A stretch of 64,000 bases of DNA from a virus (lineage: Duplodnaviria; Heunggongvirae; Uroviricota; Caudoviricetes): IMG/VR virus record IMGVR_UViG_3300035680_000003; one strand, written 5' to 3'. The translations under genes were made by a program, and so were the position numbers. The number at the start of each line of letters is the position of its first letter. Position 1 is the stretch's first letter. This document shows, one piece after another, positions 1 through 64,000 of this stretch. A model generated the notes under the pieces. That model had not been told where the DNA came from. It worked only from the letters and a program-made list of their open reading frames with translations, and did no database searches.

Positions 1-138
1 ATCGAGTACGTTCACTGTTTGGATCTTTGGCACCATCAAAGAAAGTTGATACTCGTAAGTATTTTGTTCCAGTTGGCATGTCGATGTCTCTAATCTCAAC
101 ATAGGTCTTCATTCCACCTGTATCGCTAATTAATCGTT

Positions 139-546
139 TCATCGTAGTGCCTCCATTGTGATAATTTTGTCAATCTCTTTGCCAAAGTCTGCATCGTTGG
201 TAATGACATACAGACCGTTTGAACTACGATCAGTCTTTTTATCATAACGGCGTGTTTCTACAACACGACCACCGTTGGCGACATAAACTGTAAAGTGCAA
301 GGCACGTTCTGGTTGATCAATGCTAGCAGGCCCGGCACTGATTGCCATTGACCTAGAAAGTCTATTCACTGAAACTGCTGAGTCTTTTTCTTGATTTTGT
401 CGCTTCTCCCATTCGGCACCTTCCATTAGTTTCTTAAGAAACCAACGTGCTAACACTCCCGGACGTTTAACTTTCTTTTGAACGTCCGGTCTAAAATCTG
501 ATTCTTCTGCGTATTTTTCTGACGCTGTTACTGCATATCCATTCAT
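139..546 (-). CDS. hypothetical protein
   Basis: 135-aa ORF with no recognisable motif, in a co-directional minus-strand gene string. Confidence 0.4.
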   Translation of the reverse strand: MNGYAVTASEKYAEESDFRPDVQKKVKRPGVLARWFLKKLMEGAEWEKRQNQEKDSAVSVNRLSRSMAISAGPASIDQPERALHFTVYVANGGRVVETRRYDKKTDRSSNGLYVITNDADFGKEIDKIITMEALR

Positions 547-1007
547 TGCTTATTCCTTTCTGCTTCTGCTACACGTTTACGCAGGCTTGAACTACTAAAA
601 GAATGATCTCGTCCGTTGTACACAATTTCAATTCCGCGCTTCATACAAATTTCTTTACCTGTAAACTCTTTGTCTGCATACTCTACACCTAATATTCTAA
701 CATCTACTGGCAGAATAAGCAATAGGTCTTCAAGGTCTTTTTCTGTTTGATAGACAACAACTTCATCCACATTGCGATTTGTACTGACCTGTATTTGTCG
801 TTCTACAATAGTTTGTATAGGTGGATTCTTTGTGTCTGGTCGATCAATAGTTGGATCAGTTTGCAGTGCAGCAATTAGATAATCACAATGATTCTTTGCT
901 TCTGCCAACATGGCAACATGCCCTGCATGGAATAGATCAAAACTGCTGAATACAATTCCTACCTTTAATCCATCTTCTTTTAGTTGTTTTATTTTATTGA
1001 ATATCAT
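543..1007 (-). CDS. cytidylyltransferase-like nucleotidyltransferase (HxGH motif; glycerol-3-phosphate cytidylyltransferase / RfaE domain II-like)
   Basis: N-terminal GIVFSSFDLFHAGHV matches the (T/H)xGH nucleotidyltransferase signature; paralog of 12826..13308. Confidence 0.65.
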   Translation of the reverse strand: MIFNKIKQLKEDGLKVGIVFSSFDLFHAGHVAMLAEAKNHCDYLIAALQTDPTIDRPDTKNPPIQTIVERQIQVSTNRNVDEVVVYQTEKDLEDLLLILPVDVRILGVEYADKEFTGKEICMKRGIEIVYNGRDHSFSSSSLRKRVAEAERNKQ

Positions 1008-1242
1008 CTTTAAGATAACTTATAATTTTTTTCTGTTCTTGTTCATTGAGCCACTCTGCTTCAGTGCTTCCAAAGTTGGGACACATTTTCATCATGTCGT
1101 CTAAGAACCATTTTAACTGATATAGATCCTGTTTAACACCCCAAGCAATGAATCCGTCGTTGCGAGCGTTAGAGCATTCTGAAACTGCTGCTCTAACCTG
1201 TTGGAATGTTTCTATAATATTGTATGAATGTTTGTGGCCCAT
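994..1242 (-). CDS. hypothetical protein (start moved to second Met)
   Basis: the track ORF 994..1293 would read through a terminator-like hairpin plus promoter-like element at 1249-1290, so the internal Met at 1242 is preferred. Confidence 0.3.
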   Translation of the reverse strand: MGHKHSYNIIETFQQVRAAVSECSNARNDGFIAWGVKQDLYQLKWFLDDMMKMCPNFGSTEAEWLNEQEQKKIISYLKDDIQ

Positions 1243-1248
1243 ATAGAT

Positions 1249-1277
1249 AGTATAGAGGTAAAAAAAGGGCCCGTCAA
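1249..1277 (-). promoter_or_regulatory. sigma70-like promoter (TTGACG-17-TATACT) overlapping a terminator hairpin
   Basis: minus strand reads TTGACGggccctttttttacctcTATACT; would start transcription at about 1242. Confidence 0.35.
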
Positions 1278-1284
1278 GACCCTT
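1258..1284 (-). terminator. rho-independent terminator (hairpin AAGGGtcttgacgggCCCTT plus T7)
   Basis: GC-rich stem followed by TTTTTTT on the minus strand, downstream of the 1301..1681 gene. Confidence 0.5.
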
Positions 1285-1300
1285 ATTCCCCAATATCTTG

Positions 1301-1681
1301 TTAGATTCCCGGGATATTAAAGTTTACATTCGAACCTGCTCCGATAGTTTTTCGAATATCTACATCGTCTGGTCTTTCTTCTGCACTCATCAAAATAGCA
1401 GTATTATCTACTCGGCGTAGCTCAATAATGTTTCCATCTTCTTGTTCTACTTCAAAAGTTCGCGTCCATCTACCATGTTCGACACATATCCAGTCCCCTA
1501 CAGATACTTCGTTCTGCTCTGGACCAATGGCCCATACCCGGCCCCATCTCGGCTTAACGCCTCGAGACTTTCCATTGTCTGATTGAATTACAATACCCGA
1601 TGCAGTTTTTTGTACACCGAAATCCATATCAGAAACAATTACGTGATCTCTGATTGGGCGAATTTTGCCTTTAGTTACCAT
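1301..1681 (-). CDS. GroES-like co-chaperonin (Cpn10 fold)
   Basis: KIRPIRDHVIV...KTASGIVI...GRVWAIGPE resembles the GroES pattern (KIRPLxDRVLV, TASGIxI, GKVVAVG); 126 aa. Confidence 0.5.
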   Translation of the reverse strand: MVTKGKIRPIRDHVIVSDMDFGVQKTASGIVIQSDNGKSRGVKPRWGRVWAIGPEQNEVSVGDWICVEHGRWTRTFEVEQEDGNIIELRRVDNTAILMSAEERPDDVDIRKTIGAGSNVNFNIPGI

Positions 1682-1951
1682 TTATTCTCCAGTAGTTTTT
1701 GTTTTATTAGATGCAACAATACCTGATTGTGCTTGTTTAACTTTAGAAGATTCTGGAATTGCTTTAGGGTTGTTTTCATAATACTCAGCAATAACTTCTT
1801 CGCGTTTGCGAACAATTTTTCCACCTGGGCCTAATTCGTCCCCTCTTGCATTTACTCTTGCGTTGCCGATAGCAGGCATAAGTTCATTTTGCGTCATGAG
1901 CTTATCCATGTCTACTTCTTTACCCTGCATTGTTTTATACACTCTTCCCAT
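1682..1951 (-). CDS. hypothetical protein
   Basis: 89-aa ORF in the operon-like string. Confidence 0.35.
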   Translation of the reverse strand: MGRVYKTMQGKEVDMDKLMTQNELMPAIGNARVNARGDELGPGGKIVRKREEVIAEYYENNPKAIPESSKVKQAQSGIVASNKTKTTGE

Positions 1952-1961
1952 ATCTATCTCC

Positions 1962-2516
1962 TTATTTTAGGAATTCTTTTATATCTAGATCGTATTTAAT
2001 GCTATCAATTCGGTGAACTCCGATAAGATATAACACATAGCTTGCTACACTACTTCCACGACCGACTCCCCACACGATTTTATTCTCTCGCATAGTGTCT
2101 ACTAAGTATTTAAGGTAGAACAACAAATCAAACATGCCATGTTGGATAAAAAGTAGTAGTTCTTGATCTACTCTTGCACGTTGTTGTTCTGTAGTGCATC
2201 GATCATACAACCAATCGACTATAGGAAACTCACTGCATTCTTTGGGCATAAACCAAGTGCATTGATTTGCTTCATCAAAAAATGCCACATCTTCTTGGGG
2301 TTGCTGCCACTCTTGTAGTGGAACAAGGTTGTCTTTGTTAGTGTCGACAGCAGTATTGAACTGAACTACTGTGTTGCTATCGAGGTAGACGTTTTGTAAA
2401 CTTTTGAGTTTGCCCGAATACAAGTGTTCAAATAGTTCACTAGGATCTAGAAAGACGGCACCGTATTCATTGGTATTCATATTAACATTATACGCACCTA
2501 CTGCATACAATGTCAA
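1962..2516 (-). CDS. hypothetical protein
   Basis: 184-aa ORF with no secure motif. Confidence 0.4.
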   Translation of the reverse strand: MTLYAVGAYNVNMNTNEYGAVFLDPSELFEHLYSGKLKSLQNVYLDSNTVVQFNTAVDTNKDNLVPLQEWQQPQEDVAFFDEANQCTWFMPKECSEFPIVDWLYDRCTTEQQRARVDQELLLFIQHGMFDLLFYLKYLVDTMRENKIVWGVGRGSSVASYVLYLIGVHRIDSIKYDLDIKEFLK

Positions 2517-2794
2517 TTATCTACGTTAATAAAATCGTCTAAATTCTTATTTTGATTTGCCAACTTTTGATTGGCTTTGATGTGACGGGTAGACTGCTCG
2601 GCTTTGTATGCTTCGAGTATTACTGAAATTTGGTTGCATACTGCGCCCTGTCCGAATCTAGCAGCCAAGAAGTACTTTTTCATTAACTCGGTAATCTTAT
2701 TGTCGATATCTTCGTTTTTCAACGTAGACAAATCTGGTAATAACGGATTAAACATTATGATAACGTAACTGAGGTACCAGTAAATGCATACCAT
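2513..2794 (-). CDS. hypothetical protein
   Basis: 93-aa ORF, overlaps neighbours by 4 nt (translational coupling). Confidence 0.35.
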   Translation of the reverse strand: MVCIYWYLSYVIIMFNPLLPDLSTLKNEDIDNKITELMKKYFLAARFGQGAVCNQISVILEAYKAEQSTRHIKANQKLANQNKNLDDFINVDN

Positions 2795-3150
2795 GTGCCG
2801 CTATGATAATATGCAGGTCTATTGTATGCTGCGTCTGCAACAAATACCAATGTTCCGTTTTCTACATTTCCGGTATCAGTTAACGCAGATAGCTCGCTTA
2901 GACTATAATTTTTTAATACAATTGAACAATCTACTAAGGTTGCTTTTTTAATTTCATTTCCACCAAAATTATTTGAGCTAGATAGACTTACTAAGTTTAC
3001 CTGAAGGTTGGAAATTTCTTCTCCTGTTGTAGACAGTGCTGATTGAATATTAGAAAAGTTAGTTCTAAAACCCTGAGAATCGTTATCAGATCCAGGAACT
3101 GGATAGTTGATGTTTATTAAATTGCTATAATCTGTAATAGTACTTGCCAC
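2755..3150 (-). CDS. small tail-fibre-associated protein, tandem paralog 1
   Basis: N-terminus MASTITDYSNLININYPVPGSDND...FRTNFSNIQ parallels the adjacent ORF; lies directly downstream of the large fibre gene. Confidence 0.4.
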   Translation of the reverse strand: MASTITDYSNLININYPVPGSDNDSQGFRTNFSNIQSALSTTGEEISNLQVNLVSLSSSNNFGGNEIKKATLVDCSIVLKNYSLSELSALTDTGNVENGTLVFVADAAYNRPAYYHSGTWYAFTGTSVTLS

Positions 3151-3162
3151 AATTAACTCCTG

Positions 3163-3420
3163 TTAAGATGAAGTGTAACTTTTTAATACAATGCTACAAT
3201 TCACAATAGTTGCATTAGTGACGGTGTTATCGTTAAAGTTATTATTATCAGTTAAGAACACTCCGTTTGTTTTTAATGCATTAATTTCTCTATTAGCAAT
3301 TTCTATGGAAGTTTTGATATTAGAAAAATTATCACGGAATTTTTGAAGGTCGTTGTCTGCACCCTGTACAGGGAAATTAATGTCAATTAAATTACTATAA
3401 TTTGTGATAGTGCTAGTCAA
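3163..3420 (-). CDS. small tail-fibre-associated protein, tandem paralog 2
   Basis: MTSTITNYSNLIDINFPVQGADND...FRDNFSNIK is a paralog of 2755..3150. Confidence 0.4.
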   Translation of the reverse strand: MTSTITNYSNLIDINFPVQGADNDLQKFRDNFSNIKTSIEIANREINALKTNGVFLTDNNNFNDNTVTNATIVNCSIVLKSYTSS

Positions 3421-3457
3421 GATTCAACTCCAGTGATGCTATATTTATAGACAAAAC

Positions 3458-6424
3458 TCACTTGAGTTTATTTTTAAGTTCTTTAACTTCTTTAGATAAT
3501 TCTTTAACAGCTTCAATTAAAAGTGGCACTAGTTTTTCATACTTGACAGCTAGATATCCGTTGGTTCTTGTAGCAACAATTTCTGGTAAAATTGCTTCAA
3601 TTTCTTGAGCAATAACACCTATGTCGTGTTTTCTTACAAAGAAATCATCTTCTCCACCACGACTTTCAATATATGAATCTGTCCAGTCAAAGCGTACACC
3701 CCTAATTTGTTCAAGCATTTCGAGAGGGTTGCTTAATGATTGTACATTTTCTTTTAGTCTAGCATCAGATGAGTAGTAAGCAGTGATTTCGTTTTCTGCC
3801 CTGATTTCACCAACTGCCCCGCTGTACCAACCACTTCCTACTGACAGTGTAGTAACAGTAATTGTACTTTGATATGCTGGTGCCGCCGCACCTCGACTTA
3901 CTGCAATTTGACCTATAGAGCCCGGACCGTAGAAAGCAGTTGTATCAGGAGCTGATTGATAAGGAACTTGACCAGCAGTACCACCTGCTAAGTTTGTAGA
4001 ATTACCTACAGTAACTGTGCTAGGTGCTTGCCATGTAGCAGTGCTCGAACCCGCAGTTAACACATATCCGTTAACACCTATTGGAATAAATGCTGTTCTT
4101 CCAGGACCGCTTTGGATAGGAATGCTGCCAGCGGTACCACCTGCTAGGTTAGTTGCAGTTGTAGAATTACCTACAGTAACTGTGCTAGGTGCTTGCCATG
4201 TAGCAGTCGTTGCTCCGGCTGTTAATACATGTCCAGCTGTTCCTAGAGTAATAAATGCAGTACGTCCCGGTGCGCTTTGAATAGGCATTGCACCTTGTGA
4301 ACCACCTGCTAGATGAGTAGCAGTGGTTGCATTGCCCGCTGTTAAATCAGTTACCTGACTCCATTGTGGTGCTGTACCTCCTGAATTAACAGTTAGTATA
4401 TAACCTGCAGAGCCGATGCCTAAGAAAGTTGTAGTACCTGCACCAGTTTGGTATACAATAGAACCTGCTAATCCACCACCAACATTGTCAGTGATTGCAG
4501 ATCTTCCTACATATAAAGATGAAGTTGATATAAAGGACGGACCTGTTGCACTAGCACCGTTGCTTACTAAAACTTGTCCTGCTATACCCGGGCCTACAAA
4601 ACTAGTAACACCTGATGTAGTTTGGAATGGTAACTGTCCAGTAGTACCGTTTTTCAAGTTTGTAGCAGTAGTTGCTTCGCCCGCTGCAACTCCTGCTAGT
4701 GTTTCCCAGCGAGGACCACTAGCACCAGCGACCAGTACATAACCTAATGCGCCCAGTGATAAAAATACTGTACTGTTGGCAGCATTTTGATAAGGAAGTG
4801 ATCCAGCACTACCACCTACTAGGTCGTCTGCTAAAGTTGATCGTCCAACATATATACTACTTGTGTTAGTAAACACCGGACCAGTTGATGTGGTTCCTGC
4901 ACTCACTAGCAGTTGTCCTGCTGTTCCTGGGCCAAAGAAACTAGTCAATCCAGGGCTAGTTTGGAATGGAACTTGTCCTGTAGTACCGTTCTTCAAGTTA
5001 GTTGCAGTGGTTGCTTCACCTGTAGCAATACCACTTAGTGATGCCCATTGAGGTGCAGTTGCACCTGCGGTTAACACATAACCGTTAGTGCCTAGAGGTA
5101 AAAATACTGTGCTGTTAGCACCATCTTGATAGACTAAACCACCTGCACCACCACCGACGATGTCATCTGCTAGTACCGCTCTACCTACGTAGATGTTTGA
5201 TGTGGAAACAAATTTAGGACCAGTTGCACTTGCACCGTCACTGGTTAATATTTCACCCGCTGTACCTGGACCAAAGAAACTAGTGTTATGAGGTGCTGTC
5301 TGGAATGGAACTTGTCCCGTAGTACCGTTCCTTAAATTAGTAGACGAATTAGCACTTGATATAGATCCAGAAACAGTTGCGTATAATGTTCCGCCTACAT
5401 ACAAATCTCCACCAATACCTGCACCACCTCCGACAATCAATGCACCGGTATTAGTTGATGTTGCATTTGTAGCATTGTTAGTTTGTATAATATCATCTGT
5501 GACTATTAACGTTGTTGTAACAGTTGTTAATTGAATTGTTAATTTTTGAGCAACAATTTCACCACCAACATACAAATCGCCACCGATACCGACACCCCCT
5601 ACAACTCTTAGAGCACCGGTTTGCGTAGAAGTTGCAATAGTTGTGTTGGTTATAGTTGACGCAGGTGTAGTTAGTATACCGTTGTTTGTATTAAACACGA
5701 GGTTACCACTTGCACCTAATGTTGCATAAGCACTAGCACCGGCAACCATTGTCAAGTATCTTAACGGAGTTGCTTCGCTGGTGCCCAAGCTGGTAACGTA
5801 TGTTTTTTCACTTTCAGCAGATTTACCTACAGATATTGTAGTTGTTGAAACAAAACTTGCAGTATTTGTCTGAGCTTGTAGTAAACTTCCTGCTGCACCG
5901 GCTGATATAAATGTAGTAACACTGGTTGCAGATTGAATAGGGATCTCGCCTGCTGCACCGTTGTTTATGTTATTTGTGTCTGTAGGGCCAGATGGACCAG
6001 ATGGACCAGATGGCCCAGTAACACCTTGCGGTCCTTGCGGACCGGGAGGTCCTGAAGGTCCTTGAACGCCTTGCGGTCCTTGTGGACCTGTAGCACCCCT
6101 AGGTCCTTGAACGCCTTGCGGTCCTTGTGGACCTTGCGGACCAGTAACGCCCTGTGGTCCTTGAACTCCTTGTGGTCCCTGCGGGCCTTGAACGCCTTGT
6201 GGTCCTTGGGGTCCCTGAACTCCCTGTGGTCCTTGTGGACCTGTAACACCTTGTGGTCCCTGTGGACCAGTGGCACCTATTTGATTTCCTAACCAAGTTC
6301 TAACTCTTGCTGGTTCGAGTTGTTGCTCAACACCGTCGTGCGCTACAATGAATACCGTTTGGTAATCAGTAGGATTCGTTAAGTTAGTCGATAAGACTTC
6401 AGAAAGAGATGCTCTAATAGACAT
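3458..6424 (-). CDS. long tail fibre protein: N-terminal collagen-like GPQ repeats, several 93-aa and 54-aa internal repeats, C-terminal peptidase S74 intramolecular chaperone (auto-processing) domain
   Basis: About 30 Gly-X-Y triplets (GPQGPQGVQ...) at aa 50-150. Repeated [17 protein letters not shown]...PQWASL modules follow. The C-terminus SDARLKENV...[15 protein letters not shown]...[15 protein letters not shown] matches the S74 chaperone motif. Confidence 0.8.
4000..5400. repeat. in-frame direct nucleotide repeats (about 280 bp and 160 bp units) inside the tail fibre gene
   Basis: 4017-4075 is nearly identical to 4177-4235, and 4630-4680 resembles 4980-5030 and 5300-5345; these correspond to the protein-level repeats. 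Confidence 0.6.
5985..6290. repeat. 9-nt periodic collagen-like (GGNCCNCAR) repeat tract
   Basis: ggtccttgtggacc-type units encode the GPQGPQG run; the antisense ORFs here are artefacts. Confidence 0.7.
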
Positions 6425-6507
6425 GTGTAGTATCAGTACCCGATTTAATATGTTATTTATTATCTTTCAATAACAATAACATTGCGGTTGTTTGCTATTA
6501 AATCCTC

Positions 6508-8055
6508 TTAAACCCAGGATTGAATGTTGGAACCTGTAGTTCCTACTCTAATCCATGTATCAGTTGCTACACAAACGTAAAGAAAATTTGTGTCATAAGA
6601 TACAAGCCCAGAAAAACCTGACGAGTTAGGAAGTTTTGATCCTGTTCCAACTGCTACAGTGCCTGGTGGTCCCGACGGACCTGATGCTCCAGTGGGTCCA
6701 GTAGCTCCACTAGGACCTTGTGGTCCTGTAGCGCCAGATGGTCCACTAGGTCCTGTAGCGCCTACTCCTGATGGTCCACTAGGACCTGATGGTCCTGTTG
6801 GTCCAGTTGGTCCAACAAAGCCAATTCCGTTGGCGCCCGATGGGCCTGACGGTCCTGTCGGTCCTGTACTACCTGCGGGACCCTGCGGTCCTGTGGCACC
6901 TGCGCCCGATGGCCCAGTCGGACCTGATGGTCCTGCAACAGCACTTGCTGGACCCGGAGGTCCCGACGGTCCTGTTGCACCTTCTGGTCCTGTTGGACCC
7001 GACGGTCCTTGTGGCCCTGTAGCACCTGCACCTGTGGGTCCTACGTCACCTGGAATTCCTTGAGCACCTGACGGTCCTTGTGGGCCTTGTGGTCCCGTAG
7101 TACCACCGCCGGTGCCGCCTGATATTGTAACCCATTCGGTGTCATACTCAGTGTTTGATGCTTTGGCTAGAACTTGTCCAGTAAATCCACCTACTGCTAT
7201 GCCTGTGCCTGTGCTTCCAGGTGCGCCTGATGGTCCTGATGGTCCTGATGGGCCTGGCAAACCGGGGCTTCCCGGACTACCTGCAGGGCCTTGTGGTCCA
7301 GTAGGCCCTGCACCAGCAGTTGTACTAGTGTTGACCCATTTAGTACCGTCGTACTTTAAAAACTCTCCGCTAATAGGACTTGTTAGTGTTACATCAGTTA
7401 ACGAGCTTAATGCAGTTACTCCCGGTGTTGCAGAACCTAAATTTACAACTCCGAATGTACCATACATGTCACTACTGTTTTCTGCGGCATAATATAGTGT
7501 AGATGGAGCGCCTAACGGTACAGCAAATGTAATTGTTCCCGTGGCTGTGCCATTATTAGTTACACCACTATTATATGTATTTTCAGTTCCTGTAGTAGCC
7601 GCAGTTTTAATCCATAACGGATACCCAGCAGCATTAACACTGAAGTTATATGTAAATCCTCTTACAAGGTTTAATGTAGGATCATTGAATCCTTCGATAA
7701 TATAGTCTAAACTACCGTTGTTAGTAATAGTATATGTAATTCCAAACCCGCCACCTTCTGGTCCAGTTGGACCAGCGTCACCTTGCGGCCCTTGAGGACC
7801 AGAAGGCCCAGTTGGACCAGGTACTGTACTAGCATCGCCCTGCGGACCTTGTGGTCCTGTTGCACCTTCTGGTCCTTGTGGTCCAGCGCCACCAGCTACT
7901 CCGCCATAGGCAAGAGTAGCCCAGGTCGAAGTGCCGCTGCCTATTTTAAATTGCCCTGTATCTGTTTCTAGGGCCATTTCTCCTTCGGCCAGGACAGGGT
8001 TTGCAGAACTCCATTCTGCAGCGGTACCTCTTCTAAGTTGAATTTGAACAGCCAT
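6508..8055 (-). CDS. tail fibre protein with HylP-like N-terminal domain and multiple collagen-like triple-helix segments
   Basis: N-terminus [12 protein letters not shown]...NPVLAEGE...[12 protein letters not shown] resembles the conserved N-terminus of streptococcal phage HylP-type fibres; several GPxGPxG blocks. Confidence 0.65.
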
Positions 8056-8086
8056 GTTTGTATTCTTTCCGTATTATCAATATTTA

Positions 8087-8509
8087 TTACACACCACCTG
8101 CATTGATGGGTGTGATTCCACCATATATAGATGACGGTGTACCACCATCTAAATTTAAAATTCCTTCGCCACTTGCACCACTAGGACCCGATACTCCACT
8201 GGGACCTGTAGGTCCAGGTACTCCTATTGGTCCTTGAGGACCCGTGGGACCTACAATACTATCGCCCTGTGGTCCTTGCGGACCTGTGGGACCAAAAACT
8301 CCCTGTGGTCCTTCTGGCCCTTGTGGTCCTTGCGGCCCTACAGGACCAGTAGGTCCTACAATCTGTATAGCAGCTTCGTTAACTAGAGTAATTAACTGCT
8401 CTAATTCCATTTTCCTGGTTCTAGCAGGCTCGTAAGAGACATCAACAACTGGAACAATAAGTTGATCTGTTAATGTGCTTAAAAATGGTAAATTGGTGAT
8501 TCTTGCCAT
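8087..8509 (-). CDS. collagen-like repeat protein (fibre component)
   Basis: 140 aa, with [32 protein letters not shown] in its central part. Confidence 0.6.
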
Positions 8510-8512
8510 AAA

Positions 8513-9595
8513 TTATTCTCGTTGTAAAGGTTGGTTATTTTCATCATCAAGGCGTACCCAACCTTCTGGACCAAATAGGTAACCATCTATATCCATCAGA
8601 TCCCCAACAGCATTTCTGTTGAATATTAGATATTTAGCTCCACTATTGTCTAAACTATTTTCCACAATTATTCGGTCAACTTCAAAATCAACAGTGTTAA
8701 ACTTAAAATTATTAGATTTAATTCTATTTAGAATAATTCTGCTTTTATTAGGCAATGTGTAACATAAAGGAACAACCCTCATGTACGTCTTTGTTCTGTA
8801 ATCATTCGACTGCTGAGTTAACATAAATCTAGGCTGTAGTTGTTCATCTACGCTGATAGTCGACCAGTCTTGTAGTGTAATAGATTGTAGCTGTTTACGC
8901 ATATTATCTATACTTGCAGGGTAATATAATTCATCGTTGTGGTCAGTGTGTACTACAGAAGAGACGCTAATATCGGAATTATTAACTAATTCGTCAACTA
9001 CTTCCACATATATTAAATCGTATACGTGTGTTCCTGCAGAATTTTTAGCAATAGCGGATTTTACACCGCCTAATCTTATCTTCTTTTTATAAAAATTCTC
9101 TTGTAATGCATATTGATATTCGTAGAGATTTAGTTGTTCTATACCAAAATCCAACGTTAGTTTAATACTTCTCTGGACTCCAAAGTTTGAATCGTAATAT
9201 CTATACATTAATAGCGGGTCAAATATAGTAGAGTCGTTGATAAAATTGTTAAATTGATTACGTTTAGTAACACTCAAAAAAGGTCTAATATAGATATCGG
9301 TATACTTGATATTGTTGGGTTGCGTTACATTTAGAGTGAATGTCTGTGTTGATTCTTCGGTATTTGCAAGGTCAACAGCATTGATTATAAAAGTAAAGGT
9401 TCCCGAGGAATTATAATTTGCTCTACCAACTATGGTACCATCATGTTTTAAAGTTAGCCCGCTGGGAAGTTGCCCAGCTTTAAGCTCGTATTTTAACTCT
9501 GAACCTGACGATGTCTGTGTAGACTGCACAGAAATTTCACTAACATATCCAGTTTGAAGTGTACCTAGACTGCTAGTTGTCAACCATTTTAACAT
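8513..9595 (-). CDS. hypothetical structural protein (fibre or baseplate associated?)
   Basis: 360-aa ORF immediately upstream of the collagen-like genes. Confidence 0.4.
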   Translation of the reverse strand: MLKWLTTSSLGTLQTGYVSEISVQSTQTSSGSELKYELKAGQLPSGLTLKHDGTIVGRANYNSSGTFTFIINAVDLANTEESTQTFTLNVTQPNNIKYTDIYIRPFLSVTKRNQFNNFINDSTIFDPLLMYRYYDSNFGVQRSIKLTLDFGIEQLNLYEYQYALQENFYKKKIRLGGVKSAIAKNSAGTHVYDLIYVEVVDELVNNSDISVSSVVHTDHNDELYYPASIDNMRKQLQSITLQDWSTISVDEQLQPRFMLTQQSNDYRTKTYMRVVPLCYTLPNKSRIILNRIKSNNFKFNTVDFEVDRIIVENSLDNSGAKYLIFNRNAVGDLMDIDGYLFGPEGWVRLDDENNQPLQRE

Positions 9596-9712
9596 TAAGA
9601 AATACCCCTACGGTGAGATTTATAGAGGTATTTACCTAAAAATACTCAAATAACAATAGCCTTAATTTTTAGAAAGTTAAATATATTATACTTTAATTAA
9701 AGGAAAAGTACC

Positions 9713-10081
9713 ATGGAAATTATTGTCGCAGTCGCAGTATTTGGCTTTGGATTATGGTGGGTCTTTTTAAGAACTCCTGCTGATACAAAACCATCTGCAC
9801 CTTATAAAATTGAAACTCCACCTGCACCAGAACCTGCTCCGGTTGTGGTAGAAACTGCACCTGCAGTTGTTACTGATACAGTAGTGGTAGTAGAAAATGC
9901 AGTCGTACCAGAAGCTGTAGTAGCAGAAGCTCCTGCTAAGAAGCCACGTACACCACGTGCTCCTAAAGTAGAAGCTCCTGTAGCAAAACCAGCCGCAAAA
10001 AAAGCAGCCCCTGTTAAGAAGGCTGCTGCTATTAAAGCTGCTCCTAAGAAACCAGCAACTCCGAGATCAAAGAAGGCTTAA
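9713..10081 (+). CDS. membrane-anchored Pro/Ala/Lys-rich low-complexity protein (histone H1-like tail)
   Basis: N-terminal TM helix IIVAVAVFGFGLWWVFL then PAPEPAPVV...AKKPRTPRAPK...KKAAPVKKAAAIKAAPKK; AAAGGA SD 8 nt before the ATG; sole plus-strand gene in the region. Confidence 0.45.
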   Translation: MEIIVAVAVFGFGLWWVFLRTPADTKPSAPYKIETPPAPEPAPVVVETAPAVVTDTVVVVENAVVPEAVVAEAPAKKPRTPRAPKVEAPVAKPAAKKAAPVKKAAAIKAAPKKPATPRSKKA

Positions 10082-11095
10082 TTTTTTAGCTCGGTCGGCA
10101 AGGGCAACGCTCGCAAGGTTTTTGCCCTTTGCTTCTACCATAATATCATGGGTATCGAGGAAACTTAATGCCCATTCATTTACTGCGGTGTTCCACATAA
10201 AATTACTGTGGGCTCGCAGTTTCTGCTTTTTGTGTCCGGCTTCTAATAGCTGTGCATAATCGGGCAGTGTTTTCTCACAATGTCCAGGTAGCCATTCTTC
10301 ACGGCTAACAGAATAGTGCATAACGGGTCGAACACCCCGCCAGCTGTCAATCACACGTAGAACTCTATCGTCGGTGGGTTGAATGTAGTCTCCTGTACGG
10401 ACCCAGTGATGGTGTACGTCAAGCACGAGGGCGCAATGTTTTTGCAGCTCAAGGCTGCTTTCGATTCCCCAGGCGTTCTCGTCGTTTTCAATTGTGATGC
10501 AGTTTCTTGCTTCGGGGGTAAGTCTTCCGAGTACATCCTTAATGCCTTGTGGACCTCTTCGACCCGAGATGTGGACGTTGATTTTAAAGTCTTGAAACGA
10601 TTTACCATATCCCATCCAGCGGGCCATATCCACATGATATTCAAACTCCTCTATCGACCTATTTACAATATCATCCGACTCACTTGCCAAGACAGTAAAC
10701 TGACCAGGATGAAAGCTGAGCCTAACGCCGCCCTTGCGAGCCAGATCTCCCACGGCTCGAAATGCTCTTTCGCAATAGGCTCTAACATCGGATAGCCTGT
10801 AAAAGAACTGCCAATCGCGCTGAGTATACACAGGTAGTATATCGCTGCCGAGTCGTACCATTCTAAGATTTTCATCAAGTGCTCCTACACGTTCTACCAG
10901 TTTGCGAACAGCTTCAATGTTACCTTTAGTAAGGTCCCAAAGTTTTTCTTCTGCTACATTCTGGCTCTGTCTATTTAACCACGCAACGGTGGTAGAGCCA
11001 GTATTGTACTTTTTAGCATCGTCATTGGGCTTGATGCCATTAACTTGTGCAGGAGTGTCGATCCATTTGCAGGCAAATCCAATTTGTTTTTTCAT
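10067..11095 (-). CDS. uvdE: UV DNA damage endonuclease UvdE/Uve1 family
   Basis: SFHPGQFTVLAS..INVHISG..ITIENDE..LVLDVHHHW..IMVEAKGK aligns with Bacillus UvdE motifs (SFHPNQFT, INIHIGG, LENDD, FDFHH, IEAKQKD). Confidence 0.75.
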   Translation of the reverse strand: MKKQIGFACKWIDTPAQVNGIKPNDDAKKYNTGSTTVAWLNRQSQNVAEEKLWDLTKGNIEAVRKLVERVGALDENLRMVRLGSDILPVYTQRDWQFFYRLSDVRAYCERAFRAVGDLARKGGVRLSFHPGQFTVLASESDDIVNRSIEEFEYHVDMARWMGYGKSFQDFKINVHISGRRGPQGIKDVLGRLTPEARNCITIENDENAWGIESSLELQKHCALVLDVHHHWVRTGDYIQPTDDRVLRVIDSWRGVRPVMHYSVSREEWLPGHCEKTLPDYAQLLEAGHKKQKLRAHSNFMWNTAVNEWALSFLDTHDIMVEAKGKNLASVALADRAKKLSLL

Positions 11096-11742
11096 GATAT
11101 CAATCTTAAATGAGAGGGCGTTGTTATCCCAATTTCTGGAAAAAAGTTTTTTGTGTAAATGTCAAATGCAATTCCAACCCTTAAATTTCCCTGATAGGGC
11201 AATGTTTCGTGTGGCATAATGCAAGAAAAGAAATGTATGTCTCCTGTTTTATTTGGAATTTTTAAAATGTCTTTACCGTAATACACAGTATCACTAGGTG
11301 CATCACCTTGTAAGAATAAGTTTCCACAGATTGTTTTAAACACATTCTTTTTAAACATGTCATTCTCAATAATCGGAGATGCATGGTGCATGTGTTTTTC
11401 TATTCTTTCTCCTTTTCGGAAAATATTAGCCCACATTTTAACATAGAATTCCTCCCCACCAATGATCTGTTTTGCAGATTCTAAAATCTTTTTAAGCAAC
11501 GGATTTATTTGATTAGGAAGAAAATCAATTAAATTGTAATATTCGTGTCTAGTGGTAATAGAATTAACGGGTGCTTCTTTGTAATGTGACGGACCTAATC
11601 CAATAATTTTACTTTCTAGTTTAACAATACTATCAGTAAGTGCATTACAATAAGTTTGATCTAGTACATTGACCCCGAGGATATTGTTTTTGAAATTCTC
11701 AATGCGGTCTTCGTAGACTATTTGGGTTTGTGCAACGACCAT
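11092..11742 (-). CDS. putative cupin / 2OG-Fe(II) oxygenase-like protein
   Basis: His-rich patch KHMHHAS and a later HxxL...R patch; weak. Confidence 0.3.
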   Translation of the reverse strand: MVVAQTQIVYEDRIENFKNNILGVNVLDQTYCNALTDSIVKLESKIIGLGPSHYKEAPVNSITTRHEYYNLIDFLPNQINPLLKKILESAKQIIGGEEFYVKMWANIFRKGERIEKHMHHASPIIENDMFKKNVFKTICGNLFLQGDAPSDTVYYGKDILKIPNKTGDIHFFSCIMPHETLPYQGNLRVGIAFDIYTKNFFPEIGITTPSHLRLIS

Positions 11743-11893
11743 GAACCATCCTTGTTGTCAATCCATTCGAGGGTGTCGCCTTCTACCCAACCTTGCATAT
11801 TGAGTAGTTCTTGAGGCAACGGCAAAATAAGATCCTTAGTATCGGGATCTTCTTCAAGTATTACTGTCCAAGAATGTTTAGTCATAGTATATT

Positions 11894-12829
11894 TTACACG
11901 ATTGTACGGAAATAGTCAATGGTTCTAACAAGTCCTTGTTCCAAATTGATTTTAGGTTCCCAATCGAGCATAGACTTTGCTACTGAAATATCCGGACGAC
12001 GTTGCTTTGGATCGTCTTGAGGCAAAGGCATTTGAAGGATTTGGCTCTTGCTTCCGGTAAGTTCAATAACTTTATGTGCTAATTCCCACATGGTAAACTC
12101 TCCTGGATTGCCAGTATTGACAGGCCCGATAAAATTATCGTCGGTGTGGTTCATCATTGCCTGCATAGCATCCAAAAGATCATCAACATAGCAGAAACTA
12201 CGAGTTTGCATACCATCACCGTAGATAGTAATGTCTTTGCCTTGTAGTGCTTGAACGATGAAATTACTAACTACTCTGCCATCATTTTGAGCCATTCTTG
12301 GGCCATAAGTGTTGAAAATACGAACAATTTTGGCCTTAACATCGTGAGTACGGTAGTAGTCCATAAACAGTGTTTCTGCGGCACGTTTACCCTCATCGTA
12401 GCAACTACGGATACCAATTGGATTTACATTGCCCCAATATGATTCCGGTTGTGGATGTACAGTTGGGTCACCGTAGCATTCACTGGTACTTGCCTGTAGA
12501 ATCTTAGCACCAGTACGTTTGGCCAAACCTAGCATATTGTAGGCACCTAGCACACTGGTTTTCATTGTTTGGATAGGATCCCATTGATAATAATATGGAC
12601 TTGCAGGGCAAGCCAAATTATAAATCTCATCAACTTCTACATATAATGGAAAGCAAACATCTTGTCGGATGACTTCAAAATTCTTGTTATCTAATAAATG
12701 AGCAATATTGTTTTTGCTACCTGTAAAATAATTGTCCACACAAAGAACATGGTGTCCTTCGTTGACAAGCCGATCACATAAATGTGAACCTAAAAATCCT
12801 GCGCCGCCTGTTACTAATACTTTTTTCAT
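11894..12829 (-). CDS. uxs: UDP-glucuronate decarboxylase (UDP-xylose synthase), extended SDR
   Basis: [14 protein letters not shown]...[49 protein letters not shown] match human and bacterial UXS1 block for block. Confidence 0.85.
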
Positions 12830-13308
12830 TTGTTTCCTTTAATTAAATTAGGTGAGTACTGTGGCAATACATTACTAACTTCTGTTTCTTTTTTATTTTC
12901 TAGTTTAACGGTTCTATCTCTAAGTTCGCTAGAACTATAAACATGTTCTCTTTTATGATAGTGTAATTCTATACCGTTGTCAATACACCATTGCTTGCCT
13001 GTAAAATCTCTATTTAGATATTCGTCACTGAGAAACCGAATATGAATAGTCTGTGTCTTAAGTAATTGTAACAGATCGAATTCGGTTTCGTATATTAAAA
13101 TTTCATCCACATATTTGCAGGCCTGTAATTGCACATATCTTTCATAGGCACTTTGAACAGGTTTATTTTTAACTCCAGGTCTATCTATTGAAGGATCAAT
13201 TTGAAGTGCAACAACAAGATAATCGCATAACTGTTTCTCCATTTTAAGCATGGTTACATGACCTGCATGTAACAGATCAAAACTACTACAGTTAAATCCT
13301 ATCTTCAT
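12826..13308 (-). CDS. cytidylyltransferase-like nucleotidyltransferase (second copy)
   Basis: [18 protein letters not shown] HxGH motif; paralog of 543..1007; 4-nt overlap with UXS suggests coupling. Confidence 0.65.
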
Positions 13309-13440
13309 TCTGCGTCCTTTGGCGCTACAATTCCATATTGTTCATACATCCATTTAATAAATCTTTCAATTTCTTTACTTGGGTATGGATACGCTTTGTA
13401 TGCTATGGTTACTCTTTCTAACCAATCTTTATCTGTCATG

Positions 13441-13614
13441 TTAGTTCCAGTGCCTTAATACACCTGCTACTATAAAGCAGTTTGTTATTATGTATGATAG
13501 CACAATAAATGTGCGAAAGCAAGCAATTAGATCTGATTCCGAATCTGTATTGCCTGCTTTTTCTCCAAGGGCCTTAGCCCATAGTCTCCAAATGTTACGC
13601 AAATAGGTCTTCAT
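13441..13614 (-). CDS. possible small membrane protein (shortened version of track ORF 13441..13758)
   Basis: C-terminal hydrophobic segment FIVLSYIITNCFIVAGVL; the long form overlaps the PTPS gene, so only the internal-Met form is plausible. Confidence 0.2.
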   Translation of the reverse strand: MKTYLRNIWRLWAKALGEKAGNTDSESDLIACFRTFIVLSYIITNCFIVAGVLRHWN

Positions 13615-14101
13615 TCCATTCACGATGTCCTTCACGGAACGCCATATTGGCCTGTGTTTCGCGTACTTCCACACGATAGCACCAAAGTCTTGCCGCTTCG
13701 CCCGGTCCCCACATCTCTGGAATGTAAACGCCGTTGACATATTTGTAGAGCATGTCACTTAATGCTTCACAACCGAGTGCTGGTAGAATGACAATCTTAG
13801 CCATGTTCTTTTCTTGTAGCATTTTGAATACTTCCATTTGAGGATCGTCTTGTGCAACAATTAAAGTATGATCGAATTGATCCTCTAATGTTTTCTTTAG
13901 TTCTTTTAAACCACCATAGTCAGCCGCCCAATTGCGGACATCTAGGTCGTTGGTGCCAAAGTAGAATTTCATGCTAAATGAATAGCCGTGAATTAGATTA
14001 CAATGACTATCACTGCGCCATTGGCGGTATGCACAGGGAAATGCATCGTGATATTCTTTTGTGCTTGTGTACTTGTATAGTACGGGTTGTAGATTTGCCA
14101 T
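13595..14101 (-). CDS. 6-pyruvoyl-tetrahydropterin synthase / QueD-like
   Basis: HCNLIHGYSF approximates the PTPS CxxxHGH zinc motif; size 168 aa. Confidence 0.5.
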   Translation of the reverse strand: MANLQPVLYKYTSTKEYHDAFPCAYRQWRSDSHCNLIHGYSFSMKFYFGTNDLDVRNWAADYGGLKELKKTLEDQFDHTLIVAQDDPQMEVFKMLQEKNMAKIVILPALGCEALSDMLYKYVNGVYIPEMWGPGEAARLWCYRVEVRETQANMAFREGHREWNEDLFA

Positions 14102-14201
14102 CTCTAGTCTCCTTTGTAAGGTAGCAAGTTTGACGACATGCAGAGTTTATAAAGCGGGATGAATGTGCGTGAAAGTCCGCTGCCTACTATTTATTATAGG
14201 C

Positions 14202-14786
14202 TTATCGACGTGAAACAATTTTGTCGCAAAGACCATAAGCCAGTGCTTCATCTGCGCTCATAAATGTATCTCGATCCATATCACGCTCAAAATCGGCATA
14301 GCTTTTACCGGCGGTATTGTGTTCAACATACAATTTGGTTAACATGGTTTTCATTTGTGTGATTTCTTTGTATTGAATTTCAATATCACTCTGCATACCA
14401 CGAGCACCACCACTAGGCTGATGAATCATGTGACGAGCATGTGGCAACATAAAACGTTTACCTGGATGTCCTGCCTGTGCTAGGAAACTACCCATTGAAC
14501 AAGCCTGACCCATAACATAGGTACACACATTTGGTTTGACAAACTGCATAACGTCATAGATAGCCATGCCACTTGTAATTACACCGCCTGGACTATTAAT
14601 GTAAAAGTGAATATCCTTTTCGCTGTCTGAACTTTCCAAATGTAGGATCTGTGCTACAATTAGATTACTACTGTGATCATCGACTGGTCCATTCAAGAAC
14701 ACAATACGCTCATTAAGCAAGCGGCTAAAAATATCAAAGGCTCTTTCGCCTTGTCCGGTCTTCTCGACCACCATTGGTACTAACAT
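14202..14786 (-). CDS. clpP: ATP-dependent Clp protease proteolytic subunit ClpP
   Basis: [10 protein letters not shown] (catalytic Ser), HARHMIHQP (His) and a ClpP-typical length of 194 aa. Confidence 0.85.
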
Positions 14787-15211
14787 TATTTGTATGCCTT
14801 ATCAAGTGTTGTATTAGTCAGGCCAGCAATGACCTGGAAATTGTCCCACGCTTTTTTCACTGCGGGATTGCGATCTAGTTCTTCACTAGGTAAAACTGTT
14901 TCGAGCCATATTTCTGATCGACGAGCAGGATGTCTGCCAAACTTGCGAGGTTGGTGCAGTTTTCCATCTTCCCACAACATGATGCTGACACTACGGAACT
15001 TGTCCTCGTCGTCTTTATTGTTAAAGTCATAGTGACTCCACTCGGCATGGCTTGCACCTCCGAGGCAGTAGCCTTCCCAGATACCTGACCATTGTAGGTC
15101 ATCTCGCGGGTCAAAATCTGTACGAGTAATTACTACCAGTACATCTTCTATGTCTACACGTTCTTCAACAATATCAAGAACGCAACGACTGTAACTTAGA
15201 CCGACTTTCAT
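14786..15211 (-). CDS. hypothetical protein
   Basis: 141 aa, translationally coupled to clpP. Confidence 0.4.
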
Positions 15212-15417
15212 TCTTTAACTCCGAAATATTGTTTCATGTACCACCCTACAGATACACTAGGATCGTATTGCTCGTATCCCTGTTCTTTCAATTCACCAAT
15301 CTGAGCACATTTGCAAATAATCAATTCGGCAAACTTTTCGGCGTGTTCGATGCCCATCCATTTACCGCTCGTATCAGTTCCAGCCTGTTTCATAAGTGTT
15401 TCAATTTGTTCTCTCAT
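15208..15417 (-). CDS. hypothetical protein
   Basis: 69-aa ORF. Confidence 0.3.
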   Translation of the reverse strand: MREQIETLMKQAGTDTSGKWMGIEHAEKFAELIICKCAQIGELKEQGYEQYDPSVSVGWYMKQYFGVKE

Positions 15418-15839
15418 TCTTTAAATCTTTCTGCATAACGGGCATCTGATTCTGCCCTGTGTGTAGGACACAATGTTTTAATCCAACCTTTACCACCTGC
15501 TGTGCCAGGAGCACCGCAAGTTTCACAACTCTTGTCAGCCCATGCTTCTGCCATACGTACCATACCACTAATTTGATCGTCGCCACCTTGATAGTAGAAC
15601 CGCAATCCGCCAAACTTTTCTTTGATCTGTTCTACTACTACCTGTTCAATAACAGGGCGAGTTTCGCGGTTCTTATTCCACCAGTCAGTGTGGCTTTGGA
15701 TATTGGCACATAGGCTTTCGATAATAGGCCACCATCCTTCACCTACAGCAAACCCACCGTAGGATTGTGAGAACATCTTTGGATACTTCTCTTCCATGCT
15801 TTTGGCAAATGCTTCGTACTTGTCTATATCACGATTCAT
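15414..15839 (-). CDS. hypothetical protein with C-terminal Cys cluster (CETCG...CPTH)
   Basis: possible zinc ribbon. Confidence 0.4.
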   Translation of the reverse strand: MNRDIDKYEAFAKSMEEKYPKMFSQSYGGFAVGEGWWPIIESLCANIQSHTDWWNKNRETRPVIEQVVVEQIKEKFGGLRFYYQGGDDQISGMVRMAEAWADKSCETCGAPGTAGGKGWIKTLCPTHRAESDARYAERFKE

Positions 15840-16074
15840 TTTCTTTATCCTGTTCGTAGGCTTTTACCATTCGATATAACGGTTCCATGCGTTCAGAAAA
15901 TACATCGGGGCAATTTTCAGCAGCTCGTTTCATATCCCACGCACTGGGATAATGTCTAAGACAATACCTAGCATTATCCTTAATGGCTTTAGGAACTCGA
16001 GGAGTATTAAGAATTTCTACTAAAAACTCTTGAGTCCTTACTACTGCTCGATATCTTTCATCAGGTAATGTCAC
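15829..16074 (-). CDS. hypothetical protein
   Basis: 81-aa ORF. Confidence 0.35.
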   Translation of the reverse strand: MTLPDERYRAVVRTQEFLVEILNTPRVPKAIKDNARYCLRHYPSAWDMKRAAENCPDVFSERMEPLYRMVKAYEQDKENES

Positions 16075-16624
16075 GACTGGCCTTCCATTGATCGGCCTTG
16101 TCCTTCATACCTTCTGGGTCACGCTTGTAGTCTTCAAGCACTGCTCGAAGAGCTTCTTCTATGAACTGGTTAAATGTCATATCACGTTCGTGTGCTAGCT
16201 TCATATATTTTAACAGCTCTTCGTCTGTAAAGTCTACAGGAACACTAACACGAGTATCATAATCCTCGCCTGCGGCAATGGCCAGAGCCTTTTGCATAAA
16301 GTCGTCATCGGCCTCGAGATCTACATAGTTGACATCTTCCCAGGCCTCATCCGGCACCCTGCGATTAGCAGTTTCTTTTGCATGAGCCGAGGCATAGTCG
16401 GAATTGATCATACGGTAGGCTCGACCGTTACGGAAGTCGTGTGCCTCTACTTGATAAACTTCTTGAGTCTTAGTATCAAAGGTGATAGTAAAACTATGAC
16501 CCTCTTGGTCACCATTCCAACTGTCGAGTTGATACACGTCATCTCCAAAACACCTCCACCCATAGGTGCTACCTTCGGTAATACGGTAATCGACAAGTTC
16601 CATCCATTCTTTAACTGTTAGCAT
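16061..16624 (-). CDS. hypothetical protein
   Basis: 187-aa ORF. Confidence 0.4.
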   Translation of the reverse strand: MLTVKEWMELVDYRITEGSTYGWRCFGDDVYQLDSWNGDQEGHSFTITFDTKTQEVYQVEAHDFRNGRAYRMINSDYASAHAKETANRRVPDEAWEDVNYVDLEADDDFMQKALAIAAGEDYDTRVSVPVDFTDEELLKYMKLAHERDMTFNQFIEEALRAVLEDYKRDPEGMKDKADQWKASRDIT

Positions 16625-17222
16625 TTTGCGGTTCCTTAGTTAGTTCGCACATTAAAATAAAATGTTCGTAGGCTTTACGAACTGCTTCATTAGAGTATAG
16701 CATCTTTGCTTCTTCTTGTAAAGCCTTTACACCAGCTTCGGCAATTTCTCTGGCACTGGGGATTTCCACATAGTAGCGGTCGTCACCGAATGCCTTGGCC
16801 ATTGCTTCCCAAGCCTTCTTCTGCTTTTCAGTAATGGGCCTATTGTGTGGGCGCATCTCGCTAGCCTGCACCACTGCCTTACTAATAGCATCTTCAGCCA
16901 CTCGGCTGGCCGCAATCAGCCCTGCATAATCCGGGTTGATATTAAAGCGGCGACTAGTGCCCCCAGGATAACACATAACCAAATGAGTACCCTTCGTATA
17001 ACTATCCATAAAATCGCTGTCGTACTCGGCGACAGGAACATATCTGCGGCCCTTTTTCTCATAGTATATCTTCTTGGTCATTTTGTAATCCGTTGCTGTG
17101 TCGGTCTGTAGTTTTTTCAACATCTTGGAATAGACGTTTTTCTTGTGCTGTAAGACTGTCTTTGTGGATATGTCGAGGATTCCCGCACATAGCACAACCT
17201 GGTCTGCCACAATCCATTGCAT
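16611..17222 (-). CDS. hypothetical protein
   Basis: 203-aa ORF. Confidence 0.4.
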   Translation of the reverse strand: MQWIVADQVVLCAGILDISTKTVLQHKKNVYSKMLKKLQTDTATDYKMTKKIYYEKKGRRYVPVAEYDSDFMDSYTKGTHLVMCYPGGTSRRFNINPDYAGLIAASRVAEDAISKAVVQASEMRPHNRPITEKQKKAWEAMAKAFGDDRYYVEIPSAREIAEAGVKALQEEAKMLYSNEAVRKAYEHFILMCELTKEPQNANS

Positions 17223-17373
17223 GATGCTTGGCCAAACGATGTGGCTCTTTTAGCACTTTGTTTTCATCAGCAAATGAATTGTGTTGTTTGGCAATTTTAA
17301 GTTGCTTCTTTACTGCTGTTTCATCTTTAAAACGTCTGCGGCTATTCAAATACTTTGCTTGTTCATTGGCCAT
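17059..17373 (-). CDS. hypothetical protein with CGRPGCAMCG zinc-ribbon-like motif
   Basis: 104 aa; overlaps the previous ORF, so the start is uncertain. Confidence 0.3.
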   Translation of the reverse strand: MANEQAKYLNSRRRFKDETAVKKQLKIAKQHNSFADENKVLKEPHRLAKHHAMDCGRPGCAMCGNPRHIHKDSLTAQEKRLFQDVEKTTDRHSNGLQNDQEDIL

Positions 17374-17382
17374 TATAACCTC

Positions 17383-17583
17383 TTATGTTGTTATTTTAGA
17401 AGATTGACGTTTTCGGCACTCCTCTCTAACCTTAGGAGGAATATCGGGATGCCATTCTGCCATTCCGCAGTCATATACTCGTTGCTGAGGTAAACTGTTT
17501 CCAAAAACTATAAGTCCAAACATTGCTAGAGATAACCCTACAACGATCATAGACAATCCGATCATTTGTAGAGTTTGCTTCAT
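17383..17583 (-). CDS. small membrane protein
   Basis: hydrophobic helix IGLSMIVVGLSLAMFGLIVF. Confidence 0.35.
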   Translation of the reverse strand: MKQTLQMIGLSMIVVGLSLAMFGLIVFGNSLPQQRVYDCGMAEWHPDIPPKVREECRKRQSSKITT

Positions 17584-18800
17584 TTGTATACCTTTAGGAT
17601 AACAGTATCTTCACTGAACCGGCCGTTGAGTTGAGTCTCTGTAGTTTTAACACTCTTAGCAAACCAAGTCTCAAAACGCTTCTGTGTATTCTGCTCTTTG
17701 AACTCTTTGATCTGCTCTGGCGGCTTACGCAGGGTCTTCTGAACACTCTTGTCAGTAAAGCCAGTTAGTGTGGTGCCTTTTACACCAAGTCCAACACTGC
17801 TGGTAGCAATGTAGTAACCGATCTTACGAGTCTTTACATTGAACACTGCTACACCACTTGCACCAATAATAGTAGCAGGCGGAGCACTGGTAATGCCAAG
17901 TTTAGTGTCGCTCAACATGAACTTGAGTTTAGCAACAATCTGTTCTGCAGGCTTGACCTTGGCAGCACGAGGCTTCTTCATAACCTTCTGTTCAGCCGCA
18001 ATCTGCTCACATGCAGCCATAATGCTTTCGTAGAACTCGATCAGCTTCTTGACATTCTTACGTGGCAGGTGCTTGTAACCCTCACGAAGTTGCTCATCTG
18101 CGTTACCGCTAGCCAACTCCATCAGTTCATCGTGACCTCGCTGGAAGTAACCTTTGATGATACGACTGTGAGCTGCCTTGGCACCCTTGCCTTTGAGCAA
18201 GTTCACAACCTTAATGTCTTTAGGGTTAAACGCTTCTGGGTCTACGATAAAGCTGTCAATGGCTGCATCAATTTCCTCACTCATACCACCTGCGGCTTCA
18301 CGCAGACGATCTTGAATAGTAGGAACATATACATCAGCAGTCTTTACACTTTTAACAGAGTCGTCGCTCTCAACTTCGTCATCCGCACCTTGCTCGATTA
18401 CTTTGGAAATTTCTTTGCCCAACCAAGTTGCAGTGTCACGCCCATTGTTAAACCCTGAATGAGTTGATGGCATACCTCGGAGCAAGCAAGCGGCTACTGC
18501 ACCCATAGTAGTACCACAGCGGCTGTCTTTAGTATCTTTAAATGCTTTAATAGTAGACTTGTCGTAGCCGTTAGCACCCATCCAGTTAATAACTGAGGGC
18601 TTCAATTCTTTAGCAGACTTCTCCAAACGATACCAAGCCATTGCACCATGGAAGTGACGCATGAATTGATTGTCGCTCCACGATTCTGCACCATCCCACT
18701 TTGGGCTATAGTCGCGCTTGGCATTCTCACGGATGCTTACGCTAGTGATCTTTTCTTTTTTAACTTTGGGTTTAATCTTAATGCCTGCGACTGTAGCCAT
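17580..18800 (-). CDS. hypothetical protein (406 aa, Lys-rich)
   Basis: preceded by a sigma70-consensus promoter at 18832-18860. Confidence 0.45.
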   Translation of the reverse strand: MATVAGIKIKPKVKKEKITSVSIRENAKRDYSPKWDGAESWSDNQFMRHFHGAMAWYRLEKSAKELKPSVINWMGANGYDKSTIKAFKDTKDSRCGTTMGAVAACLLRGMPSTHSGFNNGRDTATWLGKEISKVIEQGADDEVESDDSVKSVKTADVYVPTIQDRLREAAGGMSEEIDAAIDSFIVDPEAFNPKDIKVVNLLKGKGAKAAHSRIIKGYFQRGHDELMELASGNADEQLREGYKHLPRKNVKKLIEFYESIMAACEQIAAEQKVMKKPRAAKVKPAEQIVAKLKFMLSDTKLGITSAPPATIIGASGVAVFNVKTRKIGYYIATSSVGLGVKGTTLTGFTDKSVQKTLRKPPEQIKEFKEQNTQKRFETWFAKSVKTTETQLNGRFSEDTVILKVYK

Positions 18801-18831
18801 TTTGTGCTCCTTGCTGTTTCAGTATAGTTAT

Positions 18832-18860
18832 ATTATACAGCCAGAACGGCTGTAAGTCAA
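18832..18860 (-). promoter_or_regulatory. sigma70 consensus-like promoter (TTGACT-17-TATAAT)
   Basis: minus strand TTGACTtacagccgttctggctgTATAAT, 25 nt upstream of the 17580..18800 start. Confidence 0.55.
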
Positions 18861-19135
18861 GAGTCGGTAATACCAGTTTTGTCCAAATATTCCGAGTATT
18901 TCAACAGGAACATAGTACGCTTTGGCTCGTTGTAAAAGTCCAAATAGATTGACTCTTTTAGATACTTATGTCCAAAATCTGGATCCATCTTCCATACCCT
19001 GTGGGTTCTGCTAGTAAAACCTAAAACCGATTTCATCTTATTTCGAATTAGTAATACACTAGGCGGGTAATCCTGAGCTATTTGATTATAGATTTTAAGC
19101 CATTGTGCCTCGGACAACACTATAGATCTGCTCAT
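18857..19135 (-). CDS. hypothetical protein
   Basis: 92-aa ORF. Confidence 0.35.
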   Translation of the reverse strand: MSRSIVLSEAQWLKIYNQIAQDYPPSVLLIRNKMKSVLGFTSRTHRVWKMDPDFGHKYLKESIYLDFYNEPKRTMFLLKYSEYLDKTGITDS

Positions 19136-19674
19136 TAGAACTCATTATTTTGATCCACGACTATCCAACCAAGTCGTTTTAGGTCTTCTTGAATTTCGGC
19201 AGTGACAACACTTTCCGGAACATACCCGTTTGGGAAGGCTATGTTTATTTTTGGATCATAATTGTTGTCGTTTCGAATGCCACTACAATACCAATCGATG
19301 TAGTCTCCTTCTTGTAGCATATCTGCCACAATTCCACCAGCACGTCTCCAAGAAGCGCCCCAAGTTTGATTCTTGAGAATGGGCATAACGTCTAACTTTT
19401 GGAAGTCATTGTTGCAGATTGCGGCGTAGAGATTTTGAGCATATACATCACTTGTCCGTACCTTTTCCAAAATCCATTCAGTACTACGGAGATCGTACTC
19501 CATGTTATCCTTTTGCCATTCTGGATCAACCATATTTTCTTCATCCTGTTGTCGTGCAGATTTGTAAAGATTAAGGTAATCTTCACTCGGCACTTTACCT
19601 TCTTCTTCACAGCGTTTTATATACCCTTCGGCTTGAAAAGTATGTCGTTCAGGACTGCTTGAAACTTTAGTCAT
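19135..19674 (-). CDS. hypothetical protein
   Basis: 179-aa ORF. Confidence 0.4.
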   Translation of the reverse strand: MTKVSSSPERHTFQAEGYIKRCEEEGKVPSEDYLNLYKSARQQDEENMVDPEWQKDNMEYDLRSTEWILEKVRTSDVYAQNLYAAICNNDFQKLDVMPILKNQTWGASWRRAGGIVADMLQEGDYIDWYCSGIRNDNNYDPKINIAFPNGYVPESVVTAEIQEDLKRLGWIVVDQNNEF

Positions 19675-19925
19675 TGCAGATTTCGTTTGTCAGCTTCACC
19701 GAAGTCCTCGGCAAACATGCGGAGTTCTTCATCGCTAAGTTCATCAATAGGGACTGCTTTGTCGAACAATTCTCCACTTTGGATCAGTTGTCCAATTTCA
19801 GCCATCAACTCATCGAGCTCTTCCTGGGAACCTTCAAAGCTGTCGAAACAGCCAGGTGCAAATACAACTTTGAGCTCTTTGCGCTCTTCTGGAGTCATAT
19901 CTTGAGGAGTTTTCTTTTCAGTCAT
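19671..19925 (-). CDS. acidic hypothetical protein
   Basis: 84 aa, rich in E and D. Confidence 0.35.
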   Translation of the reverse strand: MTEKKTPQDMTPEERKELKVVFAPGCFDSFEGSQEELDELMAEIGQLIQSGELFDKAVPIDELSDEELRMFAEDFGEADKRNLQ

Positions 19926-20056
19926 TATTTTCTTTCGGAGTTAAGGGTCGATTGTTACAATAAAAACATTCACGGTCGTTACAAATATCTTCTAACCATT
20001 CATTGCAGGTTTCGCAATAGTGAGCATCATACTCTTTCGAGTACGATTTTATGCAA

Positions 20057-20929
20057 TCAAGTCCACAGGCCATGACGCACCTTGATAAGACGGATCATCA
20101 TTTCTTCATCTTCGGCTTCGTATGCCTGCTCAATTTCGTGAGTCTTCATAAGAGCAGCATCGCCTAAGGCACGAGTTTCTGGATTAGCACTTTCTTTCAT
20201 AAAGCTAAGTCCAGTCTCGCCGTGTTCTTTGCGCTTGAGTTCACAGTACTCACTCCACCCGCCGGCATCGTGTGCGTCAGGACGGTTTGGATAAACATCT
20301 TTCCACCAACGATATAGGTCAAGAACTTCCTGTGCCTTAACAGCCTGCGGAGTTGGCTTACCAATATTTGGATCACCTTCGGCCCAGCCACTATCTGTAT
20401 CGTGGCGGAGACTTCGTTGCCAATCCAGATTGTCGAGTCCAGCTTGTGGACAACGCCAGGTTCTCCAACGGAACCAACCAGTTGCCCAGAATGGGGGATT
20501 ATACTTAACACTGTCTGCCTTATCTGCCCAAGCAATTTGCCACCAAGCTAATTCGACTTCAACAAAGTCGACCAGCTCATTAAAAAGACAAGGAAGGAAA
20601 CGATTACCAACATCACACCACTGACCGGGTTTAATGTCTTTAGGGTGTGCAGTGAGACTATGAGTACGAGTAACCCACCGGTTATTAACATAATACTTGA
20701 TATCATAAATCTTCCTAACGGGCCAAGTGACAAAGTCTTGGAGGTGGCCGAGTGCTTCTTCCGCTAGCCAGTAACGGAAATTGTGTTTCATTTGAGCCGC
20801 AGTTGTCCAGTCGTCCCATTGTTCAGCTGTACCGGCACTAAGTTTCTTAGTACCACGAAGCCAATCTGCAAAAGGACTGCAACTCCAATATTTCGAGTGT
20901 TGTGCCATTTTAGTCTTTCTTTTCGCCAA
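20057..20929 (-). CDS. Trp-rich hypothetical protein
   Basis: 290 aa with many W residues. Confidence 0.4.
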   Translation of the reverse strand: MAKRKTKMAQHSKYWSCSPFADWLRGTKKLSAGTAEQWDDWTTAAQMKHNFRYWLAEEALGHLQDFVTWPVRKIYDIKYYVNNRWVTRTHSLTAHPKDIKPGQWCDVGNRFLPCLFNELVDFVEVELAWWQIAWADKADSVKYNPPFWATGWFRWRTWRCPQAGLDNLDWQRSLRHDTDSGWAEGDPNIGKPTPQAVKAQEVLDLYRWWKDVYPNRPDAHDAGGWSEYCELKRKEHGETGLSFMKESANPETRALGDAALMKTHEIEQAYEAEDEEMMIRLIKVRHGLWT

Positions 20930-21596
20930 ACAGTTGTAGTAGGCTTAGGAACAAGTTAATAAAATTCAAATACAAGCTCAGTGCTCCGCGAATTTCGGCA
21001 ACACCATCATTTTCCATTGATACCTCTTCACGAATACGCTGTGTGTCGTAGGCAGTTAATCCAAGGAACACTAGAATAGCAATGGCCGAAATGACCATTT
21101 GAAATACTGTGCTACCAACAAAAATATTGATAACGCTGGCAATAATAATGGCAATCAATCCAATTAACAATAGTGATCCAAATCCACTAAGATCCTTTTT
21201 AGTAAAGTACCCGTATCCACTCATAACACCAAATAGGATCGCACCTCCCATAAAGGCCGATACAATACTGCCCATGTTGTACACCACAAAAATTGTAGCA
21301 AAACTAAGCCCCATGAGTGCTGAAAATATATACAAAAATATCTGTGAGCCCGTTTTACTAAACTTTTCACTGGCTACACTAAATGCCAAAATCAGTAAAA
21401 GAGGTGCAAAAATTACTATCCATTTCATAATACCAGTGAAGAAAAAGGCCATCAATGCTGCATTAGCACTGACCTGATAGCTAGTAAACATTGAAATCAA
21501 TACCGCAATTGCCATGTGCCCATAGACCCGACCCATTGCAGAATTGATCTGCTCTGCGTTTCTATAGACACTATTTTCATAAGTTGTCGAATACAT
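20910..21596 (-). CDS. Bax inhibitor-1 / YccA family (UPF0005) multi-pass membrane protein
   Basis: seven hydrophobic segments; C-terminal AYDTQRI...GALSLYLNFINLFLSLLQLFG closely matches the YccA/BI-1 signature. Confidence 0.7.
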   Translation of the reverse strand: MYSTTYENSVYRNAEQINSAMGRVYGHMAIAVLISMFTSYQVSANAALMAFFFTGIMKWIVIFAPLLLILAFSVASEKFSKTGSQIFLYIFSALMGLSFATIFVVYNMGSIVSAFMGGAILFGVMSGYGYFTKKDLSGFGSLLLIGLIAIIIASVINIFVGSTVFQMVISAIAILVFLGLTAYDTQRIREEVSMENDGVAEIRGALSLYLNFINLFLSLLQLFGEKKD

Positions 21597-21610
21597 ATAT
21601 ATAATCTCCT

Positions 21611-21850
21611 TTAACCTCTAATGGTTATTTGTGTTTTATTTACAACGGGACCGTCGCTAACGAAGTCTAATCCAGCCATCTTGCCTTCATAAACTTTACC
21701 GTTCCATCTCATTGGCATCTTGATGCTTTTATTTAATACAACAGTTAGCCGATCTTTATCTTTAAATTCATAGACGGTAGCATCCACTAACTTACTAGTA
21801 TTTGCCTGCCGCACTTTACATGTTTCACTATGCCTAATTATATCTGCCAT
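21611..21850 (-). CDS. hypothetical protein
   Basis: 79-aa ORF. Confidence 0.3.
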   Translation of the reverse strand: MADIIRHSETCKVRQANTSKLVDATVYEFKDKDRLTVVLNKSIKMPMRWNGKVYEGKMAGLDFVSDGPVVNKTQITIRG

Positions 21851-21881
21851 ACGACTATTATATAGTAGATTGTACCAAAAG

Positions 21882-22253
21882 TCAATTGGTTTTGGTAATA
21901 AACGGAGTTAATTCTGGAGGCGTCCAGCCCAAAGGTTTAAGCACTTTTCCATCCTCGCGCTTACGCACCTTGCCTGTTTCTTTGTCAATTTTGGCAAAAT
22001 TAGTTCTCATGACTTCTTTCCATGCACCCTCTGCATCTGCGCCCATGCTGTGTAATGCTCCTATTGTAACAACTAAAATATCGACTAGTGCATCGACGGT
22101 TTCGACTTTATCGTGTTGGCCTACAGCTTCGCCTAATTCTCTACACTCTTCTTCTATTAGCGTCATGTAAAGGTTAAATTGATCTTCGTTAAAGTTATCA
22201 ACGGTCTGGTCGCAGGCTCGCATAAACTTTTCCATATCTCTAAAAACATTCAT
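21882..22253 (-). CDS. mazG: MazG-like nucleoside triphosphate pyrophosphohydrolase
   Basis: EEECRELGEA...ETVDALVDILVVTIG...KEVMRTNFAK are typical of the all-alpha NTP-PPase fold. Confidence 0.7.
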   Translation of the reverse strand: MNVFRDMEKFMRACDQTVDNFNEDQFNLYMTLIEEECRELGEAVGQHDKVETVDALVDILVVTIGALHSMGADAEGAWKEVMRTNFAKIDKETGKVRKREDGKVLKPLGWTPPELTPFITKTN

Positions 22254-22310
22254 ATTTGGTCCTTTTGTTTTTTATTTTTTCTATTTTGAGCAGCTAGTCT
22301 CATTTTTTCT

Positions 22311-23144
22311 TTAGTTTCGTCGGAATGTGTTTGTCATATATTCCTTGTTGTAAATTAAATTTTTAATACTTTGAGATCTACTCTTAGAACTCTTTTCCCC
22401 TAACACTGCTACTGCAAACATAGTATCATTGTGCTTGACCAACATTACTAAGCATCTACCTGCTTTGCTGGTAAAGCCAGTTTTACTAATCAACACATTA
22501 TAGTTTGTAATATCAGGATTAGTGTTTCTTACCTGTAATGTTACAGTCTTGTTCCTGTTATTGTCAAACTCTACTTTCTCATTTTCAGCCGATGAAATCT
22601 GTGTGATTAGCGTGTATCTACGCAACCACCATACAAAATTTACTAGATCATTAGCTGTACTAACATTTCCGGCGCCTATACCACTAGCATCTTCAATACG
22701 AGTATTTTTTAGACCGATGTCGCTTATATGTTCATTGACATAGTTTATAAAGGCAGCGTAGCCACCAGGATGAGCATGTGCTAAACTGTCAGCGGCCCGA
22801 TTATCGCTGGCGATCAGCATGGCCTTGATAAGTTCTATTCGGAGAACCTTGGTCTTATTTGGAAATCGTCCTGTTGTAGATCCTTTGACAACGATTGATT
22901 CGTTGAGATCAACTCCACTGTCAATTACTGCCATTGCTGTAAATAGTTTAGTAACACTGGCAATTGGTACTACTTGATCTTCTCTAACCGCAGCCTCCAT
23001 TACTGCATCGGTAAAATTATATAGTGCGGCAGTTGTGGCACCTGCGTTTAGAGAGCAGAACAGAAGAAGGATAGTTAGGATTTTCATACATTTATTTAAC
23101 TTGTCCCCAACGAAGATAAAACTCGGATAACTTCTTTGCTTCAA
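22311..23144 (-). CDS. D-alanyl-D-alanine carboxypeptidase (peptidase S11 / PBP5-like) with signal peptide
   Basis: SVTKLFT (SxxK), ASDNRAAD (SxN) and SKTGFTSKAG (KTG) motifs; N-terminal ILTILLLFCSLNAGA signal. Confidence 0.7.
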   Translation of the reverse strand: MKQRSYPSFIFVGDKLNKCMKILTILLLFCSLNAGATTAALYNFTDAVMEAAVREDQVVPIASVTKLFTAMAVIDSGVDLNESIVVKGSTTGRFPNKTKVLRIELIKAMLIASDNRAADSLAHAHPGGYAAFINYVNEHISDIGLKNTRIEDASGIGAGNVSTANDLVNFVWWLRRYTLITQISSAENEKVEFDNNRNKTVTLQVRNTNPDITNYNVLISKTGFTSKAGRCLVMLVKHNDTMFAVAVLGEKSSKSRSQSIKNLIYNKEYMTNTFRRN

Positions 23145-23385
23145 GTTCCGCCATAATAATATACCTATATCCCATCCACATTGAATCCATATGTCTATGC
23201 CATTCTGGTTTATCTACAGCGTGTTTGAATACAAACTGCCCTGCTTCACTACGTTCCCAATCAAACATAGGCCCAGCAGCATATATGTCAGGATCGTCGA
23301 CATCGGCAAGATTAAACTTATGCACAACAACCTTGTGAATCTTTTTCACAACATCGCCTTCTACAGTATATCTTACTGAGCCCAT
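23092..23385 (-). CDS. hypothetical protein
   Basis: 97 aa; overlaps the previous gene start, so the true start is uncertain. Confidence 0.3.
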   Translation of the reverse strand: MGSVRYTVEGDVVKKIHKVVVHKFNLADVDDPDIYAAGPMFDWERSEAGQFVFKHAVDKPEWHRHMDSMWMGYRYIIMAELEAKKLSEFYLRWGQVK

Positions 23386-23702
23386 GATAGATGAAATACA
23401 GTTATAAATTTTTCAGCATCACTGCGATTTTTAAAATCCCACATGTCCCAAGACATTCGCTTACAGTTGGGCCAATCTTTTAATTTTTCTTCTGTCCATC
23501 TAACACAGTTGTCTAGATTTATTGAATGAAGATGGTCGTTTACAAATTCCTCTGCCTCGGACGAACCCCAGTCTTCTACAAGTTGTAGCCGCCACCATCT
23601 TACACCGGTACCTGTTCCATCACAATTAAGTTTAGGTTTAATCACAGAAAGTTTTTTGCTCCACTGAAATATCACCGCCTGCAAATCATCAAGTGCGCTC
23701 AT
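23373..23702 (-). CDS. hypothetical protein
   Basis: 109-aa ORF. Confidence 0.35.
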   Translation of the reverse strand: MSALDDLQAVIFQWSKKLSVIKPKLNCDGTGTGVRWWRLQLVEDWGSSEAEEFVNDHLHSINLDNCVRWTEEKLKDWPNCKRMSWDMWDFKNRSDAEKFITVFHLSWAQ

Positions 23703-24154
23703 GCCTTCTTCTTTTTAAAGTACCGACGCTTTGGTTTATTGTCTTTTAGATTTAAAGGAGCGTGTTCCATCTCCATTTGACTCTTCTGTAGAGCCGCATG
23801 TATTTCTTCCGTGCTAGGCCCTTCTTCTTCCTCAGATGAGTCAAGACTGGGATGATCATCAAATGCAAAACCAACAGTACTGGCAAATTTAATAGTAGAT
23901 TCAAAATTACCAAGGTTTCTTAAAGACCCCACCGGACCTTTTTCGTCTTGACTAATGTTATGCCACGTTCGAATCTCAAGAATAGGTTCAATGTGTGAAG
24001 GTACTTCGATAATATAGTGATCACCGACAGAGTACCCTGCTTCACTTAGGTCAATTACTTTAATAACCTTGCCCTGAACAGGCTTGGTATTGCTTCGGTT
24101 AATGCCATATATCCATACTGTATCACCTACTGCATATTGTTTTTTAACTGTCAT
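23699..24154 (-). CDS. hypothetical protein with basic C-terminal tail
   Basis: 151-aa ORF. Confidence 0.35.
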   Translation of the reverse strand: MTVKKQYAVGDTVWIYGINRSNTKPVQGKVIKVIDLSEAGYSVGDHYIIEVPSHIEPILEIRTWHNISQDEKGPVGSLRNLGNFESTIKFASTVGFAFDDHPSLDSSEEEEGPSTEEIHAALQKSQMEMEHAPLNLKDNKPKRRYFKKKKA

Positions 24155-24329
24155 GTTTTTCCTTAACGCTTACGTTACCTTTAGACTCTAACATGTCCTT
24201 AATGAACTTGATAGCTTTTCTATCGGTATCGTAAACGTATTCTGCGTCCTCGTCATCGGTCCGCAAAGTTACTACAACACCGTTTTTTACCTTACGGATC
24301 TCGATTGACTCAAACATAAATTCACCTTT

Positions 24330-25061
24330 TTATTTAGGAACACTTAAATTGTAATTGAAGTGAAAGATTCCAATATGAGCTGTTTCACGACTCAACTCTT
24401 GATCACACCAGATCTCGTAACCTGCTTTTTGTGCCTGTTGACAGAAGAAGATATCTTCACCGATTTCCAAATTAAGTTCTGGAATAAACTCTTGCAAGTA
24501 ATGAGGCTGTGGGATTTTTTCATATACTTCACGCTTGCAAAGTACTAGACCGTGTGGTAGAACATCGATCAGTTCCATTGCTGGACTATTATCTGTAGTT
24601 TGGAATTCACGGAAGTTTCCGCTAGATCCAACCATACCTGTGAAGTTTGCATTAGGGAAACGACGACGACGATAGTTAGCACCCACAATGTCTTTGTTCC
24701 GCTTGAGTAAACGAATAGGAGCATCGATTGGGAATTTCATGTCACTGTCAACCCACCAGATATAATCAAAGTCACTCTTTAAGAAGATGTCAACTAGGTT
24801 ACGACGAGCAATAGTAATAACACTACCGATATTAAATGCACAATTAATCTTAATACCGTGTGCTACTAGATTAGCAGCCGACATAGCAAGATGTTGTGCA
24901 AACTCTGCATTGACCATTTCCATTGCTGGAACAGCAATCATAATTGATGGCGGTTTACCTCCTGGCTGCGTTGGCATCGCAGTGGTAGTTGGTGCTGTCG
25001 GAGCTGCCGGGCGAGCCAAGTTAGTCGGGCGGCTTGGAATGTTTAATTTACCTTTTTTCAT
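24330..25061 (-). CDS. putative GT-A fold glycosyltransferase with Pro/Ala-rich N-terminal linker
   Basis: IMIAVPA...DYIWWVDSDMKF (DxD) pattern. Confidence 0.4.
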   Translation of the reverse strand: MKKGKLNIPSRPTNLARPAAPTAPTTTAMPTQPGGKPPSIMIAVPAMEMVNAEFAQHLAMSAANLVAHGIKINCAFNIGSVITIARRNLVDIFLKSDFDYIWWVDSDMKFPIDAPIRLLKRNKDIVGANYRRRRFPNANFTGMVGSSGNFREFQTTDNSPAMELIDVLPHGLVLCKREVYEKIPQPHYLQEFIPELNLEIGEDIFFCQQAQKAGYEIWCDQELSRETAHIGIFHFNYNLSVPK

Positions 25062-25073
25062 TTTTATCCTTAA

Positions 25074-25772
25074 TTATCTAGGTGCGAACTCTTGTTGTAA
25101 TTTGATGTTATCAAAAAATTCTTTCTTTGTAGCTGGATCATCTCTAAATGATCCTTTGAGCACAGTTGTTTGAGTTAATGAACTATGCGCCATGATGCCA
25201 CGATTCTCACAGCACCCGTGTACTGCTTGAATGTAGACTGCTACGTTTTCTGAGGCAGTAGCTTTACTAATTTCTCGGGCAATGTCGTTGCAAAGTTCCT
25301 CCTGGAGAGTCCCGCGACGAGCACACCACTGAGCAATACGAGTGTACTTGCTAAGACCAATAAGTTTTTCTGCGGCGATGATGCCAATGTAAGCGACACC
25401 GCTAACGGGCTGATGATGATGACTGCACATAGAGCGCAACTCACTACGTACCACCAGCATACCTTCGTATCGGTCTTCTGAATCGTTTGGAAATGCTGTT
25501 GCGTCTGGTGCTGCTTCATATCTTCCTGCCATTATTTCATTGTAGTACATCTTGGCCAGTCTACGTGCTGTGCCTTTGCTGTTGGGGTCGGTTTCACGAT
25601 CGATCAACAGTGAATCTAACACTTTTTCAAAGGCCTCTGTTGCTTCGTCAATAAGTTCAGGCATAACATTGTTGTCGACATAGTCGCTGATGTTGTCGCC
25701 TGCCCAGAAGCGTTTGTTATCTTGTTTCATTCGATCGCGGATAACTTGCGATAGATTTTTACTTGTATCCAT
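25074..25772 (-). CDS. folE: GTP cyclohydrolase I
   Basis: SMCSHHHQPVSGVAYIGII..IGLSKYTRIAQWCARR..LQEEL aligns with FolE (SMCEHHLVPF..GLSKLARIVE..VQERL). Confidence 0.85.
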   Translation of the reverse strand: MDTSKNLSQVIRDRMKQDNKRFWAGDNISDYVDNNVMPELIDEATEAFEKVLDSLLIDRETDPNSKGTARRLAKMYYNEIMAGRYEAAPDATAFPNDSEDRYEGMLVVRSELRSMCSHHHQPVSGVAYIGIIAAEKLIGLSKYTRIAQWCARRGTLQEELCNDIAREISKATASENVAVYIQAVHGCCENRGIMAHSSLTQTTVLKGSFRDDPATKKEFFDNIKLQQEFAPR

Positions 25773-25810
25773 TTATTCTCCGAGTTATTGTCGTGGATGA
25801 CTTGTATATT

Positions 25811-25839
25811 ATAATACATTATTATTTAGGTTCAGTCAA
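25811..25839 (-). promoter_or_regulatory. sigma70-like promoter (TTGACT-17-TATTAT) upstream of folE
   Basis: minus strand TTGACTgaacctaaataataatgTATTAT. Confidence 0.45.
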
Positions 25840-26655
25840 GCGTAGTATTAGATTTTTCTTAACTGCGGAGTCCAAAACATTCATTTGCACACCTTGTTGT
25901 TCTGCGTATTTTAATAGAGCAGAAGTATCTTTTGGAAAGCACATACCGCCAAATCCGAACTCGCCGTCGGGTCCTGGCACCTTCATATGACTATTGCCAA
26001 TACGACTATCCATTGTAATCATACTGGCAATCTTATTATAATCTTGCCCTGTTTTAGTAGCAAGGGCATATAACTCATTCATAAACGTAACCTTAGTCGA
26101 TAGGAATGAATTGATAGCATATTTGCTCAGTGCGGCTTCTTGGATAGTGCAATGCTGTACCTGTTCTAATGCAGTTTGCCCAAGCCGAATAATGCGTTCT
26201 GCATCACGCTGATATGCACCTACGCTACCGCCGATAATGGCAAACTTGCCATTTATATAATCTCTCTCAGCATTGGCAGCAGTTAGAAACTCCGGAGCAT
26301 GAACTAGATTAGGGTACTGATCATTTAGAGTTTGGTACACACTAGGTGGTGCAGTACACTTACTGATAATAACGCCTTTGTAATCTTTAAGTTTTTCTAA
26401 GACGTACTCTAATATACTGGCATCGCATTTGCCATCGTCTCCCATTGGAGTAGGTACGCAGACAAACACGCCTTCGCAGTCGGCGAGATCTTTAAATGTG
26501 TGTGAACCTTTTGTTGTATCTTTATCAACTAGTATAAGGTCAGTTGAGATTTCCATTGATCTAGCAATGGCACTGCCCACAAATCCTAGGCCCACAATGC
26601 CTATTTTTGGGTTATTTGAAAAAGGGAAATTCATAATATATGTATTTAATGTCAT
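25822..26655 (-). CDS. ugd: UDP-glucose 6-dehydrogenase (short form lacking the C-terminal UDP-binding domain?)
   Basis: Rossmann GIVGLGFVGSA, EFLTAANAERDY motif and catalytic Cys motif GFGGMCFPKD; only 277 aa. Confidence 0.7.
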   Translation of the reverse strand: MTLNTYIMNFPFSNNPKIGIVGLGFVGSAIARSMEISTDLILVDKDTTKGSHTFKDLADCEGVFVCVPTPMGDDGKCDASILEYVLEKLKDYKGVIISKCTAPPSVYQTLNDQYPNLVHAPEFLTAANAERDYINGKFAIIGGSVGAYQRDAERIIRLGQTALEQVQHCTIQEAALSKYAINSFLSTKVTFMNELYALATKTGQDYNKIASMITMDSRIGNSHMKVPGPDGEFGFGGMCFPKDTSALLKYAEQQGVQMNVLDSAVKKNLILRLTEPK

Positions 26656-26879
26656 TCACTGAGCCCCATAAAAATAAGTTCACGCTCTGTAACATTGGCA
26701 ACAGGTTTGAGCCAACCGTGACGAATACATTCATTGATAATCATCTTGTATTCTTTTGGACAACTTTGATTGATCTCAAATCCTGCTCGAGGTGCCTGCA
26801 TCAATCCGTCGTAGATTACGAATTTAGGATCGCTCTGTTTGAGAGTGCGTATTTGACTTTTGTATAGAGTGTATGTCAT
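26652..26879 (-). CDS. hypothetical protein
   Basis: 75 aa, with a sigma70-like promoter upstream (26886-26914). Confidence 0.35.
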   Translation of the reverse strand: MTYTLYKSQIRTLKQSDPKFVIYDGLMQAPRAGFEINQSCPKEYKMIINECIRHGWLKPVANVTERELIFMGLSE

Positions 26880-26885
26880 ACTGCT

Positions 26886-26914
26886 AGTATAGCAGTATTA
26901 ACATTGCATGTCAA
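26886..26914 (-). promoter_or_regulatory. sigma70-like promoter (TTGACA-17-TATACT)
   Basis: minus strand TTGACAtgcaatgttaatactgcTATACT, upstream of the 26652..26879 start. Confidence 0.5.
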
Positions 26915-27645
26915 CGGTCTATCCAGTCTTTATTACGGTAAGGTTTACCAATGGCTGCTTGCGGTAGATATCGAACTACTTTCTTTTTTAATCGTTGAAT
27001 AATGGGATGGTTGTGATCGTGTTGGAATGCTCTTAAATACATTCTCCAACTGTTGTGACGTCGTCTGATGCCTTTTTGGTTTTCACTTAGGTAGTCGACG
27101 ATTTGGTCCACATCACCTTTAAATTTGTCTATTAATTCACAAGCGATATTGAATCCGTATGCATCTATTTCATCGGAACAGCCCAAATAACTCTGCTCCA
27201 TTTGCACTTCTGTTTTGTTTGCAGTGCTGGCATAATCTGGAATAATTTTAAATTTACGCCTACGATACTGCCTCATGTGTATCAATTCGTGTAGTAGGGT
27301 GTCTGCTACTGTATAACACATTCCCTTGTAGCGTTTTTTAGTTATGCATATATGCTCGTCAAACAACGAATAAACAAATATTATCTCTACAGCCTTCTTT
27401 TTATCTTGGTCCCACTCACTATAATATGTTCCGCCCACCCAAACTTGATTGGATTCTACTTTAAAATTAGTACTTCGTTTAAACCTAACTGGCGCTAATT
27501 TTTTTAAATGATTGGTAATTTTGCTGTGGAATTTTTCTATAGTAAGCTGTTGCCCGACTAATTCCGGATAAAGAGAGTACAGGAAACTGGCGATAGTTTC
27601 TCGATCTAGCATAGACCAATTGAATCGTACTCTTGGTGTAGTCAT
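26911..27645 (-). CDS. putative HExxH zinc metallopeptidase (SprT-like?)
   Basis: LLHELIHMRQY carries an HExxH motif. Confidence 0.35.
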   Translation of the reverse strand: MTTPRVRFNWSMLDRETIASFLYSLYPELVGQQLTIEKFHSKITNHLKKLAPVRFKRSTNFKVESNQVWVGGTYYSEWDQDKKKAVEIIFVYSLFDEHICITKKRYKGMCYTVADTLLHELIHMRQYRRRKFKIIPDYASTANKTEVQMEQSYLGCSDEIDAYGFNIACELIDKFKGDVDQIVDYLSENQKGIRRRHNSWRMYLRAFQHDHNHPIIQRLKKKVVRYLPQAAIGKPYRNKDWIDR

Positions 27646-27665
27646 GTTTCCACCTTGTAATATAT

Positions 27666-28199
27666 TTAGTTATCACTTACACTTTCATTATGTGCTACTT
27701 TAATGACGCTAAGACCACTCTTCTCTAAAAATTCTACGCCCGCCATGTCCCTATAACTATTGCGATAGTATACGCTAGATATGCCGCTTTGGTATATAAG
27801 TTTGGCACAATCCAAACAAGGAGCGTGAGTAATAAAAATATCAGCATCACGGCCGCTTTGGCTCGACTTGGCCAGCTTCGCAATCGCATTGGATTCAGCA
27901 TGTAATACCTCTGGTTTAGTTTTTAATCCGTAACGAACATTTCGTTGAGCACCTTCGTGCCATCCTTCGTGCGGGTACTTAGCATCGAACTCCTCTGGGT
28001 CAAGCCAACCACCTGCACCCGAATCCCAAACTTTATCTTCACAGTCATTATCCCAGCCCGCAGGCATTCCGTTGTAGCCGTAGCTAATAACTGAACCATC
28101 TTTAACAATAACCGCACCTACCTGAAGTCTAATGGCGTGGCTAAGTTCAGCAGCTCTTAAAGCCCAATCCATATACATGTCTATGTATTTTTCTTTCAT
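27666..28199 (-). CDS. dCMP deaminase (cytidine/deoxycytidylate deaminase family)
   Basis: HAESNAI (zinc-binding H/E) and HAPCLDCAK (PCxxC) motifs. Confidence 0.8.
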   Translation of the reverse strand: MKEKYIDMYMDWALRAAELSHAIRLQVGAVIVKDGSVISYGYNGMPAGWDNDCEDKVWDSGAGGWLDPEEFDAKYPHEGWHEGAQRNVRYGLKTKPEVLHAESNAIAKLAKSSQSGRDADIFITHAPCLDCAKLIYQSGISSVYYRNSYRDMAGVEFLEKSGLSVIKVAHNESVSDN

Positions 28200-28951
28200 T
28201 GATAATCTCTGCCGTCTCTAGAGTGGTACTTTTTATCGGGATCATAGTGGGCAAATTGATCATAATTTGGTTCGTTTGGTAACACTCTTTTACCTACGAA
28301 CCACTCGCCTATGTGATTAATTAGTTTTCTTCCATAATAATTTCTAATATTCGCAGACACCATGCCGTACTGTTCGTGTAGTACTTTACCTACAAGCCCT
28401 TCATTTAAATTAAAATCGTAGAATTTTCTATAGTCCACCTTAACCCTATCTAATGAATATAAACTTGCCATGGGACTAAAAATCAAGCTATTTTTTGTAT
28501 AACGAAAATTCTTATAGATATGATCTGATCTGTCAGCAATCGGATCCGTTTCGTGACCGTACCATGCTTGTCTTGCTAACTGAACCTGTCCCAATTCTTG
28601 ATCTTTTTGCAATAGCTCTATAAGGTCGGTGACTAGTACAGGTTCTAGTATTTCTACGTCATCTTCTTGGTGCCATATGTAGTCATAATCTCTTTCTTTC
28701 ATTAGGTCCCAGAATTGACTCCATGTTACACTCAACCCTAGATTTTCTGGATGCAAAATAATTTCATTATAGCCGTACAACTTAACCAGCTCTGTGATCA
28801 TCAAATCGTTTCGAGTTTTAGGATAATCATCGATGAAAATTTTATGTACTTCGCATCCGTAATAATTTATATTACGCTGTGCTCTTAGTGTACGAGTCAA
28901 GTACTCTAGTCTGTTAGTTGAAAATATTACCTGACAAATTTTATAGGTCAT
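28196..28951 (-). CDS. putative glycosyltransferase-like protein
   Basis: VIFSTNR...KIFIDDYP GT-A-like N-terminal pattern; weak. Confidence 0.3.
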   Translation of the reverse strand: MTYKICQVIFSTNRLEYLTRTLRAQRNINYYGCEVHKIFIDDYPKTRNDLMITELVKLYGYNEIILHPENLGLSVTWSQFWDLMKERDYDYIWHQEDDVEILEPVLVTDLIELLQKDQELGQVQLARQAWYGHETDPIADRSDHIYKNFRYTKNSLIFSPMASLYSLDRVKVDYRKFYDFNLNEGLVGKVLHEQYGMVSANIRNYYGRKLINHIGEWFVGKRVLPNEPNYDQFAHYDPDKKYHSRDGRDYQ

Positions 28952-29499
28952 TAGATTCTCTCAGTATTAAAGAAGAAAGTTTGGAAAAGTCTGCCAGTTT
29001 CGTTGCTGTTACCAAAATAATCTAAACTTGCGTGATATAGATCACCTCGATAAATTATTAGCCTGTTGTATTTGTTTCCTACTCTATCAAATTGATCCCA
29101 TTTAGTATAATCATAACCTTCGTGGTCTTTGTTAGATCTTCTAAATTCTCCAGTTTCTTTGTGACGATAAAATGCAGTTCCACCTGTATGTGGAGCATCT
29201 GGAGTTAGGTAACAAACACCTGCCCACATATTATGATGGTCGGCATGTATCCATGTTCTGTCTTGAGCTGTGGCTAATTGAAAGGCTCCGGTGTAACCTT
29301 GATCTTCAAACCAGTGAGTAACCGGCCCTGCAAATGCCATCCAGTATTCGATACAGGATTTAACATCGTCCGGTAGATAAGGTTTAGTTCTTGATCCGGG
29401 ATAATTTCCTTTTACCGAGAAGTCTTGAGACAATGCATAATTTCTAACAATGTCTGGGTTCTCATAAAAGTTATCGATAACTAATAATTCTAAATTCAT
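28951..29499 (-). CDS. putative 2OG-Fe(II) oxygenase superfamily protein
   Basis: IHADHH (HxD) ... LYHAS ... GRLF, consistent with an HxD...H...R facial triad. Confidence 0.4.
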   Translation of the reverse strand: MNLELLVIDNFYENPDIVRNYALSQDFSVKGNYPGSRTKPYLPDDVKSCIEYWMAFAGPVTHWFEDQGYTGAFQLATAQDRTWIHADHHNMWAGVCYLTPDAPHTGGTAFYRHKETGEFRRSNKDHEGYDYTKWDQFDRVGNKYNRLIIYRGDLYHASLDYFGNSNETGRLFQTFFFNTERI

Positions 29500-30261
29500 T
29501 TAATACCTCATGTATGTTCCACTAACTCCTTCCCAGCCATATATTTTCCAGTCAGTTTCTACTATGTCTTTTTCGTAAGGTCTAGTAAAGAAATATAACA
29601 AGGTTTCAAGATCATATGCTATACCATTGGGGTTATTCGTAAATTCTGCAATCACTCTATAGATGTCTAGCATTTTTTCATGATACTCAGAAGTCCATCC
29701 ATAAAGCACTGAGCAATATTGTCTAAGCGTGTTATCTTGCTGGGTACTTCGTCTATCTACCATTTCATAGGGCCAAGTATCCTGCCACTCAAATTTTAAC
29801 GGATGTTTAAAAAACAATTTCCCTGTATTTTCATTTGTACAATGAGTTAGGTTAAACGACCGATCAAAGAAATATCTTCCACTTAATTTAAAAAAGAAGT
29901 CATATTCTTTGAGCAAATCTTTATATCTATTAAAGAATGCAAGTTGTAATATTGTTTCACAGTGACTCTTGTGAGAGTGTGTTCTAATAATATCAAATAA
30001 GTCGGGAAATTCTTCTGCTACATTAATAAAAACAAGATTTGGTTGGTAGGCAAGTACTGCTTTGTAGTGTGCAGAATTTTTAGATGAGTCAACTAAAAAT
30101 ATAGTTGTTTCGTCGTCTATTATTCTATCTAAAGATGATAGAGTAAAAATAGTTTGTCTTAATCGTTCTTCATTACTGAAGATAGATCTTACATTACTGT
30201 AGGTAAGTGGATAGGTATTATCAACATCAATGACGCTAGTAACCAGTATTGCTTTCTTCAT
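29500..30261 (-). CDS. putative GT-A-like glycosyltransferase
   Basis: AILVTSVIDVD ... IFLVDSS (DxD-like); weak. Confidence 0.3.
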   Translation of the reverse strand: MKKAILVTSVIDVDNTYPLTYSNVRSIFSNEERLRQTIFTLSSLDRIIDDETTIFLVDSSKNSAHYKAVLAYQPNLVFINVAEEFPDLFDIIRTHSHKSHCETILQLAFFNRYKDLLKEYDFFFKLSGRYFFDRSFNLTHCTNENTGKLFFKHPLKFEWQDTWPYEMVDRRSTQQDNTLRQYCSVLYGWTSEYHEKMLDIYRVIAEFTNNPNGIAYDLETLLYFFTRPYEKDIVETDWKIYGWEGVSGTYMRY

Positions 30262-31280
30262 GATCTATAAAAGTTGCCTGTTAATAATTTTTTAAAATAT
30301 TCATCGAGTTGTTTATGTACAACTTCTTCAGAGTAGTGTTTCATTGCCCAGTCTCGGCAAACTTTGGGGTCTATCTTGTCAATGTTATTCAATGCGTCGA
30401 CAAATTCTTTAAACTCTCTACAACGGAATCCAGTTACACCTTGTACAACTGTTTCTGTAAAGCCCCCCCAGTCTGTGGTAATAGCTGGGGTGCCGGAGAA
30501 GTAGCCTTCAGCAACCATATTGCCAAAAGGTTCAACGTAGTAAGTCGGTCCTATGATCGCCTTTGCATCTCGCATTAATACTTTACGCTGTTCTGCATTT
30601 GCCACACCAAACACTTCTACATGACTAGGAATTTCAGAATAACCCATGTCTGCTAGATCTCCGGGACCTGCTACAATCAATTTATGTCCTGTTTCTTTTG
30701 TAGCTTGTATAGCAATATTAAGACCTTTGTTTTCAATAACTCTACCAAAGTAAAGAATATAATCTTTCTTTGCCTTAGAGAATTCAAACTCGTCTGGTGA
30801 AAATGCATTTGGTATAACAGCGTCATACCAGCTAGGAGCCATTAACATCTTTCTCTCACCGTAGAACATGTGCATTTGGGCATAGCTGACAAATACTCTA
30901 TAAGGTGCGAACACTGCCTTAGTGTCGTAGCCTATGCTAGGTTCGATGATAATAAGATCGTTATTGGCTTCGGCGGCAACTTGATTTTCCCAACCATGAA
31001 AGCAAACTATAATATCTCCGGGAGATTTTCGGGATTTAATTTCACCGGCTGCTCTTATATTGTATTTGTCTATACAAGAATTTCTGTGTGGGTATATCTC
31101 ATCTAAACAAATTACAGTTTCACAATCTACTTTACAGCCCACTATACCGTAATGGATACAGTCCCATCCTAGAGGCATCATGTTGTTGATAAATTTTATT
31201 ACCGCTATAGAAAAGGGATCGGTCCTGTTATTAATATGAACAGGACCGGTTGGATTGCTTAATATATGAATTGTAGGCAT
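30258..31280 (-). CDS. glycosyltransferase family 4 (GT-B, retaining)
   Basis: C-terminal YVEPFGNMVAEGYFSGTPAITTDWGGFTE is the GT4 E-x7-E motif region. Confidence 0.7.
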   Translation of the reverse strand: MPTIHILSNPTGPVHINNRTDPFSIAVIKFINNMMPLGWDCIHYGIVGCKVDCETVICLDEIYPHRNSCIDKYNIRAAGEIKSRKSPGDIIVCFHGWENQVAAEANNDLIIIEPSIGYDTKAVFAPYRVFVSYAQMHMFYGERKMLMAPSWYDAVIPNAFSPDEFEFSKAKKDYILYFGRVIENKGLNIAIQATKETGHKLIVAGPGDLADMGYSEIPSHVEVFGVANAEQRKVLMRDAKAIIGPTYYVEPFGNMVAEGYFSGTPAITTDWGGFTETVVQGVTGFRCREFKEFVDALNNIDKIDPKVCRDWAMKHYSEEVVHKQLDEYFKKLLTGNFYRS

Positions 31281-31454
31281 AGAGTTAATTAGATGCTTTT
31301 GATTTTTGTAGCCGCAATTTATTAAGTTGATCTTCTAACATTTTAATATAATGTACAGAAAATCTTCTTCTTAGTTCTACGGGAAAATCTTTTGATGCAA
31401 GTCTGTACTTTTGAATCTCTTCTTCTTTGAGAAAAATAAGTTTATCGATATCAT

Positions 31455-31637
31455 TCATTGTGTACTATTTAATCGATCAATCTCATCGGCTGCTTCTTCT
31501 AACAAATCTGCAATACGGTCTGGCGTGCCTTCCTGTACTGATTTACGGTCTTTGATCTGTCTGCGAATCTCTGCTCGCTTGCGTAGGCGGAATATAAGAC
31601 TCTGTTCACTTACTGGTAAATGACTTTCGTCTTTCAT
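31455..31637 (-). CDS. hypothetical protein
   Basis: 60-aa ORF. Confidence 0.25.
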   Translation of the reverse strand: MKDESHLPVSEQSLIFRLRKRAEIRRQIKDRKSVQEGTPDRIADLLEEAADEIDRLNSTQ

Positions 31638-31858
31638 TTTATATCAAGCCCCTGTGTTTCTGGACTATAGTCCAATGTGCCGCCGTCTTTGTCATTAGGG
31701 TAGAAGTAAGCATCCTCATCTACTATTGTAACTTCTAAATCACCATGACGCAGGTCATAGTCCGTGAATCCACCTTTGTCGTGATATACACGGAATACAT
31801 ATCCGTTCAGTGTGTCCAGAATAAATCCTCGTGTGCCCACAGCGTTTTTGATTTTCAT
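31634..31858 (-). CDS. hypothetical protein
   Basis: 74-aa ORF. Confidence 0.3.
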   Translation of the reverse strand: MKIKNAVGTRGFILDTLNGYVFRVYHDKGGFTDYDLRHGDLEVTIVDEDAYFYPNDKDGGTLDYSPETQGLDIK

Positions 31859-31978
31859 TTTTCTACCACCTTATATCCTGAGTAGGGATAGTGTTCTTGC
31901 AACCATTCCAACATGCCTGGTTCATTGGGCAGTCGGATTGAATCGTATTTGTTTGTGATATACATTATGCTTTCTCTG

Positions 31979-32000
31979 AAAAAGGGCCGTGACAGCCCTT
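31979..32000 (-). terminator. rho-independent terminator hairpin (AAGGGCtgtcacgGCCCTT plus T5), possibly bidirectional
   Basis: 19 nt downstream of the SPFH gene stop; T-rich tracts on both sides. Confidence 0.5.
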
Positions 32001-32018
32001 GTTCTTCTTTTTGTCTAA

Positions 32019-32816
32019 TTACTTAGGCATCATCAATGCATTGAAGTTGCTTGGAACAACAATGGTCTGTACTTGTCCATTCTTGATACCTTCTGAGATA
32101 TTCAACATGGCTTGTGCCTGCATGAATGCAATACTAGCACCTGAGTTATTTGCAAGTGCTGCCATACGACGGCTTTCAGCTTCGGCAGTCTTAACTTCAA
32201 CTTCCTTCTGCTTGAGTTCGTTCTTACTACGAACCAATGCGTTAGCCGACTCAACAACAGTATCACTTGGCAGTACATTACGAATCATAACCTGACTGAT
32301 CATAATGGAACCGTCCAACTTTTCTTCAGAAAGGTTGCGAACAATTTCTTCCTTAATGTAGTTTTCCATGTCAGTGCGGTTGTCTGCCATATCCAATGCT
32401 TCGTACTTTCGTGCGGCTTTGTAGATAGCATTACGAGCATTCTGAACCACATAGTTGTACATCACATAAGTGTCACCTTTGAATTCAGCGTGGAACGATT
32501 TGTTCTTGGTTGAATAAAGTTCGGCAACATTCTGTGAATTGATGTTGTAAACAACTACAGCATCGAAGTCTTTCATGGTTGAGTTGTCCTTGGCCACCGG
32601 AGTCATATTCTCCAAGACCACGTTAACATCCTTGACCGGGAATGTAAGCACATCACCGATGAATGTCTGATTGAACGAACCAGGCAACAACTCACCTGGT
32701 TGTACCTGTTTATCAAAACCAACTCGCACACCGACCTCACCAGTCTCAATACGAGTACAAGCACTAGTTAGAGCAACTGCGGTCAAAACCAAACCAACTT
32801 TAATAAAACGCATCAT
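32019..32816 (-). CDS. SPFH / band-7 (prohibitin-stomatin) family lipoprotein
   Basis: signal plus lipobox LVLTAVALTSAC, then an SPFH core and a coiled-coil C-terminus (KNELKQKEVEVKTAEAESRR). Confidence 0.65.
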   Translation of the reverse strand: MMRFIKVGLVLTAVALTSACTRIETGEVGVRVGFDKQVQPGELLPGSFNQTFIGDVLTFPVKDVNVVLENMTPVAKDNSTMKDFDAVVVYNINSQNVAELYSTKNKSFHAEFKGDTYVMYNYVVQNARNAIYKAARKYEALDMADNRTDMENYIKEEIVRNLSEEKLDGSIMISQVMIRNVLPSDTVVESANALVRSKNELKQKEVEVKTAEAESRRMAALANNSGASIAFMQAQAMLNISEGIKNGQVQTIVVPSNFNALMMPK

Positions 32817-32911
32817 TTAGATAACTCCAGTGGAAAAAAGATAAAAACAAACAACAAAACCCAAAGCAAAATACAAGGGCCTTAGCCAACGATCATTGAT
32901 CATACAATACC

Positions 32912-33088
32912 TTAAAAAAGAATTACAAGCACTGTCATCAACATTACTGCTGCCAGTGATACAAGTATACTATAGCCTATGCTTTTTGTCAAGGCCAATT
33001 GTTCCTTGCCTTCCATATTTCTCATAGCACGAATGCCAAAATGTATCAGAACAGCAAGGATAGCAAATGCAAACCAAAGTTTAATCAT
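32912..33088 (-). CDS. small two-helix membrane protein (58 aa; below the track cut-off) adjacent to the SPFH gene
   Basis: hand translation MIKLWFAFAILAVLIHFG...SILVSLAAVMLMTVLVILF; position is analogous to NfeD/YuaF-like SPFH partners. Confidence 0.3.
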   Translation of the reverse strand: MIKLWFAFAILAVLIHFGIRAMRNMEGKEQLALTKSIGYSILVSLAAVMLMTVLVILF

Positions 33089-33093
33089 TTTGA

Positions 33094-34173
33094 TTATCCT
33101 TTAGTTGGGAAAGGCCAATCACTGCCTTGTGCCCTAAACACAGTTCCAGGAGGTGGTGTCACCTTACCATCAGTATTGCGAGTCCAACCAGTTGGTTGCA
33201 CATAACGATACCGTGCTGGATCACCGTTTTCGCGATCTTCCACACCGGCCTCGTATCCAACGTCATATGCATTGTGTTCTCTGGAACCATAGTTGTATGA
33301 ATTGCTATAGTCTGCACCAGAGAAGCCGTCACTATAACCACGCTTATGGATACTTGAACCGACTCGGACTTCTGGCGCAGGCTTAGCCGCACGTACAGTT
33401 TCAGTACTGTTGGCATTGCTCTGTACAGGCTTGTCAAAAGCATCCCTTGCTTCACCGCCCATTTCACCAATAACTTCATATCGGCAAGCACGACCCTTGG
33501 CACCATTGTAGTCACTTGGGATTGAAACAACATCAGCTGGATCAATCTTAACAATTACCACACGGCTGTCATTACCACCAAAGTGGTCCAAGTAACTCAA
33601 ACCGCAGAAGTGGAGACCAGTACTGCAAGTTTGATCCTTGTTGTCGTCAACAGCGTTGCGTTCCATTTCGACAACAGTACCCGGGCTATTGTCCATAGTA
33701 CCACTGTGAATGTCTTTGAAGTCTCGGCGTACTTTCTTGTAGGCAAGGAAGTAACCATCGGGAGTGATGGGCAAACTGTTCTTTTCCAAGAAGCCATAGA
33801 GTTCATCTACTGAACGCTTTGAAGGGTTCTTCATCAAGTTGTGCATGAACAGAACCATTGGCTCAATAGTAAAGCCATCCTGCAACATGGTAATCATACG
33901 GCTTGCCAATACACCTGCAAAAGGTTGTCCTTTCCAGAACAGTTGTTCGCCTTTGACAGAGATGTTGCCAGCACCGTAGTTCAGCACAACCTTGACTGGG
34001 TCAATAATGTTTTTAACAGTGTCCCAGTCTTGTGCTTTAATAGCATCAACTACCTTTTGGTAAGTGACGTGGGTCTTAGAAATCGTATGTGGTTTGCCGT
34101 CAATAACGACAGTAACATTCGAACCTTGAAGAATAAACGGATAACTCATTTTAAATACCTTTCTTTGCATCAA
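33094..34173 (-). CDS. rIIB: rIIB-like protein (positional call)
   Basis: 359-aa ORF immediately downstream of and overlapping the rIIA stop, matching the T4 rIIA-rIIB arrangement; no independent motif. Confidence 0.45.
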   Translation of the reverse strand: MMQRKVFKMSYPFILQGSNVTVVIDGKPHTISKTHVTYQKVVDAIKAQDWDTVKNIIDPVKVVLNYGAGNISVKGEQLFWKGQPFAGVLASRMITMLQDGFTIEPMVLFMHNLMKNPSKRSVDELYGFLEKNSLPITPDGYFLAYKKVRRDFKDIHSGTMDNSPGTVVEMERNAVDDNKDQTCSTGLHFCGLSYLDHFGGNDSRVVIVKIDPADVVSIPSDYNGAKGRACRYEVIGEMGGEARDAFDKPVQSNANSTETVRAAKPAPEVRVGSSIHKRGYSDGFSGADYSNSYNYGSREHNAYDVGYEAGVEDRENGDPARYRYVQPTGWTRNTDGKVTPPPGTVFRAQGSDWPFPTKG

Positions 34174-36328
34174 TTAAATTTACATACTCGGCAATATCGC
34201 TTGCCTCTACGCGGTAAGTACTCAAACTAGTCAACAACGGATAACGGCTGTTAACTGTGTTGAGTTCTGTTTGATACTTGGTCACAAGTGCTTCTGGGCT
34301 AAGGTTAGCTGTAGGAGCAAACTTGCGGAACAGTCTATCAATATTGTAGCGGTTTCCTGTGAACTTGTCAACCTTTACAAACACTGAAACCAGTTTAGCG
34401 TAAGGACTGTTGGCATCAATTTCAGCCAAAATATCTTTATTGTGGATGCCGTTGATAACATCGGCCCCCTCTAATGCACTCTTAACCAAACTCATCAACA
34501 GTTTGGAATTGTCCTTAGCAGCCAACTGATCAACAATGTGTTCTTCAAAGTTCTTCCAGTTTGGCTTCTTCTTGATATCTTCAATGTCGCTCTTACGTAC
34601 ACCGTAGATCTCACCGTTGAACAAATTGTGCAAGCTCTTGACATCTTCATGCATGTCCTTACCGCTAGTATAGCCTTTGGCACTTAGCATTGTGAAGCCG
34701 CTCAATGGTACATAGTAGTAGGTTTCTGTAGTGACAAACTTGCTAGTATCGCCTGCGGCACGCCAGACCATATCTTGCTCATCACGACGATAGCCACCGC
34801 CACCACGACGTTCCAACTTGAGAATTGAAACGTTCTTACCCATGTTCTCACGTTCACGTTGCTTCAAGGTACTTGCGACAAAGCGACGAGCAAGCGGAGG
34901 TTCTTGGATAGCGGCAAAGAAAGACTTGGTATCCATGTCCTTAGTCTTGTCTGCCTTTTCCAAAATCCAGATAGCACGGCTGTAAACATCGCAACCAGTT
35001 TCACGATAGTGATAACGAGCACGTTCGCCGGCACCGGTCTTTAAATCATTGATGATGAAGTGACTGGCGTCATCAACCTGCACATGCCATTCTTGCCAAG
35101 TGATGTAATGTCCGGCAGCATTTTTTGCATGTCCGGGAGCGTACTCTGTAGTGCTCTTACCAGTGGTCACAGCCTTGTTATGACGAGTCTGATGCAACTG
35201 TCGAATCTGGATGTTATAGTTAGCAGCCAGGTCCTCTACTTTAAACTCAAACCGCTTCAAACGGTTGTACTGTTTGTCGTCATAAGTAGGCAAAGCAGTG
35301 TCTTGAGCATACTTGCTCACAGCCGCGGTCCACAGTCGATGCTCTTTCTTCTTGAACAAGAACACAGCACGATCCCACAGGTTCTCAATAGCATCTGCTT
35401 CCTTGGCAATGACCACAGTCAACGCCGCATTGACTGCTTCCAATTTACGTTTGATAGCCGCAACAGTTGATGGGATGTAACTGAGGCCTTCGCGGCTGGC
35501 TTGGAAGTCCAGTTCGCCAATACCAAAGTGCATTTCCAAACCGCAGATCAACAACTGCTTCAACTCAGGCGGAATAGATCCGTCAGCGTTAGGCACCTCG
35601 ATAGGATAAGCAATATTGCCCATAATGGCTGCACTGTTACTGCGATCCTTGAAACTATGCACACCGGGAACAATGTCGCGGCTTTCGTACTCAGCATCAA
35701 CAAACTGGAAATCGGAACTGCCAGAAACAACCGGACGGAGAGCAAAGTGTTTGTAGACAACTCGAGCTTCTTGTCGGAACTTGTCAAAGTCGTAACGATC
35801 GTTGACGGAAAACTTAACTTCAACACCAGCAGGCTCGTCTGTAGCTTCCTGCATCATCAAGGCAATGCTGGGCACGCCTTCCCCGTTGATAAAAGCTGAG
35901 TAGATACCCTTAACGCCGTTTTGGATAGCAGTCACAGTGAAGTTGTCAGTGTAGCTGAACGGACTCTTTGAACCCAACCCCAGCGCACCAATAAACTCGT
36001 TGGAGTTTGTTTTAGTACTTTCAAAGTAAGTGGTGTAGATTTGGGTAACTTGCTGATGACTCAAGCCAGTGCCGTAGTCACGGATGGCAAAGTGCGGCTC
36101 CAATGTGTTGGGCAAATGCACATCAAACGGAGTGTCTTTCTTACCTGCGGCTGCATGGCTGTCCACAGCATTGCAACTCAATTCGCGGATGATAGCACGG
36201 ATCTTGTTAGCATACAAGCCCGAACTCAAAATGCTGAACGCTTTGGCAGAATTGCGAATACGGAACTCGCCAATTTCTGCTACGTTAGAAACAATAGCTT
36301 CGTTAACTGGAGCATTGTTGAGAATCAT
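34151..36328 (-). CDS. rIIA: rIIA-like protein with N-terminal GHKL (HATPase_c) ATPase fold
   Basis: IRELSCNAVDSHA (N-box ExxxNAxD) and IRDYGTGLS (G1 box DxGxG); length 725 aa equals T4 rIIA. Confidence 0.7.
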   Translation of the reverse strand: MILNNAPVNEAIVSNVAEIGEFRIRNSAKAFSILSSGLYANKIRAIIRELSCNAVDSHAAAGKKDTPFDVHLPNTLEPHFAIRDYGTGLSHQQVTQIYTTYFESTKTNSNEFIGALGLGSKSPFSYTDNFTVTAIQNGVKGIYSAFINGEGVPSIALMMQEATDEPAGVEVKFSVNDRYDFDKFRQEARVVYKHFALRPVVSGSSDFQFVDAEYESRDIVPGVHSFKDRSNSAAIMGNIAYPIEVPNADGSIPPELKQLLICGLEMHFGIGELDFQASREGLSYIPSTVAAIKRKLEAVNAALTVVIAKEADAIENLWDRAVFLFKKKEHRLWTAAVSKYAQDTALPTYDDKQYNRLKRFEFKVEDLAANYNIQIRQLHQTRHNKAVTTGKSTTEYAPGHAKNAAGHYITWQEWHVQVDDASHFIINDLKTGAGERARYHYRETGCDVYSRAIWILEKADKTKDMDTKSFFAAIQEPPLARRFVASTLKQRERENMGKNVSILKLERRGGGGYRRDEQDMVWRAAGDTSKFVTTETYYYVPLSGFTMLSAKGYTSGKDMHEDVKSLHNLFNGEIYGVRKSDIEDIKKKPNWKNFEEHIVDQLAAKDNSKLLMSLVKSALEGADVINGIHNKDILAEIDANSPYAKLVSVFVKVDKFTGNRYNIDRLFRKFAPTANLSPEALVTKYQTELNTVNSRYPLLTSLSTYRVEASDIAEYVNLIDAKKGI

Positions 36329-36366
36329 GTAAAACCTTTCAGTAGTGTGTTTGTCTGTATGTATAT

Positions 36367-36395
36367 ATTATACAAGAAAAAACCAACCCTGTCAA
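36367..36395 (-). promoter_or_regulatory. perfect sigma70 consensus promoter (TTGACA-17-TATAAT) upstream of rIIA; -35 sits in a hairpin loop
   Basis: minus strand ccaactcTTGACAgggttggttttttcttgTATAAT; the stem CCAAC/GTTGG plus T-run also looks like a terminator. Confidence 0.6.
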
Positions 36396-36412
36396 GAGTT
36401 GGTTTGTCCAAA

Positions 36413-36616
36413 TTATCTACCCACTGCAATCAATCGAATTCGTAATGCGTTCAAACTTGACTGGATGGTCATAAGTTCTGCCAACGCCTTAGTGTAGTGA
36501 CCGTTAGGATGTTTATCATGTCCCAGTTTACGATCTACGCCTAGAGCCATTTTTACACTGGCAATGGCTGTGTCAACTGCTTCAATTCTTGCTTCGAGTT
36601 TTTCTAAATCTGTCAT
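36413..36616 (-). CDS. hypothetical protein
   Basis: 67-aa ORF. Confidence 0.3.
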   Translation of the reverse strand: MTDLEKLEARIEAVDTAIASVKMALGVDRKLGHDKHPNGHYTKALAELMTIQSSLNALRIRLIAVGR

Positions 36617-36822
36617 TTTCTTTTTCCAATCTTGTCTACAACATCGGCCTTGCTCTGTAGCAGTTGGGCACGGAAGCGACGATAAACTCGCAGTGAAGCG
36701 ACACTCATAGGATCTTCCTTGCCCTCCAACTCTGCTATCTTAGCATCCAGTTCGGCTTCGTGGGCACGATGACGTTCGACATCTGCCTTGAGCCCTTTCG
36801 CATCACCCCAGAAGAATTTCAT
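36613..36822 (-). CDS. hypothetical protein
   Basis: 69-aa ORF. Confidence 0.3.
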   Translation of the reverse strand: MKFFWGDAKGLKADVERHRAHEAELDAKIAELEGKEDPMSVASLRVYRRFRAQLLQSKADVVDKIGKRK

Positions 36823-36823
36823 A

Positions 36824-37117
36824 TCATCCCCACTTTAAAATAAAGAACACAGCGTCCTTTTCGTTTTTAAATCTATACTCAAAGGGTCCAGTACTCCAGC
36901 GAGGATTATTATATCCTTCGTTTCTGTGTCCGAAATACTTTGAGCACCATGCCATCATCTCATCCTTTTCTTCCCACCAATCACCGCCTGAATAATACAC
37001 AGTGTATTTCTGGGGAGCAAGTTCTTCTCGAACCCGCAGTTCTAAACTACGGGGCCGTTTAGTAAACCAGTTCATAGGAGTATGCGGATAAAAACTATTA
37101 ACGTCTAAATCAATCAT
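36824..37117 (-). CDS. hypothetical protein
   Basis: 97-aa ORF. Confidence 0.3.
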   Translation of the reverse strand: MIDLDVNSFYPHTPMNWFTKRPRSLELRVREELAPQKYTVYYSGGDWWEEKDEMMAWCSKYFGHRNEGYNNPRWSTGPFEYRFKNEKDAVFFILKWG

Positions 37118-37650
37118 ACACCTACGAACCGGCTGGCTTCGGCGTGCAACCCTGCGTCACCCTTGGTCATCACAGCCAACAACAATCTCTTTTCCTCCAA
37201 GTAGGTCTTGGCGAAAGCAGGATCGTGAGCCATGATGCTACGGCTGTTGCTGATCAAATCTGCCAACTTGATGGTCTGTGCTTCGGCGGGCGCTCTTGCA
37301 GTATGCTCACGGTCTATTGCCTTGCGGTGGGCACGATTGCCATCATGCGGTTGGCTAACATCAGTCAACCATCCAACCAAGGTAGCAACATCGATACCAA
37401 AGGCCATGTGGATGTCAGTGTATGTGCAACCAGTGTCTTCCACAACATCATGCAACCAAGCAGCCGCAACCATATCAGGAGTGCTACCCGGAACGCCTGC
37501 TACGATCTTGGCAACTTCAGCCGGGTGGACAATGTAGGGTTCGTTAGTGTACTTACGCCTCTGTCCAACTGCGGCGTGAGCAGCCATGGCATAGACTTGC
37601 GCCTTACGGACTACATCAAATCCGCTGAGATCCATTGTAAAATCTTCCAT
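37114..37650 (-). CDS. HD-domain phosphohydrolase, RelA/SpoT-hydrolase (Mesh1 / small alarmone hydrolase)-like
   Basis: YIVHPAEVA...AAWLHDVVEDT...TIKLADLISN parallels the SpoT HD domain (YITHPLEVA, LLHDVIEDT, KLADRLHN); the gene looks GC-richer than its neighbours. Confidence 0.6.
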   Translation of the reverse strand: MEDFTMDLSGFDVVRKAQVYAMAAHAAVGQRRKYTNEPYIVHPAEVAKIVAGVPGSTPDMVAAAWLHDVVEDTGCTYTDIHMAFGIDVATLVGWLTDVSQPHDGNRAHRKAIDREHTARAPAEAQTIKLADLISNSRSIMAHDPAFAKTYLEEKRLLLAVMTKGDAGLHAEASRFVGV

Positions 37651-37676
37651 GCTGCTCTCCTTGTTAATAAGTATAT

Positions 37677-37705
37677 ATTATAGCATGGATTTACCATGCT
37701 GTCAA
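37677..37705 (-). promoter_or_regulatory. perfect sigma70 consensus promoter (TTGACA-17-TATAAT) upstream of the HD hydrolase gene
   Basis: minus strand TTGACAgcatggtaaatccatgcTATAAT; the spacer is an inverted repeat GCATGG..CCATGC. Confidence 0.65.
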
Positions 37706-37932
37706 CCGGAAGTTTTAACCACTTCCAGGATGGTAATTTCTACTACTAAATGCTTACGCAGTAGCATGAACTTTTTGAACTTGGCTTCTATGTCCGCCTG
37801 AATGTACTCGTCATGGTAAGGCATAGTAGCAACGTCCTCATAGGGTTCATCGTTTTCGTTTAACGCTATGAAACTGAGCTTCACTGTGCCCTGTTCGGGC
37901 TCTTTGAACATTTTAACAAATTTGTTGAACAT
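37702..37932 (-). CDS. hypothetical protein
   Basis: 76-aa ORF. Confidence 0.3.
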   Translation of the reverse strand: MFNKFVKMFKEPEQGTVKLSFIALNENDEPYEDVATMPYHDEYIQADIEAKFKKFMLLRKHLVVEITILEVVKTSG

Positions 37933-37940
37933 GCAAATAT

Positions 37941-38486
37941 TTAGTGATGCCCTTTAATTTCGTTATCTTTAATCATACGAACTGCCCGATCCATGGAGAT
38001 TACAATTTCCCCAGTTGAGTCCATACCCACATCCATGCAACGATATTTTTCCATGCCTGTAGTGCCACCGTGCAAGTGACCGTGAAAGTGCAGAGAACCA
38101 CGATGCATCTGATCCCATTCATAGATAGGATAGTGAAACATCACGCACTTGTGGCCATCATAGGTGATATCCAAATACTTATGTACTTCAACAAATGCAT
38201 CGCGGAATGTTACATCCATTAGGGTCTTGCGGTCATGGTTGCCTTCTACAAGGATCTTATCTCCGTTCAACCGATTCATCATTCGTCCAGCATCACTTCC
38301 TGACATAAACGCTACATCGCCTAAGATGTAGACTAAATCACCCGGCTCTACTTTGTCGTTCCATTCTTCCGCCATTGCGTTATTCATATAAGCAACATCG
38401 TCACGAAATCGTGCCCGTGTTTGCGGACAGAACTTCATAATGTTCTTGTGCCCGAAATGGAGATCCGAAGTAATCCAAGTTTTCAT
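37941..38486 (-). CDS. calcineurin-like metallophosphoesterase
   Basis: SDLHFGH, ILGDVAF, GNHD and HFHGHLH motifs. Confidence 0.8.
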   Translation of the reverse strand: MKTWITSDLHFGHKNIMKFCPQTRARFRDDVAYMNNAMAEEWNDKVEPGDLVYILGDVAFMSGSDAGRMMNRLNGDKILVEGNHDRKTLMDVTFRDAFVEVHKYLDITYDGHKCVMFHYPIYEWDQMHRGSLHFHGHLHGGTTGMEKYRCMDVGMDSTGEIVISMDRAVRMIKDNEIKGHH

Positions 38487-38496
38487 ATTATTTCCT

Positions 38497-38525
38497 ATTA
38501 TACAGCCAGTGACCTATACCGTCAA
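38497..38525 (-). promoter_or_regulatory. sigma70-like promoter (TTGACG-17-TATAAT) upstream of the metallophosphoesterase gene
   Basis: minus strand TTGACGgtataggtcactggctgTATAAT. Confidence 0.55.
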
Positions 38526-38986
38526 CTGGCATACCAAATTTCTTTAAACCCTTCTTCCTCAGTGGGCTCTTCCCAACTGGCAATCATGCTGGCAATAACA
38601 TGATCCGGAATCTCTTTGCCAGGGCGGCTCATCAATCGGCGCATAAGTTCTTTGTGTTCAGGTGTCTTAAACACTATTGCAATATGCTCATAGTCAGGTA
38701 ACATGTTAAACTTGCGAGTACGACTTGCAAGAGTAGTACTAGTTTGATCCCAGATAATATCTCGATTCATTTCACGAGCCGCAACAACTTCCTTGGCCAT
38801 AAGGTCTACAGCAGTGGGCATAAAGTCTACAAACACTTCGCTGTAGGTGCGTCCTACTTCCTTTGCGTAGATTTCAACCCACTTGTCTGTGCTAATACAA
38901 GAGCAGGTCAACGCCCAGTCTTGTTCAGCCACCCAAGTACTTTTACCTGAACCAGGCACTCCAATCAATTGATAACATTTTGCCAT
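38522..38986 (-). CDS. polynucleotide kinase-like P-loop kinase (kinase domain only)
   Basis: LIGVPGSGKSTWVAEQ closely matches the T4 Pnk N-terminus (TIGCPGSGKSTWAREF); IIWDQTSTT matches the DxT region. Confidence 0.6.
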   Translation of the reverse strand: MAKCYQLIGVPGSGKSTWVAEQDWALTCSCISTDKWVEIYAKEVGRTYSEVFVDFMPTAVDLMAKEVVAAREMNRDIIWDQTSTTLASRTRKFNMLPDYEHIAIVFKTPEHKELMRRLMSRPGKEIPDHVIASMIASWEEPTEEEGFKEIWYAS

Positions 38987-39454
38987 TTAATCTACACTCC
39001 TAAAAGTTCGCCAATCGTCTATGTTTGGCTTTTCATCTTCATCATATGTCCAACCCAAAGCCTTCATCATGCGATGCTTGACCAATAGGTTGGGGCTACG
39101 GAATCTACCTGTGTCTTCAAAGCCCATCATAACACCAACTTCGCAAACTGCACCACTGCGGCAAATACCCGCATAGCAGTGAACAACTACATTCATACGG
39201 TTGTCCTTTGCGTGTTGCAACAGTCGAACAAGCTCGTTAGCCTGCTCTTGACTACATTTCATTGCTTCTTCCAACACTTCGTCCTTGGCCTCTACGTCCA
39301 AAAACTCAAAGTTGTGTTGCTCTTTAAACTTGTGAGCAGGCACAGGGCGCCAGCTGGCCGGATCAACAATGCTGATCAGCATACTGTTCTCACCTGCCTC
39401 ATGATGAAACCTTGTGGGTATATCAGCGGCCGCTACGTTTTCAATCCATGGCAT
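38987..39454 (-). CDS. Cys-based protein/RNA phosphatase (dual-specificity PTP fold)
   Basis: VVHCYAGICRSGAV carries the HCx5R(S/T) P-loop. Confidence 0.7.
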   Translation of the reverse strand: MPWIENVAAADIPTRFHHEAGENSMLISIVDPASWRPVPAHKFKEQHNFEFLDVEAKDEVLEEAMKCSQEQANELVRLLQHAKDNRMNVVVHCYAGICRSGAVCEVGVMMGFEDTGRFRSPNLLVKHRMMKALGWTYDEDEKPNIDDWRTFRSVD

Positions 39455-39477
39455 TTTATTCTCCTGCGCATTATATA

Positions 39478-39506
39478 ATTATAGCATCACTTTACCATTT
39501 TGTCAA
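39478..39506 (-). promoter_or_regulatory. perfect sigma70 consensus promoter (TTGACA-17-TATAAT) upstream of the Cys-phosphatase / kinase array
   Basis: minus strand TTGACAaaatggtaaagtgatgcTATAAT; shares the ggtaaa..gc spacer core with the promoter at 37677. Confidence 0.65.
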
Positions 39507-39518
39507 GCCAGTAAATAA

Positions 39519-39735
39519 TGTTATGTCCACCCAAAAAACTCGCCTAGAAAAAAAAGCTGACGATATATTTGAGTTGCTGGATCATTATGTTTATCCCACA
39601 ACGGGCGAAACACTGGCAGCTCAAAAGGGTTTGATGGTAGGCTGGTTAGCTAGACTGGCAACTACTGACTGGACAGTTGCAGAAGAATTAGAAAGACGAT
39701 TACATCTTGCTCGGAAACAAAAAGGTAAAATTTGA
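39519..39735 (+). CDS. hypothetical protein (short form of track ORF 39412..39735)
   Basis: the internal Met avoids overlap with the phosphatase gene and its promoter. Confidence 0.25.
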
Positions 39736-39771
39736 ATTTTATACCCTCTAATTTTAGAAATAAATATAATT

Positions 39772-40323
39772 ATGAGATGTTTCTATAAATTAAAAATTAA
39801 TAATCTAGAATCTATACAGGCACACGCATTATCTAAAATATCTGAAGAAGATCTTAATTTGATGCCAACTAGATTATTTTATCCAGAATATAATTTTTTA
39901 GATGATCAAGATCTCTTATGTGCGTTAAATCAATACGGGTTGACAAATTATATACATAATGTTGCTCTTTTTGTTCTCAATTCAGGAGGCATAAGCCCTA
40001 TTCATGTCGACGGGGATAATGACTATAATTGGAGTTTAAATATACCTTTAAAAAATTGCAGATATACTCGAACTAATTTTTATCAATCTAATGAGGTTCC
40101 TGTTAAGAAAAAAAGTCCAAACAGTGATATAGAATACAGTATCTTTGATCCAAACTCTTGCACACTACTAGATTCTCTTCGATTATCTGATCCATTTTTA
40201 ATGAATGTGTCAGTTCCTCACAGCATATCTAATCTTACTTTTACAACAAGAGTTTCTATATGTATAAGAATAAAATCTACATTTGACATAGAAGCCGCTC
40301 TGTCAGAATGGGATTTAAAATAA
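39772..40323 (+). CDS. 2OG-Fe(II) oxygenase-fold protein, paralog family member 1
   Basis: PIHVDGDND (HxD) ... VPHSISNLTFTTRVS (H-x10-RxS). Confidence 0.5.
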   Translation: MRCFYKLKINNLESIQAHALSKISEEDLNLMPTRLFYPEYNFLDDQDLLCALNQYGLTNYIHNVALFVLNSGGISPIHVDGDNDYNWSLNIPLKNCRYTRTNFYQSNEVPVKKKSPNSDIEYSIFDPNSCTLLDSLRLSDPFLMNVSVPHSISNLTFTTRVSICIRIKSTFDIEAALSEWDLK

Positions 40324-40330
40324 CGAATTT

Positions 40331-40870
40331 CTACATAATAAATTTTTCAAATCTACTTAATGCATCCTGCCATTTGAAATATTTCGAATTGTGTAATGAT
40401 ACTTTTATACTAACACACCATCGAGGTGACGTTATATTTGATACGTTATGAGGAACACCGCTTTGAAATAAACACGCCCCTTGTAAGTTTACGGATTCGA
40501 TTAACTGCATTTTATCAATTTCGTAGTCTCTTTTCCAAGCTACACCATTGTGTTTCGGTAGTCCTGGATACTTATTAATTGATCTGTACCAGTTAACTAG
40601 ACTATCATTTGCATTTATATAAAAATTTAAATTTGTTTGATCGTAAACGTTATAGTTGTCTATATGAATCGGGGAAGACGTGCTTTCCCCACTATAATAA
40701 ATTATTAGGCCGTTTAGTCGAAAATCATCAATTTTCTTTAACAGTTCTAGCATATCTGGACTTAATATTTCTGTTATATGAGCAGTACCTAATTTCCATT
40801 GTTTTTCGCATACAAAAGATTCGCTAAGAAACGGTACAGGAAATGACAGTTTTTTAAAATAATCGCTCAT
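40331..40870 (-). CDS. 2OG-Fe(II) oxygenase-fold protein, paralog 2
   Basis: SPIHIDNYN ... GVPHNVSNITSPRW. Confidence 0.5.
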   Translation of the reverse strand: MSDYFKKLSFPVPFLSESFVCEKQWKLGTAHITEILSPDMLELLKKIDDFRLNGLIIYYSGESTSSPIHIDNYNVYDQTNLNFYINANDSLVNWYRSINKYPGLPKHNGVAWKRDYEIDKMQLIESVNLQGACLFQSGVPHNVSNITSPRWCVSIKVSLHNSKYFKWQDALSRFEKFIM

Positions 40871-40933
40871 TCAAATATTTACCACCTAATTATTAATCGA
40901 GCTTTCTAGGAGTAATAAGAGCAGATAAATATT

Positions 40934-41500
40934 TTGATGAAATATTATAAAAAAATAGAAATTGAAAACTTAGAGGTAATACAGAAAAAAGTTTTACAAT
41001 TTATTAAATTTAAACACCCCACTATATATTTTAGAAAAGTTGAGTCATCTTGGAACCATCTCGATGTTCCGAGTTTGTTGGCGGCATGCCCAGAACTTTC
41101 TGAGTCTTTCGGCAAATTGAATTTATCCTGCATTTTTGCGTCAATTCATATAATGTATGATAATACACATTCTGCTATACATACTGATATTACGCCCTGG
41201 AAAGCTAGAATTAACATTCCTATTTTAAATTGCAACGGAACATTTACTAAATTTTATACAGGTGAAAAGGTAGTAGAAGAAATTAGGACCATGGCAAATA
41301 ATAAAACGTTTAAGGTAGATGCAATTATAAATCCACTTGAATGTATTGAAGTAGACGCATACGAATTAACACAGCCGTTAATTCTTAAAACTTATATACC
41401 ACATAGGGTTTTTATGAATGAAACTTCGAGACCTAGAATAGCATTGTCAATTGGCTGCGATCCTGATCCATTCTATCAATATTTTTCGTCAGACGAATAA
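40934..41500 (+). CDS. 2OG-Fe(II) oxygenase-fold protein, paralog 3
   Basis: SAIHTDITP ... IPHRVFMNETSRPR. Confidence 0.5.
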   Translation: MMKYYKKIEIENLEVIQKKVLQFIKFKHPTIYFRKVESSWNHLDVPSLLAACPELSESFGKLNLSCIFASIHIMYDNTHSAIHTDITPWKARINIPILNCNGTFTKFYTGEKVVEEIRTMANNKTFKVDAIINPLECIEVDAYELTQPLILKTYIPHRVFMNETSRPRIALSIGCDPDPFYQYFSSDE

Positions 41501-42067
41501 ATCTGTAGTATCCACTACATCTTCAATATTTCTAAATTTAATAGGATGTAGTCCCCATCGCACGGTAAACATTATCCTTATATCATCATTAAAATTTTTA
41601 ACACCATGCATGACATCACCTTTAACAAAACAAGGCTTTGTTATCTCAAGGTCTTCGATAATTTCTAATTTAGAATTGTCTATAGGAGTTAGACCATGCA
41701 GGTAACTGCTTTGTACGGCACCCATGACTAGATTTTCTTTTGGACAATGATACCATAACATTTTTGTATTATGACAATTTAATACAGGAATATTTAATCC
41801 AAACGGTACTGTAATGAATGAACTATCAACATGAGGAGCTAGCTCAGCATGCCCCGGTGTAAAATAAAACCTAAGTAATCGAATTTGACTTTTACTCCTC
41901 GACTTTAGCCACCTCATTAATTTTGGACAATGTTCAGTCATATGCTCTTCACTGAACGTACATGCATGTAGGCCTTTAGATGCATAATCATAATTAATAG
42001 ATTTAATTAATTCGTGTTGAATCTCTTCAAAGTTGGGGATATGGATGTATCTATAAAGTTCTTGCAT
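41489..42067 (-). CDS. 2OG-Fe(II) oxygenase-fold protein, paralog 4
   Basis: APHVDSS ... VMHGVKNFNDDIR. Confidence 0.45.
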   Translation of the reverse strand: MQELYRYIHIPNFEEIQHELIKSINYDYASKGLHACTFSEEHMTEHCPKLMRWLKSRSKSQIRLLRFYFTPGHAELAPHVDSSFITVPFGLNIPVLNCHNTKMLWYHCPKENLVMGAVQSSYLHGLTPIDNSKLEIIEDLEITKPCFVKGDVMHGVKNFNDDIRIMFTVRWGLHPIKFRNIEDVVDTTDLFV

Positions 42068-42733
42068 ACTTCCAAATATTTAGTAATAAATACTTTACAA
42101 ACTTTAAAAATTATGCTACCTTCTATAACATTAAACCCTGATGATTATTATTATGCACTTAATCAGCCCTGTACAATCTTACCTCAACTATTAGAATATG
42201 TTCAAAGTGTAGAAGACTGGGAGGGATTAGATTGGCATACATTTTATTTAGATGTACCAAATAGGACTGCTTGTAATTTCGAATCAGATCCTGTAATTAA
42301 ATTTTTTCTAGATCAGGGATGGAGGTTAAACTTCACATGTATGCCCCCTAAGGGGCATTATCGATGGCATATCGATAATCAAGGAAATAGACAAACCGCA
42401 ATAAATTTAGCACTAAATGGTTTTGAAACAACTAAAGTTATGTGGCGACCAAATAGACCGTACGTGCGAAAAATGAATACAGAAATTATGGATATTCCCT
42501 ACACACCTGGTACGTATTTTGTATTTAATACACAAGAGGAACATTGTGTAACTAATTTCAGTAATGAAAATAGATATCTATTAAGCATTACACCAGATAA
42601 AAGATTTGCTGTTCCTGAGTATTTTGACGGAATTTATAAAAATGTAAGTCCTAGTCGATACGCTGAAATTCTAAAAGGTTACAAGCTAGCATTTAAAGAG
42701 GTCGTTAGCGAAGTTAAAGCACAAGGTTGGTAG
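42014..42733 (+). CDS. 2OG-Fe(II) oxygenase-fold protein, paralog 5
   Basis: WHIDNQGN ... EEHCVTNFSNENRY. Confidence 0.45.
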   Translation: MLNLFKVGDMDVSIKFLHTSKYLVINTLQTLKIMLPSITLNPDDYYYALNQPCTILPQLLEYVQSVEDWEGLDWHTFYLDVPNRTACNFESDPVIKFFLDQGWRLNFTCMPPKGHYRWHIDNQGNRQTAINLALNGFETTKVMWRPNRPYVRKMNTEIMDIPYTPGTYFVFNTQEEHCVTNFSNENRYLLSITPDKRFAVPEYFDGIYKNVSPSRYAEILKGYKLAFKEVVSEVKAQGW

Positions 42734-42745
42734 TAGATTTTAAAT

Positions 42746-43354
42746 TCAGTCTTTCCATCTAATAGTATTCCAATCAAACATAAAATTTAAGTTAAGTTGT
42801 TCGTACGCTATCCATTGTTTAGTGTACTGAATATTAAGAGGAAAATCAATTACATTAAAATTATTATAAAATAGATGATGTAATTGTCTAGGTGATCGAG
42901 TTTCACCTAATCTTTTTCTTTTAAATGTTTCTATCAAATTTTTATTATAGTCATTAAATGTGATAGCAATAGCTTTACAATTATTGTCTATTGCCCATTG
43001 TTTGTGCATTGGTAAAAAAAGTTCTCTAGGTAATCCTAAATGTCGGTAATCTTTTGTAACCCATGTTCTACATCCGCCTATGGCAACTTCATTGGAGAAT
43101 TCACTTCTATAAACTCCCGAACAGGCTACAATAGTTTCATTTTTTATCGCTAAGTGAAACGCTCCACTGGTTTCAAAATATCGATGCCTGTTGTATATTT
43201 GATGTATTAGTGTGTTAGATTTAGTATGCCAATCTTCTACCCACATATTGCTGTGTGCTAGCTGAGTAATTTCTTCTGATGCCTCTTGACAAAATTTAAA
43301 AAATAAACTTTTATCCTCTAACTCGTCATACCGAATAAGTGTTAGATCAGACAT
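42746..43354 (-). CDS. putative GNAT-fold acyltransferase
   Basis: IVACSGV...AIGGCRTWVTKDYRHLGLPRELF looks like GNAT motif A and CoA-binding core; weak. Confidence 0.3.
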   Translation of the reverse strand: MSDLTLIRYDELEDKSLFFKFCQEASEEITQLAHSNMWVEDWHTKSNTLIHQIYNRHRYFETSGAFHLAIKNETIVACSGVYRSEFSNEVAIGGCRTWVTKDYRHLGLPRELFLPMHKQWAIDNNCKAIAITFNDYNKNLIETFKRKRLGETRSPRQLHHLFYNNFNVIDFPLNIQYTKQWIAYEQLNLNFMFDWNTIRWKD

Positions 43355-43895
43355 TGCTAACTAAATCTTCAAAATTTGGATTACCGTGAAATCTCATAGT
43401 AAATACCCACCGATCTTCGAGTTGATTTGATTGTGCTGAATGCGGACAATCTACTCTTAATAGATGAGGGCTGTCAATTTCTAATTTAAAATCTTCTGTA
43501 TATGGTTCTTGCCACATAATTTCATGATAAACGTTGTTGGATAACATTACAAGAGATGTGCTGTATTTTCCTTTATACCAAATTTGGTAACTGTTTTTAC
43601 AACCTTTCAACGGAATGTTTATTGCAGATTTTATAATACCTTCTTCATTACCGTCTATATGAATACCTTGAAAACTATTCTTTGGTCTAATATAACTTAG
43701 ACAATAGCGAACAGGAGGTATATTATACCTAGCTAGGTCTGCATCAATTATATGCTTTAATTGATTGTTGAGCTCGTGTCTTATTTGTATTTGTCTATCT
43801 ACAGGAATTGAAGTATCTATCTTTTTCTCTATATCTAAAATTGCAAATTCTTTTATAAGATGTTCGCATGTTAAATGAATTTTTTTACAGTACAC
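43347..43895 (-). CDS. 2OG-Fe(II) oxygenase-fold protein, paralog 6
   Basis: GIHIDGNEEG ... CPHSAQSNQLEDRW. Confidence 0.5.
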   Translation of the reverse strand: MYCKKIHLTCEHLIKEFAILDIEKKIDTSIPVDRQIQIRHELNNQLKHIIDADLARYNIPPVRYCLSYIRPKNSFQGIHIDGNEEGIIKSAINIPLKGCKNSYQIWYKGKYSTSLVMLSNNVYHEIMWQEPYTEDFKLEIDSPHLLRVDCPHSAQSNQLEDRWVFTMRFHGNPNFEDLVSNV

Positions 43896-43960
43896 GATGT
43901 TTATCGTAAAATTTTGGAATATCTTTTATTTAACTCTCTGCAATTTTGTAATATAAATAT

Positions 43961-44587
43961 ATGAAACATATTATGATAGTAGCCACACCACTTAACCTTC
44001 CTACTGTAGTCCCTGACGATTGGTCTGTATTTTGGAATATTTGGAACAATTATGGAAAACCTATAGTTAAAACGCAACAAAACCATAAGGGATCTTATTC
44101 AAAAATTGGAGATACAGATGTCTGGAAAGGTTTAGATATCTATAAAAATAATTTATTTCGATCTGCATGGACTGCACCTTACTATGATATTCGAGAAGAA
44201 CTTCCCTTAATGTATCAAATGATTACAAAAATTCCTCTATTCTCTCTTGTCACTGGTGTTAGGGTTGTAGAAAGCCTAGGAAATATTCCGCCACACACTG
44301 ATGATAATATAGATCGATGGAACGTTAGAGCAATGTTGCATTATACTGATTCGAACCCTCAATGGTTTTTTACTAAACCGAATGATACAAAAACTGCTGT
44401 GTTGTTAACATTGCCAGAGTCCACTAATTGGTTTGCATATAACGATAAGTACACATGGCATGGGTCGAAGTATAACCCGGATCACCCTAAATTATTAATT
44501 CAAATGTTTGGAGTAGGATTTAAGAACAGTCAGTTCCTACAAAAAAGTGCAGAAATGTACAAAGAATATACAATATCATATGACTAA
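43961..44587 (+). CDS. 2OG-Fe(II) oxygenase-fold protein, paralog 7 (divergent)
   Basis: PPHTDDNID ... TWHGSKYNPDHPK. Confidence 0.4.
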   Translation: MKHIMIVATPLNLPTVVPDDWSVFWNIWNNYGKPIVKTQQNHKGSYSKIGDTDVWKGLDIYKNNLFRSAWTAPYYDIREELPLMYQMITKIPLFSLVTGVRVVESLGNIPPHTDDNIDRWNVRAMLHYTDSNPQWFFTKPNDTKTAVLLTLPESTNWFAYNDKYTWHGSKYNPDHPKLLIQMFGVGFKNSQFLQKSAEMYKEYTISYD

Positions 44588-45368
44588 TTTATTTCAAGCT
44601 AGTTCAACTACTGTTAGGTATTCTCATATTGTAGCAAGGTTAGCAATTATTATAGGTGCATTCTTTGTAACATTTAATTTACCCTTATTACTTGTGTCTG
44701 CTATTGCATATCATGTTTTACTATCTATCGGTATAAGCATAATGATGCATAGATACTTCAGCCATAAAAGTTTTGAATTTAAAAATAATATTGTCAGAAA
44801 AGTTTTTATTATAATTTCATTGCTTTCGTTGCGAGGAAGTCCAATAGCTTGGGCATACATCCATCGAGCACATCACGAACACGTAGATACCGAAGATGAT
44901 CCGCATACTCCTGTTGGTAGAAAATTTAACTTTTTTGGATTACTTGACAACAAAAATAAAGCTGATGATATTCAGATATTTAAAATTAGATCTATGATGA
45001 CCAAGGAGCACCTATTTATTAATCAATACTATTGGTTGATCTTAGCATGTTTGTTAGTACCTTTTGCATTTATTAATTTTACATTATTTTATTATACATG
45101 GCTAGTTCCTGTAGTTCTTGTACAATTTTCTATTAATTTACAAAACTATTTAGGACATATGTCAGGTATAGGTGCGTATAGGACTTACACTAATCCATCT
45201 AGCGGCAATAGTCAAAATAGTTTGTTATTGTGGCCTTTATATTTAGGTGAAGCGTGGCATAACAACCACCATGCACATGCTCGACATTATCACTACGGAA
45301 CTGAAATAAGTGGAAAGTGGTGGGAGATCGATCCCGGTGCAATGCTCATTAAGTTACTGAAAAAATGA
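44547..45368 (+). CDS. membrane acyl-lipid/acyl-CoA delta9-desaturase-like di-iron enzyme (DesC/SCD family)
   Basis: three His boxes HRYFSH, HRAHHEH and GEAWHNNHHAHARHY (compare HRLWSH, HRxHH and HNNHH); four hydrophobic segments. Confidence 0.75.
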   Translation: MQKCTKNIQYHMTNLFQASSTTVRYSHIVARLAIIIGAFFVTFNLPLLLVSAIAYHVLLSIGISIMMHRYFSHKSFEFKNNIVRKVFIIISLLSLRGSPIAWAYIHRAHHEHVDTEDDPHTPVGRKFNFFGLLDNKNKADDIQIFKIRSMMTKEHLFINQYYWLILACLLVPFAFINFTLFYYTWLVPVVLVQFSINLQNYLGHMSGIGAYRTYTNPSSGNSQNSLLLWPLYLGEAWHNNHHAHARHYHYGTEISGKWWEIDPGAMLIKLLKK

Positions 45369-45925
45369 TACGATTTTTAACAATGGATGACTTGCCGGAT
45401 TGCATGAAAATTGCACCATTAAAAAATAGAACCGGTGGCACTGTTCCATTAACACTCGAAGGATTTTTAGGTGCCTTTGAAAAATATTTCCAGGATGATG
45501 AATTTTGCCGTGTGATTGGATACTTTGAAAATAATGAACTTGTTAGTTTTGTATGTATCAGAATGTTCGAAACTACGATGAGAGGAAAATTTTGGGTTAT
45601 TTCGGGATTATATACTAAGAATTTTAAAAGTTATTTTAGCTTTAACCATTCAGGAATAGGCGAATTAATTAAATTTGCATTCGATTATGCTGAATCACGA
45701 GGTTGGTATGAATATTATTATTGCACTGCCGAACGTGTAATAAATGTATATGAAAGACAATGGAAACGATCACACTCTCATAGATACGAACATATATTGT
45801 TAGACGTTGTTCCACCTAATACAAAACCATTTTATGAATTGCACTGGAGACTAATGGGGCAAGAAGTTAAACCTGTCCCAATGATTGTTAAAAAGCGAGC
45901 GTTAAAACAAGAATTTAGAAAATAA
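45365..45925 (+). CDS. putative GNAT-fold acyltransferase (second)
   Basis: VSFVCIR...GIGELIKFAFDYAESRGWYEYY resembles the GNAT core; weak. Confidence 0.3.
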   Translation: MIRFLTMDDLPDCMKIAPLKNRTGGTVPLTLEGFLGAFEKYFQDDEFCRVIGYFENNELVSFVCIRMFETTMRGKFWVISGLYTKNFKSYFSFNHSGIGELIKFAFDYAESRGWYEYYYCTAERVINVYERQWKRSHSHRYEHILLDVVPPNTKPFYELHWRLMGQEVKPVPMIVKKRALKQEFRK

Positions 45926-45971
45926 AAATCAGTTATTTTATCCTATAAATATAATGCTCATAGGAAACTAA

Positions 45972-46748
45972 ATGAACACAGCATTTTTATCTAGCAGCAC
46001 TAGGGGTGCTCAACTATTCTTGATATTAAATTTAATAGGTACTTTCGGTGCTGTCTGGTTGTACGGATTAAATTTTAATTCTTTTATGATGGTACTAGTG
46101 GGATACTTTTTATATGGTTGTTTAGGTATCGTCGTAACTTATCACAGAAATCTTTCTCACAATAGTTATAGAACACATCCGATCATTGTAAAGATATTTT
46201 CATTATTAGGATGCTTTGCAGGGACCGGCAGTCCACTTGCATGGGTGGCCATTCATATCAATCATCACTTAAAGAGTGACAAGCCTACTGATCCGCATAG
46301 TCCGTTATACAAAGGGGTAAAGATCTTTATGATGGATTATATAAATGAAGTTGATAAAGATACAAAATGGAGAATGAGGGCATTAGTCACTGACAGATTC
46401 CAGCAATTCCTACATAGATATTATTTTGCAATCATTGCAACCTATAGCCTTGTACTATTTTTAATAGGAGGATTTTGGTTGATGGTATTTTTTCATTGGG
46501 CGCCTGCTGCAATGACCGCCCTTATGAGTAATGTTGTTAATTATGTGGGACACAAACCAAGTTGGTGGGGTGGATATAGAACACACAATCTAAATGATCA
46601 AAGTACAAATAATTGGCTATGGGCTATTCCTAGTTGGGGGGAAGCGTGGCACAACAATCATCATAGATATCCTAGGAATTTTAGTTTTGGAAACAAGTGG
46701 TGGGAGATTGATATTTCGGCACTTGTAATTAGATTGATTAAAATTTAA
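45972..46748 (+). CDS. membrane delta9-desaturase-like di-iron enzyme (second copy)
   Basis: HRNLSH, HINHHLKSD and GEAWHNNHHRYPRNF His boxes; paralog of 44547..45368. Confidence 0.75.
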   Translation: MNTAFLSSSTRGAQLFLILNLIGTFGAVWLYGLNFNSFMMVLVGYFLYGCLGIVVTYHRNLSHNSYRTHPIIVKIFSLLGCFAGTGSPLAWVAIHINHHLKSDKPTDPHSPLYKGVKIFMMDYINEVDKDTKWRMRALVTDRFQQFLHRYYFAIIATYSLVLFLIGGFWLMVFFHWAPAAMTALMSNVVNYVGHKPSWWGGYRTHNLNDQSTNNWLWAIPSWGEAWHNNHHRYPRNFSFGNKWWEIDISALVIRLIKI

Positions 46749-47620
46749 TGAAATTTAATAGCAAACATCCAATTGTGGCTATGCCCATGAATGGAGTATC
46801 CAATGTTGACTTAGCTATTGCTGTAACTCAAGCGGGTGCTGTACCTAGTTTGTCAATCTTTAATTATTATGAAGGTGGAAAAGTAAATCTAAAGCATGTA
46901 GATGCCAGTTTAAAAAGGTTTACAGATGCAACCAGTTCTACAGAAATAATTTTAAGTATGCACTGGGAACATTTTATATGGACTCCTGTTATAGATGTTC
47001 TATTAGAAAATAATATAAAATTAGTTGAACTTTTTATTAGACCATCAGATCATCATTTGTGGCCTGAATTATCTAAACAGATCGACAATATGAAGGTACA
47101 CGGTATAGCTGTAATGTTTAAAACTTCTAATCGGCTACCTATGTCCTATTTTGATTCGATAGTATTGAAAGGTCCTCAGGCTGCTGGGAGATCATTCGGT
47201 AGTCTAGTATCATTAGAAGATCGATATGATGCTATGAAAGAACAAGTAGGATCAAGAATCATTCCAAGCGGTGGTATTGGCAGTCCTGAACAGGTAAAAT
47301 ATTTTATGGACAGAGAAGCATTAGCTGTGGGTATTGGCACACTACTTGCAGCATCTGAAGAAAGTTGTGTGTCAAGCGATACTAAACAAAAAATTATAGA
47401 GTCCACATCAAAAGATATCAAATTAATAGGTCCGTTAAATTGCAGAGGGCTGTTATTTTCTAGACTAGAAAATGACGACGATAACAATTCCAAATCTCTA
47501 TATGAGGGTATCAAGGGAACTAATTCCGGATGCATCTATGTAGGCAACGGAATAGACTATATAAACAAAATAATGCCAGTAAAAGATATAATAGAGTGGT
47601 TAGTTAAAGATGTTAATTAA
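46748..47620 (+). CDS. nitronate monooxygenase / FabK-like FMN TIM-barrel oxidoreductase
   Basis: PIVAMPMNGVSNVDLAIAVTQAGAV resembles the NMO/FabK N-terminus (PIIQAPMAGVS..LAAAVSNAGGLG); Gly-rich IPSGGIGSPEQV later. Confidence 0.5.
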   Translation: MKFNSKHPIVAMPMNGVSNVDLAIAVTQAGAVPSLSIFNYYEGGKVNLKHVDASLKRFTDATSSTEIILSMHWEHFIWTPVIDVLLENNIKLVELFIRPSDHHLWPELSKQIDNMKVHGIAVMFKTSNRLPMSYFDSIVLKGPQAAGRSFGSLVSLEDRYDAMKEQVGSRIIPSGGIGSPEQVKYFMDREALAVGIGTLLAASEESCVSSDTKQKIIESTSKDIKLIGPLNCRGLLFSRLENDDDNNSKSLYEGIKGTNSGCIYVGNGIDYINKIMPVKDIIEWLVKDVN

Positions 47621-48776
47621 TAAGTTACTGGGCTATTATACATGTGACGGTTTAGAATTTGAATCAAAAATTCAAGCATGTTTTCATTCTCTTAAAGTCA
47701 ACAAGCCAGTTGACTGGGTCTTTAATGATTTAGAATTTAGCATACACGACTGGACTAAAGAACCAGAAGAAACATTAGACCAATTATATGATAAACGAGT
47801 GAGAGATCTGCGAGCAAAATACGATTATCTTATTTTAAGTTACAGCGGCGGCGCTGATAGCCATCAAATTTTAATGAGTTTTATTAGACAAGGTATACAC
47901 TTAGATGAGCTGCTAATCAACACAATGGAAAAAGGTTGGAAACCTTATACTAGTTTAGATCCTAGAAATGTTTCTAGTTTGAATTCAGGGGCCGAGCATT
48001 ACCTACAAACTATTCCAAGACTAAAAGAAGTAGAGCAGTTTATTCCAAAAACAAAGATTACAATCTGTGATCTAACTGATCAAGTTAACGATTCATTATT
48101 GTCAGTAGGTGATGCAAGCTGGGTATTGCAAAAAAGAGAAGCATTGAATCCTATAGGAATTACTCGATTTAACTATGTATACTTTGATGAAGTTCGTAGA
48201 CTGTTTGATAAAGAGAAGAAGATAGGTATTATACTTGGAGTAGAAAAACCTAAAAGCATTATCCATGAAGGTCAATTTTGGATGAGATTCAATGATCGAT
48301 CAGCTAACATGGTTACAATTGTCGATCACATAAAAGATTACGACAACAGTGTTATTGAATATTTTTACTGGAGCCCTGAGTGTGTGCCATTATTAATCAA
48401 ACAAGGACATGTGATAAAAAGATGGCTAGAATTAAATCCTAATTATCAGCAATACTGGAACACTAAAACTTCTAGTTATGCTTCTGTAAGATTTTGGCAT
48501 GAGAGATTATTAAGAAAAGTTATGTATCCGACAACTTGGAATAATTCTTGGTTTCAAGTGCATAAAGCAACAAAAGATTGGTATAGCGAATTTGACAATT
48601 GGTTCATCGAAGGAAGCGTTAAAACAAAAGCCAATGTCATATGGCATGAGGGCATTGATTATGTTAGGAATTCTTTAACTCCATTTTTGAGATACGATTT
48701 AGAAACAAATCAACCAGACGGATTACAATCCTTTGTTAAACAATATTTAATTGGTAGAGTTGAAACACGGTCTTAA
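47610..48776 (+). CDS. PP-loop ATP pyrophosphatase superfamily protein (388 aa)
   Basis: LILSYSGGADSHQIL SGGxDS motif about 85 aa from the N-terminus. Confidence 0.5.
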   Translation: MLINKLLGYYTCDGLEFESKIQACFHSLKVNKPVDWVFNDLEFSIHDWTKEPEETLDQLYDKRVRDLRAKYDYLILSYSGGADSHQILMSFIRQGIHLDELLINTMEKGWKPYTSLDPRNVSSLNSGAEHYLQTIPRLKEVEQFIPKTKITICDLTDQVNDSLLSVGDASWVLQKREALNPIGITRFNYVYFDEVRRLFDKEKKIGIILGVEKPKSIIHEGQFWMRFNDRSANMVTIVDHIKDYDNSVIEYFYWSPECVPLLIKQGHVIKRWLELNPNYQQYWNTKTSSYASVRFWHERLLRKVMYPTTWNNSWFQVHKATKDWYSEFDNWFIEGSVKTKANVIWHEGIDYVRNSLTPFLRYDLETNQPDGLQSFVKQYLIGRVETRS

Positions 48777-49681
48777 TCTTTTGTTTTGATCTTATTTTCT
48801 AAAATAAATTTTCTAATATTGTCATTATAATTCAACGATTCTTTAATCTTAGATTTATCAGTATCTGATTTGAAAAATAATCCTATATCAGTAAGCCCTT
48901 GCTTATATTCTGCTGATTGAAATATTGTTTTTAGATCAGCTGTAATTTTACCTTTAGTATATTCATCCATAGTCTTAGGAACAATTACTGAAAGATAGCT
49001 TTGGAATGGGAACACTTCTTTATAAAAACTTTCCCATGTTGATGTTTTTAATCCAACAGCATGACTAGTTAATAATAATTTTAAATTTTCGTGATTGGTG
49101 TAGGCTTTAACTGTCGGGTAGTTGCCAAACATACAATCAACATGCCCGCCAACTAAATCTAATACAGACTTATTTCCCCCTTGAGCATAGGGAACGACGA
49201 TATGATTGTTTTTAGTTTTTGATAGTAATACTTCAGTGGCGATATGTTCGGAAGACCCATAACCTCCAACAGCAAAGGACAATGATTTTTTAGTATTGAT
49301 AAAGTCTTGATAGGATGTTATTCCTGTTTTAGCATTACAGAGTAATGCAGAGGGCATAATTCCTATAGTGGCCAGCACTTCTAAATCAATTTTGTGATCG
49401 TAATTTAAGTCGTTAAAATTGATAGGGTTGGTAACAAAAACTTGAACTACAGTAGCCAGTAGCATAGTTTTTTCATTCATTAAATGACCCATAGCAATTT
49501 TGCCAGATGCTCCTGGCCGATTGACTACTACATATTTTTTATCTAAGTTTTTAGCGATATACCGTGTTGTGATATCGCTCACACCACCGGGAGCGTGCAT
49601 AACTGTAAACTCTAATGATTGAGCTACTGCAACTTTTGAAAAAAATAAAATTAATAAAAGAAAAAATTTGTTGATTAGCAT
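48773..49681 (-). CDS. secreted TctC/Bug-family (tripartite tricarboxylate transporter-type) solute-binding protein
   Basis: signal peptide LLLILFFSKVAVAQS; HAPGGVSDITTRYIAKNL...VVVNRPGASGKIA matches the TctC PGGxxD...NxPGAxG pattern. Confidence 0.5.
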   Translation of the reverse strand: MLINKFFLLLILFFSKVAVAQSLEFTVMHAPGGVSDITTRYIAKNLDKKYVVVNRPGASGKIAMGHLMNEKTMLLATVVQVFVTNPINFNDLNYDHKIDLEVLATIGIMPSALLCNAKTGITSYQDFINTKKSLSFAVGGYGSSEHIATEVLLSKTKNNHIVVPYAQGGNKSVLDLVGGHVDCMFGNYPTVKAYTNHENLKLLLTSHAVGLKTSTWESFYKEVFPFQSYLSVIVPKTMDEYTKGKITADLKTIFQSAEYKQGLTDIGLFFKSDTDKSKIKESLNYNDNIRKFILENKIKTKD

Positions 49682-49699
49682 GATATATAAATATTCTTT

Positions 49700-50266
49700 A
49701 TGTACTTCTCATACTTATCTCTTCCAAGATTACCTAAAGAATTTTTTGCTCAATGTTTGGAAAATGTAAAATACATTGGTGTAGATCCTAGACTAGAAAA
49801 TGTTAATAGTTATCGAGGGCCAATGAATCGAGCTACGTATCTGCCCGAAGAATGTAATACATGGATTATTAGAAATATTGTATTTCCGTTATATGGAAGT
49901 ATTCCTTCAACTCTAAAATTAAATTTATTAAATGTAACTACATACCAAAAGTTAAAACCTCAAGAAGAGACATGGGGTACACACCCTAAACATATCGACA
50001 AAGGCAGAAACTGGGCATTAAATTATTATTTTACCACTGGTGGAAGTAATACTACCGTTAGGTGGTACGAAGATAATGTTGTGGCAGCAGAAACACCACC
50101 TATAGAAATTAATAGATGGTGTTTATTAAAAGTTAATCAACTACACGATGTTAGAGGAATTGAAGAAGGTCAAATTCGATATTTTTTAACATTGAATATT
50201 TCTTCTGAAAATATAGATAATTTTAAATCAGTAATTGATCAAAATACAGTGATTGAAAAAAAATGA
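49700..50266 (+). CDS. 2OG-Fe(II) oxygenase-fold protein, paralog 8
   Basis: HPKHIDKGRN ... NQLHDVRGIEEGQIRY. Confidence 0.4.
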   Translation: MYFSYLSLPRLPKEFFAQCLENVKYIGVDPRLENVNSYRGPMNRATYLPEECNTWIIRNIVFPLYGSIPSTLKLNLLNVTTYQKLKPQEETWGTHPKHIDKGRNWALNYYFTTGGSNTTVRWYEDNVVAAETPPIEINRWCLLKVNQLHDVRGIEEGQIRYFLTLNISSENIDNFKSVIDQNTVIEKK

Positions 50267-51795
50267 CAGTAGATTGTTTGTTACTATATGGTAATCATTT
50301 ATTACCTATGTCTAAATATGCGGGAACATTTCGAATTGCTAGCGAGTTAAGAAATGCAGGCTATACTGTTCAGTGTATTGATATGACAGCGTATGAAGAC
50401 AACCGTGAAGAACTCATCGATACAATAAAGATGTTTATAGGTAATAATACATTATGGGTGGGAATTAGTACAACCTTTTTGCGTCATGTATTTGGATATC
50501 CCTATTTTCGTACGATAGATTCATTTAATGTAAAATCTACAACTATCCCAAATATTGATAAAGAAATTTTAAATTTTATTAAAACCGTTAAGGATATTAA
50601 TCCAAACGTAAAATTTATTGCCGGTGGCTCGAAAAGATTTATGATCGAGAAATACGGTTTTAAAGTTTTTACAAAAAATAATGATACTGAAATTATTGAG
50701 TTTACAGATTATTGTGCAAAAAAATCTAAAAAAATACCAGTAAGTTTTTTAGAATCACTGATTGAAGGTTCAGAATTTCAACAGTTTACAACAAGCCAAA
50801 ATATCTTTACTAAGAACGATATTGTCGAATCGTCAGATACCCTTCCTATTGAAGTTAGTAGAGGTTGTATTTTTAAATGTAAATTTTGTTCATTTCCACT
50901 TAATGGTAAAAAGAAAGGCGAATGGGTTAAACGTTCTAATGTATTGTATGAAGAGTTTATAAAGAATTATGAGTTGCATGGAGTAACAGAATACAGTTTT
51001 TCCGATGACACATACAATGATAGTGAAGAAAAAGTTAAAAGATTGTATGACGAAGTGTATAGTAGGCTACCATTTAAATTAAACTTTACTACATATTTGA
51101 GACTTGATTTAATGATAAAATTTCCCGACACAGTGAAATACTTACAAGAGTCAGGTTTAAAATCAGCAGTCTTTGGTATAGAAACAATAAATCATAATTC
51201 AGGTAAGGCTATTGGCAAAGGTTTAAATCCCATTGAACAATTTCAGTTTATTGAAGAAATTAAAAAAAATGAATTTAAAGAGATACTAACTCGTTCTGGA
51301 TTTATATTAGGGTTGCCAAAAGACAGACACGACGAGATTAATATCCTAGAAGAATTCTTATTTTCAGAAAAGAATAAATTAGATGACTTTAGTGTAGAAC
51401 CTTTGATTATATTTCCTCCAAAATTTGATCAAACAAAATTTAAAGATTTTTCTGAATTTGATATAGAATATGAAAAATATGGATATAAGATTTATGAAAA
51501 CATCGAAACATCTTCTATTACTGAAATTAGATGGACCAACGATTATATCGGAATGACTTTTGATCAAGTAGCTAAAGCTGCAAAAAAAATAAATGTAAGA
51601 AAATATTTCGATGGTAGATTCAAGTGCGGTGGATTTGGTTACAATTGGCATAGGTCTCTCGGAATTCCAGCAGATGATCTAGTGGCACTGAGTCGGAATG
51701 AAATATATACAAAGTATAACGTCAAACAACTGCTAAAAACAAAAAAAGATAATTATCGATCATTAATACTTAATGTAATGAAAAATAATGAATAA
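50263..51795 (+). CDS. B12-binding-domain radical SAM enzyme (class B-like)
   Basis: CxxxCxxC at about aa 205 (VSRGCIFKCKFCSFP) after a Rossmann-like N-terminal domain; 510 aa; paralog at 62481..63983. Confidence 0.7.
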   Translation: MTVDCLLLYGNHLLPMSKYAGTFRIASELRNAGYTVQCIDMTAYEDNREELIDTIKMFIGNNTLWVGISTTFLRHVFGYPYFRTIDSFNVKSTTIPNIDKEILNFIKTVKDINPNVKFIAGGSKRFMIEKYGFKVFTKNNDTEIIEFTDYCAKKSKKIPVSFLESLIEGSEFQQFTTSQNIFTKNDIVESSDTLPIEVSRGCIFKCKFCSFPLNGKKKGEWVKRSNVLYEEFIKNYELHGVTEYSFSDDTYNDSEEKVKRLYDEVYSRLPFKLNFTTYLRLDLMIKFPDTVKYLQESGLKSAVFGIETINHNSGKAIGKGLNPIEQFQFIEEIKKNEFKEILTRSGFILGLPKDRHDEINILEEFLFSEKNKLDDFSVEPLIIFPPKFDQTKFKDFSEFDIEYEKYGYKIYENIETSSITEIRWTNDYIGMTFDQVAKAAKKINVRKYFDGRFKCGGFGYNWHRSLGIPADDLVALSRNEIYTKYNVKQLLKTKKDNYRSLILNVMKNNE

Positions 51796-51844
51796 TTATC
51801 TAGGTAGAGTTAAATTAACATTTTTACAAAATTAGAACTAACAA

Positions 51845-52765
51845 ATGGAAAGACATAATCAATGGATGAGCTACAGTTTTGATGCTATAGAATATGGCAA
51901 AAAAACTGATTCAAATTCTATTTTTAAAATTCATTTTAATAAAAAAATAGATAAAAATCTCCCTTCTTATAGAGATGCATTATTTAATAATGCCCGTATT
52001 ATGCGAGACTCGTATAATGAACCATTTGATGTAATGTTGTCAGGCGGAGTTGATAGCGAAATGGTTGTGCGAACATTTCATGCTGTGGGAATTAAACACA
52101 ATACATTTATTTTTAGATTAGAAAATGATTATAACATTCGAGATGTTAATTATGCCATAGCTGTTTGTAAAGAACTAAACATTAATTATAAAATAATAGA
52201 TTTTAATTTACAAAAATTCTTCGAAAATGATGCACTTGATTTATTTCAAAAGACACTAATTCCAAGATCAGGAAGAATAGTGAGACTTGCGTGGTTTAAC
52301 TATCTTGATAATATTCCAGTTTTTTGTGACGGTGAACCCTACTGGCGCAGGGATGCAAATAAAGATTTTAGTAAAAAATCTACGTGGAGATTAATTTTAA
52401 ACGAAGACGGATACTCGTGTTCTACCTATGCTAAATCAATTGGTAGAGTAGCGATTGGGGATTGGTATGAATATACCCCCGAATTGTTATTGTCATACAA
52501 CGAATTGCCGTTAGTTAAAAAATTACTCAACGACGAAATCTCAGGGAAGATTAGTTCCTGGAGTAGCAGGTCTGCTATTCACAGAGATATCTGGCCTACT
52601 GTACAGGATAAAATAAAATTAGCAGGATACGAAGGTGCAGACGGCAATCCTGTATTGAGTCGTCCGGATTTTATGAATCACTTTCAGGTAACGTATATGA
52701 ATCAAGTGTCCAATACTCATTACGAATATACTGAAGAAGAACTAAGAAATTTAATCCTTAATTAG
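51845..52765 (+). CDS. PP-loop ATP pyrophosphatase superfamily protein (306 aa)
   Basis: FDVMLSGGVDSEMVV motif; paralog of 56385..57314 (N-termini MERHNQWMSYSFDAI and MRRFRDWMTYSFDGI). Confidence 0.55.
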   Translation: MERHNQWMSYSFDAIEYGKKTDSNSIFKIHFNKKIDKNLPSYRDALFNNARIMRDSYNEPFDVMLSGGVDSEMVVRTFHAVGIKHNTFIFRLENDYNIRDVNYAIAVCKELNINYKIIDFNLQKFFENDALDLFQKTLIPRSGRIVRLAWFNYLDNIPVFCDGEPYWRRDANKDFSKKSTWRLILNEDGYSCSTYAKSIGRVAIGDWYEYTPELLLSYNELPLVKKLLNDEISGKISSWSSRSAIHRDIWPTVQDKIKLAGYEGADGNPVLSRPDFMNHFQVTYMNQVSNTHYEYTEEELRNLILN

Positions 52766-53590
52766 ATTTTCTCGGACCCAACGTCCCCAATGTATACAAT
52801 GATACTCGTATTTTGATAGTGATTCGGTAACAGGAAAGAATTTTGTTTTTATCTTTTCGATCGCAGCAACATCTTCCCTAAACACAGTTTCTAATGTTTC
52901 AAATTCGATACGATCATTATGTGGAACATCAGGGGCATAATAGAATTGTGTAATCCATTCGAATTTCCATTCTATATTTTTATCTGCAGGAACAATAGTG
53001 TTTACTGACAGGCATCCTTTCTTATGCTCGACAAAGGTGTAGGGGTATATATAGAGTGACCACCAACCTGGAGAATGTTCTTGGAATATCCATCCATCTC
53101 CTTGATCCATAACAACATTATCTAAATCAATTTGTTCAGAGAGTCTCGGATGAATTCCATCCTTTTGTACATGTAAATAATCTGCTTCAGCATCCATGAG
53201 CCATAACCAGCTTCCCTCGCTTTTACCTTGAAGAGAATGACTATATTCTAGCGTTGTTTCTTTTTCCAGATCATCGACCCATTGATGGTCTGGTTCGATA
53301 AAATCTTTAAATACTAACCCTGATCGACCAACAGTTGCAGTCCCACAATTTAATTTTTTAGAATTATTAATTGGTGTGCCATTTGCATCCCATTGAAATC
53401 CGTGGAACTTACATGTAATGCTGTTGATATGTGTTCCTGGATCAGCTAGTGGATACATTCTGTGGGGACAAAATCTGTGAAATAAATTTACTATATTACC
53501 TTGTTTATTTAGAATATATTCAGAAACTGCAAAGTTCTTGTCCTGCAATGCACTGAGATGAGCAAAAATTTTAGGAGATTTAATAAACAT
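52751..53590 (-). CDS. Rieske [2Fe-2S] domain protein (Rieske oxygenase-like)
   Basis: CPH-x16-CKFH (FCPHRMYPLADPGTHINSITCKFHGFQWD) is the Rieske CxH...CxxH signature. Confidence 0.55.
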   Translation of the reverse strand: MFIKSPKIFAHLSALQDKNFAVSEYILNKQGNIVNLFHRFCPHRMYPLADPGTHINSITCKFHGFQWDANGTPINNSKKLNCGTATVGRSGLVFKDFIEPDHQWVDDLEKETTLEYSHSLQGKSEGSWLWLMDAEADYLHVQKDGIHPRLSEQIDLDNVVMDQGDGWIFQEHSPGWWSLYIYPYTFVEHKKGCLSVNTIVPADKNIEWKFEWITQFYYAPDVPHNDRIEFETLETVFREDVAAIEKIKTKFFPVTESLSKYEYHCIHWGRWVRENLIKD

Positions 53591-53622
53591 TGTAAGAGTA
53601 ATGTGCGTATATAAATAGTTGT

Positions 53623-54210
53623 ATGTATGCTATTTACTTAAACGACATAGAAAGATTTATTGCGATTGAAAAAGATCTTTGGATTGCACATGCATCGGCA
53701 AAATTGCTATCTTCAAAATTATCTATCTCTATATGTGATATCGGAAATGCATTGTCTGTAACTAACTATAACTGTTTTCAATGGACATTGTCAAGTGTAG
53801 ACTTGCCCGCCTCTACACAATATCCAAAATTAGTTGTACCAAAAGATTCTAAATTAGAATTTGTCGGTGATCCTATTAATACAGATATGGAAATGTTAAA
53901 ATTGCATCAGCAATTTTGTTTGTTAGTATTAAAGGTTGTTTTTGCGGCAAAAATGACCGACATTGAATTAAATTCAGGAGATCGAAAATATTTTCAATCT
54001 TTACTTAAAAACGACACTTTACTATCTGCGTCGGACGAGTCCGGAATTCCTGGAGGGTTTTTACATACAATAGAAAGAATTCTTTATTTGAGTTCAAATG
54101 TAACGCACGTTATGTCTCATATTGAATTAATGTTTAATAATTCAGAGAGTATATTTCCTAGAAATCTTGCACAATATAAATTACTATTTTACAAATACTT
54201 AAATGCATAA
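53623..54210 (+). CDS. hypothetical protein
   Basis: 195-aa ORF inside the accessory cluster. Confidence 0.35.
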   Translation: MYAIYLNDIERFIAIEKDLWIAHASAKLLSSKLSISICDIGNALSVTNYNCFQWTLSSVDLPASTQYPKLVVPKDSKLEFVGDPINTDMEMLKLHQQFCLLVLKVVFAAKMTDIELNSGDRKYFQSLLKNDTLLSASDESGIPGGFLHTIERILYLSSNVTHVMSHIELMFNNSESIFPRNLAQYKLLFYKYLNA

Positions 54211-55495
54211 ATTTTATTACAAAACCTTTGATCCAAACCTTAGAAGTTTTTCTAAATTGCTCAGTAACAATGTAACTGATTTACCACCAGGCGGCAGATT
54301 CTATTTTAATCTTGCAAGATCAATGCGTATGAGCGGTGAGAATTACCTATTTAGAGATGGGGAGTGGAGTGATCCTTTTAAAACTGTGGTCCACCCTACC
54401 TTTGCTATGCCATCATATACGTCAAATTTTAATTTAAATTTTTCAGAAGTATCGGACTTAAGGTCTCTCGATATTAAAAAAATCATCAACGATACTGATC
54501 GGTCGATAGTAATTCAATGGTCTGGAGGAATTGACAGTACTGTAGCACTTGTATCTTTATTAAAAAATCTGTCACATTCTGAATTGTCAAATGTAATTAT
54601 TGCAATGAGTAGCGACAGCCTTTTAGAAAATCCTAATTTTTATAATAAGTTTATTAAAGATAAATTCAAAATTATTGATTCTGAAAATATGTTGTTTAAC
54701 GATTATAAAGAAAAATACAATGCATATTGCATCATGGGAGACACAGGCGATTGTCTATTTGGTTCAGAATTAGGAAATAAATTATACCCTAAGATGAAAT
54801 TTATACAAGATAACACTGGTCATCTTTATAACAAAATTAGTTCACCTGATGTACATTATTCAATCTATAGGGATATCATTGTACAGTATTTTAATGATAA
54901 TCTTCAAACTTCAATACTTTCTTTAAAACAACAAGGTGTAGTTAACAGTAGTATTAGCGAATTTATTTCAGGGGACGAAACGTTTGGAGAACTATTCTAC
55001 GAAAAAATTGTTAAGAATATAGAAACATGCAGTGTTCCTATATACAGTCTACATGACTTTTTCTGGTGGACAATCTTTAGTGGAAGATATATATTCTGTG
55101 CCCTAAGAGGACCTAGTGTGTTTAGCATCGGCGCCAATAAAGAGGCATTAATTAATGATTGTCTTATTCAATGGTTTAATACCGACGAATATCAACTATG
55201 GTCTATGAATAATAATAACAATGGGGAAAAGTTATCTGGGCCTATACAAGGCCTTGGAAAAACTGCTGCAAAAAAATACATTTACGATTTTGATAAAAAC
55301 GAATGGTATTTTACGCATAAGATGAAAGTCGTGTCGTCACCAAATATTCTTAGAAGAAACTGGCGTAAACATTTTGCAGATTTTGATCCTATGCTAGGTG
55401 TTGATACAAATTACAATTTGATTAAAATAGGACCAGCGACAGTTAACAATTATGTCATTAATAGACTAATGAACTACAAAATAGATTGGTGTTAA
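54203..55495 (+). CDS. PP-loop ATP pyrophosphatase superfamily protein (430 aa)
   Basis: SIVIQWSGGIDSTVALVSL motif at about aa 105. Confidence 0.5.
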   Translation: MHKFYYKTFDPNLRSFSKLLSNNVTDLPPGGRFYFNLARSMRMSGENYLFRDGEWSDPFKTVVHPTFAMPSYTSNFNLNFSEVSDLRSLDIKKIINDTDRSIVIQWSGGIDSTVALVSLLKNLSHSELSNVIIAMSSDSLLENPNFYNKFIKDKFKIIDSENMLFNDYKEKYNAYCIMGDTGDCLFGSELGNKLYPKMKFIQDNTGHLYNKISSPDVHYSIYRDIIVQYFNDNLQTSILSLKQQGVVNSSISEFISGDETFGELFYEKIVKNIETCSVPIYSLHDFFWWTIFSGRYIFCALRGPSVFSIGANKEALINDCLIQWFNTDEYQLWSMNNNNNGEKLSGPIQGLGKTAAKKYIYDFDKNEWYFTHKMKVVSSPNILRRNWRKHFADFDPMLGVDTNYNLIKIGPATVNNYVINRLMNYKIDWC

Positions 55496-56388
55496 TTTTG
55501 AGTTATTTCTTTCTTATATCGTTCTCTGAAAGACTTTAATAAAGAAATACTTGAATGGTAATGCAATTTTGAATCTTGATTATAAAAGACAGGACTTATA
55601 AAGTCTCCTAATCCAAACAACTTATTCTTGCCTAAATTCATTGTAGCTTGATGAAATATAGCGGATATATTTTCTTTAGTTTCTTTGGGCATTTCTTTTG
55701 ATGCCATAGTGAAATGAAAGATATATGGAGCTGTAATTTTTTGCTCAGTTAACGTTTTAATATTTGGGAGATCTGGGTGTCGTTCTGTGCAACTCATTCC
55801 GATTATTTGTAAGTTAGGATTCTTTGCCTTGTACTGATTAAATGCAGATACACGCTCAACAATAAAGTTAATACTATTATTGTCAGAAGCCATGTGGAGC
55901 AGTGCATCTGCATTGCTTCGATACACAATATAGCGAACAGGTATATTATATTTTTTTCCTAGTTCTAGACCTAGTAGATGAGTAGCACCACCTATAGCAG
56001 GGCCGCCTATGGTAAGTTCTTTAGGAAGCTCATTTTCTTTAAAGTTAGTAATAATTGCCCAGCAGGCACTTCCGTGACTAAACACTGGTTCTAATTTATT
56101 TAGGTCAATTAGTCCTCTACTTTCAGCTTCGACTACACTATTGGTAATAGTCACAACACGATTTTTTGGTTGTTCTAATGCCTCTCGAACACCTATACTT
56201 TCAAAGCCACCAGCTTTAAATTCTGTAACAAATTTATATTTGTTTTGTATTTTATTTGCTTCATCTAACACAGCGAATATTTGAGGAGTCATACTTTGCG
56301 TAGGTCCTTGAGCATTTATTACTACAATAGTTTCTTGTGCCTGTGCTAGATTTAAAAATAACAATAAACTTACAATTATAAACTTCAT
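55492..56388 (-). CDS. secreted TctC/Bug-family solute-binding protein (second copy)
   Basis: signal IIVSLLLFLNLAQAQ; paralog of 48773..49681 (shared GGATHLLGLELGKKY region). Confidence 0.45.
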   Translation of the reverse strand: MKFIIVSLLLFLNLAQAQETIVVINAQGPTQSMTPQIFAVLDEANKIQNKYKFVTEFKAGGFESIGVREALEQPKNRVVTITNSVVEAESRGLIDLNKLEPVFSHGSACWAIITNFKENELPKELTIGGPAIGGATHLLGLELGKKYNIPVRYIVYRSNADALLHMASDNNSINFIVERVSAFNQYKAKNPNLQIIGMSCTERHPDLPNIKTLTEQKITAPYIFHFTMASKEMPKETKENISAIFHQATMNLGKNKLFGLGDFISPVFYNQDSKLHYHSSISLLKSFRERYKKEITQN

Positions 56389-57314
56389 GGGATTCCTTTA
56401 AATTTTTTGTTTACTTCTTCAAGTGAATACGTAAAACTAAGATTGGTTAAGTCTGACATTTGATTTTCCATATAAAAATCTTTAAAAAATTTAGGAAGAC
56501 TTTCTAAAGGTGTTCCAGTCGGACCTTCGTAACCAATTAATTTTGATTTATTTTTTATGTCTGGCCATATCTGTTGATGTAAAGATATTCTACTAGAGAG
56601 GGTGCTTTTTTTGCCTACATTTTTATCATCTAGCAAATCTTTTATAAGATCATTTTGATGGTAACTCATTGTAATGTAGGGAGTGTATAGGTACCATTCT
56701 CCTATAATCTCTCTATTATGATGGTGTGATGTTAACGACATAAAAAGCTGGCGCTCAGTAAGATACAGAGACCAATTAGATTTTTTTGTATAATCACTGA
56801 GCAAGTCTCGTTTCCAATAAGGAGATCCTTCACCAAAAACAGGTATGTTATCTAAATAATCTAACCATTTAATTTTTGATAAGGACGGACTATGCGGCAC
56901 TAACGTTTTTTCAAATATGTCTTTAGCATCGTGTTCATAAAATTTAGATAAGTTAAAATCAATAATTTTATAAGGTATATTTAATGTTTCACATATCTGT
57001 ATTGAAGAATTAATATCTCGAATATTTAAATTATCTTCGTACCTAAAAATAAATGTATTATGTGTTATACCTAAATCTTTAAAAGTGCGAACTATCACTT
57101 CGCTATCTATGCCACCGGATAATAAAACATCAAACGGCTCTGAAAAAGAATCTCGCATAATACTTGCATTTTGTATCAATGCATCATGATACGACATTGG
57201 CATAATGTCGTTAGAGATATTAAAATGAATGTCCAGGAAAGATCTTCTAGAAGATTTAGGAGAATTTAAAATTCCGTCAAAAGAATACGTCATCCAATCT
57301 CTAAATCTTCTCAT
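56385..57314 (-). CDS. PP-loop ATP pyrophosphatase superfamily protein (309 aa)
   Basis: FDVLLSGGIDSEVIV motif; close paralog of 51845..52765. Confidence 0.55.
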   Translation of the reverse strand: MRRFRDWMTYSFDGILNSPKSSRRSFLDIHFNISNDIMPMSYHDALIQNASIMRDSFSEPFDVLLSGGIDSEVIVRTFKDLGITHNTFIFRYEDNLNIRDINSSIQICETLNIPYKIIDFNLSKFYEHDAKDIFEKTLVPHSPSLSKIKWLDYLDNIPVFGEGSPYWKRDLLSDYTKKSNWSLYLTERQLFMSLTSHHHNREIIGEWYLYTPYITMSYHQNDLIKDLLDDKNVGKKSTLSSRISLHQQIWPDIKNKSKLIGYEGPTGTPLESLPKFFKDFYMENQMSDLTNLSFTYSLEEVNKKFKGIP

Positions 57315-57320
57315 AGAAAA

Positions 57321-57653
57321 TTAAAGTTCTTCTTTTTCTACCGGGTCAGAATAAATGCCTACAGAAGTGTTATATGCATCGAGAGCGGCAGTTCTTTCAA
57401 TCGTTACACTACGACTTGCATAGTCCTCGTAGAGTTCTTTACTTTCCCATATGAATTCTACTTCTAATGTCAGCTCGTCCGGTTCGGATAACGTTCTGAT
57501 TTTTCTCCCATGAAACTCTCCGAACATCATTTCTAACATTCGGGTATTTAAATCTTCATCTAAGTTTAGATTAAAATACCATTCTATCGTTTCATTCGGT
57601 CTATGAAATCTGCTTAAAACTCTATATGCCATGCTAATTCTCCAGTGATACAA
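57321..57653 (-). CDS. hypothetical protein
   Basis: 110-aa ORF. Confidence 0.35.
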   Translation of the reverse strand: MYHWRISMAYRVLSRFHRPNETIEWYFNLNLDEDLNTRMLEMMFGEFHGRKIRTLSEPDELTLEVEFIWESKELYEDYASRSVTIERTAALDAYNTSVGIYSDPVEKEEL

Positions 57654-57715
57654 TTATTTATTGTTTTAGATAAGAGATCTTATATTTTGATGTGCTAGCA
57701 ATATACTTTTAGAAT

Positions 57716-58498
57716 TTACCATATTATAGCATAGTCTTTAAATTTGGTAGCCGACATAACTATCATATCTCTAGTTCTCTGTCGAACTATAGTTTGATAA
57801 TTTTTTTTAACTGTTATAAATGCTGCAATTCTAATACCTGAAACATTTATTGATGGTGCATGTACTGCTCTAAAATTGTTTAGATAATATGCCATGTGCG
57901 GATCGGTCATCTTACAATTAAAAATTTCTTCTTGCAATCTTCTATCCCCGCCGGTTAACGGTACAGTAATACCTTCCTGTCTGTAGTAGGGCAGTTTTGT
58001 TTTTCGTAATAATAATGGATTATCATTGTAGTGTTCACACTCGAGGTAGAATCTAAAACCGGTTGGATCAACATCATTGTGCCAAAATGAAACACCTTTG
58101 ACGGATTTTCTTACTGGCAAGAATATTGCACCACTAAGTTCATGTCGGCGTATTTTAAAAGCTTCATAGCAATATACTGCTAGTTCGGGAAATTCTTTAT
58201 CAAAATTATTTTGCCAGACGCCGTCCCAAGCACCCCAAACTAAATCCCAAGGGTATTCTTCTCCAATAATATCTTCAGCATTATCTGATTTAGACTTACA
58301 GGATTGCGGGTAGGCACTTTGCGCCCAAGATAAAAATTTTGTAATGTCTACATCCGGTCTCTTTGGGATGTCTAAGGGAGTATAACAAATATCAATAGGT
58401 TCCATACTTATTTTTTTTAATCTTGTTTGCTTATAACGGATATGCACAATATTTAAAAGAGCATTCATTGCTAAGTTATTTATTTTTAAAAATAACAA
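57716..58498 (-). CDS. 2OG-Fe(II) oxygenase-fold protein, paralog 9
   Basis: SFWHNDVD (HxD) ... RAVHAPSINVSGIR (H-x10-R). Confidence 0.4.
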   Translation of the reverse strand: MLFLKINNLAMNALLNIVHIRYKQTRLKKISMEPIDICYTPLDIPKRPDVDITKFLSWAQSAYPQSCKSKSDNAEDIIGEEYPWDLVWGAWDGVWQNNFDKEFPELAVYCYEAFKIRRHELSGAIFLPVRKSVKGVSFWHNDVDPTGFRFYLECEHYNDNPLLLRKTKLPYYRQEGITVPLTGGDRRLQEEIFNCKMTDPHMAYYLNNFRAVHAPSINVSGIRIAAFITVKKNYQTIVRQRTRDMIVMSATKFKDYAIIW

Positions 58499-58534
58499 TA
58501 TGTCCGCATTGAATGGCTATACAATTAGATTGCC

Positions 58535-58792
58535 CTAAGCAGAGGAGCTCATCCTCAAAAGATACATCGTAACTTCGGCACCCTCAACTTTAACTAGATC
58601 GCTAGGATATTTGTTAGAACCAGTATACCATCTACTGGCACTCCTTCCTGCTTCCATAACTTTAACCATCTTGGGATTTAGTTTTTTAACAGTTCCTAGA
58701 TCTAGGCTGTTTTGGCAAGGGTAGCAAACAGCATCACCTACTGCTAGCACTCGTCCTAGTTTATCTCTATGTTCAGGAATTGCTTTTGCCAT
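58535..58792 (-). CDS. hypothetical protein
   Basis: 85-aa ORF. Confidence 0.3.
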   Translation of the reverse strand: MAKAIPEHRDKLGRVLAVGDAVCYPCQNSLDLGTVKKLNPKMVKVMEAGRSASRWYTGSNKYPSDLVKVEGAEVTMYLLRMSSSA

Positions 58793-58793
58793 G

Positions 58794-59048
58794 TTAGACT
58801 CTTTCTCTTTTCATACCGCCAATTCGACTGGCCTTGTTCCAGTCATAGGCAACACCATCCGGACACATTCCGTCCTTGATGCTATCCACTCCGAAGATAC
58901 CTACAATTTCAAAATCTGGTCCTGTGATAGTTACAAACTCATTCATTGACTTGGCAACGTTCATAGCCTCAGCTAGTGTAAGCACCTTGAATATTTCTTC
59001 TTTACCTTTTACTTTAAACATACATCTATTGTACTTTCTTTTCGACAT
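58794..59048 (-). CDS. hypothetical protein
   Basis: 84-aa ORF. Confidence 0.3.
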   Translation of the reverse strand: MSKRKYNRCMFKVKGKEEIFKVLTLAEAMNVAKSMNEFVTITGPDFEIVGIFGVDSIKDGMCPDGVAYDWNKASRIGGMKRERV

Positions 59049-59061
59049 TTAGTCAAGAGAA

Positions 59062-59167
<106 letters not shown>

Positions 59168-59308
59168 TTATCTTGTGAATTTTCTTACTAGTTTTAGCCA
59201 GTAGTATTTAACTCCGCGGAATGATGGAGGCCAATCCATTCCGAAACTAGGAGTTATTTCTTTTGGGACATTACCGTATGCTTTGTCAAGCGTTTCTTTT
59301 ACTTTCAT
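59168..59308 (-). CDS. small ORF (46 aa) with strong Shine-Dalgarno, abutting tRNA-Gly
   Basis: hand translation MKVKETLDKAYGNVPKEITPSFGMDWPPSFRGVKYYWLKLVRKFTR; AAAGGAG sits 6 nt upstream of the ATG. Confidence 0.3.
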   Translation of the reverse strand: MKVKETLDKAYGNVPKEITPSFGMDWPPSFRGVKYYWLKLVRKFTR

Positions 59309-59700
59309 GTCTACTCCTTTAGTTAACAGGTTCTCATTTTATGTGCTACCACTACACCAACACCGCTGACCAAGCAGTGCCCAGGATTCGAACCTGGCCC
59401 GTCTTTTTTACAGAAAGTTTAATAAGATTGCTGAAAAGAACCTAAATGGTCAAACCATTTGTTATATTGTAGATTTTATCAGTTTATTGTTCTACAACCT
59501 CACGACGCCATGGCAGCTATACTGCCGCACTGCTCGATACCACCTCCCCTTTCAGGGCGTCCGGAATAACAAAATAAAACAGGATACCTTTTTCGATGGC
59601 TTGGAAGCCATTGCTCTACCATTGAGCGATCTACGCAAAAGCGTGGAGTTGGAATCGAACCAACATGTCATTTAAGACGTTGCTGCATGTATCCTAAAAT

Positions 59701-59775
59701 TGGATGCGGGCCCAGGATTTGAACCTGGGATGCTCCGAGCTTATGAGACTGGAGTGGTGGCCGCCCTGCCCGCTA
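59701..59775 (-). tRNA. tRNA-like element with CAT anticodon loop (CTCATAA) and A1xA72 mismatch; D-arm non-canonical
   Basis: T-arm CCAGG-TTCAAAT-CCTGG, 3' end GCCCGCA-T-CCA, 5' AGCGGGC; D and anticodon stems pair poorly. Confidence 0.3.
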
Positions 59776-59841
59776 TATTCTTTGCCACACTACTTATCCT
59801 ATTATACACCGTGTGCCATGGTGAATTCTTTCTTGTATTTA

Positions 59842-59919
59842 TGGTCGGAATAGTAGGATTCGAACCTACGACCCTCGCGTCCCAAACGCGATGCGCTAAC
59901 CAGACTGCGCTACATTCCG
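59842..59919 (-). tRNA. tRNA-Pro (anticodon TGG), CCA encoded
   Basis: D-arm GCGC-AGTCTGGTTA-GCGC, anticodon arm TCGCG-TTTGGGA-CGCGA, T-arm GTAGG-TTCGAAT-CCTAC. Confidence 0.7.
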
Positions 59920-59926
59920 ATTTAAA

Positions 59927-60002
59927 TGGTACCTGGTGTCAGACTCGAACTGACATCGTTCTCCGTGTAAAGGAGATGCATAACCTCTCTGCGCAACCAG
60001 GC
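59927..60002 (-). tRNA. tRNA-Val (anticodon TAC), CCA encoded
   Basis: acceptor GCCTGGT/ACCAGGT, anticodon arm TCTCC-TTTACAC-GGAGA, T-arm GTCAG-TTCGAGT-CTGAC. Confidence 0.7.
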
Positions 60003-60009
60003 AAAAATA

Positions 60010-60083
60010 TGGAGCGGGGTAAGAGAATCGAACTCTCAGCATGAGCTTGGAAGGCTCAGGTATTACCACTATACGAACCCCGC
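60010..60083 (-). tRNA. tRNA-Gly (anticodon TCC), CCA encoded
   Basis: acceptor GCGGGGT/ACCCCGC, D-arm GTAT-AGTGGTA-ATAC, anticodon arm TGAGC-CTTCCAA-GCTCA. Confidence 0.75.
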
Positions 60084-60595
60084 ATACTTTATTAAAACAT
60101 ACTCCCAACAAGTGTCTTATGCTTGTTGTACCGTGTGCTAGGCACATTTCCTTTGCAAGGCTCCCCCGGGTTTGGGCTACGTAGACAAAGAATATATTTT
60201 AATAAAGTTACCTTATTGAAACACACTGTTGCGGCCGCAGGATACCGAGTGATGTAGTGAGTCGGAATCAAACCTTCCCAATCTACACAGTGCTCTCCAC
60301 AATGCGTTTCAATAAAGTGTCTAGCTACTCACACCACATGAGCCCTAAACTGGTCTGTTGCTACGTCCATAACATTTTCTTCTTCTGGAAAGGCTGTTAA
60401 TCCTCACCCTAGGCAGTTTCCAGTATCCCTTAAATAGGGACTGTGAGGTCAGGTCCTAGTGTACCCTCTGGTCTATCGTTACAGAGACGCTATTTCGTTA
60501 CGTAGAAATAGTAAGACGGGTTTTCAACAGGTTAATACTAGTTTAATGACCTAGCAGTCGCCATATTTTTGATAGCTGTAATTAACCTAAAAACT

Positions 60596-60670
60596 TGGTG
60601 CCCCGTGTCTGAATCGAACAGACGATCTCCGCTTTACAAGAGCGGCGCATTGCCACTGTGCTAACAGGGC
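60596..60670 (-). tRNA. tRNA-Thr (anticodon TGT), CCA encoded
   Basis: acceptor GCCCTGT/ACGGGGC, anticodon arm CCGCT-CTTGTAA-AGCGG, T-arm GTCTG-TTCGATT-CAGAC. Confidence 0.7.
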
Positions 60671-60679
60671 GCAATATAT

Positions 60680-60946
60680 TTAACCGCCCTGAGTGGAATC
60701 ACTTACATTCTTTGACTGTTCATCTGCTAGATATGATGCTAGCTTTGATTGAAAGTCAGCTTCTGTTAGACCATGCCAACCGACACACTTACCAGTCGGA
60801 CTACGACCACAACCGCATTTTCCAATCTCATCTGCATTTTCTTGTACTCTTACTTGCATATCTTTCTTTCCAAAAATAGCGTCATAGTTGTTAGCAAATG
60901 TATTCTGGCTAACGCTAAACGGACGAGCTCTTGAACCTTTTGACAT
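60680..60946 (-). CDS. Cys-rich hypothetical protein
   Basis: 88 aa with a GKCGCGRSPTGKCVGWHG cluster; lies inside the tRNA block. Confidence 0.35.
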   Translation of the reverse strand: MSKGSRARPFSVSQNTFANNYDAIFGKKDMQVRVQENADEIGKCGCGRSPTGKCVGWHGLTEADFQSKLASYLADEQSKNVSDSTQGG

Positions 60947-61176
60947 TACCGAACCTTTTTAAGATACTCTCTACCAATTTTACCTGCTTCAATTTCTTGC
61001 AAGGCAGTAATAGTGGCACTGTTGGTTCCGCTAACTTGTTTAGCATGTCCACGTCGCAGTTCGCGAACTCGAGCACTGGCAATCAGAACTAGATCAAATC
61101 TATTGCCCACGGCTTCGACACATTTGTCTGTGTCGATGTTCTGTGGAGAAAAGGGAACTTTAATAACTTTAATCAT
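60946..61176 (-). CDS. RNA polymerase omega subunit (RpoZ)-like protein
   Basis: VGNRFDLVLIASARVRELRRG...ITALQEIEAGKI parallels the E. coli RpoZ core (IGNRFDLVLVAARRARQM...VIALREIEEGLI). Confidence 0.55.
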   Translation of the reverse strand: MIKVIKVPFSPQNIDTDKCVEAVGNRFDLVLIASARVRELRRGHAKQVSGTNSATITALQEIEAGKIGREYLKKVR

Positions 61177-61203
61177 CTATTACTTTCGTTGGTTTAAAAA
61201 ATT

Positions 61204-61279
61204 TGGCTCCCCGGGCAAGGATCGAACTTGCGACCAACAGATTAACAGTCTGCTGCTACTACCGCTGAGCTACCAGGGA
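61204..61279 (-). tRNA. tRNA-Asn (anticodon GTT), CCA encoded
   Basis: acceptor TCCCTGG/CCGGGGA, anticodon arm GCAGA-CTGTTAA-TCTGT, T-arm GCAAG-TTCGATC-CTTGC. Confidence 0.75.
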
Positions 61280-61481
61280 ATATACTTTACTTTGCGTCTC
61301 GCTCTTTAGAGGATCGCGGAACAATGTTCGCAGCCACTTGAGCATCTATCATTGCATTTTTGAATCCATGACGGTCTTGATCGTTCTTAAAACTCATCAA
61401 TGCTATCATAGTCTTTGCTCTTTTACTCAACCTAAAAGTTGAACCTGTTCTTGCTCTCATTTTATTCCTTAAAAAATTTTA

Positions 61482-61556
61482 TGGTGGACCGAGGGAGGAT
61501 CGAACTCCCACCCGAGGCTTGCAAAGCCACTGTGCTCCCATTATCACTATCAGCCC
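61482..61556 (-). tRNA. tRNA-Ala (anticodon TGC) with G3-U70 identity pair, CCA encoded
   Basis: acceptor GGGCTGA/TCGGTCC includes G3-T70, anticodon loop TTTGCAA, T-arm GGGAG-TTCGATC-CTCCC. Confidence 0.7.
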
Positions 61557-61637
61557 ATATTAAAACACATTTAAACAGTCCTTCAACGCTAGTCGCTATC
61601 TCCCCTACTAGAGGGCGGATCTGTATGTGTTTTAATA

Positions 61638-61721
61638 TGGTGCCCCAGGTCGGACTCGAACCGACACGCCTCTCGGCACTGGCTTCTAAGACCAGCGTGG
61701 CTACCATTACACCACCGGGGC
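61638..61721 (-). tRNA. tRNA-Leu (anticodon TAG), type II, CCA encoded
   Basis: anticodon arm CTGGT-CTTAGAA-GCCAG, 13-nt variable arm, T-arm GTCGG-TTCGAGT-CCGAC. Confidence 0.75.
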
Positions 61722-61775
61722 AAATTTTTATTATACAGGATATTTATAATCCTGTCAACCTCTATTTTAATAACT

Positions 61776-61852
61776 TGGTGCGCCCACTAGGACTTGAACC
61801 TAGGACCAAAGGATTATGAGTCCTCTGCTCTGACCAACTGAGCTATAGGCGC
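61776..61852 (-). tRNA. tRNA-Met (anticodon CAT; elongator or lysidine-Ile not distinguishable), CCA encoded
   Basis: acceptor GCGCCTA/TGGGCGC, D-arm GCTC-AGTTGGTCA-GAGC, anticodon arm GAGGA-CTCATAA-TCCTT. Confidence 0.8.
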
Positions 61853-61861
61853 ATCAATCAT

Positions 61862-61953
61862 TGGTACCAGCGGAGGGGATCGAACCCTCTCAAGAACGCT
61901 AATCTGGCGCTAAAAGGTCTATAAGGCCTCTCTGACTACCAAGTCTCGCTGGC
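61862..61953 (-). tRNA. type II (long variable arm) tRNA, anticodon not resolved by eye (loop region GGCCTTATAGACC)
   Basis: 92 nt, acceptor GCCAGCG/CGCTGGT, T-arm GAGGG-TTCGATC-CCCTC, CCA encoded; the anticodon stem cannot be paired cleanly. Confidence 0.45.
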
Positions 61954-61962
61954 ATGTATGTT

Positions 61963-62052
61963 TGGCGGTGCGACTGAGACTCGAACTCAGAACCCGGATT
62001 ACGCCGAGCGACGGATTAGCAATCCGCTCTAATACCATTATAGGACCGCACC
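61963..62052 (-). tRNA. tRNA-Ser (anticodon GCT), type II, CCA encoded
   Basis: anticodon arm GCGGA-TTGCTAA-TCCGT, about 20-nt variable arm, T-arm CTGAG-TTCGAGT-CTCAG. Confidence 0.7.
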
Positions 62053-62180
62053 AAATTTCCATTAGTTGAATCCTCTACACTATATGCCTATCCTCAACAC
62101 GCTTTACTCGAGTTGACGGTTTATTGAATAGGTTACATAACGTATGATCAAACCTCTGTGCTTGCAAAGGATTCAATTAA

Positions 62181-62264
62181 TGGTGCGAGAGACGGGACTC
62201 GAACCCGTATGCCTTTCGGCGGCAGATTTTAAGTCTGCTGAGTATACCATTTCTCCACTCTCGC
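62181..62264 (-). tRNA. tRNA-Leu (anticodon TAA), type II, CCA encoded
   Basis: acceptor GCGAGAG/CTCTCGC, anticodon arm GCAGA-CTTAAAA-TCTGC, 13-nt variable arm. Confidence 0.8.
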
Positions 62265-62322
62265 AAAATACTAACTTTACATTTTTAAAGAACAGTGCTG
62301 TTATTAGCAGCGTATGTATAAA

Positions 62323-62351
62323 TTATACTGTCTTTCTCAGTGTGTGTCAAC
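62323..62351 (-). promoter_or_regulatory. perfect sigma70 consensus promoter (TTGACA-17-TATAAT) heading the tRNA cluster
   Basis: minus strand TTGACAcacactgagaaagacagTATAAT, between tRNA-Thr(GGT) and tRNA-Leu(TAA). Confidence 0.6.
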
Positions 62352-62370
62352 AGGTATTTAAAAATATTTT

Positions 62371-62444
62371 TGGTGCTCAAGCAAAGAATCGAACTTTGAT
62401 TGCTGTCGTACCAAGACAGTGTACTACCATTGTACTACAAGAGC
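62371..62444 (-). tRNA. tRNA-Thr (anticodon GGT) with two TxT mismatches in the acceptor stem (possible pseudo-tRNA)
   Basis: D-arm GTAC-AATGGTA-GTAC, anticodon arm CTGTC-TTGGTAC-GACAG, T-arm CAAAG-TTCGATT-CTTTG, acceptor GCTCTTG/CTTGAGC. Confidence 0.45.
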
Positions 62445-62480
62445 ATTTTTGTGTTATCACTAGGAATCAAATCTAAATGT

Positions 62481-63983
62481 TTATTTTAGAGACATGAGAT
62501 CATTATAATACGTTTGTACAAACAAGTGAACTCTATTTTGCCATTCATTGTCTAAGTTGTATTCGCCCCATCGCAGTCTATCTATTTCTTCAACAGTGTA
62601 TCCAAATTGTAGGACTTCAACTGCGTTCCAGCCGCCTCTTTTAACATGCGGGGCCGCGCTTTCAGTTAGCAAATTTGTCCATTTTACTACATCTAAAAAT
62701 GTAAGACCTGATGAATGCTTCCACCAAGTTTGTCTCCAGAGACGCTTACCAATAGCGTAAGACTCGGGCAATACCTGTATTATTTCAAATCCATATTTTT
62801 CTGCATTACGTTCAAACTCACTAGTGAATACCGAAGTATCAGGTTTATTAAGTAATAAGGGAATTATTTTCCAGGATGTTATTTTATTATCGACACACCA
62901 GTTATGAGTTTCTTTTAAATCATCTAATGTTTCTGGAGGAATGCCTGCGATAAAACTAAGATGTTCTTTTACTTTTCCCTGCCATCTGTCCTGTAACAAA
63001 TGAGGCAAATAGTCTTTGGCTTTTTTTCCGCTAAATGCCTTTCCTACCAAAGCAGATGCATCTTTATTAAAACTTTCTATTCCAAAAAAAGCTCCATAAA
63101 GACCGCTTTCCAATAACATATCTTCAGTATGACGATGAGCCTCAATTAAATCTAATCTTAAATAAGTTGCATATTTAATTTTAAAAGGTAAGGATGATAC
63201 CATTTTGGCAAATTCTTCCAATCTTTCGGTGTCTGCATTAAATGTATCGTCTAAAATATAATAATTCGTTGTTCCAAATCTTTCGTAATTGTCAAGTAAC
63301 TCATCTCTTATATTTTCCATCGGTTTAAGGAAATCTTTTTTATTTTTTCCAATTAACGGATATTGACAGAATTTACACTTAAAAATGCATCCCCTGGTTG
63401 TTTCTAACGGCAATGCTTCATTTGGCTGTATAGCATCACTGTCATGCCACCTAAAATTACACTGCTCAATTGAAAATCCTTCATTACTTTGATACGAAGA
63501 TTCTTTTACAATTTTGTAACCGTCTGCACCTATTTCGACAAATGGCTGTGGACCTTTTTTAAAAATCCAATTGCAAAATTGTAACATTGTATTTTCAGCA
63601 TGACCTGTAAAATAATAATCAAGTGTTTTTTTTAATTTTCCTTTAATTATACCAACAGATGGGCCACCGGCTATTATTTTTAAATTTGGATGTTTTGTTT
63701 TAAGTTGTTTAATTGCTGAACTGAATATAGAAAAGAATACATCGTTAGCTTCTAATAAAATTCCTCCAAGGCCTATAACTTTGGTTTCATCTGTTACAAA
63801 TTTTTCAAACAGTGCATTTACTTTATCCAATGTAAAAATTGGTTCAGAATAATTTATAACCTGTACTGTATAACCAAAGAGTCTTAAATACCAAGCTAAT
63901 TGGTGACCCCCAATTGATCTAGGAGCGGCGCCCCGATAATCGCTAATTGTTTGTATAATAATAACATTCATAATAGTAAACAA
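62481..63983 (-). CDS. B12-binding-domain radical SAM enzyme (second copy)
   Basis: TTRGCIFKCKFCQYP CxxxCxxC at about aa 200; 500 aa; paralog of 50263..51795. Confidence 0.7.
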   Translation of the reverse strand: MFTIMNVIIIQTISDYRGAAPRSIGGHQLAWYLRLFGYTVQVINYSEPIFTLDKVNALFEKFVTDETKVIGLGGILLEANDVFFSIFSSAIKQLKTKHPNLKIIAGGPSVGIIKGKLKKTLDYYFTGHAENTMLQFCNWIFKKGPQPFVEIGADGYKIVKESSYQSNEGFSIEQCNFRWHDSDAIQPNEALPLETTRGCIFKCKFCQYPLIGKNKKDFLKPMENIRDELLDNYERFGTTNYYILDDTFNADTERLEEFAKMVSSLPFKIKYATYLRLDLIEAHRHTEDMLLESGLYGAFFGIESFNKDASALVGKAFSGKKAKDYLPHLLQDRWQGKVKEHLSFIAGIPPETLDDLKETHNWCVDNKITSWKIIPLLLNKPDTSVFTSEFERNAEKYGFEIIQVLPESYAIGKRLWRQTWWKHSSGLTFLDVVKWTNLLTESAAPHVKRGGWNAVEVLQFGYTVEEIDRLRWGEYNLDNEWQNRVHLFVQTYYNDLMSLK

Positions 63984-64000
63984 ATATTTATCATTAACTG

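Follow-up and report, generated by a model that had tools for sequence, protein, structure and literature searches.

A predicted RNA end-healing and damage-reversal gene group in an uncultured large phage

Gene arrangement and promoters

Positions 37114-39454 of the window (the whole 64,000-nucleotide stretch of DNA that was analyzed) hold a tight early-gene group of an uncultured large phage. Re-checking of the ORF calls established five genuine minus-strand genes with exact coordinates. CYS (38987..39454) encodes a stand-alone Cys-phosphatase of 155 aa with a DSP fold and abuts KIN (38522..38986; TAA ATG), whose 154-aa product is a stand-alone P-loop kinase of the polynucleotide 5'-kinase type with the motif GVPGSGKSTW. 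MPE (37941..38486; 181 aa) encodes a binuclear metallophosphoesterase of the aq_1665/phrog_547 phage 'phosphoesterase' family. The conserved 76-aa ORF s76 (37702..37932) starts 8 nt past MPE; it matches no family in Pfam and PHROG profile scans and has counterparts in about 20 related loci (56-96% identity). HD (37114..37650; 178 aa) encodes a PaSpo-like small alarmone hydrolase (SAH) that comprises the RelA/SpoT hydrolase domain only.

HD is co-transcribed with three small conserved ORFs of 97, 69 and 67 aa on the same strand (36413..37117), whose stops and starts overlap or abut. A terminator-like hairpin with a T-run (36380..36405, minus strand) ends this transcription unit, and its loop overlaps the -35 element of the rIIA promoter. 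The sequence-only reading had described four consecutive minus-strand genes. The strand, the coordinates and the four enzymes stand, but a fifth gene, s76, lies between MPE and HD, and the array comprises five genes in three transcription units, the last of which continues into the small ORFs. The window also encodes rIIA, rIIB, 13 tRNAs and a UvdE repair endonuclease, and contains early promoters that match the consensus.

Three consensus sigma-70 promoters are predicted to drive the five-gene array, all on the minus strand. P1 (39478..39506; TTGACA-17-TGcTATAAT, 12/12) lies before CYS and would be common to CYS and KIN; an AGGAG Shine-Dalgarno sequence precedes the CYS ATG downstream of it. 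P2 (38497..38525; TTGACG-17-TATAAT, 11/12) lies before MPE and overlaps the KIN stop codon. The end of its -10 element is only 10 nt from the MPE ATG, so the P2 transcript would be nearly leaderless. P3 (37677..37705; TTGACA-17-TGcTATAAT, 12/12) overlaps the s76 stop codon and would drive HD and the small ORFs downstream. A fourth consensus promoter (36395-36367, minus strand) precedes rIIA. The pattern TTGAC-N18-TATAAT has 8 matches in the window versus 0.09 expected. These matches bear out the earlier statement that each of the four enzyme genes has or shares a promoter. Among relatives, a consensus promoter is found upstream of HD in 70%, of CYS in 24% and of MPE in 15%, whereas a random 120-nt window contains one in 2.6% of cases; for CYS, the fraction with a promoter at most 120 nt upstream ranges from 24% (strict) to 39%, versus a background of 2.6-7.3%.

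The encoded enzymes

The KIN protein matches the Pfam family AAA_33 (2.5e-17). When a profile of nine phage KIN orthologues was compared with the PDB, the top matches were all polynucleotide/tRNA kinases: PSTK (6e-15), Pnkp1 (1.6e-13), T4 Pnk (1.5e-12), the CthPnkp kinase (1e-11) and mammalian PNKP (1e-10). The best small-molecule kinase reached only 4e-5, which is at least a million-fold worse than PSTK, Pnkp1, T4 Pnk and CthPnkp. This ranking clearly places KIN, as a prediction from profiles, in the polynucleotide/tRNA kinase clade, and it agrees with the earlier description of a T4-Pnk-like P-loop domain rather than a small-molecule kinase. Protein-kinase features are absent. The Walker A motif (GxxGxGKS/T) is formed by GVPGSGKSTW at residues 9-18, in which G9, P11, G14 and K15 are invariant in the nine orthologues. 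The invariant D34 (in S-T-D) is aligned by HMMER with the catalytic D35 of T4 Pnk, the counterpart of which in CthPnk is D38, and the invariant lid arginines R117 and R121 (RxxxR) align with the T4 segment 'RNSKRGTKAVP'. The Arg that binds the acceptor's phosphate, at position +3 from the catalytic Asp (T4 R38, CthPnk R41), is absent from KIN, which has V37 there and the consensus S-T-D-x-x-x-E. PSTK-like relatives also deviate at the T4 R38 position. At 154 aa, KIN is a kinase domain alone and has no C-terminal HAD (DxDxT) 3'-phosphatase, so it differs from the T4 kinase-HAD fusion, as had been noted; the bacterial Pnkp model TIGR04075 gives 23 bits (cut-off 750) over the kinase region only.

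Orthologues of KIN with 33-40% identity lie immediately 3' of PF09511 Rnl1 ligases in phages Cr30, DSS3_MAL1, RHph_I1_18 and BUCT-ZZ01, and the RHph_I1_18 locus additionally has a CCA-transferase and Thg1. In XacN1 and RAS14 the orthologue adjoins Hen1 and a PNKP_ligase protein, in CP21 it is fused with an HD domain, and in phiN3 it lies at most 4 kb from MPE and HD_4 homologues.

The MPE protein has no Pfam match and was identified by phrog_547 (2e-51) and, with a profile, by PDB entry 1xm7 (1.4e-21). The full metallophosphoesterase set can be read directly as SDLHFGH, LGD, GNHD, FHY and GHLHG, so that the DxH, GD, GNH(D/E), H and GHxH elements of the calcineurin-like enzyme reported earlier are all present. 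Residues D8-H10, G56-D57, G82-N83-H84-D85, H118 and G136-H137-x-H139 are invariant in both MPE types and in phiN3 gp389. In the PDB profile search only aq_1665 (1xm7) fell below E 0.1, and no specific kinship with Pnkp phosphatases appeared. The match to PdeM, a ligase-associated DNA-damage enzyme, is weak (1.4e-3, far below the cut-off). The sequence-only reading held that the kinase and phosphoesterase recreate the Pnkp domain pair in trans: a kinase and a metallophosphoesterase are indeed both encoded, but MPE resembles the Pnkp phosphatase at the superfamily level only. More than 1400 phage records contain an MPE homologue, and in many of them no kinase gene adjoins it. Such homologues adjoin RNA ligase or PNK genes in the unrelated cultured phages rV5_ev156, A511 and VPG01; those of Staphylococcus phage CUB-A and of XacN1 have neither a ligase nor a kinase gene as neighbour. 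We infer that MPE is an end-healing enzyme for RNA 2',3'-cyclic or 3'-phosphates.

The CYS protein carries VVHCYAGICRSG, which reads HCYAGICRS and conforms to the HCX5R(S) signature named in the sequence-only reading. Its CX5R(S/T) P-loop follows a beta-strand in a DSP fold, and D53, C93, R99, S100 and P121-N122 are invariant. D53 follows the strand at 45-50, and the DSP topology would bring it near to the P-loop. Pfam scores straddle their thresholds: DSPc 32.4 (GA 33.5), Tc-R-P 27.0 (27), Y_phosphatase 22.1 (20.9) and PTP-SAK 21.6 (27; 2.4e-4). The name PTP-SAK may point to a similar prediction, but CYS matches that family only below the cut-off. The closest folds to the structural model are protein DSPs, namely STYX, DUSP28, DUSP15 and VH1. 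The model can be assigned with confidence to a divergent DSP fold and predicts a catalytically complete phosphomonoesterase. The sequence-only reading suggested that the enzyme could act as an RNA 5'-phosphatase. CYS shows no particular resemblance to such enzymes and carries no RNA-specific signature; its closest kinship does not lie with the RNA 5'-tri/diphosphatase branch of baculovirus BVP, PIR1/DUSP11 and the capping-enzyme triphosphatase. Among cultured phages, homologues were found in only one.

The HD protein contains the motifs HP...LHDVVEDT...KLADL..N and matches HD_4 (1.7e-15; 57.5 bits against a GA of 27.2) and TIGR00691 (1.6e-20). Mesh1 matches at 6e-14, and Mesh1 and Rel hydrolase domains together span 6e-14 to 1e-10. 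The 178-aa protein has a single domain, with only HD_4/HD matches and without synthetase or regulatory domains. It is related to SSU5_099 of Salmonella phage SSU5 (47% identity over 161 aa, E 5e-42), and the two proteins share RKYT-E-YI-HP, LHDVVEDT and IKLADL-N. SSU5_099 is presumably PaSpo, given that the SSU5 locus was recovered by our search and that the SSU5 SAH is named PaSpo in PMC7229694. HD is thus predicted to be a small alarmone hydrolase of the RelA/SpoT type and the PaSpo kind, and the earlier label of HD hydrolase, correct as to family, was too generic. The SSU5 enzyme neutralises every toxSAS toxin tested, CapRel, PhRel, PhRel2, FaRel2 and FaRel among them (PMC7229694, Table 1), and SAH enzymes make pyrophosphorylated tRNA competent for aminoacylation again (bioRxiv 10.1101/2021.04.30.441581). 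This part of the array would therefore target alarmones or pyrophosphorylated tRNA, not cleaved RNA ends. HD could also work purely on soluble alarmones.

The cassette in related phages

Hundreds of IMG/VR relatives carry these genes as a single same-strand cassette. At 182 of 182 unique related loci the genes lie together on one strand despite many permutations of their order, and this clustering exceeds chance. All of these loci come from one broad phage clade, so the dense synteny could stem partly from common descent. CYS is the most constant partner.

No RNA ligase was found in the 64-kb window, either in Pfam and PHROG scans of all ORFs of at least 230 aa or by tblastn with the clade's own ligase (E<=10), and tblastn with XacN1 Hen1 and PNKP-ligase likewise gave nothing there. 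The earlier remark that no ligase is adjacent therefore extends to the whole window. It gave an incomplete picture, since it missed the Rnl1 ligase that this cassette contains in sister phages. That ligase is an Rnl1-family protein of about 300 aa with a KVNG motif; one copy matches PF09511 (5.6e-17), and its profile finds only T4 Rnl1 in the PDB (5e-9). It has no Pfam match to the T4 Rnl1 C-terminal domain (PF20819). Ligase-bearing orders include CYS-MPE-RNL-f5-KIN and CYS-MPE-HD-RNL-f5-KIN, in which RNL is the ligase and f5 is a gene of about 60-76 aa that follows it. In 23 unique loci the ligase adjoins MPE (-10 to +60 bp). The two genes often overlap there, as at L146, where the ligase start runs into the stop codon of MPE; such overlap implies co-translation. 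Among 37 ligase-anchored loci, MPE is present in 100%, CYS in 84%, KIN in 76% and HD in 57%. Among 43 well-flanked loci anchored on the kinase, CYS and MPE each occur in 95%, the ligase in 40% and HD in 37%.

Two relatives have the ligase close to positions that can be recognized in the window. In one (L093) it follows s67, where the window has the hairpin at 36380..36405; in the other (L090) it lies immediately before rIIA. The window contains an f5 homologue (31455..31637, minus strand) without a ligase, separated from the cassette by rIIA-rIIB-SPFH. A ligase is absent within 5 kb in about 60% of the well-flanked kinase loci; together with its absence from the window, this means that the enzymes may serve a purpose for which no ligase is needed.

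Proposed function

Within a phage cassette for RNA (tRNA) repair and counter-defence, the block is probably the portion that heals ends and reverses damage; it would be transcribed early from strong host-type promoters. We infer the following substrates and order of reactions. MPE would open a 2',3'-cyclic phosphate and then remove the 2',3' or 3' phosphate, and the stand-alone KIN would add a phosphate to the 5'-OH. The break would be sealed by the Rnl1-type ligase that sister phages encode in the cassette; since it is absent from the window, sealing must here rely on a gene outside the window or on a host enzyme, or else be unnecessary. HD, as a PaSpo-type SAH, would strip the 3'-pyrophosphate that toxSAS toxins (CapRel, FaRel2, PhRel) put on the tRNA CCA end, or degrade (pp)pApp and (p)ppGpp, or both. 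CYS, as a DSP-fold phosphomonoesterase, might act on another RNA-end phosphate.

The sequence-only reading had proposed a split RNA-repair or counter-defence system, and named a small-molecule kinase, or homologues that never co-occur with the phosphoesterases, as findings that would speak against it. Neither was found: KIN is PNK-like, and homologues of KIN and MPE are found together elsewhere, as well as alongside RNA ligases. The proposal is therefore the best reading of the block, except that HD would be aimed at alarmones or tRNA pyrophosphate.

It is also conceivable, although unlikely, that this is a hyper-plastic early region of functionally unrelated accessory genes, brought together by common ancestry and an early-expression neighbourhood and forming no pathway. 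The SAH would then degrade alarmones for host takeover, CYS would be a protein phosphatase, KIN would have some unrelated role, and MPE would degrade cyclic-nucleotide immune signals or dinucleoside polyphosphates. Separate promoters for each gene or gene pair fit this arrangement, as do the heavily shuffled order, the frequent absence of HD and of the ligase, and the many MPE homologues without an adjoining kinase; in addition, PMC7824862 proposes calcineurin-like and HD-alarmone phosphodiesterases of jumbo phages as counter-nucleotide enzymes. However, the linkage survives many permutations and is always confined to one strand, MPE and ligase overlap at stop and start, adjacency of KIN to ligase and of MPE to ligase or PNK recurs across unrelated phage families, and KIN clearly falls in the polynucleotide-kinase clade.

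This last assignment, with the absence of protein-kinase features, also weighs against a takeover by protein phosphorylation, in which CYS (on Tyr/Ser/Thr), possibly with MPE (on Ser/Thr), erases host kinase marks of abortive infection or signalling and KIN acts on a protein or metabolite. In fold, the CYS model most closely resembles protein DSPs, its invariant Asp at the presumed general-acid position is typical of protein/monoester DSPs, and lambda phosphatase offers a phage precedent for a metallophosphoesterase with protein substrates (PMC2190708). Yet MPE is not lambda-PPase-like in sequence, and an RNA ligase and an SAH family active on tRNA are what constantly accompany the cassette in relatives, which leaves this explanation improbable. 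Processing of DNA ends seems more improbable still: KIN would act on 5'-OH DNA and MPE on 3'-phosphates of nicked or damaged phage DNA, for example after attack by a host nuclease, in preparation for DNA ligase. T4 Pnkp, CthPnk and HD-Pnk do act in vitro on both DNA and RNA (PMC6097658, citing Munir & Shuman 2017; PMC3902929), and the weak PdeM match and the UvdE gene would suit such a role. But the cassette ligase of relatives is of the Rnl1 type, not a DNA ligase, orthologues of KIN accompany tRNA-repair genes (CCA-transferase, Thg1, Hen1) and tRNAs, and the targets of the SAH partner are nucleotides or tRNA.

Comparison with known systems

Like T4 Pnkp and Rnl1, which counter the PrrC anticodon nuclease, the enzymes are phage-encoded and early-expressed, with the same kinase catalytic Asp and lid arginines, an Rnl1-family partner ligase in sister phages, and rIIA/rIIB and tRNA genes nearby. 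Unlike the T4 pair, the 154-aa KIN stands alone without a fused HAD domain, and the window has no ligase; phosphate removal would presumably fall to the separate MPE, possibly with CYS and the SAH.

Bacterial Pnkp/Hen1 and split Pnkp1-Rnl-Hen1 systems (Clostridium thermocellum, Capnocytophaga gingivalis) likewise heal ends by pairing a kinase and a binuclear metallophosphoesterase (PMC2190708, PMC3675462). In the PDB, KIN finds Pnkp1 among its best matches, and the XacN1 and RAS14 orthologues adjoin Hen1 and PNKP_ligase. In contrast to the bacterial three-domain polypeptide, the proteins here are separate, MPE comes from the aq_1665/phrog_547 family, and neither Hen1 nor Pnkp-ligase was found in the window.

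Partnership of an HD phosphohydrolase with a Pnk-type kinase is also seen in Runella slithyformis HD-Pnk, which is overlapped by a ligase ORF (PMC6097658), and in phage HD-kinase fusions (CP21_070 of a Campylobacter phage; phrog_6931). The HD protein described here differs in being the product of a separate RelA/SpoT hydrolase (HD_4) gene, not a generic PF01966 2',3'-phosphoesterase HD. It shares with PaSpo its nature as a single-domain phage SAH, but sits among end-healing and ligase genes both here and in relatives, whereas none were seen around SSU5_099.

A recognized RNA-repair theme of jumbo phages brings PNKs and ligases of the ATP-grasp type together with calcineurin-like and HD phosphoesterases, according to the available portion of Iyer et al. 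2021 (PMC7824862; Burroughs & Aravind 2016 cited there). The RNA-repair and counter-nucleotide sets described in that portion resemble the present block in their tRNA genes, ligases, PNKs, occasional calcineurin-like/HD phosphatases and 'HD-alarmone PDEase', but HAD phosphatases are typical there, and the description in that portion does not include a DSP-fold Cys phosphatase as a near-constant partner or the five-enzyme cassette. The block most likely represents a known sort of phage counter-defence, the undoing of host attacks on tRNA, in a new composition.

Organization of the cassette

The cassette at 37114-39454 lies on the minus strand, as the sequence-only reading had it, but comprises five tightly packed ORFs instead of four consecutive genes. 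These encode the Cys-phosphatase CYS (38987-39454, 155 aa), the polynucleotide-kinase-type P-loop kinase KIN (38522-38986, 154 aa), the metallophosphoesterase MPE (37941-38486, 181 aa), a small protein, s76 (37702-37932, 76 aa), and HD, a small alarmone hydrolase (SAH; 37114-37650, 178 aa). Downstream of HD, three further small ORFs, of which s67 is the last, reach position 36413. The two motifs quoted earlier, HCYAGICRS in CYS and GVPGSGKSTW in KIN, are both found. MPE has a complete DxH/GD/GNHD/H/GHxH set, and HD carries HP...LHDVVEDT...KLADL..N.

The consensus promoters attributed to the array are borne out by three sigma-70 matches, at 39506-39478 (P1), 38525-38497 (P2) and 37705-37677 (P3), and a fourth precedes rIIA (34151-36328). 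The sequence TTGAC-N18-TATAAT occurs eight times in the window, compared with 0.09 matches expected. The promoter positions imply that P1 serves CYS-KIN, P2 serves MPE-s76, and P3 serves HD and the three small ORFs, a unit that ends at a terminator-like hairpin (36405-36380). The -10 hexamer of P2 ends 10 nt before the MPE ATG (38486-38525). A transcript from P2 would thus be nearly leaderless, whereas on a transcript that reads through from P1 the AGGA Shine-Dalgarno sequence would be kept. In related loci, promoters are found upstream of HD (70%), CYS (24%) and MPE (15%), compared with 2.6% of random windows; KIN and the ligase seldom have one.

Other small genes adjoin the cassette. An ORF of about 70 aa (39523-39735, plus strand), divergent from the CYS promoter region, belongs to a family kept in many relatives at 35-72% identity. 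Directly upstream of the cassette, 39772-42067 holds four similar-sized ORFs of alternating orientation (183, 179, 188 and 192 aa) that may be paralogues; Pfam scans of two of them, 39772-40323 and 41489-42067, gave no match. A neighbouring ORF, 42014-42733, weakly matches 2OG-Fe(II) oxygenases.

Proteins encoded by the cassette

The KIN protein matches Pfam AAA_33 (2.5e-17), and its single sequence gives weak matches to bacterial Pnkp, PSTK and Pnkp1. A profile built from nine phage orthologues and searched against PDB matches PSTK (6e-15), Pnkp1 (1.6e-13), T4 Pnk (1.5e-12), the C. thermocellum Pnkp kinase (1e-11) and mammalian PNKP (1e-10), whereas the best small-molecule kinase scores 4e-5. 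The profile therefore favours PNK and PSTK over the small-molecule kinases that would have undermined the original assignment, and in view of the large E-value gap the identities gluconate kinase, shikimate kinase and nucleotide kinase are rejected. Asp35 of T4 Pnk has its aligned counterpart in the invariant D34, and the lid arginines have theirs in R117 and R121. KIN proteins do not conserve the Arg found after the catalytic Asp of the T4 and C. thermocellum enzymes.

Orthologues of KIN sampled for genomic context are 33-40% identical to it. In Cr30 (Caulobacter), DSS3_MAL1, RHph_I1_18 (Rhizobium) and BUCT-ZZ01 (Synechococcus), the orthologue lies immediately 3' of a PF09511 Rnl1 ligase gene, and the RHph_I1_18 locus also has a CCA-transferase, a Thg1-like enzyme and tRNAs. 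In XacN1 and RAS14 the orthologue is followed by Hen1 and a PNKP_ligase protein. The orthologue in Campylobacter phage CP21 is fused to an HD domain, an arrangement like the HD-kinase fusion of Runella HD-Pnk (PMC6097658). In Sinorhizobium phage phiN3, the orthologue is at most 4 kb from homologues of MPE (31% identity, 2e-13) and of HD_4. An SPFH/stomatin-prohibitin gene is found a few kb downstream of the HD, KIN and MPE genes both in the window (32019-32816) and in this distant phage, and may represent a conserved wider neighbourhood.

The MPE protein has no Pfam match and is a member of phrog_547 (2e-51). Its family includes Aquifex aq_1665 (PDB 1xm7; 5e-9 with the single sequence, 1.4e-21 with a profile), which has a solved structure, is annotated solely as a hypothetical protein, and has no annotated function among the matches listed. 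Because 1xm7 is the sole chain below E 0.1 in the PDB profile search, the likeness of MPE to Pnkp is at the superfamily level only, and MPE as an orthologue of the Pnkp phosphatase is rejected. Cassettes of relatives carry one of two MPE variants (exemplified by the window and by L057, 5399-6031) that are about 35% identical and keep all catalytic motifs; in a few loci, such as L153, CYS-MPE pairs are duplicated and mirrored.

Homologues of MPE are present in more than 1400 cultured-phage records, and RNA-repair genes adjoin them in three of five distant contexts sampled. In rV5_ev156, an Rnl1 gene is followed by a PNK gene and then directly by the MPE homologue. The RNA ligase is about 1 kb upstream of the homologue in Listeria phage A511 and two genes upstream in Vibrio phage VPG01. 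The XacN1 homologue is near a peptidyl-tRNA hydrolase, and the homologue in Staphylococcus phage CUB-A has no RNA-repair neighbour beside it.

The CYS protein gives borderline Pfam evidence and belongs to phrog_5614, which has no annotated function. CYS homologues are abundant: clustering at 90% identity gives 3139 clusters, and clustering at 50% gives 491 representatives. None of the representatives listed is long, most having 130-160 aa, as would fit proteins of one domain that stand alone. The only functional clue for CYS is that it is almost always linked to MPE, KIN and RNL, the ligase described below. Residues I27, I29, F51, D53, C93, G96, R99, S100, P121 and N122 are invariant. In a confident AlphaFold model (pLDDT 94), D53 follows the strand 45-50, where DSP topology would place the general acid. 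To our knowledge, RNA triphosphatases of the DSP fold lack this Asp. The proposal that CYS is an RNA 5'-phosphatase is therefore without specific support, and as a specific claim it is rejected on the fold ranking and the conserved Asp. A rhodanese or MnmH-like protein, suggested only by a weak NCBIfam match (0.022) and one JGI name, is rejected in view of the DSP fold. BUCT-ZZ01 is the only cultured phage with a CYS homologue, located 7 kb from its Rnl1-KIN pair. A search of viral contigs seeded with a 38%-identical CYS returned essentially the same phage clade, and linkage beyond this clade rests on that one phage.

The HD protein is more specific than the HD hydrolase first proposed: it matches the RelA/SpoT hydrolase domain HD_4 at 57.5 bits (threshold, 27.2) and TIGR00691 at 1.6e-20. 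Its PDB matches are Mesh1 and Rel hydrolase domains (6e-14 to 1e-10). SSU5_099 of Salmonella phage SSU5, presumably PaSpo, is 47% identical (E 5e-42). PaSpo, the SSU5 SAH, neutralised all toxSAS toxins tested, namely CapRel, PhRel, PhRel2, FaRel2 and FaRel (PMC7229694). When tRNA has been pyrophosphorylated at its CCA end, SAH enzymes make it chargeable with amino acids again (bioRxiv 10.1101/2021.04.30.441581). CapRel is a genuine phage-defence system (PMC9712102).

An RNA ligase in related cassettes

Many relatives have, inside the same cassette, a ligase family of about 300 aa (RNL), which tblastn with phage Rnl1 queries uncovered in the fetched IMG/VR loci. These proteins have the motifs KVNG, EGFVF and KIKSPYY; one copy matches PF09511 (5.6e-17), and in PDB the profile matches only T4 Rnl1 (5e-9). 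Typical gene orders are CYS-MPE-RNL-f5-KIN, CYS-KIN-MPE-(s76)-HD-RNL-f5 and CYS-MPE-HD-RNL-f5-KIN, where f5 is a small-gene family. In 23 unique loci RNL adjoins MPE, at a distance of -10 to +60 bp; examples such as L146 have an RNL start that overlaps the MPE stop.

Co-occurrence was scored within 5 kb in unique loci with adequate flanks. The 43 KIN-anchored loci include CYS and MPE in 95% each, RNL in 40% and HD in 37%. The 37 RNL-anchored loci, fetched independently, include MPE in 100%, CYS in 84%, KIN in 76% and HD in 57%. In 182 of 182 unique loci the cassette genes all share one orientation. About 50 related loci also encode, just upstream of CYS, a 470-aa DUF2828 and DUF7788 protein with a vWA-like DVSGSM motif (for example, L135, 17990-19402). 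This protein, which is absent from the window, may be a Ro60/TROVE-like RNA-binding partner.

The initial observation that no ligase is adjacent extends to the whole 64-kb window by Pfam, PHROGs and tblastn. In tblastn, the ligase of the clade itself gave no trace at a cut-off as lax as E<=10, and Rnl1, Pnkp-ligase, Hen1, CCA-transferase and Thg1 queries gave nothing. Pfam detected no ligase among the 30 ORFs of at least 230 aa, nor did PHROGs among the unannotated large ORFs. The window-like contig is not among the best 80 of the ligase-anchored scan, although a ligase may still lie elsewhere in this genome. RNL follows s67 in locus L093 and directly precedes rIIA in locus L090; in the window, rIIA directly follows s67 (junction 36329-36412), at the position that RNL has in those loci. 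The f5 gene, which follows RNL in relatives, is present without a ligase at 31455-31637 (minus strand), beyond rIIA, rIIB (33094-34173) and the SPFH gene. This arrangement suggests loss or rearrangement of the ligase in the window's lineage.

Setting in the phage genome

The source of the window is an uncultured large phage. Megablast of the locus against cultured phages gave no nucleotide-level match, so identification is by way of proteins. Close relatives of the cassette genes occur on hundreds of IMG/VR contigs of up to 383 kb.

A cluster of 13 tRNA genes (59094-62444, minus strand) has consensus promoters at 61758-61730 and 62350-62322, and holds two tRNA-Gly and two tRNA-Thr genes. The toxSAS FaRel2 is reported to pyrophosphorylate specifically tRNA-Gly and tRNA-Thr (PMC11245113); the match may reflect coincidence or codon usage. 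Within the cluster, a 76-aa ORF of small-gene family f15 (60949-61176, minus strand) has a segment, NRFDLVLIASARVRELRRG, that resembles the RNA polymerase omega subunit by eye alone.

The window also codes for many auxiliary metabolic genes and for collagen-repeat tail-fibre-like proteins. A low-GC island (40000-57500; GC 0.29-0.35, flanks 0.42-0.46) encodes two fatty-acid desaturases (44547-45368, 45972-46748), a radical-SAM protein (50263-51795), two TctC/Bug-type solute receptors (48773-49681, 55492-56388), two QueC/PP-loop-like proteins (51845-52765, 56385-57314), a nitronate-monooxygenase-like protein and a Rieske protein, a metabolic cargo that is unusual among phages. Genes among 3458-8055, 10067-11095, 22311-23144 and 25074-25772 encode collagen-repeat proteins, a UvdE UV-endonuclease, a D-Ala-D-Ala carboxypeptidase and GTP cyclohydrolase I. 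One collagen-repeat protein has an Mtd_N domain and one a Peptidase_S74 intramolecular-chaperone domain, and both are probable tail fibres. GTP cyclohydrolase I and the QueC-like genes hint at 7-deazaguanine chemistry.

Possible function of the cassette

The evidence best supports a cassette that is expressed early and would undo damage to the translation machinery. Cleaved RNA ends would be healed by KIN and MPE and then sealed by an Rnl1 ligase, which many sister phages have. The SAH would take toxSAS-installed pyrophosphate off tRNA, degrade alarmones, or both, and CYS would have a linked, putative phosphomonoesterase role. Against this reading weigh the missing ligase, in the window and, within 5 kb, in about 60% of kinase-anchored relatives, and the fact that one phage clade supplies all the dense synteny.

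Three other explanations are less well supported. The genes could be an unrelated accessory-gene neighbourhood, or they could form a protein-dephosphorylation module. DNA end repair would set the enzymes a different task; the genomic context of KIN orthologues points to RNA.

A rather unlikely reading is that CYS, the cassette's most constant member, heals RNA ends together with the SAH, a role so far overlooked. It might be a 2'- or 3'-phosphatase, or it might clear pyrophosphate or other adducts from the CCA end of tRNA. The frequent ligase-less form of the cassette would then perform ligation-independent tRNA end-cleaning and, if so, would be a counter-defence against toxSAS-type or similar RNA-modifying immunity.

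Were the cassette to reverse damage to translation, it would physically join the mending of cleaved tRNA to the undoing of tRNA pyrophosphorylation. Environmental viromes contain it in great abundance, on hundreds of IMG/VR contigs. Three uncharacterised protein families (phrog_547/aq_1665, phrog_5614 and that of the small partner ORFs) would also gain functions open to testing, and one may ask what task end-healing enzymes have in the many genomes where no ligase is close by. The cassette matches themes already described for T4, bacterial Pnkp/Hen1 and jumbo phages (PMC2190708, PMC3675462, PMC7824862), and is therefore not a new category. T4 Pnkp/Rnl1 is the main source of our understanding of phage RNA repair, and the cassette would do the same job with other parts: a stand-alone Pnk, an aq_1665-type MPE, a DSP-fold Cys phosphatase, a PaSpo-type hydrolase and an optional Rnl1 ligase.

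Follow-up and report, generated by a model that had tools for sequence, protein, structure and literature searches.

The window, that is, the whole 64,000-nucleotide stretch analysed here, belongs to an uncultured phage of ~240 kb and contains an island of ~19 kb (39772-58498). Every ORF of 150 aa or more that was taken as a gene between 543 and 39454 lies on the minus strand, whereas the island holds 24 ORFs with 11 strand switches, in agreement with the original prediction that a minus-strand run gives way to about 25 genes of switching orientation. The GC content of the island is 0.27-0.36 compared with 0.41-0.51 in the flanks, and both borders are sharp, with the drop at ~39.4 kb and the recovery at ~58.6 kb. 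The block upstream of the island encodes a UDP-glucose dehydrogenase, glycosyltransferases, a nucleotide-sugar epimerase, a cytidylyltransferase, and a DD-carboxypeptidase, and these sugar genes lie beyond the low-GC island, on the opposite strand. Collagen-like tail fibres are encoded at 3458-8055 of the window, and an array of 13 tRNAs adjoins the island. The 24 ORFs are as follows.

39772-40323, plus strand: HxD paralog 1, 183 aa, AspH/LpxO-type 2OG-oxygenase-like (H78, D80, and H150 invariant in alignment A1; BLAST cluster)
40331-40870, minus strand: HxD paralog 2, 179 aa (motif alignment; BLAST cluster)
40934-41500, plus strand: HxD paralog 3, 188 aa (motif alignment; BLAST cluster)
41489-42067, minus strand: HxD paralog 4, 192 aa (motif alignment; BLAST cluster; invariant residues of alignment A7)
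42014-42733, plus strand: HxD paralog 5, 239 aa, subfamily c41 (hhalign probability to A7, 94.7%)
42746-43354, minus strand: G3, GNAT acyltransferase, 202 aa, core family (Pfam Acetyltransf_1, 22.2 bits, cutoff 20.7)
43347-43895, minus strand: HxD paralog 6, 182 aa (motif alignment; BLAST cluster)
43961-44587, plus strand: HxD-motif protein 7, 208 aa, subfamily c32 (H..D..H motif, R replaced by K)
44547-45368, plus strand: SCD/DesC-type membrane desaturase 1, 273 aa, core family (Pfam FA_desaturase, 1e-12)
45365-45925, plus strand: G2, GNAT-fold protein, 186 aa, core family (family profile matches PDB N-acetyltransferase 4lua, 4.6e-4)
45972-46748, plus strand: SCD/DesC-type membrane desaturase 2, 258 aa, core family (Pfam FA_desaturase, 3.6e-16)
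46748-47620, plus strand: NMO/FabK-like FMN oxidoreductase, 290 aa (Pfam NMO, 3.7e-14)
47610-48776, plus strand: PP388, large PP-loop protein (SGGADS motif)
48773-49681, minus strand: TctC1, secreted TTT-family solute-binding protein, 302 aa (Pfam TctC, 2.4e-23)
49700-50266, plus strand: HxD paralog 8, 188 aa (motif; hhalign probability to A7, 79%, E 1.5e-5)
50263-51795, plus strand: radical SAM enzyme, 510 aa (Pfam Radical_SAM, 2e-11; CIFKCKFC, i.e., CxxxCxxC)
51845-52765, plus strand: PP306a, putative AsnB-like PP-loop adenylating amide synthetase, 306 aa, core family
52751-53590, minus strand: small Rieske non-haem-iron oxygenase, 279 aa (Pfam Rieske, 9e-8; CxH..CxxH)
53623-54210, plus strand: 195-aa protein, kept only in close relatives
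54203-55495, plus strand: PP430, large PP-loop protein (SGGIDS motif)
55492-56388, minus strand: TctC2, secreted divergent TTT-type binding protein, 298 aa (clusters with TctC1)
56385-57314, minus strand: PP306b, paralog of PP306a, 309 aa (49% identical)
57321-57653, minus strand: small conserved protein of family c33, 103-110 aa, recurring beside PP388 in other loci
57716-58498, minus strand: HxD..H..R motif protein, 260 aa (motif only)

The enzyme families named in the original prediction do occur in the island, with caveats for the HxD proteins, TctC2, and the class of the radical SAM enzyme. H, D, and H are invariant in the alignment of all nine HxD proteins, and R is found in eight of them. 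Five paralogs group together by BLAST, and in the family alignment A7 (77 sequences), H79, D81, and H154 are invariant and R164 nearly so (numbering of 41489-42067). PF05118 was matched by 6 of the 77 family members (best 9e-7), and comparison of the HxD profile with a neighbouring Asp_Arg_Hydrox-like family gave a probability of 91-95%. The assignment of these proteins as putative oxygenases is supported by transitive homology rather than by a solved or predicted fold. The match of paralog 5 to Pfam 2OG-FeII_Oxy_3 (4.8e-4) is under the cutoff. HxD-motif protein 7, whose orthologs in L002 and L005 lie between or ahead of desaturases, aligned to A7 with a probability of 4-6% and to the cupin families c17 and c23 with 71-72%, and it is a doubtful member of the oxygenase family; the hhalign comparison gave no statistical support for membership of the 260-aa protein. 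Seven of the nine predicted oxygenase-fold proteins are therefore statistically supported as relatives of AspH/LpxO-type 2OG oxygenases, and two match by motif only.

The other lipid-related and redox families were largely as predicted. Desaturase 2 aligned over its full length with acyl-CoA desaturase 1 (SCD1, 4ymk; 2.1e-11), the His boxes are invariant, with nine His unchanged over 31 relatives, and each island desaturase has two internal TM hairpins. The NMO/FabK-like protein matched PDB FabK over its full length (2.2e-5) and stayed below the NCBIfam FabK equivalog cutoff. The two GNAT-like proteins were also borne out, G3 by Pfam and G2 by profile and fold: the Pfam scan of G2 gave no match, but its AF2 model (pLDDT 77.5) had GNATs as all 50 best Foldseek matches listed, and the fold resembles generic acetyltransferases (SpeG, RimI, Naa50, PaiA), not acyl-ACP-using GNATs. 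The PDB matches of the Rieske protein are the Rieske oxygenases DdmC and SxtT. For the radical SAM enzyme, the best NCBIfam matches (TIGR04072, PhpK, HpnJ, BchE) were to B12-binding radical SAM families and all far under cutoff; the radical SAM family stands, and the predicted B12-binding class B is likely on these weak matches. TctC1 matched PDB TTT binding proteins (7e-14) and has a hydrophobic N-terminal segment at residues 1-27; TctC2 has a signal-like segment at residues 4-24 and reached 6.3e-5 and 23.1 bits against the Pfam TctC cutoff of 27, and only the first of the two proposed secreted TctC-type proteins thus passes the family threshold. The 195-aa protein (70% identical to its L002 ortholog) gave no match in the family scans.

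SGGxDS is present in all four island PP-loop proteins, as had been noted. The 306- and 309-aa paralogs have weak Pfam matches only, and PP306a has no glutaminase domain. PP388 had no match in Pfam, NCBIfam, or PHROG and motif-level matches only in the PDB; PP430 had weak NCBIfam matches (PRK06850, DndC) and matched PDB TilS at motif level. Both are candidate PP-loop proteins recognised through the SGGxDS motif alone.

To see how these genes are distributed, we used 79 IMG/VR loci with the PP306 family and counted partners within 10 kb. An SCD-type desaturase occurs in 66 of the 79, G2 in 65, G3 in 52, HxD in 36, PP388 in 31, Rieske in 24, TctC in 23, and the B12-type radical SAM in 22. G2 adjoins PP306 in 54 of its 65 loci, Rieske adjoins PP306 in 21 of 24, and TctC adjoins PP388 in 15 of 23. 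About 30 loci, at a mere 26-32% identity to the window, contain a co-directional, translationally coupled operon G3-(ACP)-PP306-G2-DES with 4-nt gene overlaps. The phosphopantetheine carrier protein (ACP), which lies between G3 and PP306 in many relatives and also occurs in the close relatives L113 and L118, keeps the LDSLD motif and scores 24 bits against the Pfam PP-binding cutoff of 20.8; no carrier-protein gene lies within the window. The cassette core consists of G3, G2, the AsnB-like PP306, and at least one SCD/DesC-type desaturase, with Rieske, PP388 plus TctC, radical SAM, and cupin genes as a variable shell. In the reverse scan of the best 78 desaturase loci, PP306 was found in 28, G3 in 31, and Asp_Arg_Hydrox-like cupins in 39, and about one-fifth of desaturase loci had none of the partner families.

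Hundreds of contigs from uncultured phages carry the cassette, as do predatory Bdellovibrionota. A Bdellovibrionales chromosomal contig (L103), flanked by a Lon protease, holds genes for a cupin, B12-type radical SAM, PP306, DES, G2, ACP, DES, SDR, a split transketolase, a second radical SAM, and G3, and in L099, PP306 and a cupin occur with ACP, an AMP-binding enzyme, ATP-grasp ligases, and PLP decarboxylases; the surroundings in both are those of small-molecule biosynthesis. Relatives at 26-91% identity hold the cassette genes clustered rather than scattered, and the co-occurrence, the operon, and the recurrence in Bdellovibrionales support the proposed linked group as a functionally linked conserved module, not a chance neighbourhood, although conservation in related phages owes partly to common ancestry. 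Compared with the window, L002 is 95% identical in the flank and 48-76% identical in the island genes, and the island is a compositionally distinct unit that is swapped as a whole. PP306 and PP388 had zero matches among 50,697 GenBank phage records, and the literature search found no paper describing the cassette, in line with the earlier remark that the module was not recognisable as a described one; the cassette is without any cultured example.

We consider, at a probability of roughly 40%, that the cassette is a carrier-protein-linked pathway whose product, made or tailored, is an N-acyl amide or lipid. The idea of an acylated metabolite or lipid is strengthened by the ACP in the operon of relatives, the tightly linked SCD-type desaturases, and the AsnB-like PP306, since AsnB-like PP-loop enzymes perform amide-forming chemistry. 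Judged throughout from family chemistry, an acyl or aminoacyl group would be borne on a carrier protein, which in the window phage may be the ACP of the host or the product of a gene in another part of the genome; the GNATs would pass it to an amine acceptor, and PP306 would adenylate a carboxylate and close the amide bond. PP306 lacks a glutaminase domain, and therefore the nucleophile would be free ammonia, an amine, or an intramolecular group. The membrane desaturases may then act at the inner membrane, adding double bonds or hydroxyls to the acyl chain. The island shell would add seven to nine AspH/LpxO-type 2OG oxygenases, the B12-type radical SAM, the FabK-like flavoenzyme, a Rieske oxygenase locked to PP306a, and two periplasmic TTT-type binding proteins, both of which have a large PP-loop protein as neighbour; these binding proteins plausibly capture an external carboxylate, which the adjoining enzyme would activate. 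The infected cell would thereby produce an N-acyl amide or an amino-lipid-like molecule. Against the acyl reading are the lack of a ketosynthase, an acyl-ACP synthetase, and an OlsB- or Spt-type enzyme in the core, the missing carrier-protein gene in the window, the resemblance of G2 to generic acetyltransferases, the motif-level recognition of PP388 and PP430, the partnerless desaturase loci, the SPASM radical SAM and AspH-type enzymes of related loci, and L008, where the PP306-Rieske pair lies amid nucleotide-sugar and nucleotide genes without a desaturase. The originally predicted virus-encoded pathway is thus supported in part: the linked module holds up and the acyl logic gains support, with amide formation as its putative chemistry; the envelope target, the ornithine- or amino-lipid parallel, C-methylation, and a single substrate for all 24 genes are hypothetical.

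Alternatively, the enzymes may modify a RiPP-like, possibly lipidated peptide, or phage or host proteins such as the collagen-like tail fibres encoded in the window, with AspH/P4H-type hydroxylases, SPASM and B12-type radical SAMs, the GNATs (by N-acylation), and the AsnB-like (lasso-cyclase-like) enzymes (by amide formation) acting on a polypeptide. Peptide tailoring typically involves SPASM radical SAM and AspH-type enzymes, and such partners in related loci fit this explanation equally well. The HxD family is linked to the aspartyl/asparaginyl hydroxylases of PF05118 and one paralog weakly to the P4H-type PF13640; related loci often contain TauD enzymes and the radical SAM families c18 (weak sub-threshold SPASM match) and c20; L005 and L099 have ATP-grasp ligases; the G2 model is similar to protein N-acetyltransferases; and a fibre-like protein (family c50) lies beside desaturases in 12 loci. 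However, the closest-linked partner is an integral-membrane SCD-type lipid desaturase, for which we know of no peptide substrate, the core operon has a carrier protein and no candidate precursor-peptide ORF, and the periplasmic TTT binding proteins are left unexplained; we regard this reading as unlikely. Somewhat less probable is that independent auxiliary metabolic genes without a common substrate have accumulated as a heterogeneous, hypervariable island where the genomes of large aquatic myophages are prone to recombination. Gene content, order, and tandem paralog expansions do differ widely among loci, the radical SAM is missing from L002, some desaturase loci lack all partner families, and the GC content and divergence of the island are unlike those of the flanks. 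Hypervariable islands with radical SAM cassettes and glycosyltransferases have been described in pelagimyophages and cyanomyophages, with AspH-like and desaturase genes reported from other parts of those genomes (PMC7029224). The set gene order with its overlaps at such low identity, the strict adjacencies, and the same gene set on a bacterial chromosome nevertheless argue against independence.

A further explanation is envelope glycan remodelling that blocks superinfection: the AsnB-like PP-loop enzymes would amidate carboxylates, such as those of uronic acids, while the GNATs would N-acylate amino sugars in precursors of LPS, capsule, or peptidoglycan. In its favour are the sugar-nucleotide genes, glycosyltransferases, and DD-carboxypeptidase upstream and the L008 pair, which abuts a cytidylyltransferase and a UDP-glucose dehydrogenase; O-antigen loci also contain AsnB-like amidotransferases. 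Yet the sugar genes of the window lie off the island on the other strand, and the partners of PP306 in most related loci are desaturase, ACP, and GNAT, not sugar genes; we regard this as a more doubtful proposal again. Nucleic-acid hypermodification, with the PP-loop ATPases, radical SAM, GNAT, and 2OG oxygenases modifying phage tRNAs or DNA, is very improbable: the four PP-loop proteins have weak QueC, MnmA, TilS, and DndC-type matches, the tRNA array abuts the island, and GTP cyclohydrolase I and SAM synthetase lie in the L008 vicinity, but those matches are limited to the SGGxDS region, membrane desaturases, ACP, and periplasmic binding proteins fit poorly, and DpdA/TGT-type and other DNA-modification Pfam families were absent among the proteins scanned from part of the window.

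The best explanation of the island is that it is an elaborate version of a mobile, conserved biosynthetic and tailoring cassette of uncultured aquatic phages, the most likely role of which is to build or remodel a lipid-like, acylated molecule.

The genes of the island at 39772-58498 form a conserved module, which is carried by a large myophage encoding rIIA, rIIB, collagen-like tail fibres and 13 tRNA genes. The window lies within a 239,901-bp JGI metagenome contig (3300042875, Ga0453091_000005), and its proteins recur residue-for-residue on more than 50 other contigs. Protein identity to PA5oct-like jumbo phages is 28-30% for rIIA and for another conserved protein (window 17580-18800), and neither the island nor its flank had a nucleotide match by megablast among 50,697 GenBank phage records. 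Every ORF of at least 150 aa taken as a gene between 543 and 39454 lies on the minus strand; the island then holds 24 ORFs with 11 strand switches, and the GC content, 0.41-0.51 up to about 39.4 kb, is 0.27-0.36 from there until it goes back up at about 58.6 kb. Thus, the borders proposed in the original prediction are also the borders of a compositional island, and the alternating-strand gene cluster is confirmed by its strand switches and by GC steps at both ends. No repeats or att-like sequences were found at the borders, where the sole repeats were a match between His-box paralogs and chance-level matches in AT-rich sequence, and PHROGs returned almost no matches for 20 island proteins. 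The island and its surroundings contain the following features.

11092-32816, minus strand: upstream block with many envelope-type genes (2OG-FeII_Oxy_5, nucleotide-sugar epimerase, cytidylyltransferase, DD-carboxypeptidase S11, UDP-glucose dehydrogenase, two glycosyltransferases, SPFH/Band 7)
37114-39454, minus strand: block flanking the module (HD_4 protein, 181-aa protein, AAA_33 kinase, DSPc phosphatase)
42746-43354, minus strand: GNAT-like protein G3
44547-45368, plus strand: SCD/DesC-type desaturase
45365-45925, plus strand: GNAT-fold protein G2
45972-46748, plus strand: SCD/DesC-type desaturase
46748-47620, plus strand: NMO/FabK-like flavoenzyme
47176-47535, minus strand: 119-aa ORF antisense inside the flavoenzyme gene, with a low-complexity Ser/Leu/Pro-rich translation; probably not a gene
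47610-48776, plus strand: PP-loop protein PP388
48773-49681, minus strand: binding protein TctC1
50263-51795, plus strand: radical SAM enzyme
51845-52765, plus strand: PP-loop protein PP306a
52751-53590, minus strand: Rieske protein
54203-55495, plus strand: PP-loop protein PP430
55492-56388, minus strand: binding protein TctC2
56385-57314, minus strand: PP-loop protein PP306b
59094-62444, minus strand: 13 tRNA genes directly downstream of the island, two tRNA-Met(CAT) genes among them, one of which could be a tRNA-Ile2 needing lysidine

Members of the block at 37114-39454 flank the module elsewhere too (the HD_4 protein at 3 loci, the 181-aa protein at 10, the AAA_33 kinase at 15 and the DSPc phosphatase at 10), and this block may be a separate conserved unit, such as a kinase-phosphatase pair.

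Conservation of the module was followed across viral loci. Scanning IMG/VR with the PP306 family yielded at least 227 loci or contigs; 79 of them, at 26-91% identity, were kept, and the ORFs within 10 kb were clustered. The neighbours of PP306 in these 79 loci were the desaturase (66 loci), G2 (65), G3 (52), a cupin resembling Asp_Arg_Hydrox (44), the small putative 2OG oxygenases that we call HxD proteins (36) and PP388 (31), followed by a TauD enzyme (27), Rieske (24), TctC (23) and a B12-type radical SAM enzyme (22). About 30 of the most distant loci keep a fixed, co-directional order, G3, a 72-aa protein in some, PP306, G2 and the desaturase, in an operon of about 3 kb with stop/start overlaps of 4 nt, as expected for translational coupling. 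Adjacency is also strong: G2 adjoins PP306 in 54/65 loci, Rieske adjoins PP306 in 21/24 and TctC adjoins PP388 in 15/23. A conserved gene upstream of the distant operon-type loci (4523-6103 in locus L063) had no match among GenBank phages. Two divergent contigs were reached through the HxD family. One of them, L002, runs in the order GNAT, desaturase, family c32, desaturase, NMO, PP388, TctC, HxD, PP-loop protein, Rieske, a 200-aa protein, PP428, TctC, PP309 and family c33, and has neither the radical SAM gene nor the upstream paralogs; the other, L005, is a looser version with extra desaturases, an ATP-grasp gene and a DUF2817 protein. The synteny check on the original prediction therefore came out in its favour, in that homologous phages (L002, L005 and the 79 PP306 loci) keep the genes clustered. 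Co-occurrence, operon order and adjacencies thus place the window, as an elaborate member, in a cassette family, whose core consists of G3, PP306, G2 and the desaturase with or without a carrier protein, and whose variable shell consists of Rieske, NMO with PP388 and TctC, PP430 with TctC, radical SAM and cupin paralogs. The DSPc gene in the flank is 95% identical between the window and L002, the island genes are merely 48-76% identical and the GC of the island is below that of its flanks, which suggests that the island evolves or is exchanged on its own and not together with the phage backbone.

The PP306 family is central to this cassette. The predicted SGGxDS loop was found in all four PP-loop proteins of the island, and 47 PP306 sequences all share S66, G67, G68, D70 and S71. 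Matches to QueC, NadE, MnmA, TilS and DndC are limited to this loop, searches of the PDB with single PP-loop proteins gave motif-level matches only, and tblastn of PP388 and PP306 against 50,697 GenBank phage records gave no match. PP306 has 306 aa, with the PP-loop from residue 66 and a small beta unit as its N-terminal part; it carries the AsnB synthetase-domain fold, with which Foldseek agrees, and the N-terminal Ntn glutaminase domain is absent from it, so an AsnB-like mechanism is indicated, yet no asparagine synthetase. In chemistry, PP306 would therefore work like the synthetase half of AsnB, with carboxylate adenylation followed by attack of a nitrogen nucleophile. Its identity to the AsnB-family natural-product enzymes beta-lactam synthetase, CarA (carbapenam synthetase) and TsnB9 (hydroxyamidotransferase) is 9-14%, and it has about 306 aa without a glutaminase domain as against about 500 aa for those enzymes. 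Its Pfam and NCBIfam matches are all below cutoffs, and each of its 347 homologs is "hypothetical" or unnamed in its source; together they are a separate family. Bradyrhizobium denitrificans LMG 8443 (L104) and two Alphaproteobacteria MAGs (L100 and L101) have distant PP306 homologs (21-26% identical) arranged as tandem pairs, with neither desaturase nor GNAT partners. As L104 is an isolate genome, this strain could be a culturable source of the enzyme family.

The two desaturases match Pfam FA_desaturase at 1e-12 and 3.6e-16, and one of them aligns over its full length with mouse SCD1 (4ymk, 2e-11). Both contain the three His boxes (HxxxxH, HxxHH and HxxHH) and the extra N...H ligands; H58, H63, H95, H98, H99, H194, H227, H230 and H231 are invariant across 31 desaturase sequences and align with 4ymk, and Kyte-Doolittle segments at about 12-58 and 150-190 point to two hydrophobic hairpins (four TM helices) in each protein. 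They are thus in all likelihood genuine SCD/DesC-type membrane di-iron enzymes, as the original prediction of DesC-like His-box membrane desaturases had it. When a desaturase was compared by tblastn with GenBank phages at a 1e-5 limit, the sole match, 25% identical, came from an Acinetobacter phage, and cyanophage records gave none. A desaturase-profile scan detected at least 578 viral contigs. Among the best 78 loci, the partners were the cupin (39), G3 (31), PP306 (28), HxD (28) and radical SAM (26), and about a fifth of the 78 had a desaturase without any of these families. Tandem desaturase paralogs number 2-9 copies in related loci; L012 (3300013006_001903) has nine and L029 (3300042484_002676) has eight SCD-type paralogs beside a PP306-Rieske pair, an expansion analogous to that of the HxD proteins in the window. 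A fibre-like protein with GN(V/I)TGN repeats (665-2251 in L010; family c50, at about 12 desaturase loci) adjoins the desaturase, which hints that in some lineages the cassette sits in or near a tail-fibre or host-recognition region.

Nine small HxD proteins had been predicted to share an oxygenase fold. In all nine, the H, D and H of the motif are invariant, and R is present in 8/9, with K in its place in 43961-44587. Five of the nine cluster by BLAST, 42014-42733 joins them at an hhalign probability of 95% and 49700-50266 at 79%, so that seven proteins are linked as relatives, and 43961-44587 and 57716-58498 share the motif and have no profile link with the family. An exhaustive HMMER search returned 2,482 cluster representatives of the family, and an alignment of 77 of them shows no variation at the H, D and H positions and hardly any at N, P and R. 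None of the window paralogs reaches a Pfam cutoff; PF05118 (aspartyl/asparaginyl hydroxylase), which includes LpxO as well, is matched by 6 of the 77 relatives (best 9e-7), and profile-profile links reach probabilities of 91-98%, with 91-95% for the link to a PF05118-like neighbour family. Sequence searches of the PDB with two HxD profiles (A1 and A7) gave no significant match, and neither did hhalign of A1 with one Asp_Arg_Hydrox protein, that of L010, the link emerging with family profiles only. By transitive homology, it is reasonable to regard the HxD proteins as putative 2OG-Fe(II) oxygenases of the AspH/LpxO type.

The remaining enzymes fared unevenly. The predicted Rieske protein was borne out by a domain above the Pfam cutoff and by its CxH-x(n)-CxxH centre (CPHR...CKFHG); the Rieske sequences of the window and L010 also show a DxxHx(4-6)H stretch, a plausible mononuclear-iron motif. 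One lineage (L006/L007, at 12040-12638) has the PP306-Rieske pair but no other module genes, with rubrerythrin and rubredoxin genes about 0.3 kb downstream that may supply electrons to the Rieske oxygenase. The radical SAM enzyme has the CxxxCxxC motif and the Radical_SAM domain; for the class-B-like assignment there are far sub-threshold matches only, its best NCBIfam families being the B12-binding TIGR04072 (lipid/ladderane), PhpK, HpnJ and BchE, which align from residue ~20 at 57 bits against cutoffs of 360-600, and the Pfam B12-binding domain found no match in it. The flavoenzyme, predicted as enoyl-reductase/NMO-like, belongs to the NMO/FabK FMN family (Pfam, 53 bits against 28) and misses the score of the FabK equivalog (TIGR03151, 39 bits against a cutoff of 453). 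Of the two predicted signal-bearing TctC/Bug proteins, TctC1 has the TctC domain and a signal-like N-terminus and matches solved TTT receptors; TctC2 is below the Pfam cutoff though it clusters with TctC1 and also has a signal-like N-terminus. Besides the desaturases, these two are the only island proteins with hydrophobic segments. The island encodes neither TctA nor TctB, so host partners would be needed.

Two GNAT-like acyltransferases were likewise recovered. G3 scores above the cutoff for Pfam Acetyltransf_1; G2 has no Pfam match, and its family profile matches a PDB N-acetyltransferase. In the AlphaFold (AF2) model of G2 (pLDDT 77.5), all 50 best listed structure matches are GNATs (E ~1e-6, TM 0.55-0.69), and G2 and G3 are weakly related to each other. 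A role of G2 as an acyl-ACP GNAT of the LuxI or FeeM type found no support, as its best structural matches are generic acetyltransferases, and no island protein matched Acetyltransf_5 or PlsC in Pfam at E up to 0.01. The 72-aa protein of the related operons scores 24 bits for Pfam PP-binding (cutoff 20.8) and has a conserved LDSLD motif, by which it is identified as a phosphopantetheine carrier. About 24 related loci have its gene, among them L113 and L118, which are close relatives, as does the bacterial locus L103; in the 64-kb window, an hmmsearch of all six frames found none (best E 0.11).

Cellular counterparts were sought in one genome per species, which gave 22 loci, 11 of them in Bdellovibrionota MAGs. 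L103, on a 413-kb Bdellovibrionales contig, adjoins a Lon protease gene and is thus chromosomal; it contains a cupin, B12-radical SAM, PP306, desaturase, membrane protein, G2, ACP, desaturase, SDR, split transketolase, second radical SAM, cupin and G3. L099 combines a cupin and PP306 with two ATP-grasp ligases, two PLP decarboxylases of the Orn/DAP/Arg type, an ACP and an AMP-binding enzyme. The setting of each of these two loci is one of small-molecule biosynthesis. The Bdellovibrionota proteins are merely 20-33% identical to the phage proteins and are therefore too distant to indicate a host. One 6-kb locus filed as a Nitrososphaerales archaeon MAG (L091, JANWKP010000208.1) reads HxD-HxD-DES-DES-c32-G3-PP306-TctC, where DES is the desaturase, and is almost certainly phage DNA that was binned wrongly, and not archaeal.

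The most likely reading is that the island builds or tailors an acyl-amide or a lipid through a carrier-linked pathway, to which we give a rough probability of 0.4. The GNATs would transfer an acyl or aminoacyl group from a carrier protein to an amine, PP306 would close or amidate a carboxylate, the acyl chain would be the substrate of the membrane desaturases, and the cupins, Rieske oxygenase, radical SAM enzyme and flavoenzyme would tailor the product. The secreted TTT receptors, each beside a large PP-loop protein, plausibly import a carboxylate for the neighbour to activate. Against this reading, the carrier gene is absent from the window, though L113 and L118 have one; a ketosynthase, an acyl-ACP synthetase and an enzyme of OlsB or Spt type are missing too; and G2, by its model, seems to resemble a generic acetyltransferase. 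The lipid or acylated-metabolite pathway of the original prediction is thus upheld as a conserved acyl-linked module, and its product and envelope target stay proposals. A bolder version is that uncultured aquatic phages possess all that is needed to make a novel N-acyl amide lipid or signal, in a pathway with its own carrier, two GNAT acyltransferases, a new AsnB-like family, diversifying desaturases and oxygenases and a supply through phage-made periplasmic binding proteins, and that this toolkit is common to predatory Bdellovibrionota, maybe as a "predator" device rewriting the prey or host envelope; we regard this as improbable.

Tailoring of a peptide or protein would fit the partners of AspH, SPASM and B12-radical SAM type, the ATP-grasp genes and the nearby collagen-like fibres, but it leaves the membrane desaturases unexplained and the core operon has no precursor ORF, so we consider it unlikely. 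That the island merely collects unrelated auxiliary metabolic genes would agree with its variability and with the published hypervariable islands of pelagimyophages (PMC7029224), yet the operon has a fixed order and recurs in a bacterial chromosome, which contradicts this; we consider it quite unlikely. Amidation or acylation of an envelope glycan would be in line with the upstream genes for sugar nucleotides, glycosyltransferases and a DD-carboxypeptidase and with the context of the related locus L008; those upstream genes sit outside the island, however, and this explanation is very unlikely.

An acyl-amide or lipid pathway would have relatives among the bacterial amino-lipid pathways, namely ornithine-lipid OlsB/OlsA with OlsC/LpxO-type hydroxylases, and N-acyl amino acid synthases with dedicated ACPs. 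The cassette may resemble them in combining a GNAT-type N-acyltransferase, an ACP and AspH/LpxO-family 2OG hydroxylases on an acylated amine, but they lack PP-loop amide synthetases, SCD-type desaturases, a Rieske oxygenase and TTT binding proteins. Cyanophage PstS is also a phage-encoded periplasmic solute-binding protein. Like PstS, TctC is a phage-made secreted binding protein that must dock on a host membrane transporter; PstS, however, is an ABC-type phosphate binder, whereas TctC belongs to the TTT family and each TctC is paired with a cytoplasmic PP-loop protein.

The closest described counterparts are single phage desaturase genes. Cyanophage vFADs are Delta9 lipid desaturases (Roitman et al. 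2018, PMC5776448), PMC7029224 lists genes for stearoyl-CoA desaturase and fabF as well as AspH-like genes in freshwater pelagimyophages, and an acyl-CoA desaturase was reported in Baikal phages (PMC7678222). Like these virus-encoded enzymes, the island desaturases belong to the FA_desaturase/SCD superfamily with His boxes; unlike in those reports, where the desaturase is a single gene and a lipid-remodelling auxiliary, the cassette desaturase is the terminal gene of a GNAT-ACP-PP-loop-GNAT-desaturase operon. The hypervariable or host-recognition islands of pelagimyophages and cyanomyophages contain radical SAM cassettes and envelope-related enzymes, and an aspartyl/asparaginyl hydroxylase is among the core pelagimyophage proteins (PMC7029224). 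Those islands are, as here, large and variable, and they occur in aquatic T4-like phages, but the window's phage is distantly related to them, and the core operon and PP-loop families are not described there. The cassette, the PP306, PP388 and PP430 families and the paired phage TTT receptors are likewise undescribed in PMC5776448, PMC7029224 and PMC7678222, and the jumbo-phage survey PMC7824862 and the wider full-text literature searched, whose coverage was incomplete, do not describe any of them either. Within that incomplete coverage, the literature agrees with the initial view that the module was not one recognised as described.

What is new relative to other virus-encoded genes for remodelling lipids or metabolites is a carrier-linked operon of several enzymes, including unannotated families. 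Lipid genes of viruses that infect bacteria have hitherto been viewed one at a time, as auxiliary genes of the kind of the cyanophage desaturases, whereas the desaturase is often the end of such an operon, with the PP-loop gene on at least 227 and the desaturase on at least 578 IMG/VR contigs. The operon includes families without functional annotation in any source searched, and has no cultured representative. Should its product prove to be an acyl-amide lipid or signal, phages would be the makers of a new class of metabolite, and a function would follow for a large set of "hypothetical" genes that lie in the hypervariable islands of freshwater phages.

Follow-up and report, generated by a model that had tools for sequence, protein, structure and literature searches.

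Small, very divergent Fe(II)/2OG oxygenase genes with an intact metal-binding motif in a fast-changing island of a ~375 kb phage

Small 2OG oxygenase genes in multiple copies have been described before from cyanophages and pelagiphages. Of 16 genomes of marine T4-like cyanophages, 14 carry between one and five 2OG-Fe(II) oxygenase genes of 537-768 nt (Sullivan et al. 2010; PMC3037559). HTVC023P-type pelagiphages also possess multiple copies (PMC9599517). Like these genes, there termed AMGs, the genes described here are small accessory genes of an aquatic phage. They differ in their higher density (seven in 4.8 kb; 11 DSBH-type genes in 64 kb), in their link to a desaturase-like/radical-SAM island within a ~375 kb phage genome and in that their core proteins have no PHROG or Pfam match. 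Structural similarity to the cyanophage members is just TM ~0.5.

The window, i.e. the whole stretch of 64,000 nucleotides analysed, derives from an uncultivated phage of ~375 kb in which rIIA and rIIB are present. The oxygenase array lies at the margin of an accessory island of low GC content, which also contains fatty-acid-desaturase-like, NMO, Rieske and GNAT genes, radical-SAM genes (two of them of B12/radical-SAM type) and two QueC-like PP-loop ATPases (51845 and 56385). This island is fast-changing and contains nine very divergent small Fe(II)/2OG oxygenase genes with intact metal-binding motif. All nine ORFs named in the preliminary description are present at their positions and represent conserved genes. 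They are listed here with three further genes and referred to by their first coordinate; families A and B are specified below.

39772..40323, plus strand: family A oxygenase, 183 aa; HVD 78-80, distal H150, R160
40331..40870, minus strand: family A oxygenase, 179 aa; HID, then H-x8-R
40937..41500, plus strand: family A oxygenase, 187 aa
41489..42067, minus strand: family A oxygenase, 192 aa; H79, D81, H154, R164; modelled protein
42014..42733, plus strand: distant family A member, GTG-start ORF; HID, then H-x9-R
42746..43354, minus strand: GNAT acetyltransferase (Pfam Acetyltransf_1), non-oxygenase inside the array
43347..43895, minus strand: family A oxygenase, 182 aa, GTG start; paralog E ~6e-6 (phmmer)
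43961..44587, plus strand: family B oxygenase, 208 aa; H112, D114, H167, K177
49700..50266, plus strand: distant family A member, 188 aa
57716..58405, minus strand: family B oxygenase, 229 aa from ATG 58405; H109, D111, H182, R192
11092..11742, minus strand: separate 2OG-Fe(II) oxygenase-type gene outside the island (phrog_81, PF13759)
28951..29499, minus strand: DUF6445 gene with HAD...H...R pattern, possible further DSBH protein

The third gene starts at ATG 40937, not at TTG 40934, and the gene call of locus L001 agrees on the equivalent position. Within ORF 57716-58498 the true start is ATG 58405; 32 of 46 homologs are exactly 229 aa long and nearly all align to the same 88% of the ORF. 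The start of 42014 is probably 42041 (gene call) or 42113 (deduced from an upstream motif). Strict strand alternation had been described for the cluster. Taken by themselves, its seven oxygenase genes indeed read + - + - + - +; the GNAT gene (Acetyltransf_1 E 1.8e-4, 22.2 bits vs cut-off 20.7) is inserted between the fifth and the sixth of them, and the gene-by-gene order is therefore + - + - + - - +. Genes 11092 and 28951, proposed as more distant relatives, are supported as such at family level. The first matches phrog_81 "2OG-Fe(II) oxygenase" with E 6e-9 and PF13759 with 26.4 bits against a cut-off of 27, the second matches DUF6445 (PF20043) with E 1.9e-17 and its HAD...H...R pattern was recognized by eye.

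All nine ORFs had been thought to share HxD followed by H-x9/10-R(x)S. The H-x9/10-R part is found in seven of them, the exceptions being 40331 (H-x8-R) and 43961 (H-x9-K). Literal RxS occurs in 39772 only, the others having R-x3-S/T or no such residue. In the alignment of the nine ORFs, H, D and distal H are invariant, and the positional conservation on which the original proposal depended is thus present. The same is seen in larger alignments: H79, D81, N92, H154 and R164 are invariant in 57 family A sequences; H109, D111, H182 and R192 in 29 sequences of the 57716 type; and H112 and H167 in 33 sequences of the 43961 type, of which at least 90% also have D114 and K177. The bare pattern H.D.{45,95}H.{9,10}R matches 11 of 150 window ORFs compared with 2.7 (maximum 7) in shuffles. 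With four of these matches falling in unrelated ORFs (543, 15414, 46748 and 55492), the motif alone is weak evidence; it is the alignments that settle its reality.

The nine proteins do not form the single family that had been assumed. Only five ORFs (39772, 40331, 40937, 41489 and 43347) are pairwise detectable as paralogs by phmmer, with 12-24% identity, and constitute the core of family A. E-values range from 9e-13 to 9e-5 between 39772 and its sisters (1e-12 for 40937) and reach 8e-8 and 4e-6 for 40331. Two more proteins, 42014 (E 1.1e-8, with HiD, H and R aligned) and 49700 (E 1.5e-6), join through a broad family A profile only. The remaining two, 43961 and 57716, are separate and make up family B: their families align over full length in hhalign (E 6e-4), and a family B HMM links them with E 3e-76. 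Between families B and A, hhalign gives E 0.31 and 0.01, which is not significant; weak matches are reciprocal, the family A HMM reaching E 1.3e-4 on 43961. The nine proteins thus represent at least two very divergent sequence families of the DSBH superfamily. In metagenomes family A comprises 3,399 clusters at E<=1e-3, a number that falls to 1,807 at E<=1e-10. None of the core oxygenase proteins of the window reaches Pfam or PHROG thresholds, family A being without a model there, and tblastn against 50,697 phage genomes gave no match to them.

Structure prediction bears out the proposed DSBH Fe(II)/2OG-oxygenase fold, as both AlphaFold models match almost solely Fe/2OG dioxygenases in PDB. 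The family A model (41489, AF2, pLDDT 93.7) has eight strands between residues 62 and 171, with HxD on the second, distal H on the seventh and R on the eighth. The family B model (43961, AF2) has pLDDT 94.5. In both, HxD lies at or just after core strand 2, distal His on the seventh strand, and Arg or Lys starts the eighth; we infer the metal-triad geometry from these strand positions alone. The best 50 Foldseek matches of 41489 in PDB are Fe/2OG dioxygenases except for a few cupin-fold proteins (CucA 2xl7, YubC 3eqe). The top match is proline 3-hydroxylase 1e5r (E 7e-6), and L-proline cis-4-hydroxylase 4p7w, AndA, AviO1 and GriE are also among the best, with E up to 2e-4. The DSBH core, HxD, distal H and R ten residues on are shared with the free-proline hydroxylases; however, these enzymes are ~80-100 residues longer than the window proteins and 10-13% identical to them, a relation at sequence level is absent, and substrate-binding elements are not demonstrably common. 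TM-scores to solved enzymes are modest (<=0.57) and therefore allow no subfamily or substrate assignment. A profile search finds no match among PDB sequences, and the nearest BFVD structures (TM 0.71-0.82) are annotated as "uncharacterized protein, uncultured Caudovirales phage".

The proteins would bind Fe(II) via the 2-His-1-Asp triad and 2OG via the strand-VIII Arg or Lys. Decarboxylation of 2OG would then generate an Fe(IV)-oxo species, and a C-H bond would be hydroxylated or otherwise oxidised. Variation among the paralogs is greatest in the loop that joins core strands IV and V (residues ~108-133 in 41489, the sole low-confidence, indel-rich segment), which points to different substrates or attack positions; a putative diversifying substrate range of the paralogs is plausible.

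How could so many of these genes come to lie together? The preliminary description envisaged nine paralogs with diversifying substrate range, all derived from one small oxygenase gene by repeated in-place duplication with inversion. This would fit seven DSBH genes on alternating strands in 4.8 kb, a common catalytic motif in all nine, five detectable paralogs, and dN/dS values of the three leftmost genes (0.25-0.38) above those of their neighbours. We nevertheless consider it very unlikely. The paralogs are too dissimilar (just 12-24% identical), and each of them has between 26 and 196 closer sequences, among 198 from the database, than its nearest sister. Other phages carry separate orthologs of every type (45-98% identity for individual paralogs). 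No ortholog of 42014 was found among the loci examined. Family B, to which two of the nine are assigned, is a separate sequence family, and neither inverted nor direct DNA repeats that would mark duplication are present. Random orientation would yield a seven-gene alternation in ~1/64 of cases; it is a weak, after-the-fact signal. The dN/dS values show constrained orthologs and no positive selection: gene-wide they lie at 0.14-0.38 (purifying) and never exceed 1, with 0.38 for 40331 and 0.15 for 43347 against their orthologs in the nearest relative, L005. Recent duplication is thus contradicted, while very ancient duplication within the phage lineage is possible.

Alternation is kept only in L005; it is absent from L003, L015, L018, L019 and the fused protein P0122. 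The product of 39772 is identical to P0003, carried by 375-376 kb contigs, and orthologs of 40331 (P0004-P0022) are 81-97% identical. L005 has orthologs of 40937 (74% identity) and 43347 (68%) and lacks the 41489/42014 pair. The 41489 type is found in L003, L004, L014, L015, L018 and L019. The other relatives differ in gene complement and show tandems on one strand, a single inverted copy or a three-domain fusion. L015 carries two family B genes in tandem, and NMO and the desaturase-like gene there flank an additional family A gene; L014 has a lone 41489 ortholog (78% identity) on the opposite strand in a different neighbourhood; L003, L018 and L019 each display another arrangement. In the fusion, P0122, every domain retains HxD, distal His and Arg. 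Orthologs of 49700 in L005 and L015 (73-76% identity) retain H-x-D, H149 and R160. Beside the array runs a conserved backbone of desaturase-like gene, NMO, a 388-aa protein, TctC, oxygenase and radical SAM. The oxygenase set and its orientation thus vary between related phages while the adjoining backbone is kept.

This neighbourhood also bears on function. The 3' end of 43961 overlaps the fatty-acid-desaturase-like gene (44547/44580-45368). A desaturase-like gene directly follows the 41489-type gene in L003 and L019 and is separated from it by a short weak family A ORF in L018. The GNAT gene is kept beside family A genes in L003, L005, L011, L015 and L018, and in L011 a desaturase-like gene is again nearby. 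Gene 49700 lies directly upstream of a B12/radical-SAM gene (50263-51795), and the same order recurs at the P0122 locus. We tentatively suggest that the proteins might be tailoring oxygenases in a pathway with the adjacent membrane desaturase-like, NMO/FabK-like, GNAT and radical-SAM enzymes, with a lipid-like compound or another small molecule of the infected cell as substrate. The argument for a lipid-like substrate is circumstantial, as the adjoining PP-loop (QueC-like) and B12/radical-SAM genes suit nucleoside or peptide chemistry equally.

Side chains of proteins (Pro, Lys, Asp, Asn, Arg) might be hydroxylated instead, either in virion proteins such as collagen-like tail fibres (3458-8055) or in host proteins such as ribosomal ones. 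The H-x9-K spacing of 43961 is typical of collagen prolyl 4-hydroxylases, and two collagen-repeat fibre genes in the window carry the same upstream TAAATA motif as the oxygenase genes, which fits co-expression. PDB matches include the ribosomal oxygenases ycfD and MINA53 as well as JMJD5, AspH and PHD2. Family A is distantly linked to the Asp/Asn beta-hydroxylase family PF05118, the sole Pfam family touched by its members (9 of 76, best E 9e-7; a faint precomputed match on P0031), and AspH is among the family B matches. PF05118 also includes lipid A hydroxylase LpxO. On the other hand, no window protein exceeds the PF05118 threshold, family A has no TPR or membrane domains, and 42014 misses the cut-offs of both PF13640 (E 4.8e-4) and PF05118 (E 0.032, 14.5 bits vs 22.6). 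Further, the best structural matches are free-amino-acid or small-molecule enzymes, a peptide-binding domain is absent, and the conserved neighbours (desaturase-like, NMO, GNAT) are not structural genes. We regard protein hydroxylation as unlikely.

Nucleic acids, as substrates of AlkB-like repair or of base hypermodification together with the PP-loop (QueC-like) and radical-SAM neighbours, appear quite improbable. Cyanophage 2OG oxygenases have been proposed to take part in DNA repair (PMC3037559). ALKBH2, OkaE, AspH, AlkB and PHD2 are top matches of 43961, with E 6e-5 and TM 0.47-0.48 for AlkB/ALKBH2; the island holds the two QueC-like and two B12/radical-SAM genes, and in L011 a family A gene adjoins PTPS and QueC (twice). 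However, TM to AlkB-type structures is just 0.38-0.48 at 10-12% identity, an AlkB Pfam match is absent, and family B carries its own TPLDxP (N-terminal) and KYKDYxI (C-terminal) motifs. The best matches of family A are not nucleic-acid enzymes, and nine or more different nucleic-acid oxygenases per phage would lack precedent.

Finally, the proteins might have no specific prime substrate, and either draw down 2OG, thereby shifting host carbon/nitrogen status, or be non-catalytic cupin-fold proteins. They are small and minimal, and 2OG drawdown was proposed for multi-copy cyanophage oxygenases (PMC3037559). We find this highly improbable: a bulk 2OG sink would require neither so many (nine or more) very divergent orthologous lines, each of them conserved, nor their tight linkage to specific tailoring enzymes, and invariance of the triad argues against non-catalytic proteins.

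Most oxygenase genes are immediately preceded by a TATAAATA-like motif. TAAATA is present within 35 nt upstream of the start in 10 of 26 island genes, compared with 0.8 expected (P 1.4e-9), and TAAATAT stands 4 nt upstream of the 39772 ATG. Three divergent intergenic regions carry such motifs.

40871..40936, between 40331 and 40937, 66 nt: TAAATAT on each strand (40875-40881 minus, 40926-40932 plus)
42068..42112, between 41489 and 42113: TAAATAT on minus (42076-42082), TAATAAATA on plus
43896..43960, between 43347 and 43961, 65 nt: TATAAATAT ends immediately before ATG 43961

Transcription probably starts at the TATAAATA motifs, short AT-rich motifs in AT-rich DNA. Expression from such T4-late-like motifs, 4-25 nt before the starts (4-9 nt for most), would leave very short or no leaders.

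We consider the locus likely to be a hypervariable array in which minimal (~180-230 aa) Fe(II)/2OG dioxygenase genes, each with its own promoter, have accreted over time. Such an array would have gained and lost genes singly or as divergent pairs, drawing on a large phage gene pool of ~3,400 clusters; recent in-place duplication with inversion would not have produced it.

All nine open reading frames singled out in the preliminary description (named by coordinate: 39772, 40331, 40934, 41489, 42014, 43347, 43961, 49700 and 57716) are present as claimed. The 40934 ORF starts at ATG 40937 and the 57716-58498 ORF at ATG 58405 (32 of 46 homologs are exactly 229 aa long), while 42014 probably starts at 42041 or 42113. 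The seven clustered oxygenase genes do lie on alternating strands (plus, minus, plus, minus, plus, minus, plus), but the series is interrupted by an unrelated type of gene:

42746-43354, minus strand, GNAT acetyltransferase gene between the fifth and sixth clustered oxygenase genes

In a nine-way alignment the H and D of the HxD motif and the distal H are invariant, so the positional conservation on which the proposal was to stand or fall was found. The H-x9/10-R spacing ascribed to all members is seen in seven of the nine; 40331 carries H-x8-R (Arg at +9) and 43961 carries H-x9-K. The bare motif is poorly specific (it matches 11 of 150 ORFs versus 2.7 in shuffles, and four of the 11 are unrelated ORFs), therefore homology and structure are required. 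As to the more distant relatives proposed, 11092-11742 matches phrog_81 (E 6e-9), though as a separate gene; phmmer searches with the 28951, 11092, 47610 and 54203 proteins against PDB sequences returned nothing useful.

All-versus-all phmmer comparison within the window revealed mutually significant paralogy only among 39772, 40331, 40934, 41489 and 43347 (E 1e-12 to 1e-3). A profile built from these five core members weakly matches 42014 and 49700 (E about 2e-4). With a 199-member profile, 42014 (E 1.1e-8), 49700 (1.5e-6) and 43961 (1.3e-4) are recovered, their HxD, H and R aligned in register, and 57716 is undetected. The 43961 and 57716 proteins have separate homolog sets, which match each other over full length (hhalign E 6e-4) and have in common an N-terminal TPLDxP and a C-terminal KYKDYxI motif. 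Comparison of these sets with the core family by hhalign is nonsignificant, with weak HMM matches in both directions. On the basis of the phmmer, profile and hhalign results, we distinguish family A (five core and two distant members) from family B (43961 and 57716). A single family comprising all nine is rejected on the pairwise phmmer and the nonsignificant profile comparisons between A and B.

Exhaustive HMM search at E<=1e-3 retrieved 3,399 family-A clusters, among them fusions of two or three domains. This overturns the impression of a rare family given by a word-indexed search (53 clusters). An ortholog-alignment (A8) search, limited by its seed patterns, detected the family in no cellular genome among GTDB representatives and in only three IMG/VR contigs; a single-protein query for related loci in viral contigs found none. 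One of the fusions, database protein P0122 (556 aa; 484-2154 in phage locus L009 and 998-2668 in L010), consists of three complete family-A domains, each with HxD, H and R, and a radical-SAM gene lies directly downstream of its gene. Two-domain family-A fusions are represented by P0154 and P0225.

All three residues of the catalytic triad are fully conserved in four alignments (9, 57, 76 and 29 sequences). In a fifth, of 33 sequences, they are nearly so, with D114 conserved in at least 90%. In Fe/2OG oxygenases the C5 carboxylate of 2OG is bound by a basic side chain at the beginning of strand VIII, some 10 residues past the distal His. In family A this position is R164, invariant in 57 sequences (alignment A3) and conserved in at least 90% of 76 (A5); in family B it is R192, invariant in 29 sequences of the 57716 type (A4), or K177, conserved in at least 90% of 33 sequences of the 43961 type (A6).

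AlphaFold2 models of the 41489 protein (57 sequences; pLDDT 93.7) and of the 43961 protein (60 family-B sequences; pLDDT 94.5) display the same layout. The former has eight strands within residues 62-171, with H79 and D81 on the second (75-82), H154 on the seventh (154-158) and R164 on the eighth. In the latter (H112, D114, H167, K177), strand 109-112 ends with H112 and strand 166-169 contains H167. Judging from these strand positions, the HxD...H facial triad would be carried by core strands II and VII. Among the best 50 Foldseek matches of the 41489 model in the PDB, all but a few other cupin-fold proteins are Fe/2OG dioxygenases, including proline 3-hydroxylase, AndA, AviO1, proline cis-4-hydroxylase, GriE, PiuC, TYW5 and JMJD5, at TM <=0.57 and 10-17% identity. 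The 43961 model matches ALKBH2, OkaE, AspH, AlkB, P3H and PHD2. The nearest structures in BFVD belong to uncharacterised proteins from uncultured Caudovirales (TM 0.71-0.82), followed by cyanophage proteins annotated '2OG-Fe(II) oxygenase', 'PhyH' and 'Asp/Asn/Pro hydroxylase' (TM about 0.5). A family-A profile run against PDB sequences yielded chance matches to the N-terminal helix only. The double-stranded beta-helix oxygenase fold proposed from the motif is thus upheld by confident models and their Foldseek matches. As far as prediction allows, core, triad and basic residue place these proteins in the Fe(II)/2OG dioxygenase superfamily, the models being predictions rather than experimental structures and the assignment of 42014 and 49700 being by HMM only.

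Scanned against Pfam and PHROG, the nine ORFs gave nothing above threshold; none of the nine matches an oxygenase PHROG, and none of 76 family members matches any PHROG at E<=1e-3. The aspartyl/asparaginyl beta-hydroxylase family PF05118 (Asp_Arg_Hydrox) is matched by 42014 only, at 14.5 bits versus a gathering threshold of 22.6, and by nine of 76 sampled more distant family members at E<0.01 (best 9e-7), so that its relationship to family A lies at the limit of detection. The suggested comparison with prolyl 4-hydroxylases (PF13640, 2OG-FeII_Oxy_3) gave 21.5 bits versus 27 for 42014 (E 4.8e-4) and no match at E<=1 for the other eight. That with PhyH fared no better: none of the nine matches Pfam PhyH at E<=1, and cyanophage 'PhyH' proteins are weak structural matches only (TM 0.33-0.49). 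Family B resembles AlkB in fold only (TM <=0.48), with no Pfam match. Cyanomyoviruses are documented to carry small 2OG oxygenases in multiple copies (PMC3037559), and pelagiphages have eight non-orthologous 2OG oxygenase types, often co-located (PMC9599517). The array is a dense and well-preserved case of this known phenomenon, with sequence families that lie outside current domain libraries.

The window is a piece of an uncultivated phage of about 375 kb. This follows from a database protein identical to that of 39772-40323 on metagenomic contigs of 240-376 kb, from a closest isolate match of rIIA (PA5oct-like Pseudomonas jumbo phages) of only 28% identity, and from the lack of DNA matches to isolates: against 50,697 phage genomes, neither megablast with 39000-46000 nor tblastn with the 41489 protein gave any match. 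The neighbourhood of the array also contains collagen-repeat fibre genes, numerous small ORFs and the following genes:

33094-34173, rIIB
34151-36328, rIIA
37114-37650, HD_4 domain protein
38522-38986, AAA_33 kinase-like protein
38987-39454, dual-specificity phosphatase

The last three belong to a run of small signalling-type genes (37114-39454) immediately upstream of the array, which is 71-92% identical to relatives and thereby conserved far above the oxygenases. The two collagen-triple-helix-repeat fibre genes (3458-6424 and 6508-8055), one with a Peptidase_S74 chaperone domain and the other with Mtd_N (major tropism determinant N-terminal), are the source of a local 51% GC peak.

At about 40-58 kb GC content falls to 29-35%, versus about 37-46% in the flanks, and strand switches are frequent, while at 1-39 kb nearly all large ORFs are on the minus strand. 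In this island (44547-57653; 62481-63983) genes of redox and tailoring type are abundant, many of them paired:

44547 and 45972, two FA_desaturase-like membrane proteins with His boxes
46748, NMO-family protein, which we take to be FabK-like
48773 and 55492, both minus strand, two TctC-like binding proteins
50263 and 62481 (the latter minus strand), two B12/radical SAM proteins
51845 and 56385 (the latter minus strand), two PP-loop QueC-like ATPases
52751, minus strand, Rieske protein

Uncharacterised proteins of 388 and 430 aa are also encoded, and the GNAT gene of the array forms part of this redox and tailoring context. This backbone is kept in the related phage contigs L005, L015 and L018.

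Repeated duplication with inversion had been put forward as the origin of the array. Recent tandem duplication of this kind is contradicted by the identity between window paralogs, which is only 12-24%; in an identity ranking of 198 sequences, sister paralogs take places 26 to 196, and 39400-44700 contains only short AT-rich chance matches in place of DNA repeats. Three of the types have orthologs of their own at 45-98% identity among database matches. In the nearest relative (L005-L008; 62-82% amino-acid identity), where the L005 orthologs of the 40934 and 43347 types are 68-74% identical, order and strands are kept and the divergent pair 41489/42014 is absent. In L015 the desaturase-like, NMO, 388-aa, TctC, oxygenase and radical SAM backbone is 73-85% identical, but the oxygenase set differs from that of the window and is mostly co-directional. 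Oxygenase sets of L003, L018 and L019 differ as well. Because complements vary among related loci, including the P0122 fusion, we regard the array as a hot spot at which cassettes are gained and lost. Strand alternation is specific to the lineage of the window. The preliminary description was right about the fold and wrong about the evolutionary story.

A lone 78% ortholog of 41489 occurs in L014 (8001-8615) in an unrelated neighbourhood, on the strand opposite to a surrounding co-oriented run encoding GTP cyclohydrolase I, epimerase, UDP-glucose dehydrogenase and dCMP deaminase; in its behaviour it resembles a moron-type insertion.

The proposed dN/dS analysis, performed against L005 orthologs, indicates purifying selection (0.14-0.38 for oxygenases, 0.04-0.17 for neighbours), somewhat relaxed at 39772-41500. 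In the same segment dS is 0.27-0.70, versus 1.1-1.7 elsewhere in the island, suggesting mosaicism with more recent recombinational exchange between lineages.

A TATAAATA-like motif with the core TAAATA is located just upstream of start codons in 17 of 92 genes (about 1.5 expected). Within 35 nt upstream of the start, TAAATA precedes 10 of 26 island genes versus 0.8 expected (P 1.4e-9), and 7 of 66 genes outside the island versus 0.7 expected. Island sites of the motif are:

39761-39767
40875-40881, minus strand
40926-40932
42076-42082, minus strand
43954-43960
45946-45952
49688-49694
53600-53622 region

It is also found upstream of 3458-6424, 6508-8055, 9713, 26911-27645, 37702-37932 and 62481-63983. 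All but one of the seven clustered oxygenase genes have TAAATA upstream, as does 49700; among island genes it is mostly found at the head of apparent transcription units. Enrichment is confined to this position, TAAATAT being unenriched globally (26 versus 27 expected). A sigma-70 promoter scan gave 37 sites versus 31.6 expected, and a terminator scan 1 versus 2.1. The motif resembles the T4 late promoter TATAAATA and may serve as promoter. It lies 4-9 nt from ATG at most oxygenase genes, so that transcripts may be leaderless; for 42113, an inferred start, the distance is 25 nt, and at the collagen-like fibre genes a purine-rich, Shine-Dalgarno-like leader of 20-30 nt follows.

Where genes converge, their ends either share 12 nt (41489-41500) or lie only 7-12 nt apart (40323-40331, 42733-42746), and no terminator-like structure is present at these ends; convergent transcription there would read the neighbour gene in antisense.

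As in the superfamily at large, the proteins would use Fe(II) and 2OG to form an Fe(IV)-oxo species that oxidises a C-H bond. In L003 and L019 a desaturase-like gene directly follows the 41489-type gene; in L018 the two are separated by a short, weak family-A ORF. Phage-encoded lipid desaturases have precedent (PMC5776448). From the consistent redox and tailoring context, this coupling and the precedent we favour, with low confidence, a role of the oxygenases in tailoring a small molecule, lipid-like or other, within the island pathway. Hydroxylation of proteins and oxidation of nucleic acids are live rivals for their role. A more elaborate form of the tailoring reading, which we consider improbable, is a swap-in/swap-out toolkit of self-promoted minimal oxygenases decorating one product of the conserved backbone. 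This product, a lipid-like or peptide-like molecule, would be synthesised or remodelled in a phage-encoded pathway by the desaturase-like, NMO, radical-SAM, PP-loop and GNAT proteins. Cassette turnover would then vary the oxidation pattern of the product among related jumbo phages, and the three-domain fusion P0122 would represent one combination in fixed form. Linked to this reading, the cassettes may be transcribed late and without a leader, from TATAAATA-type promoters abutting the start codon.

Fe/2OG oxygenases rank among the commonest accessory genes in aquatic phages and, to our knowledge, the substrate is known for almost none of them. At present our finding adds to a known pattern and does not amount to a new kind of system. 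The locus offers a test set that is compact and well defined: nine paralogs with intact catalytic motif, in two families without Pfam or PHROG model, tied to conserved tailoring enzymes and natural fusion proteins. Finding their substrate would allow thousands of phage proteins now listed as 'hypothetical' to be annotated, and could also expose a phage-encoded oxidative pathway.
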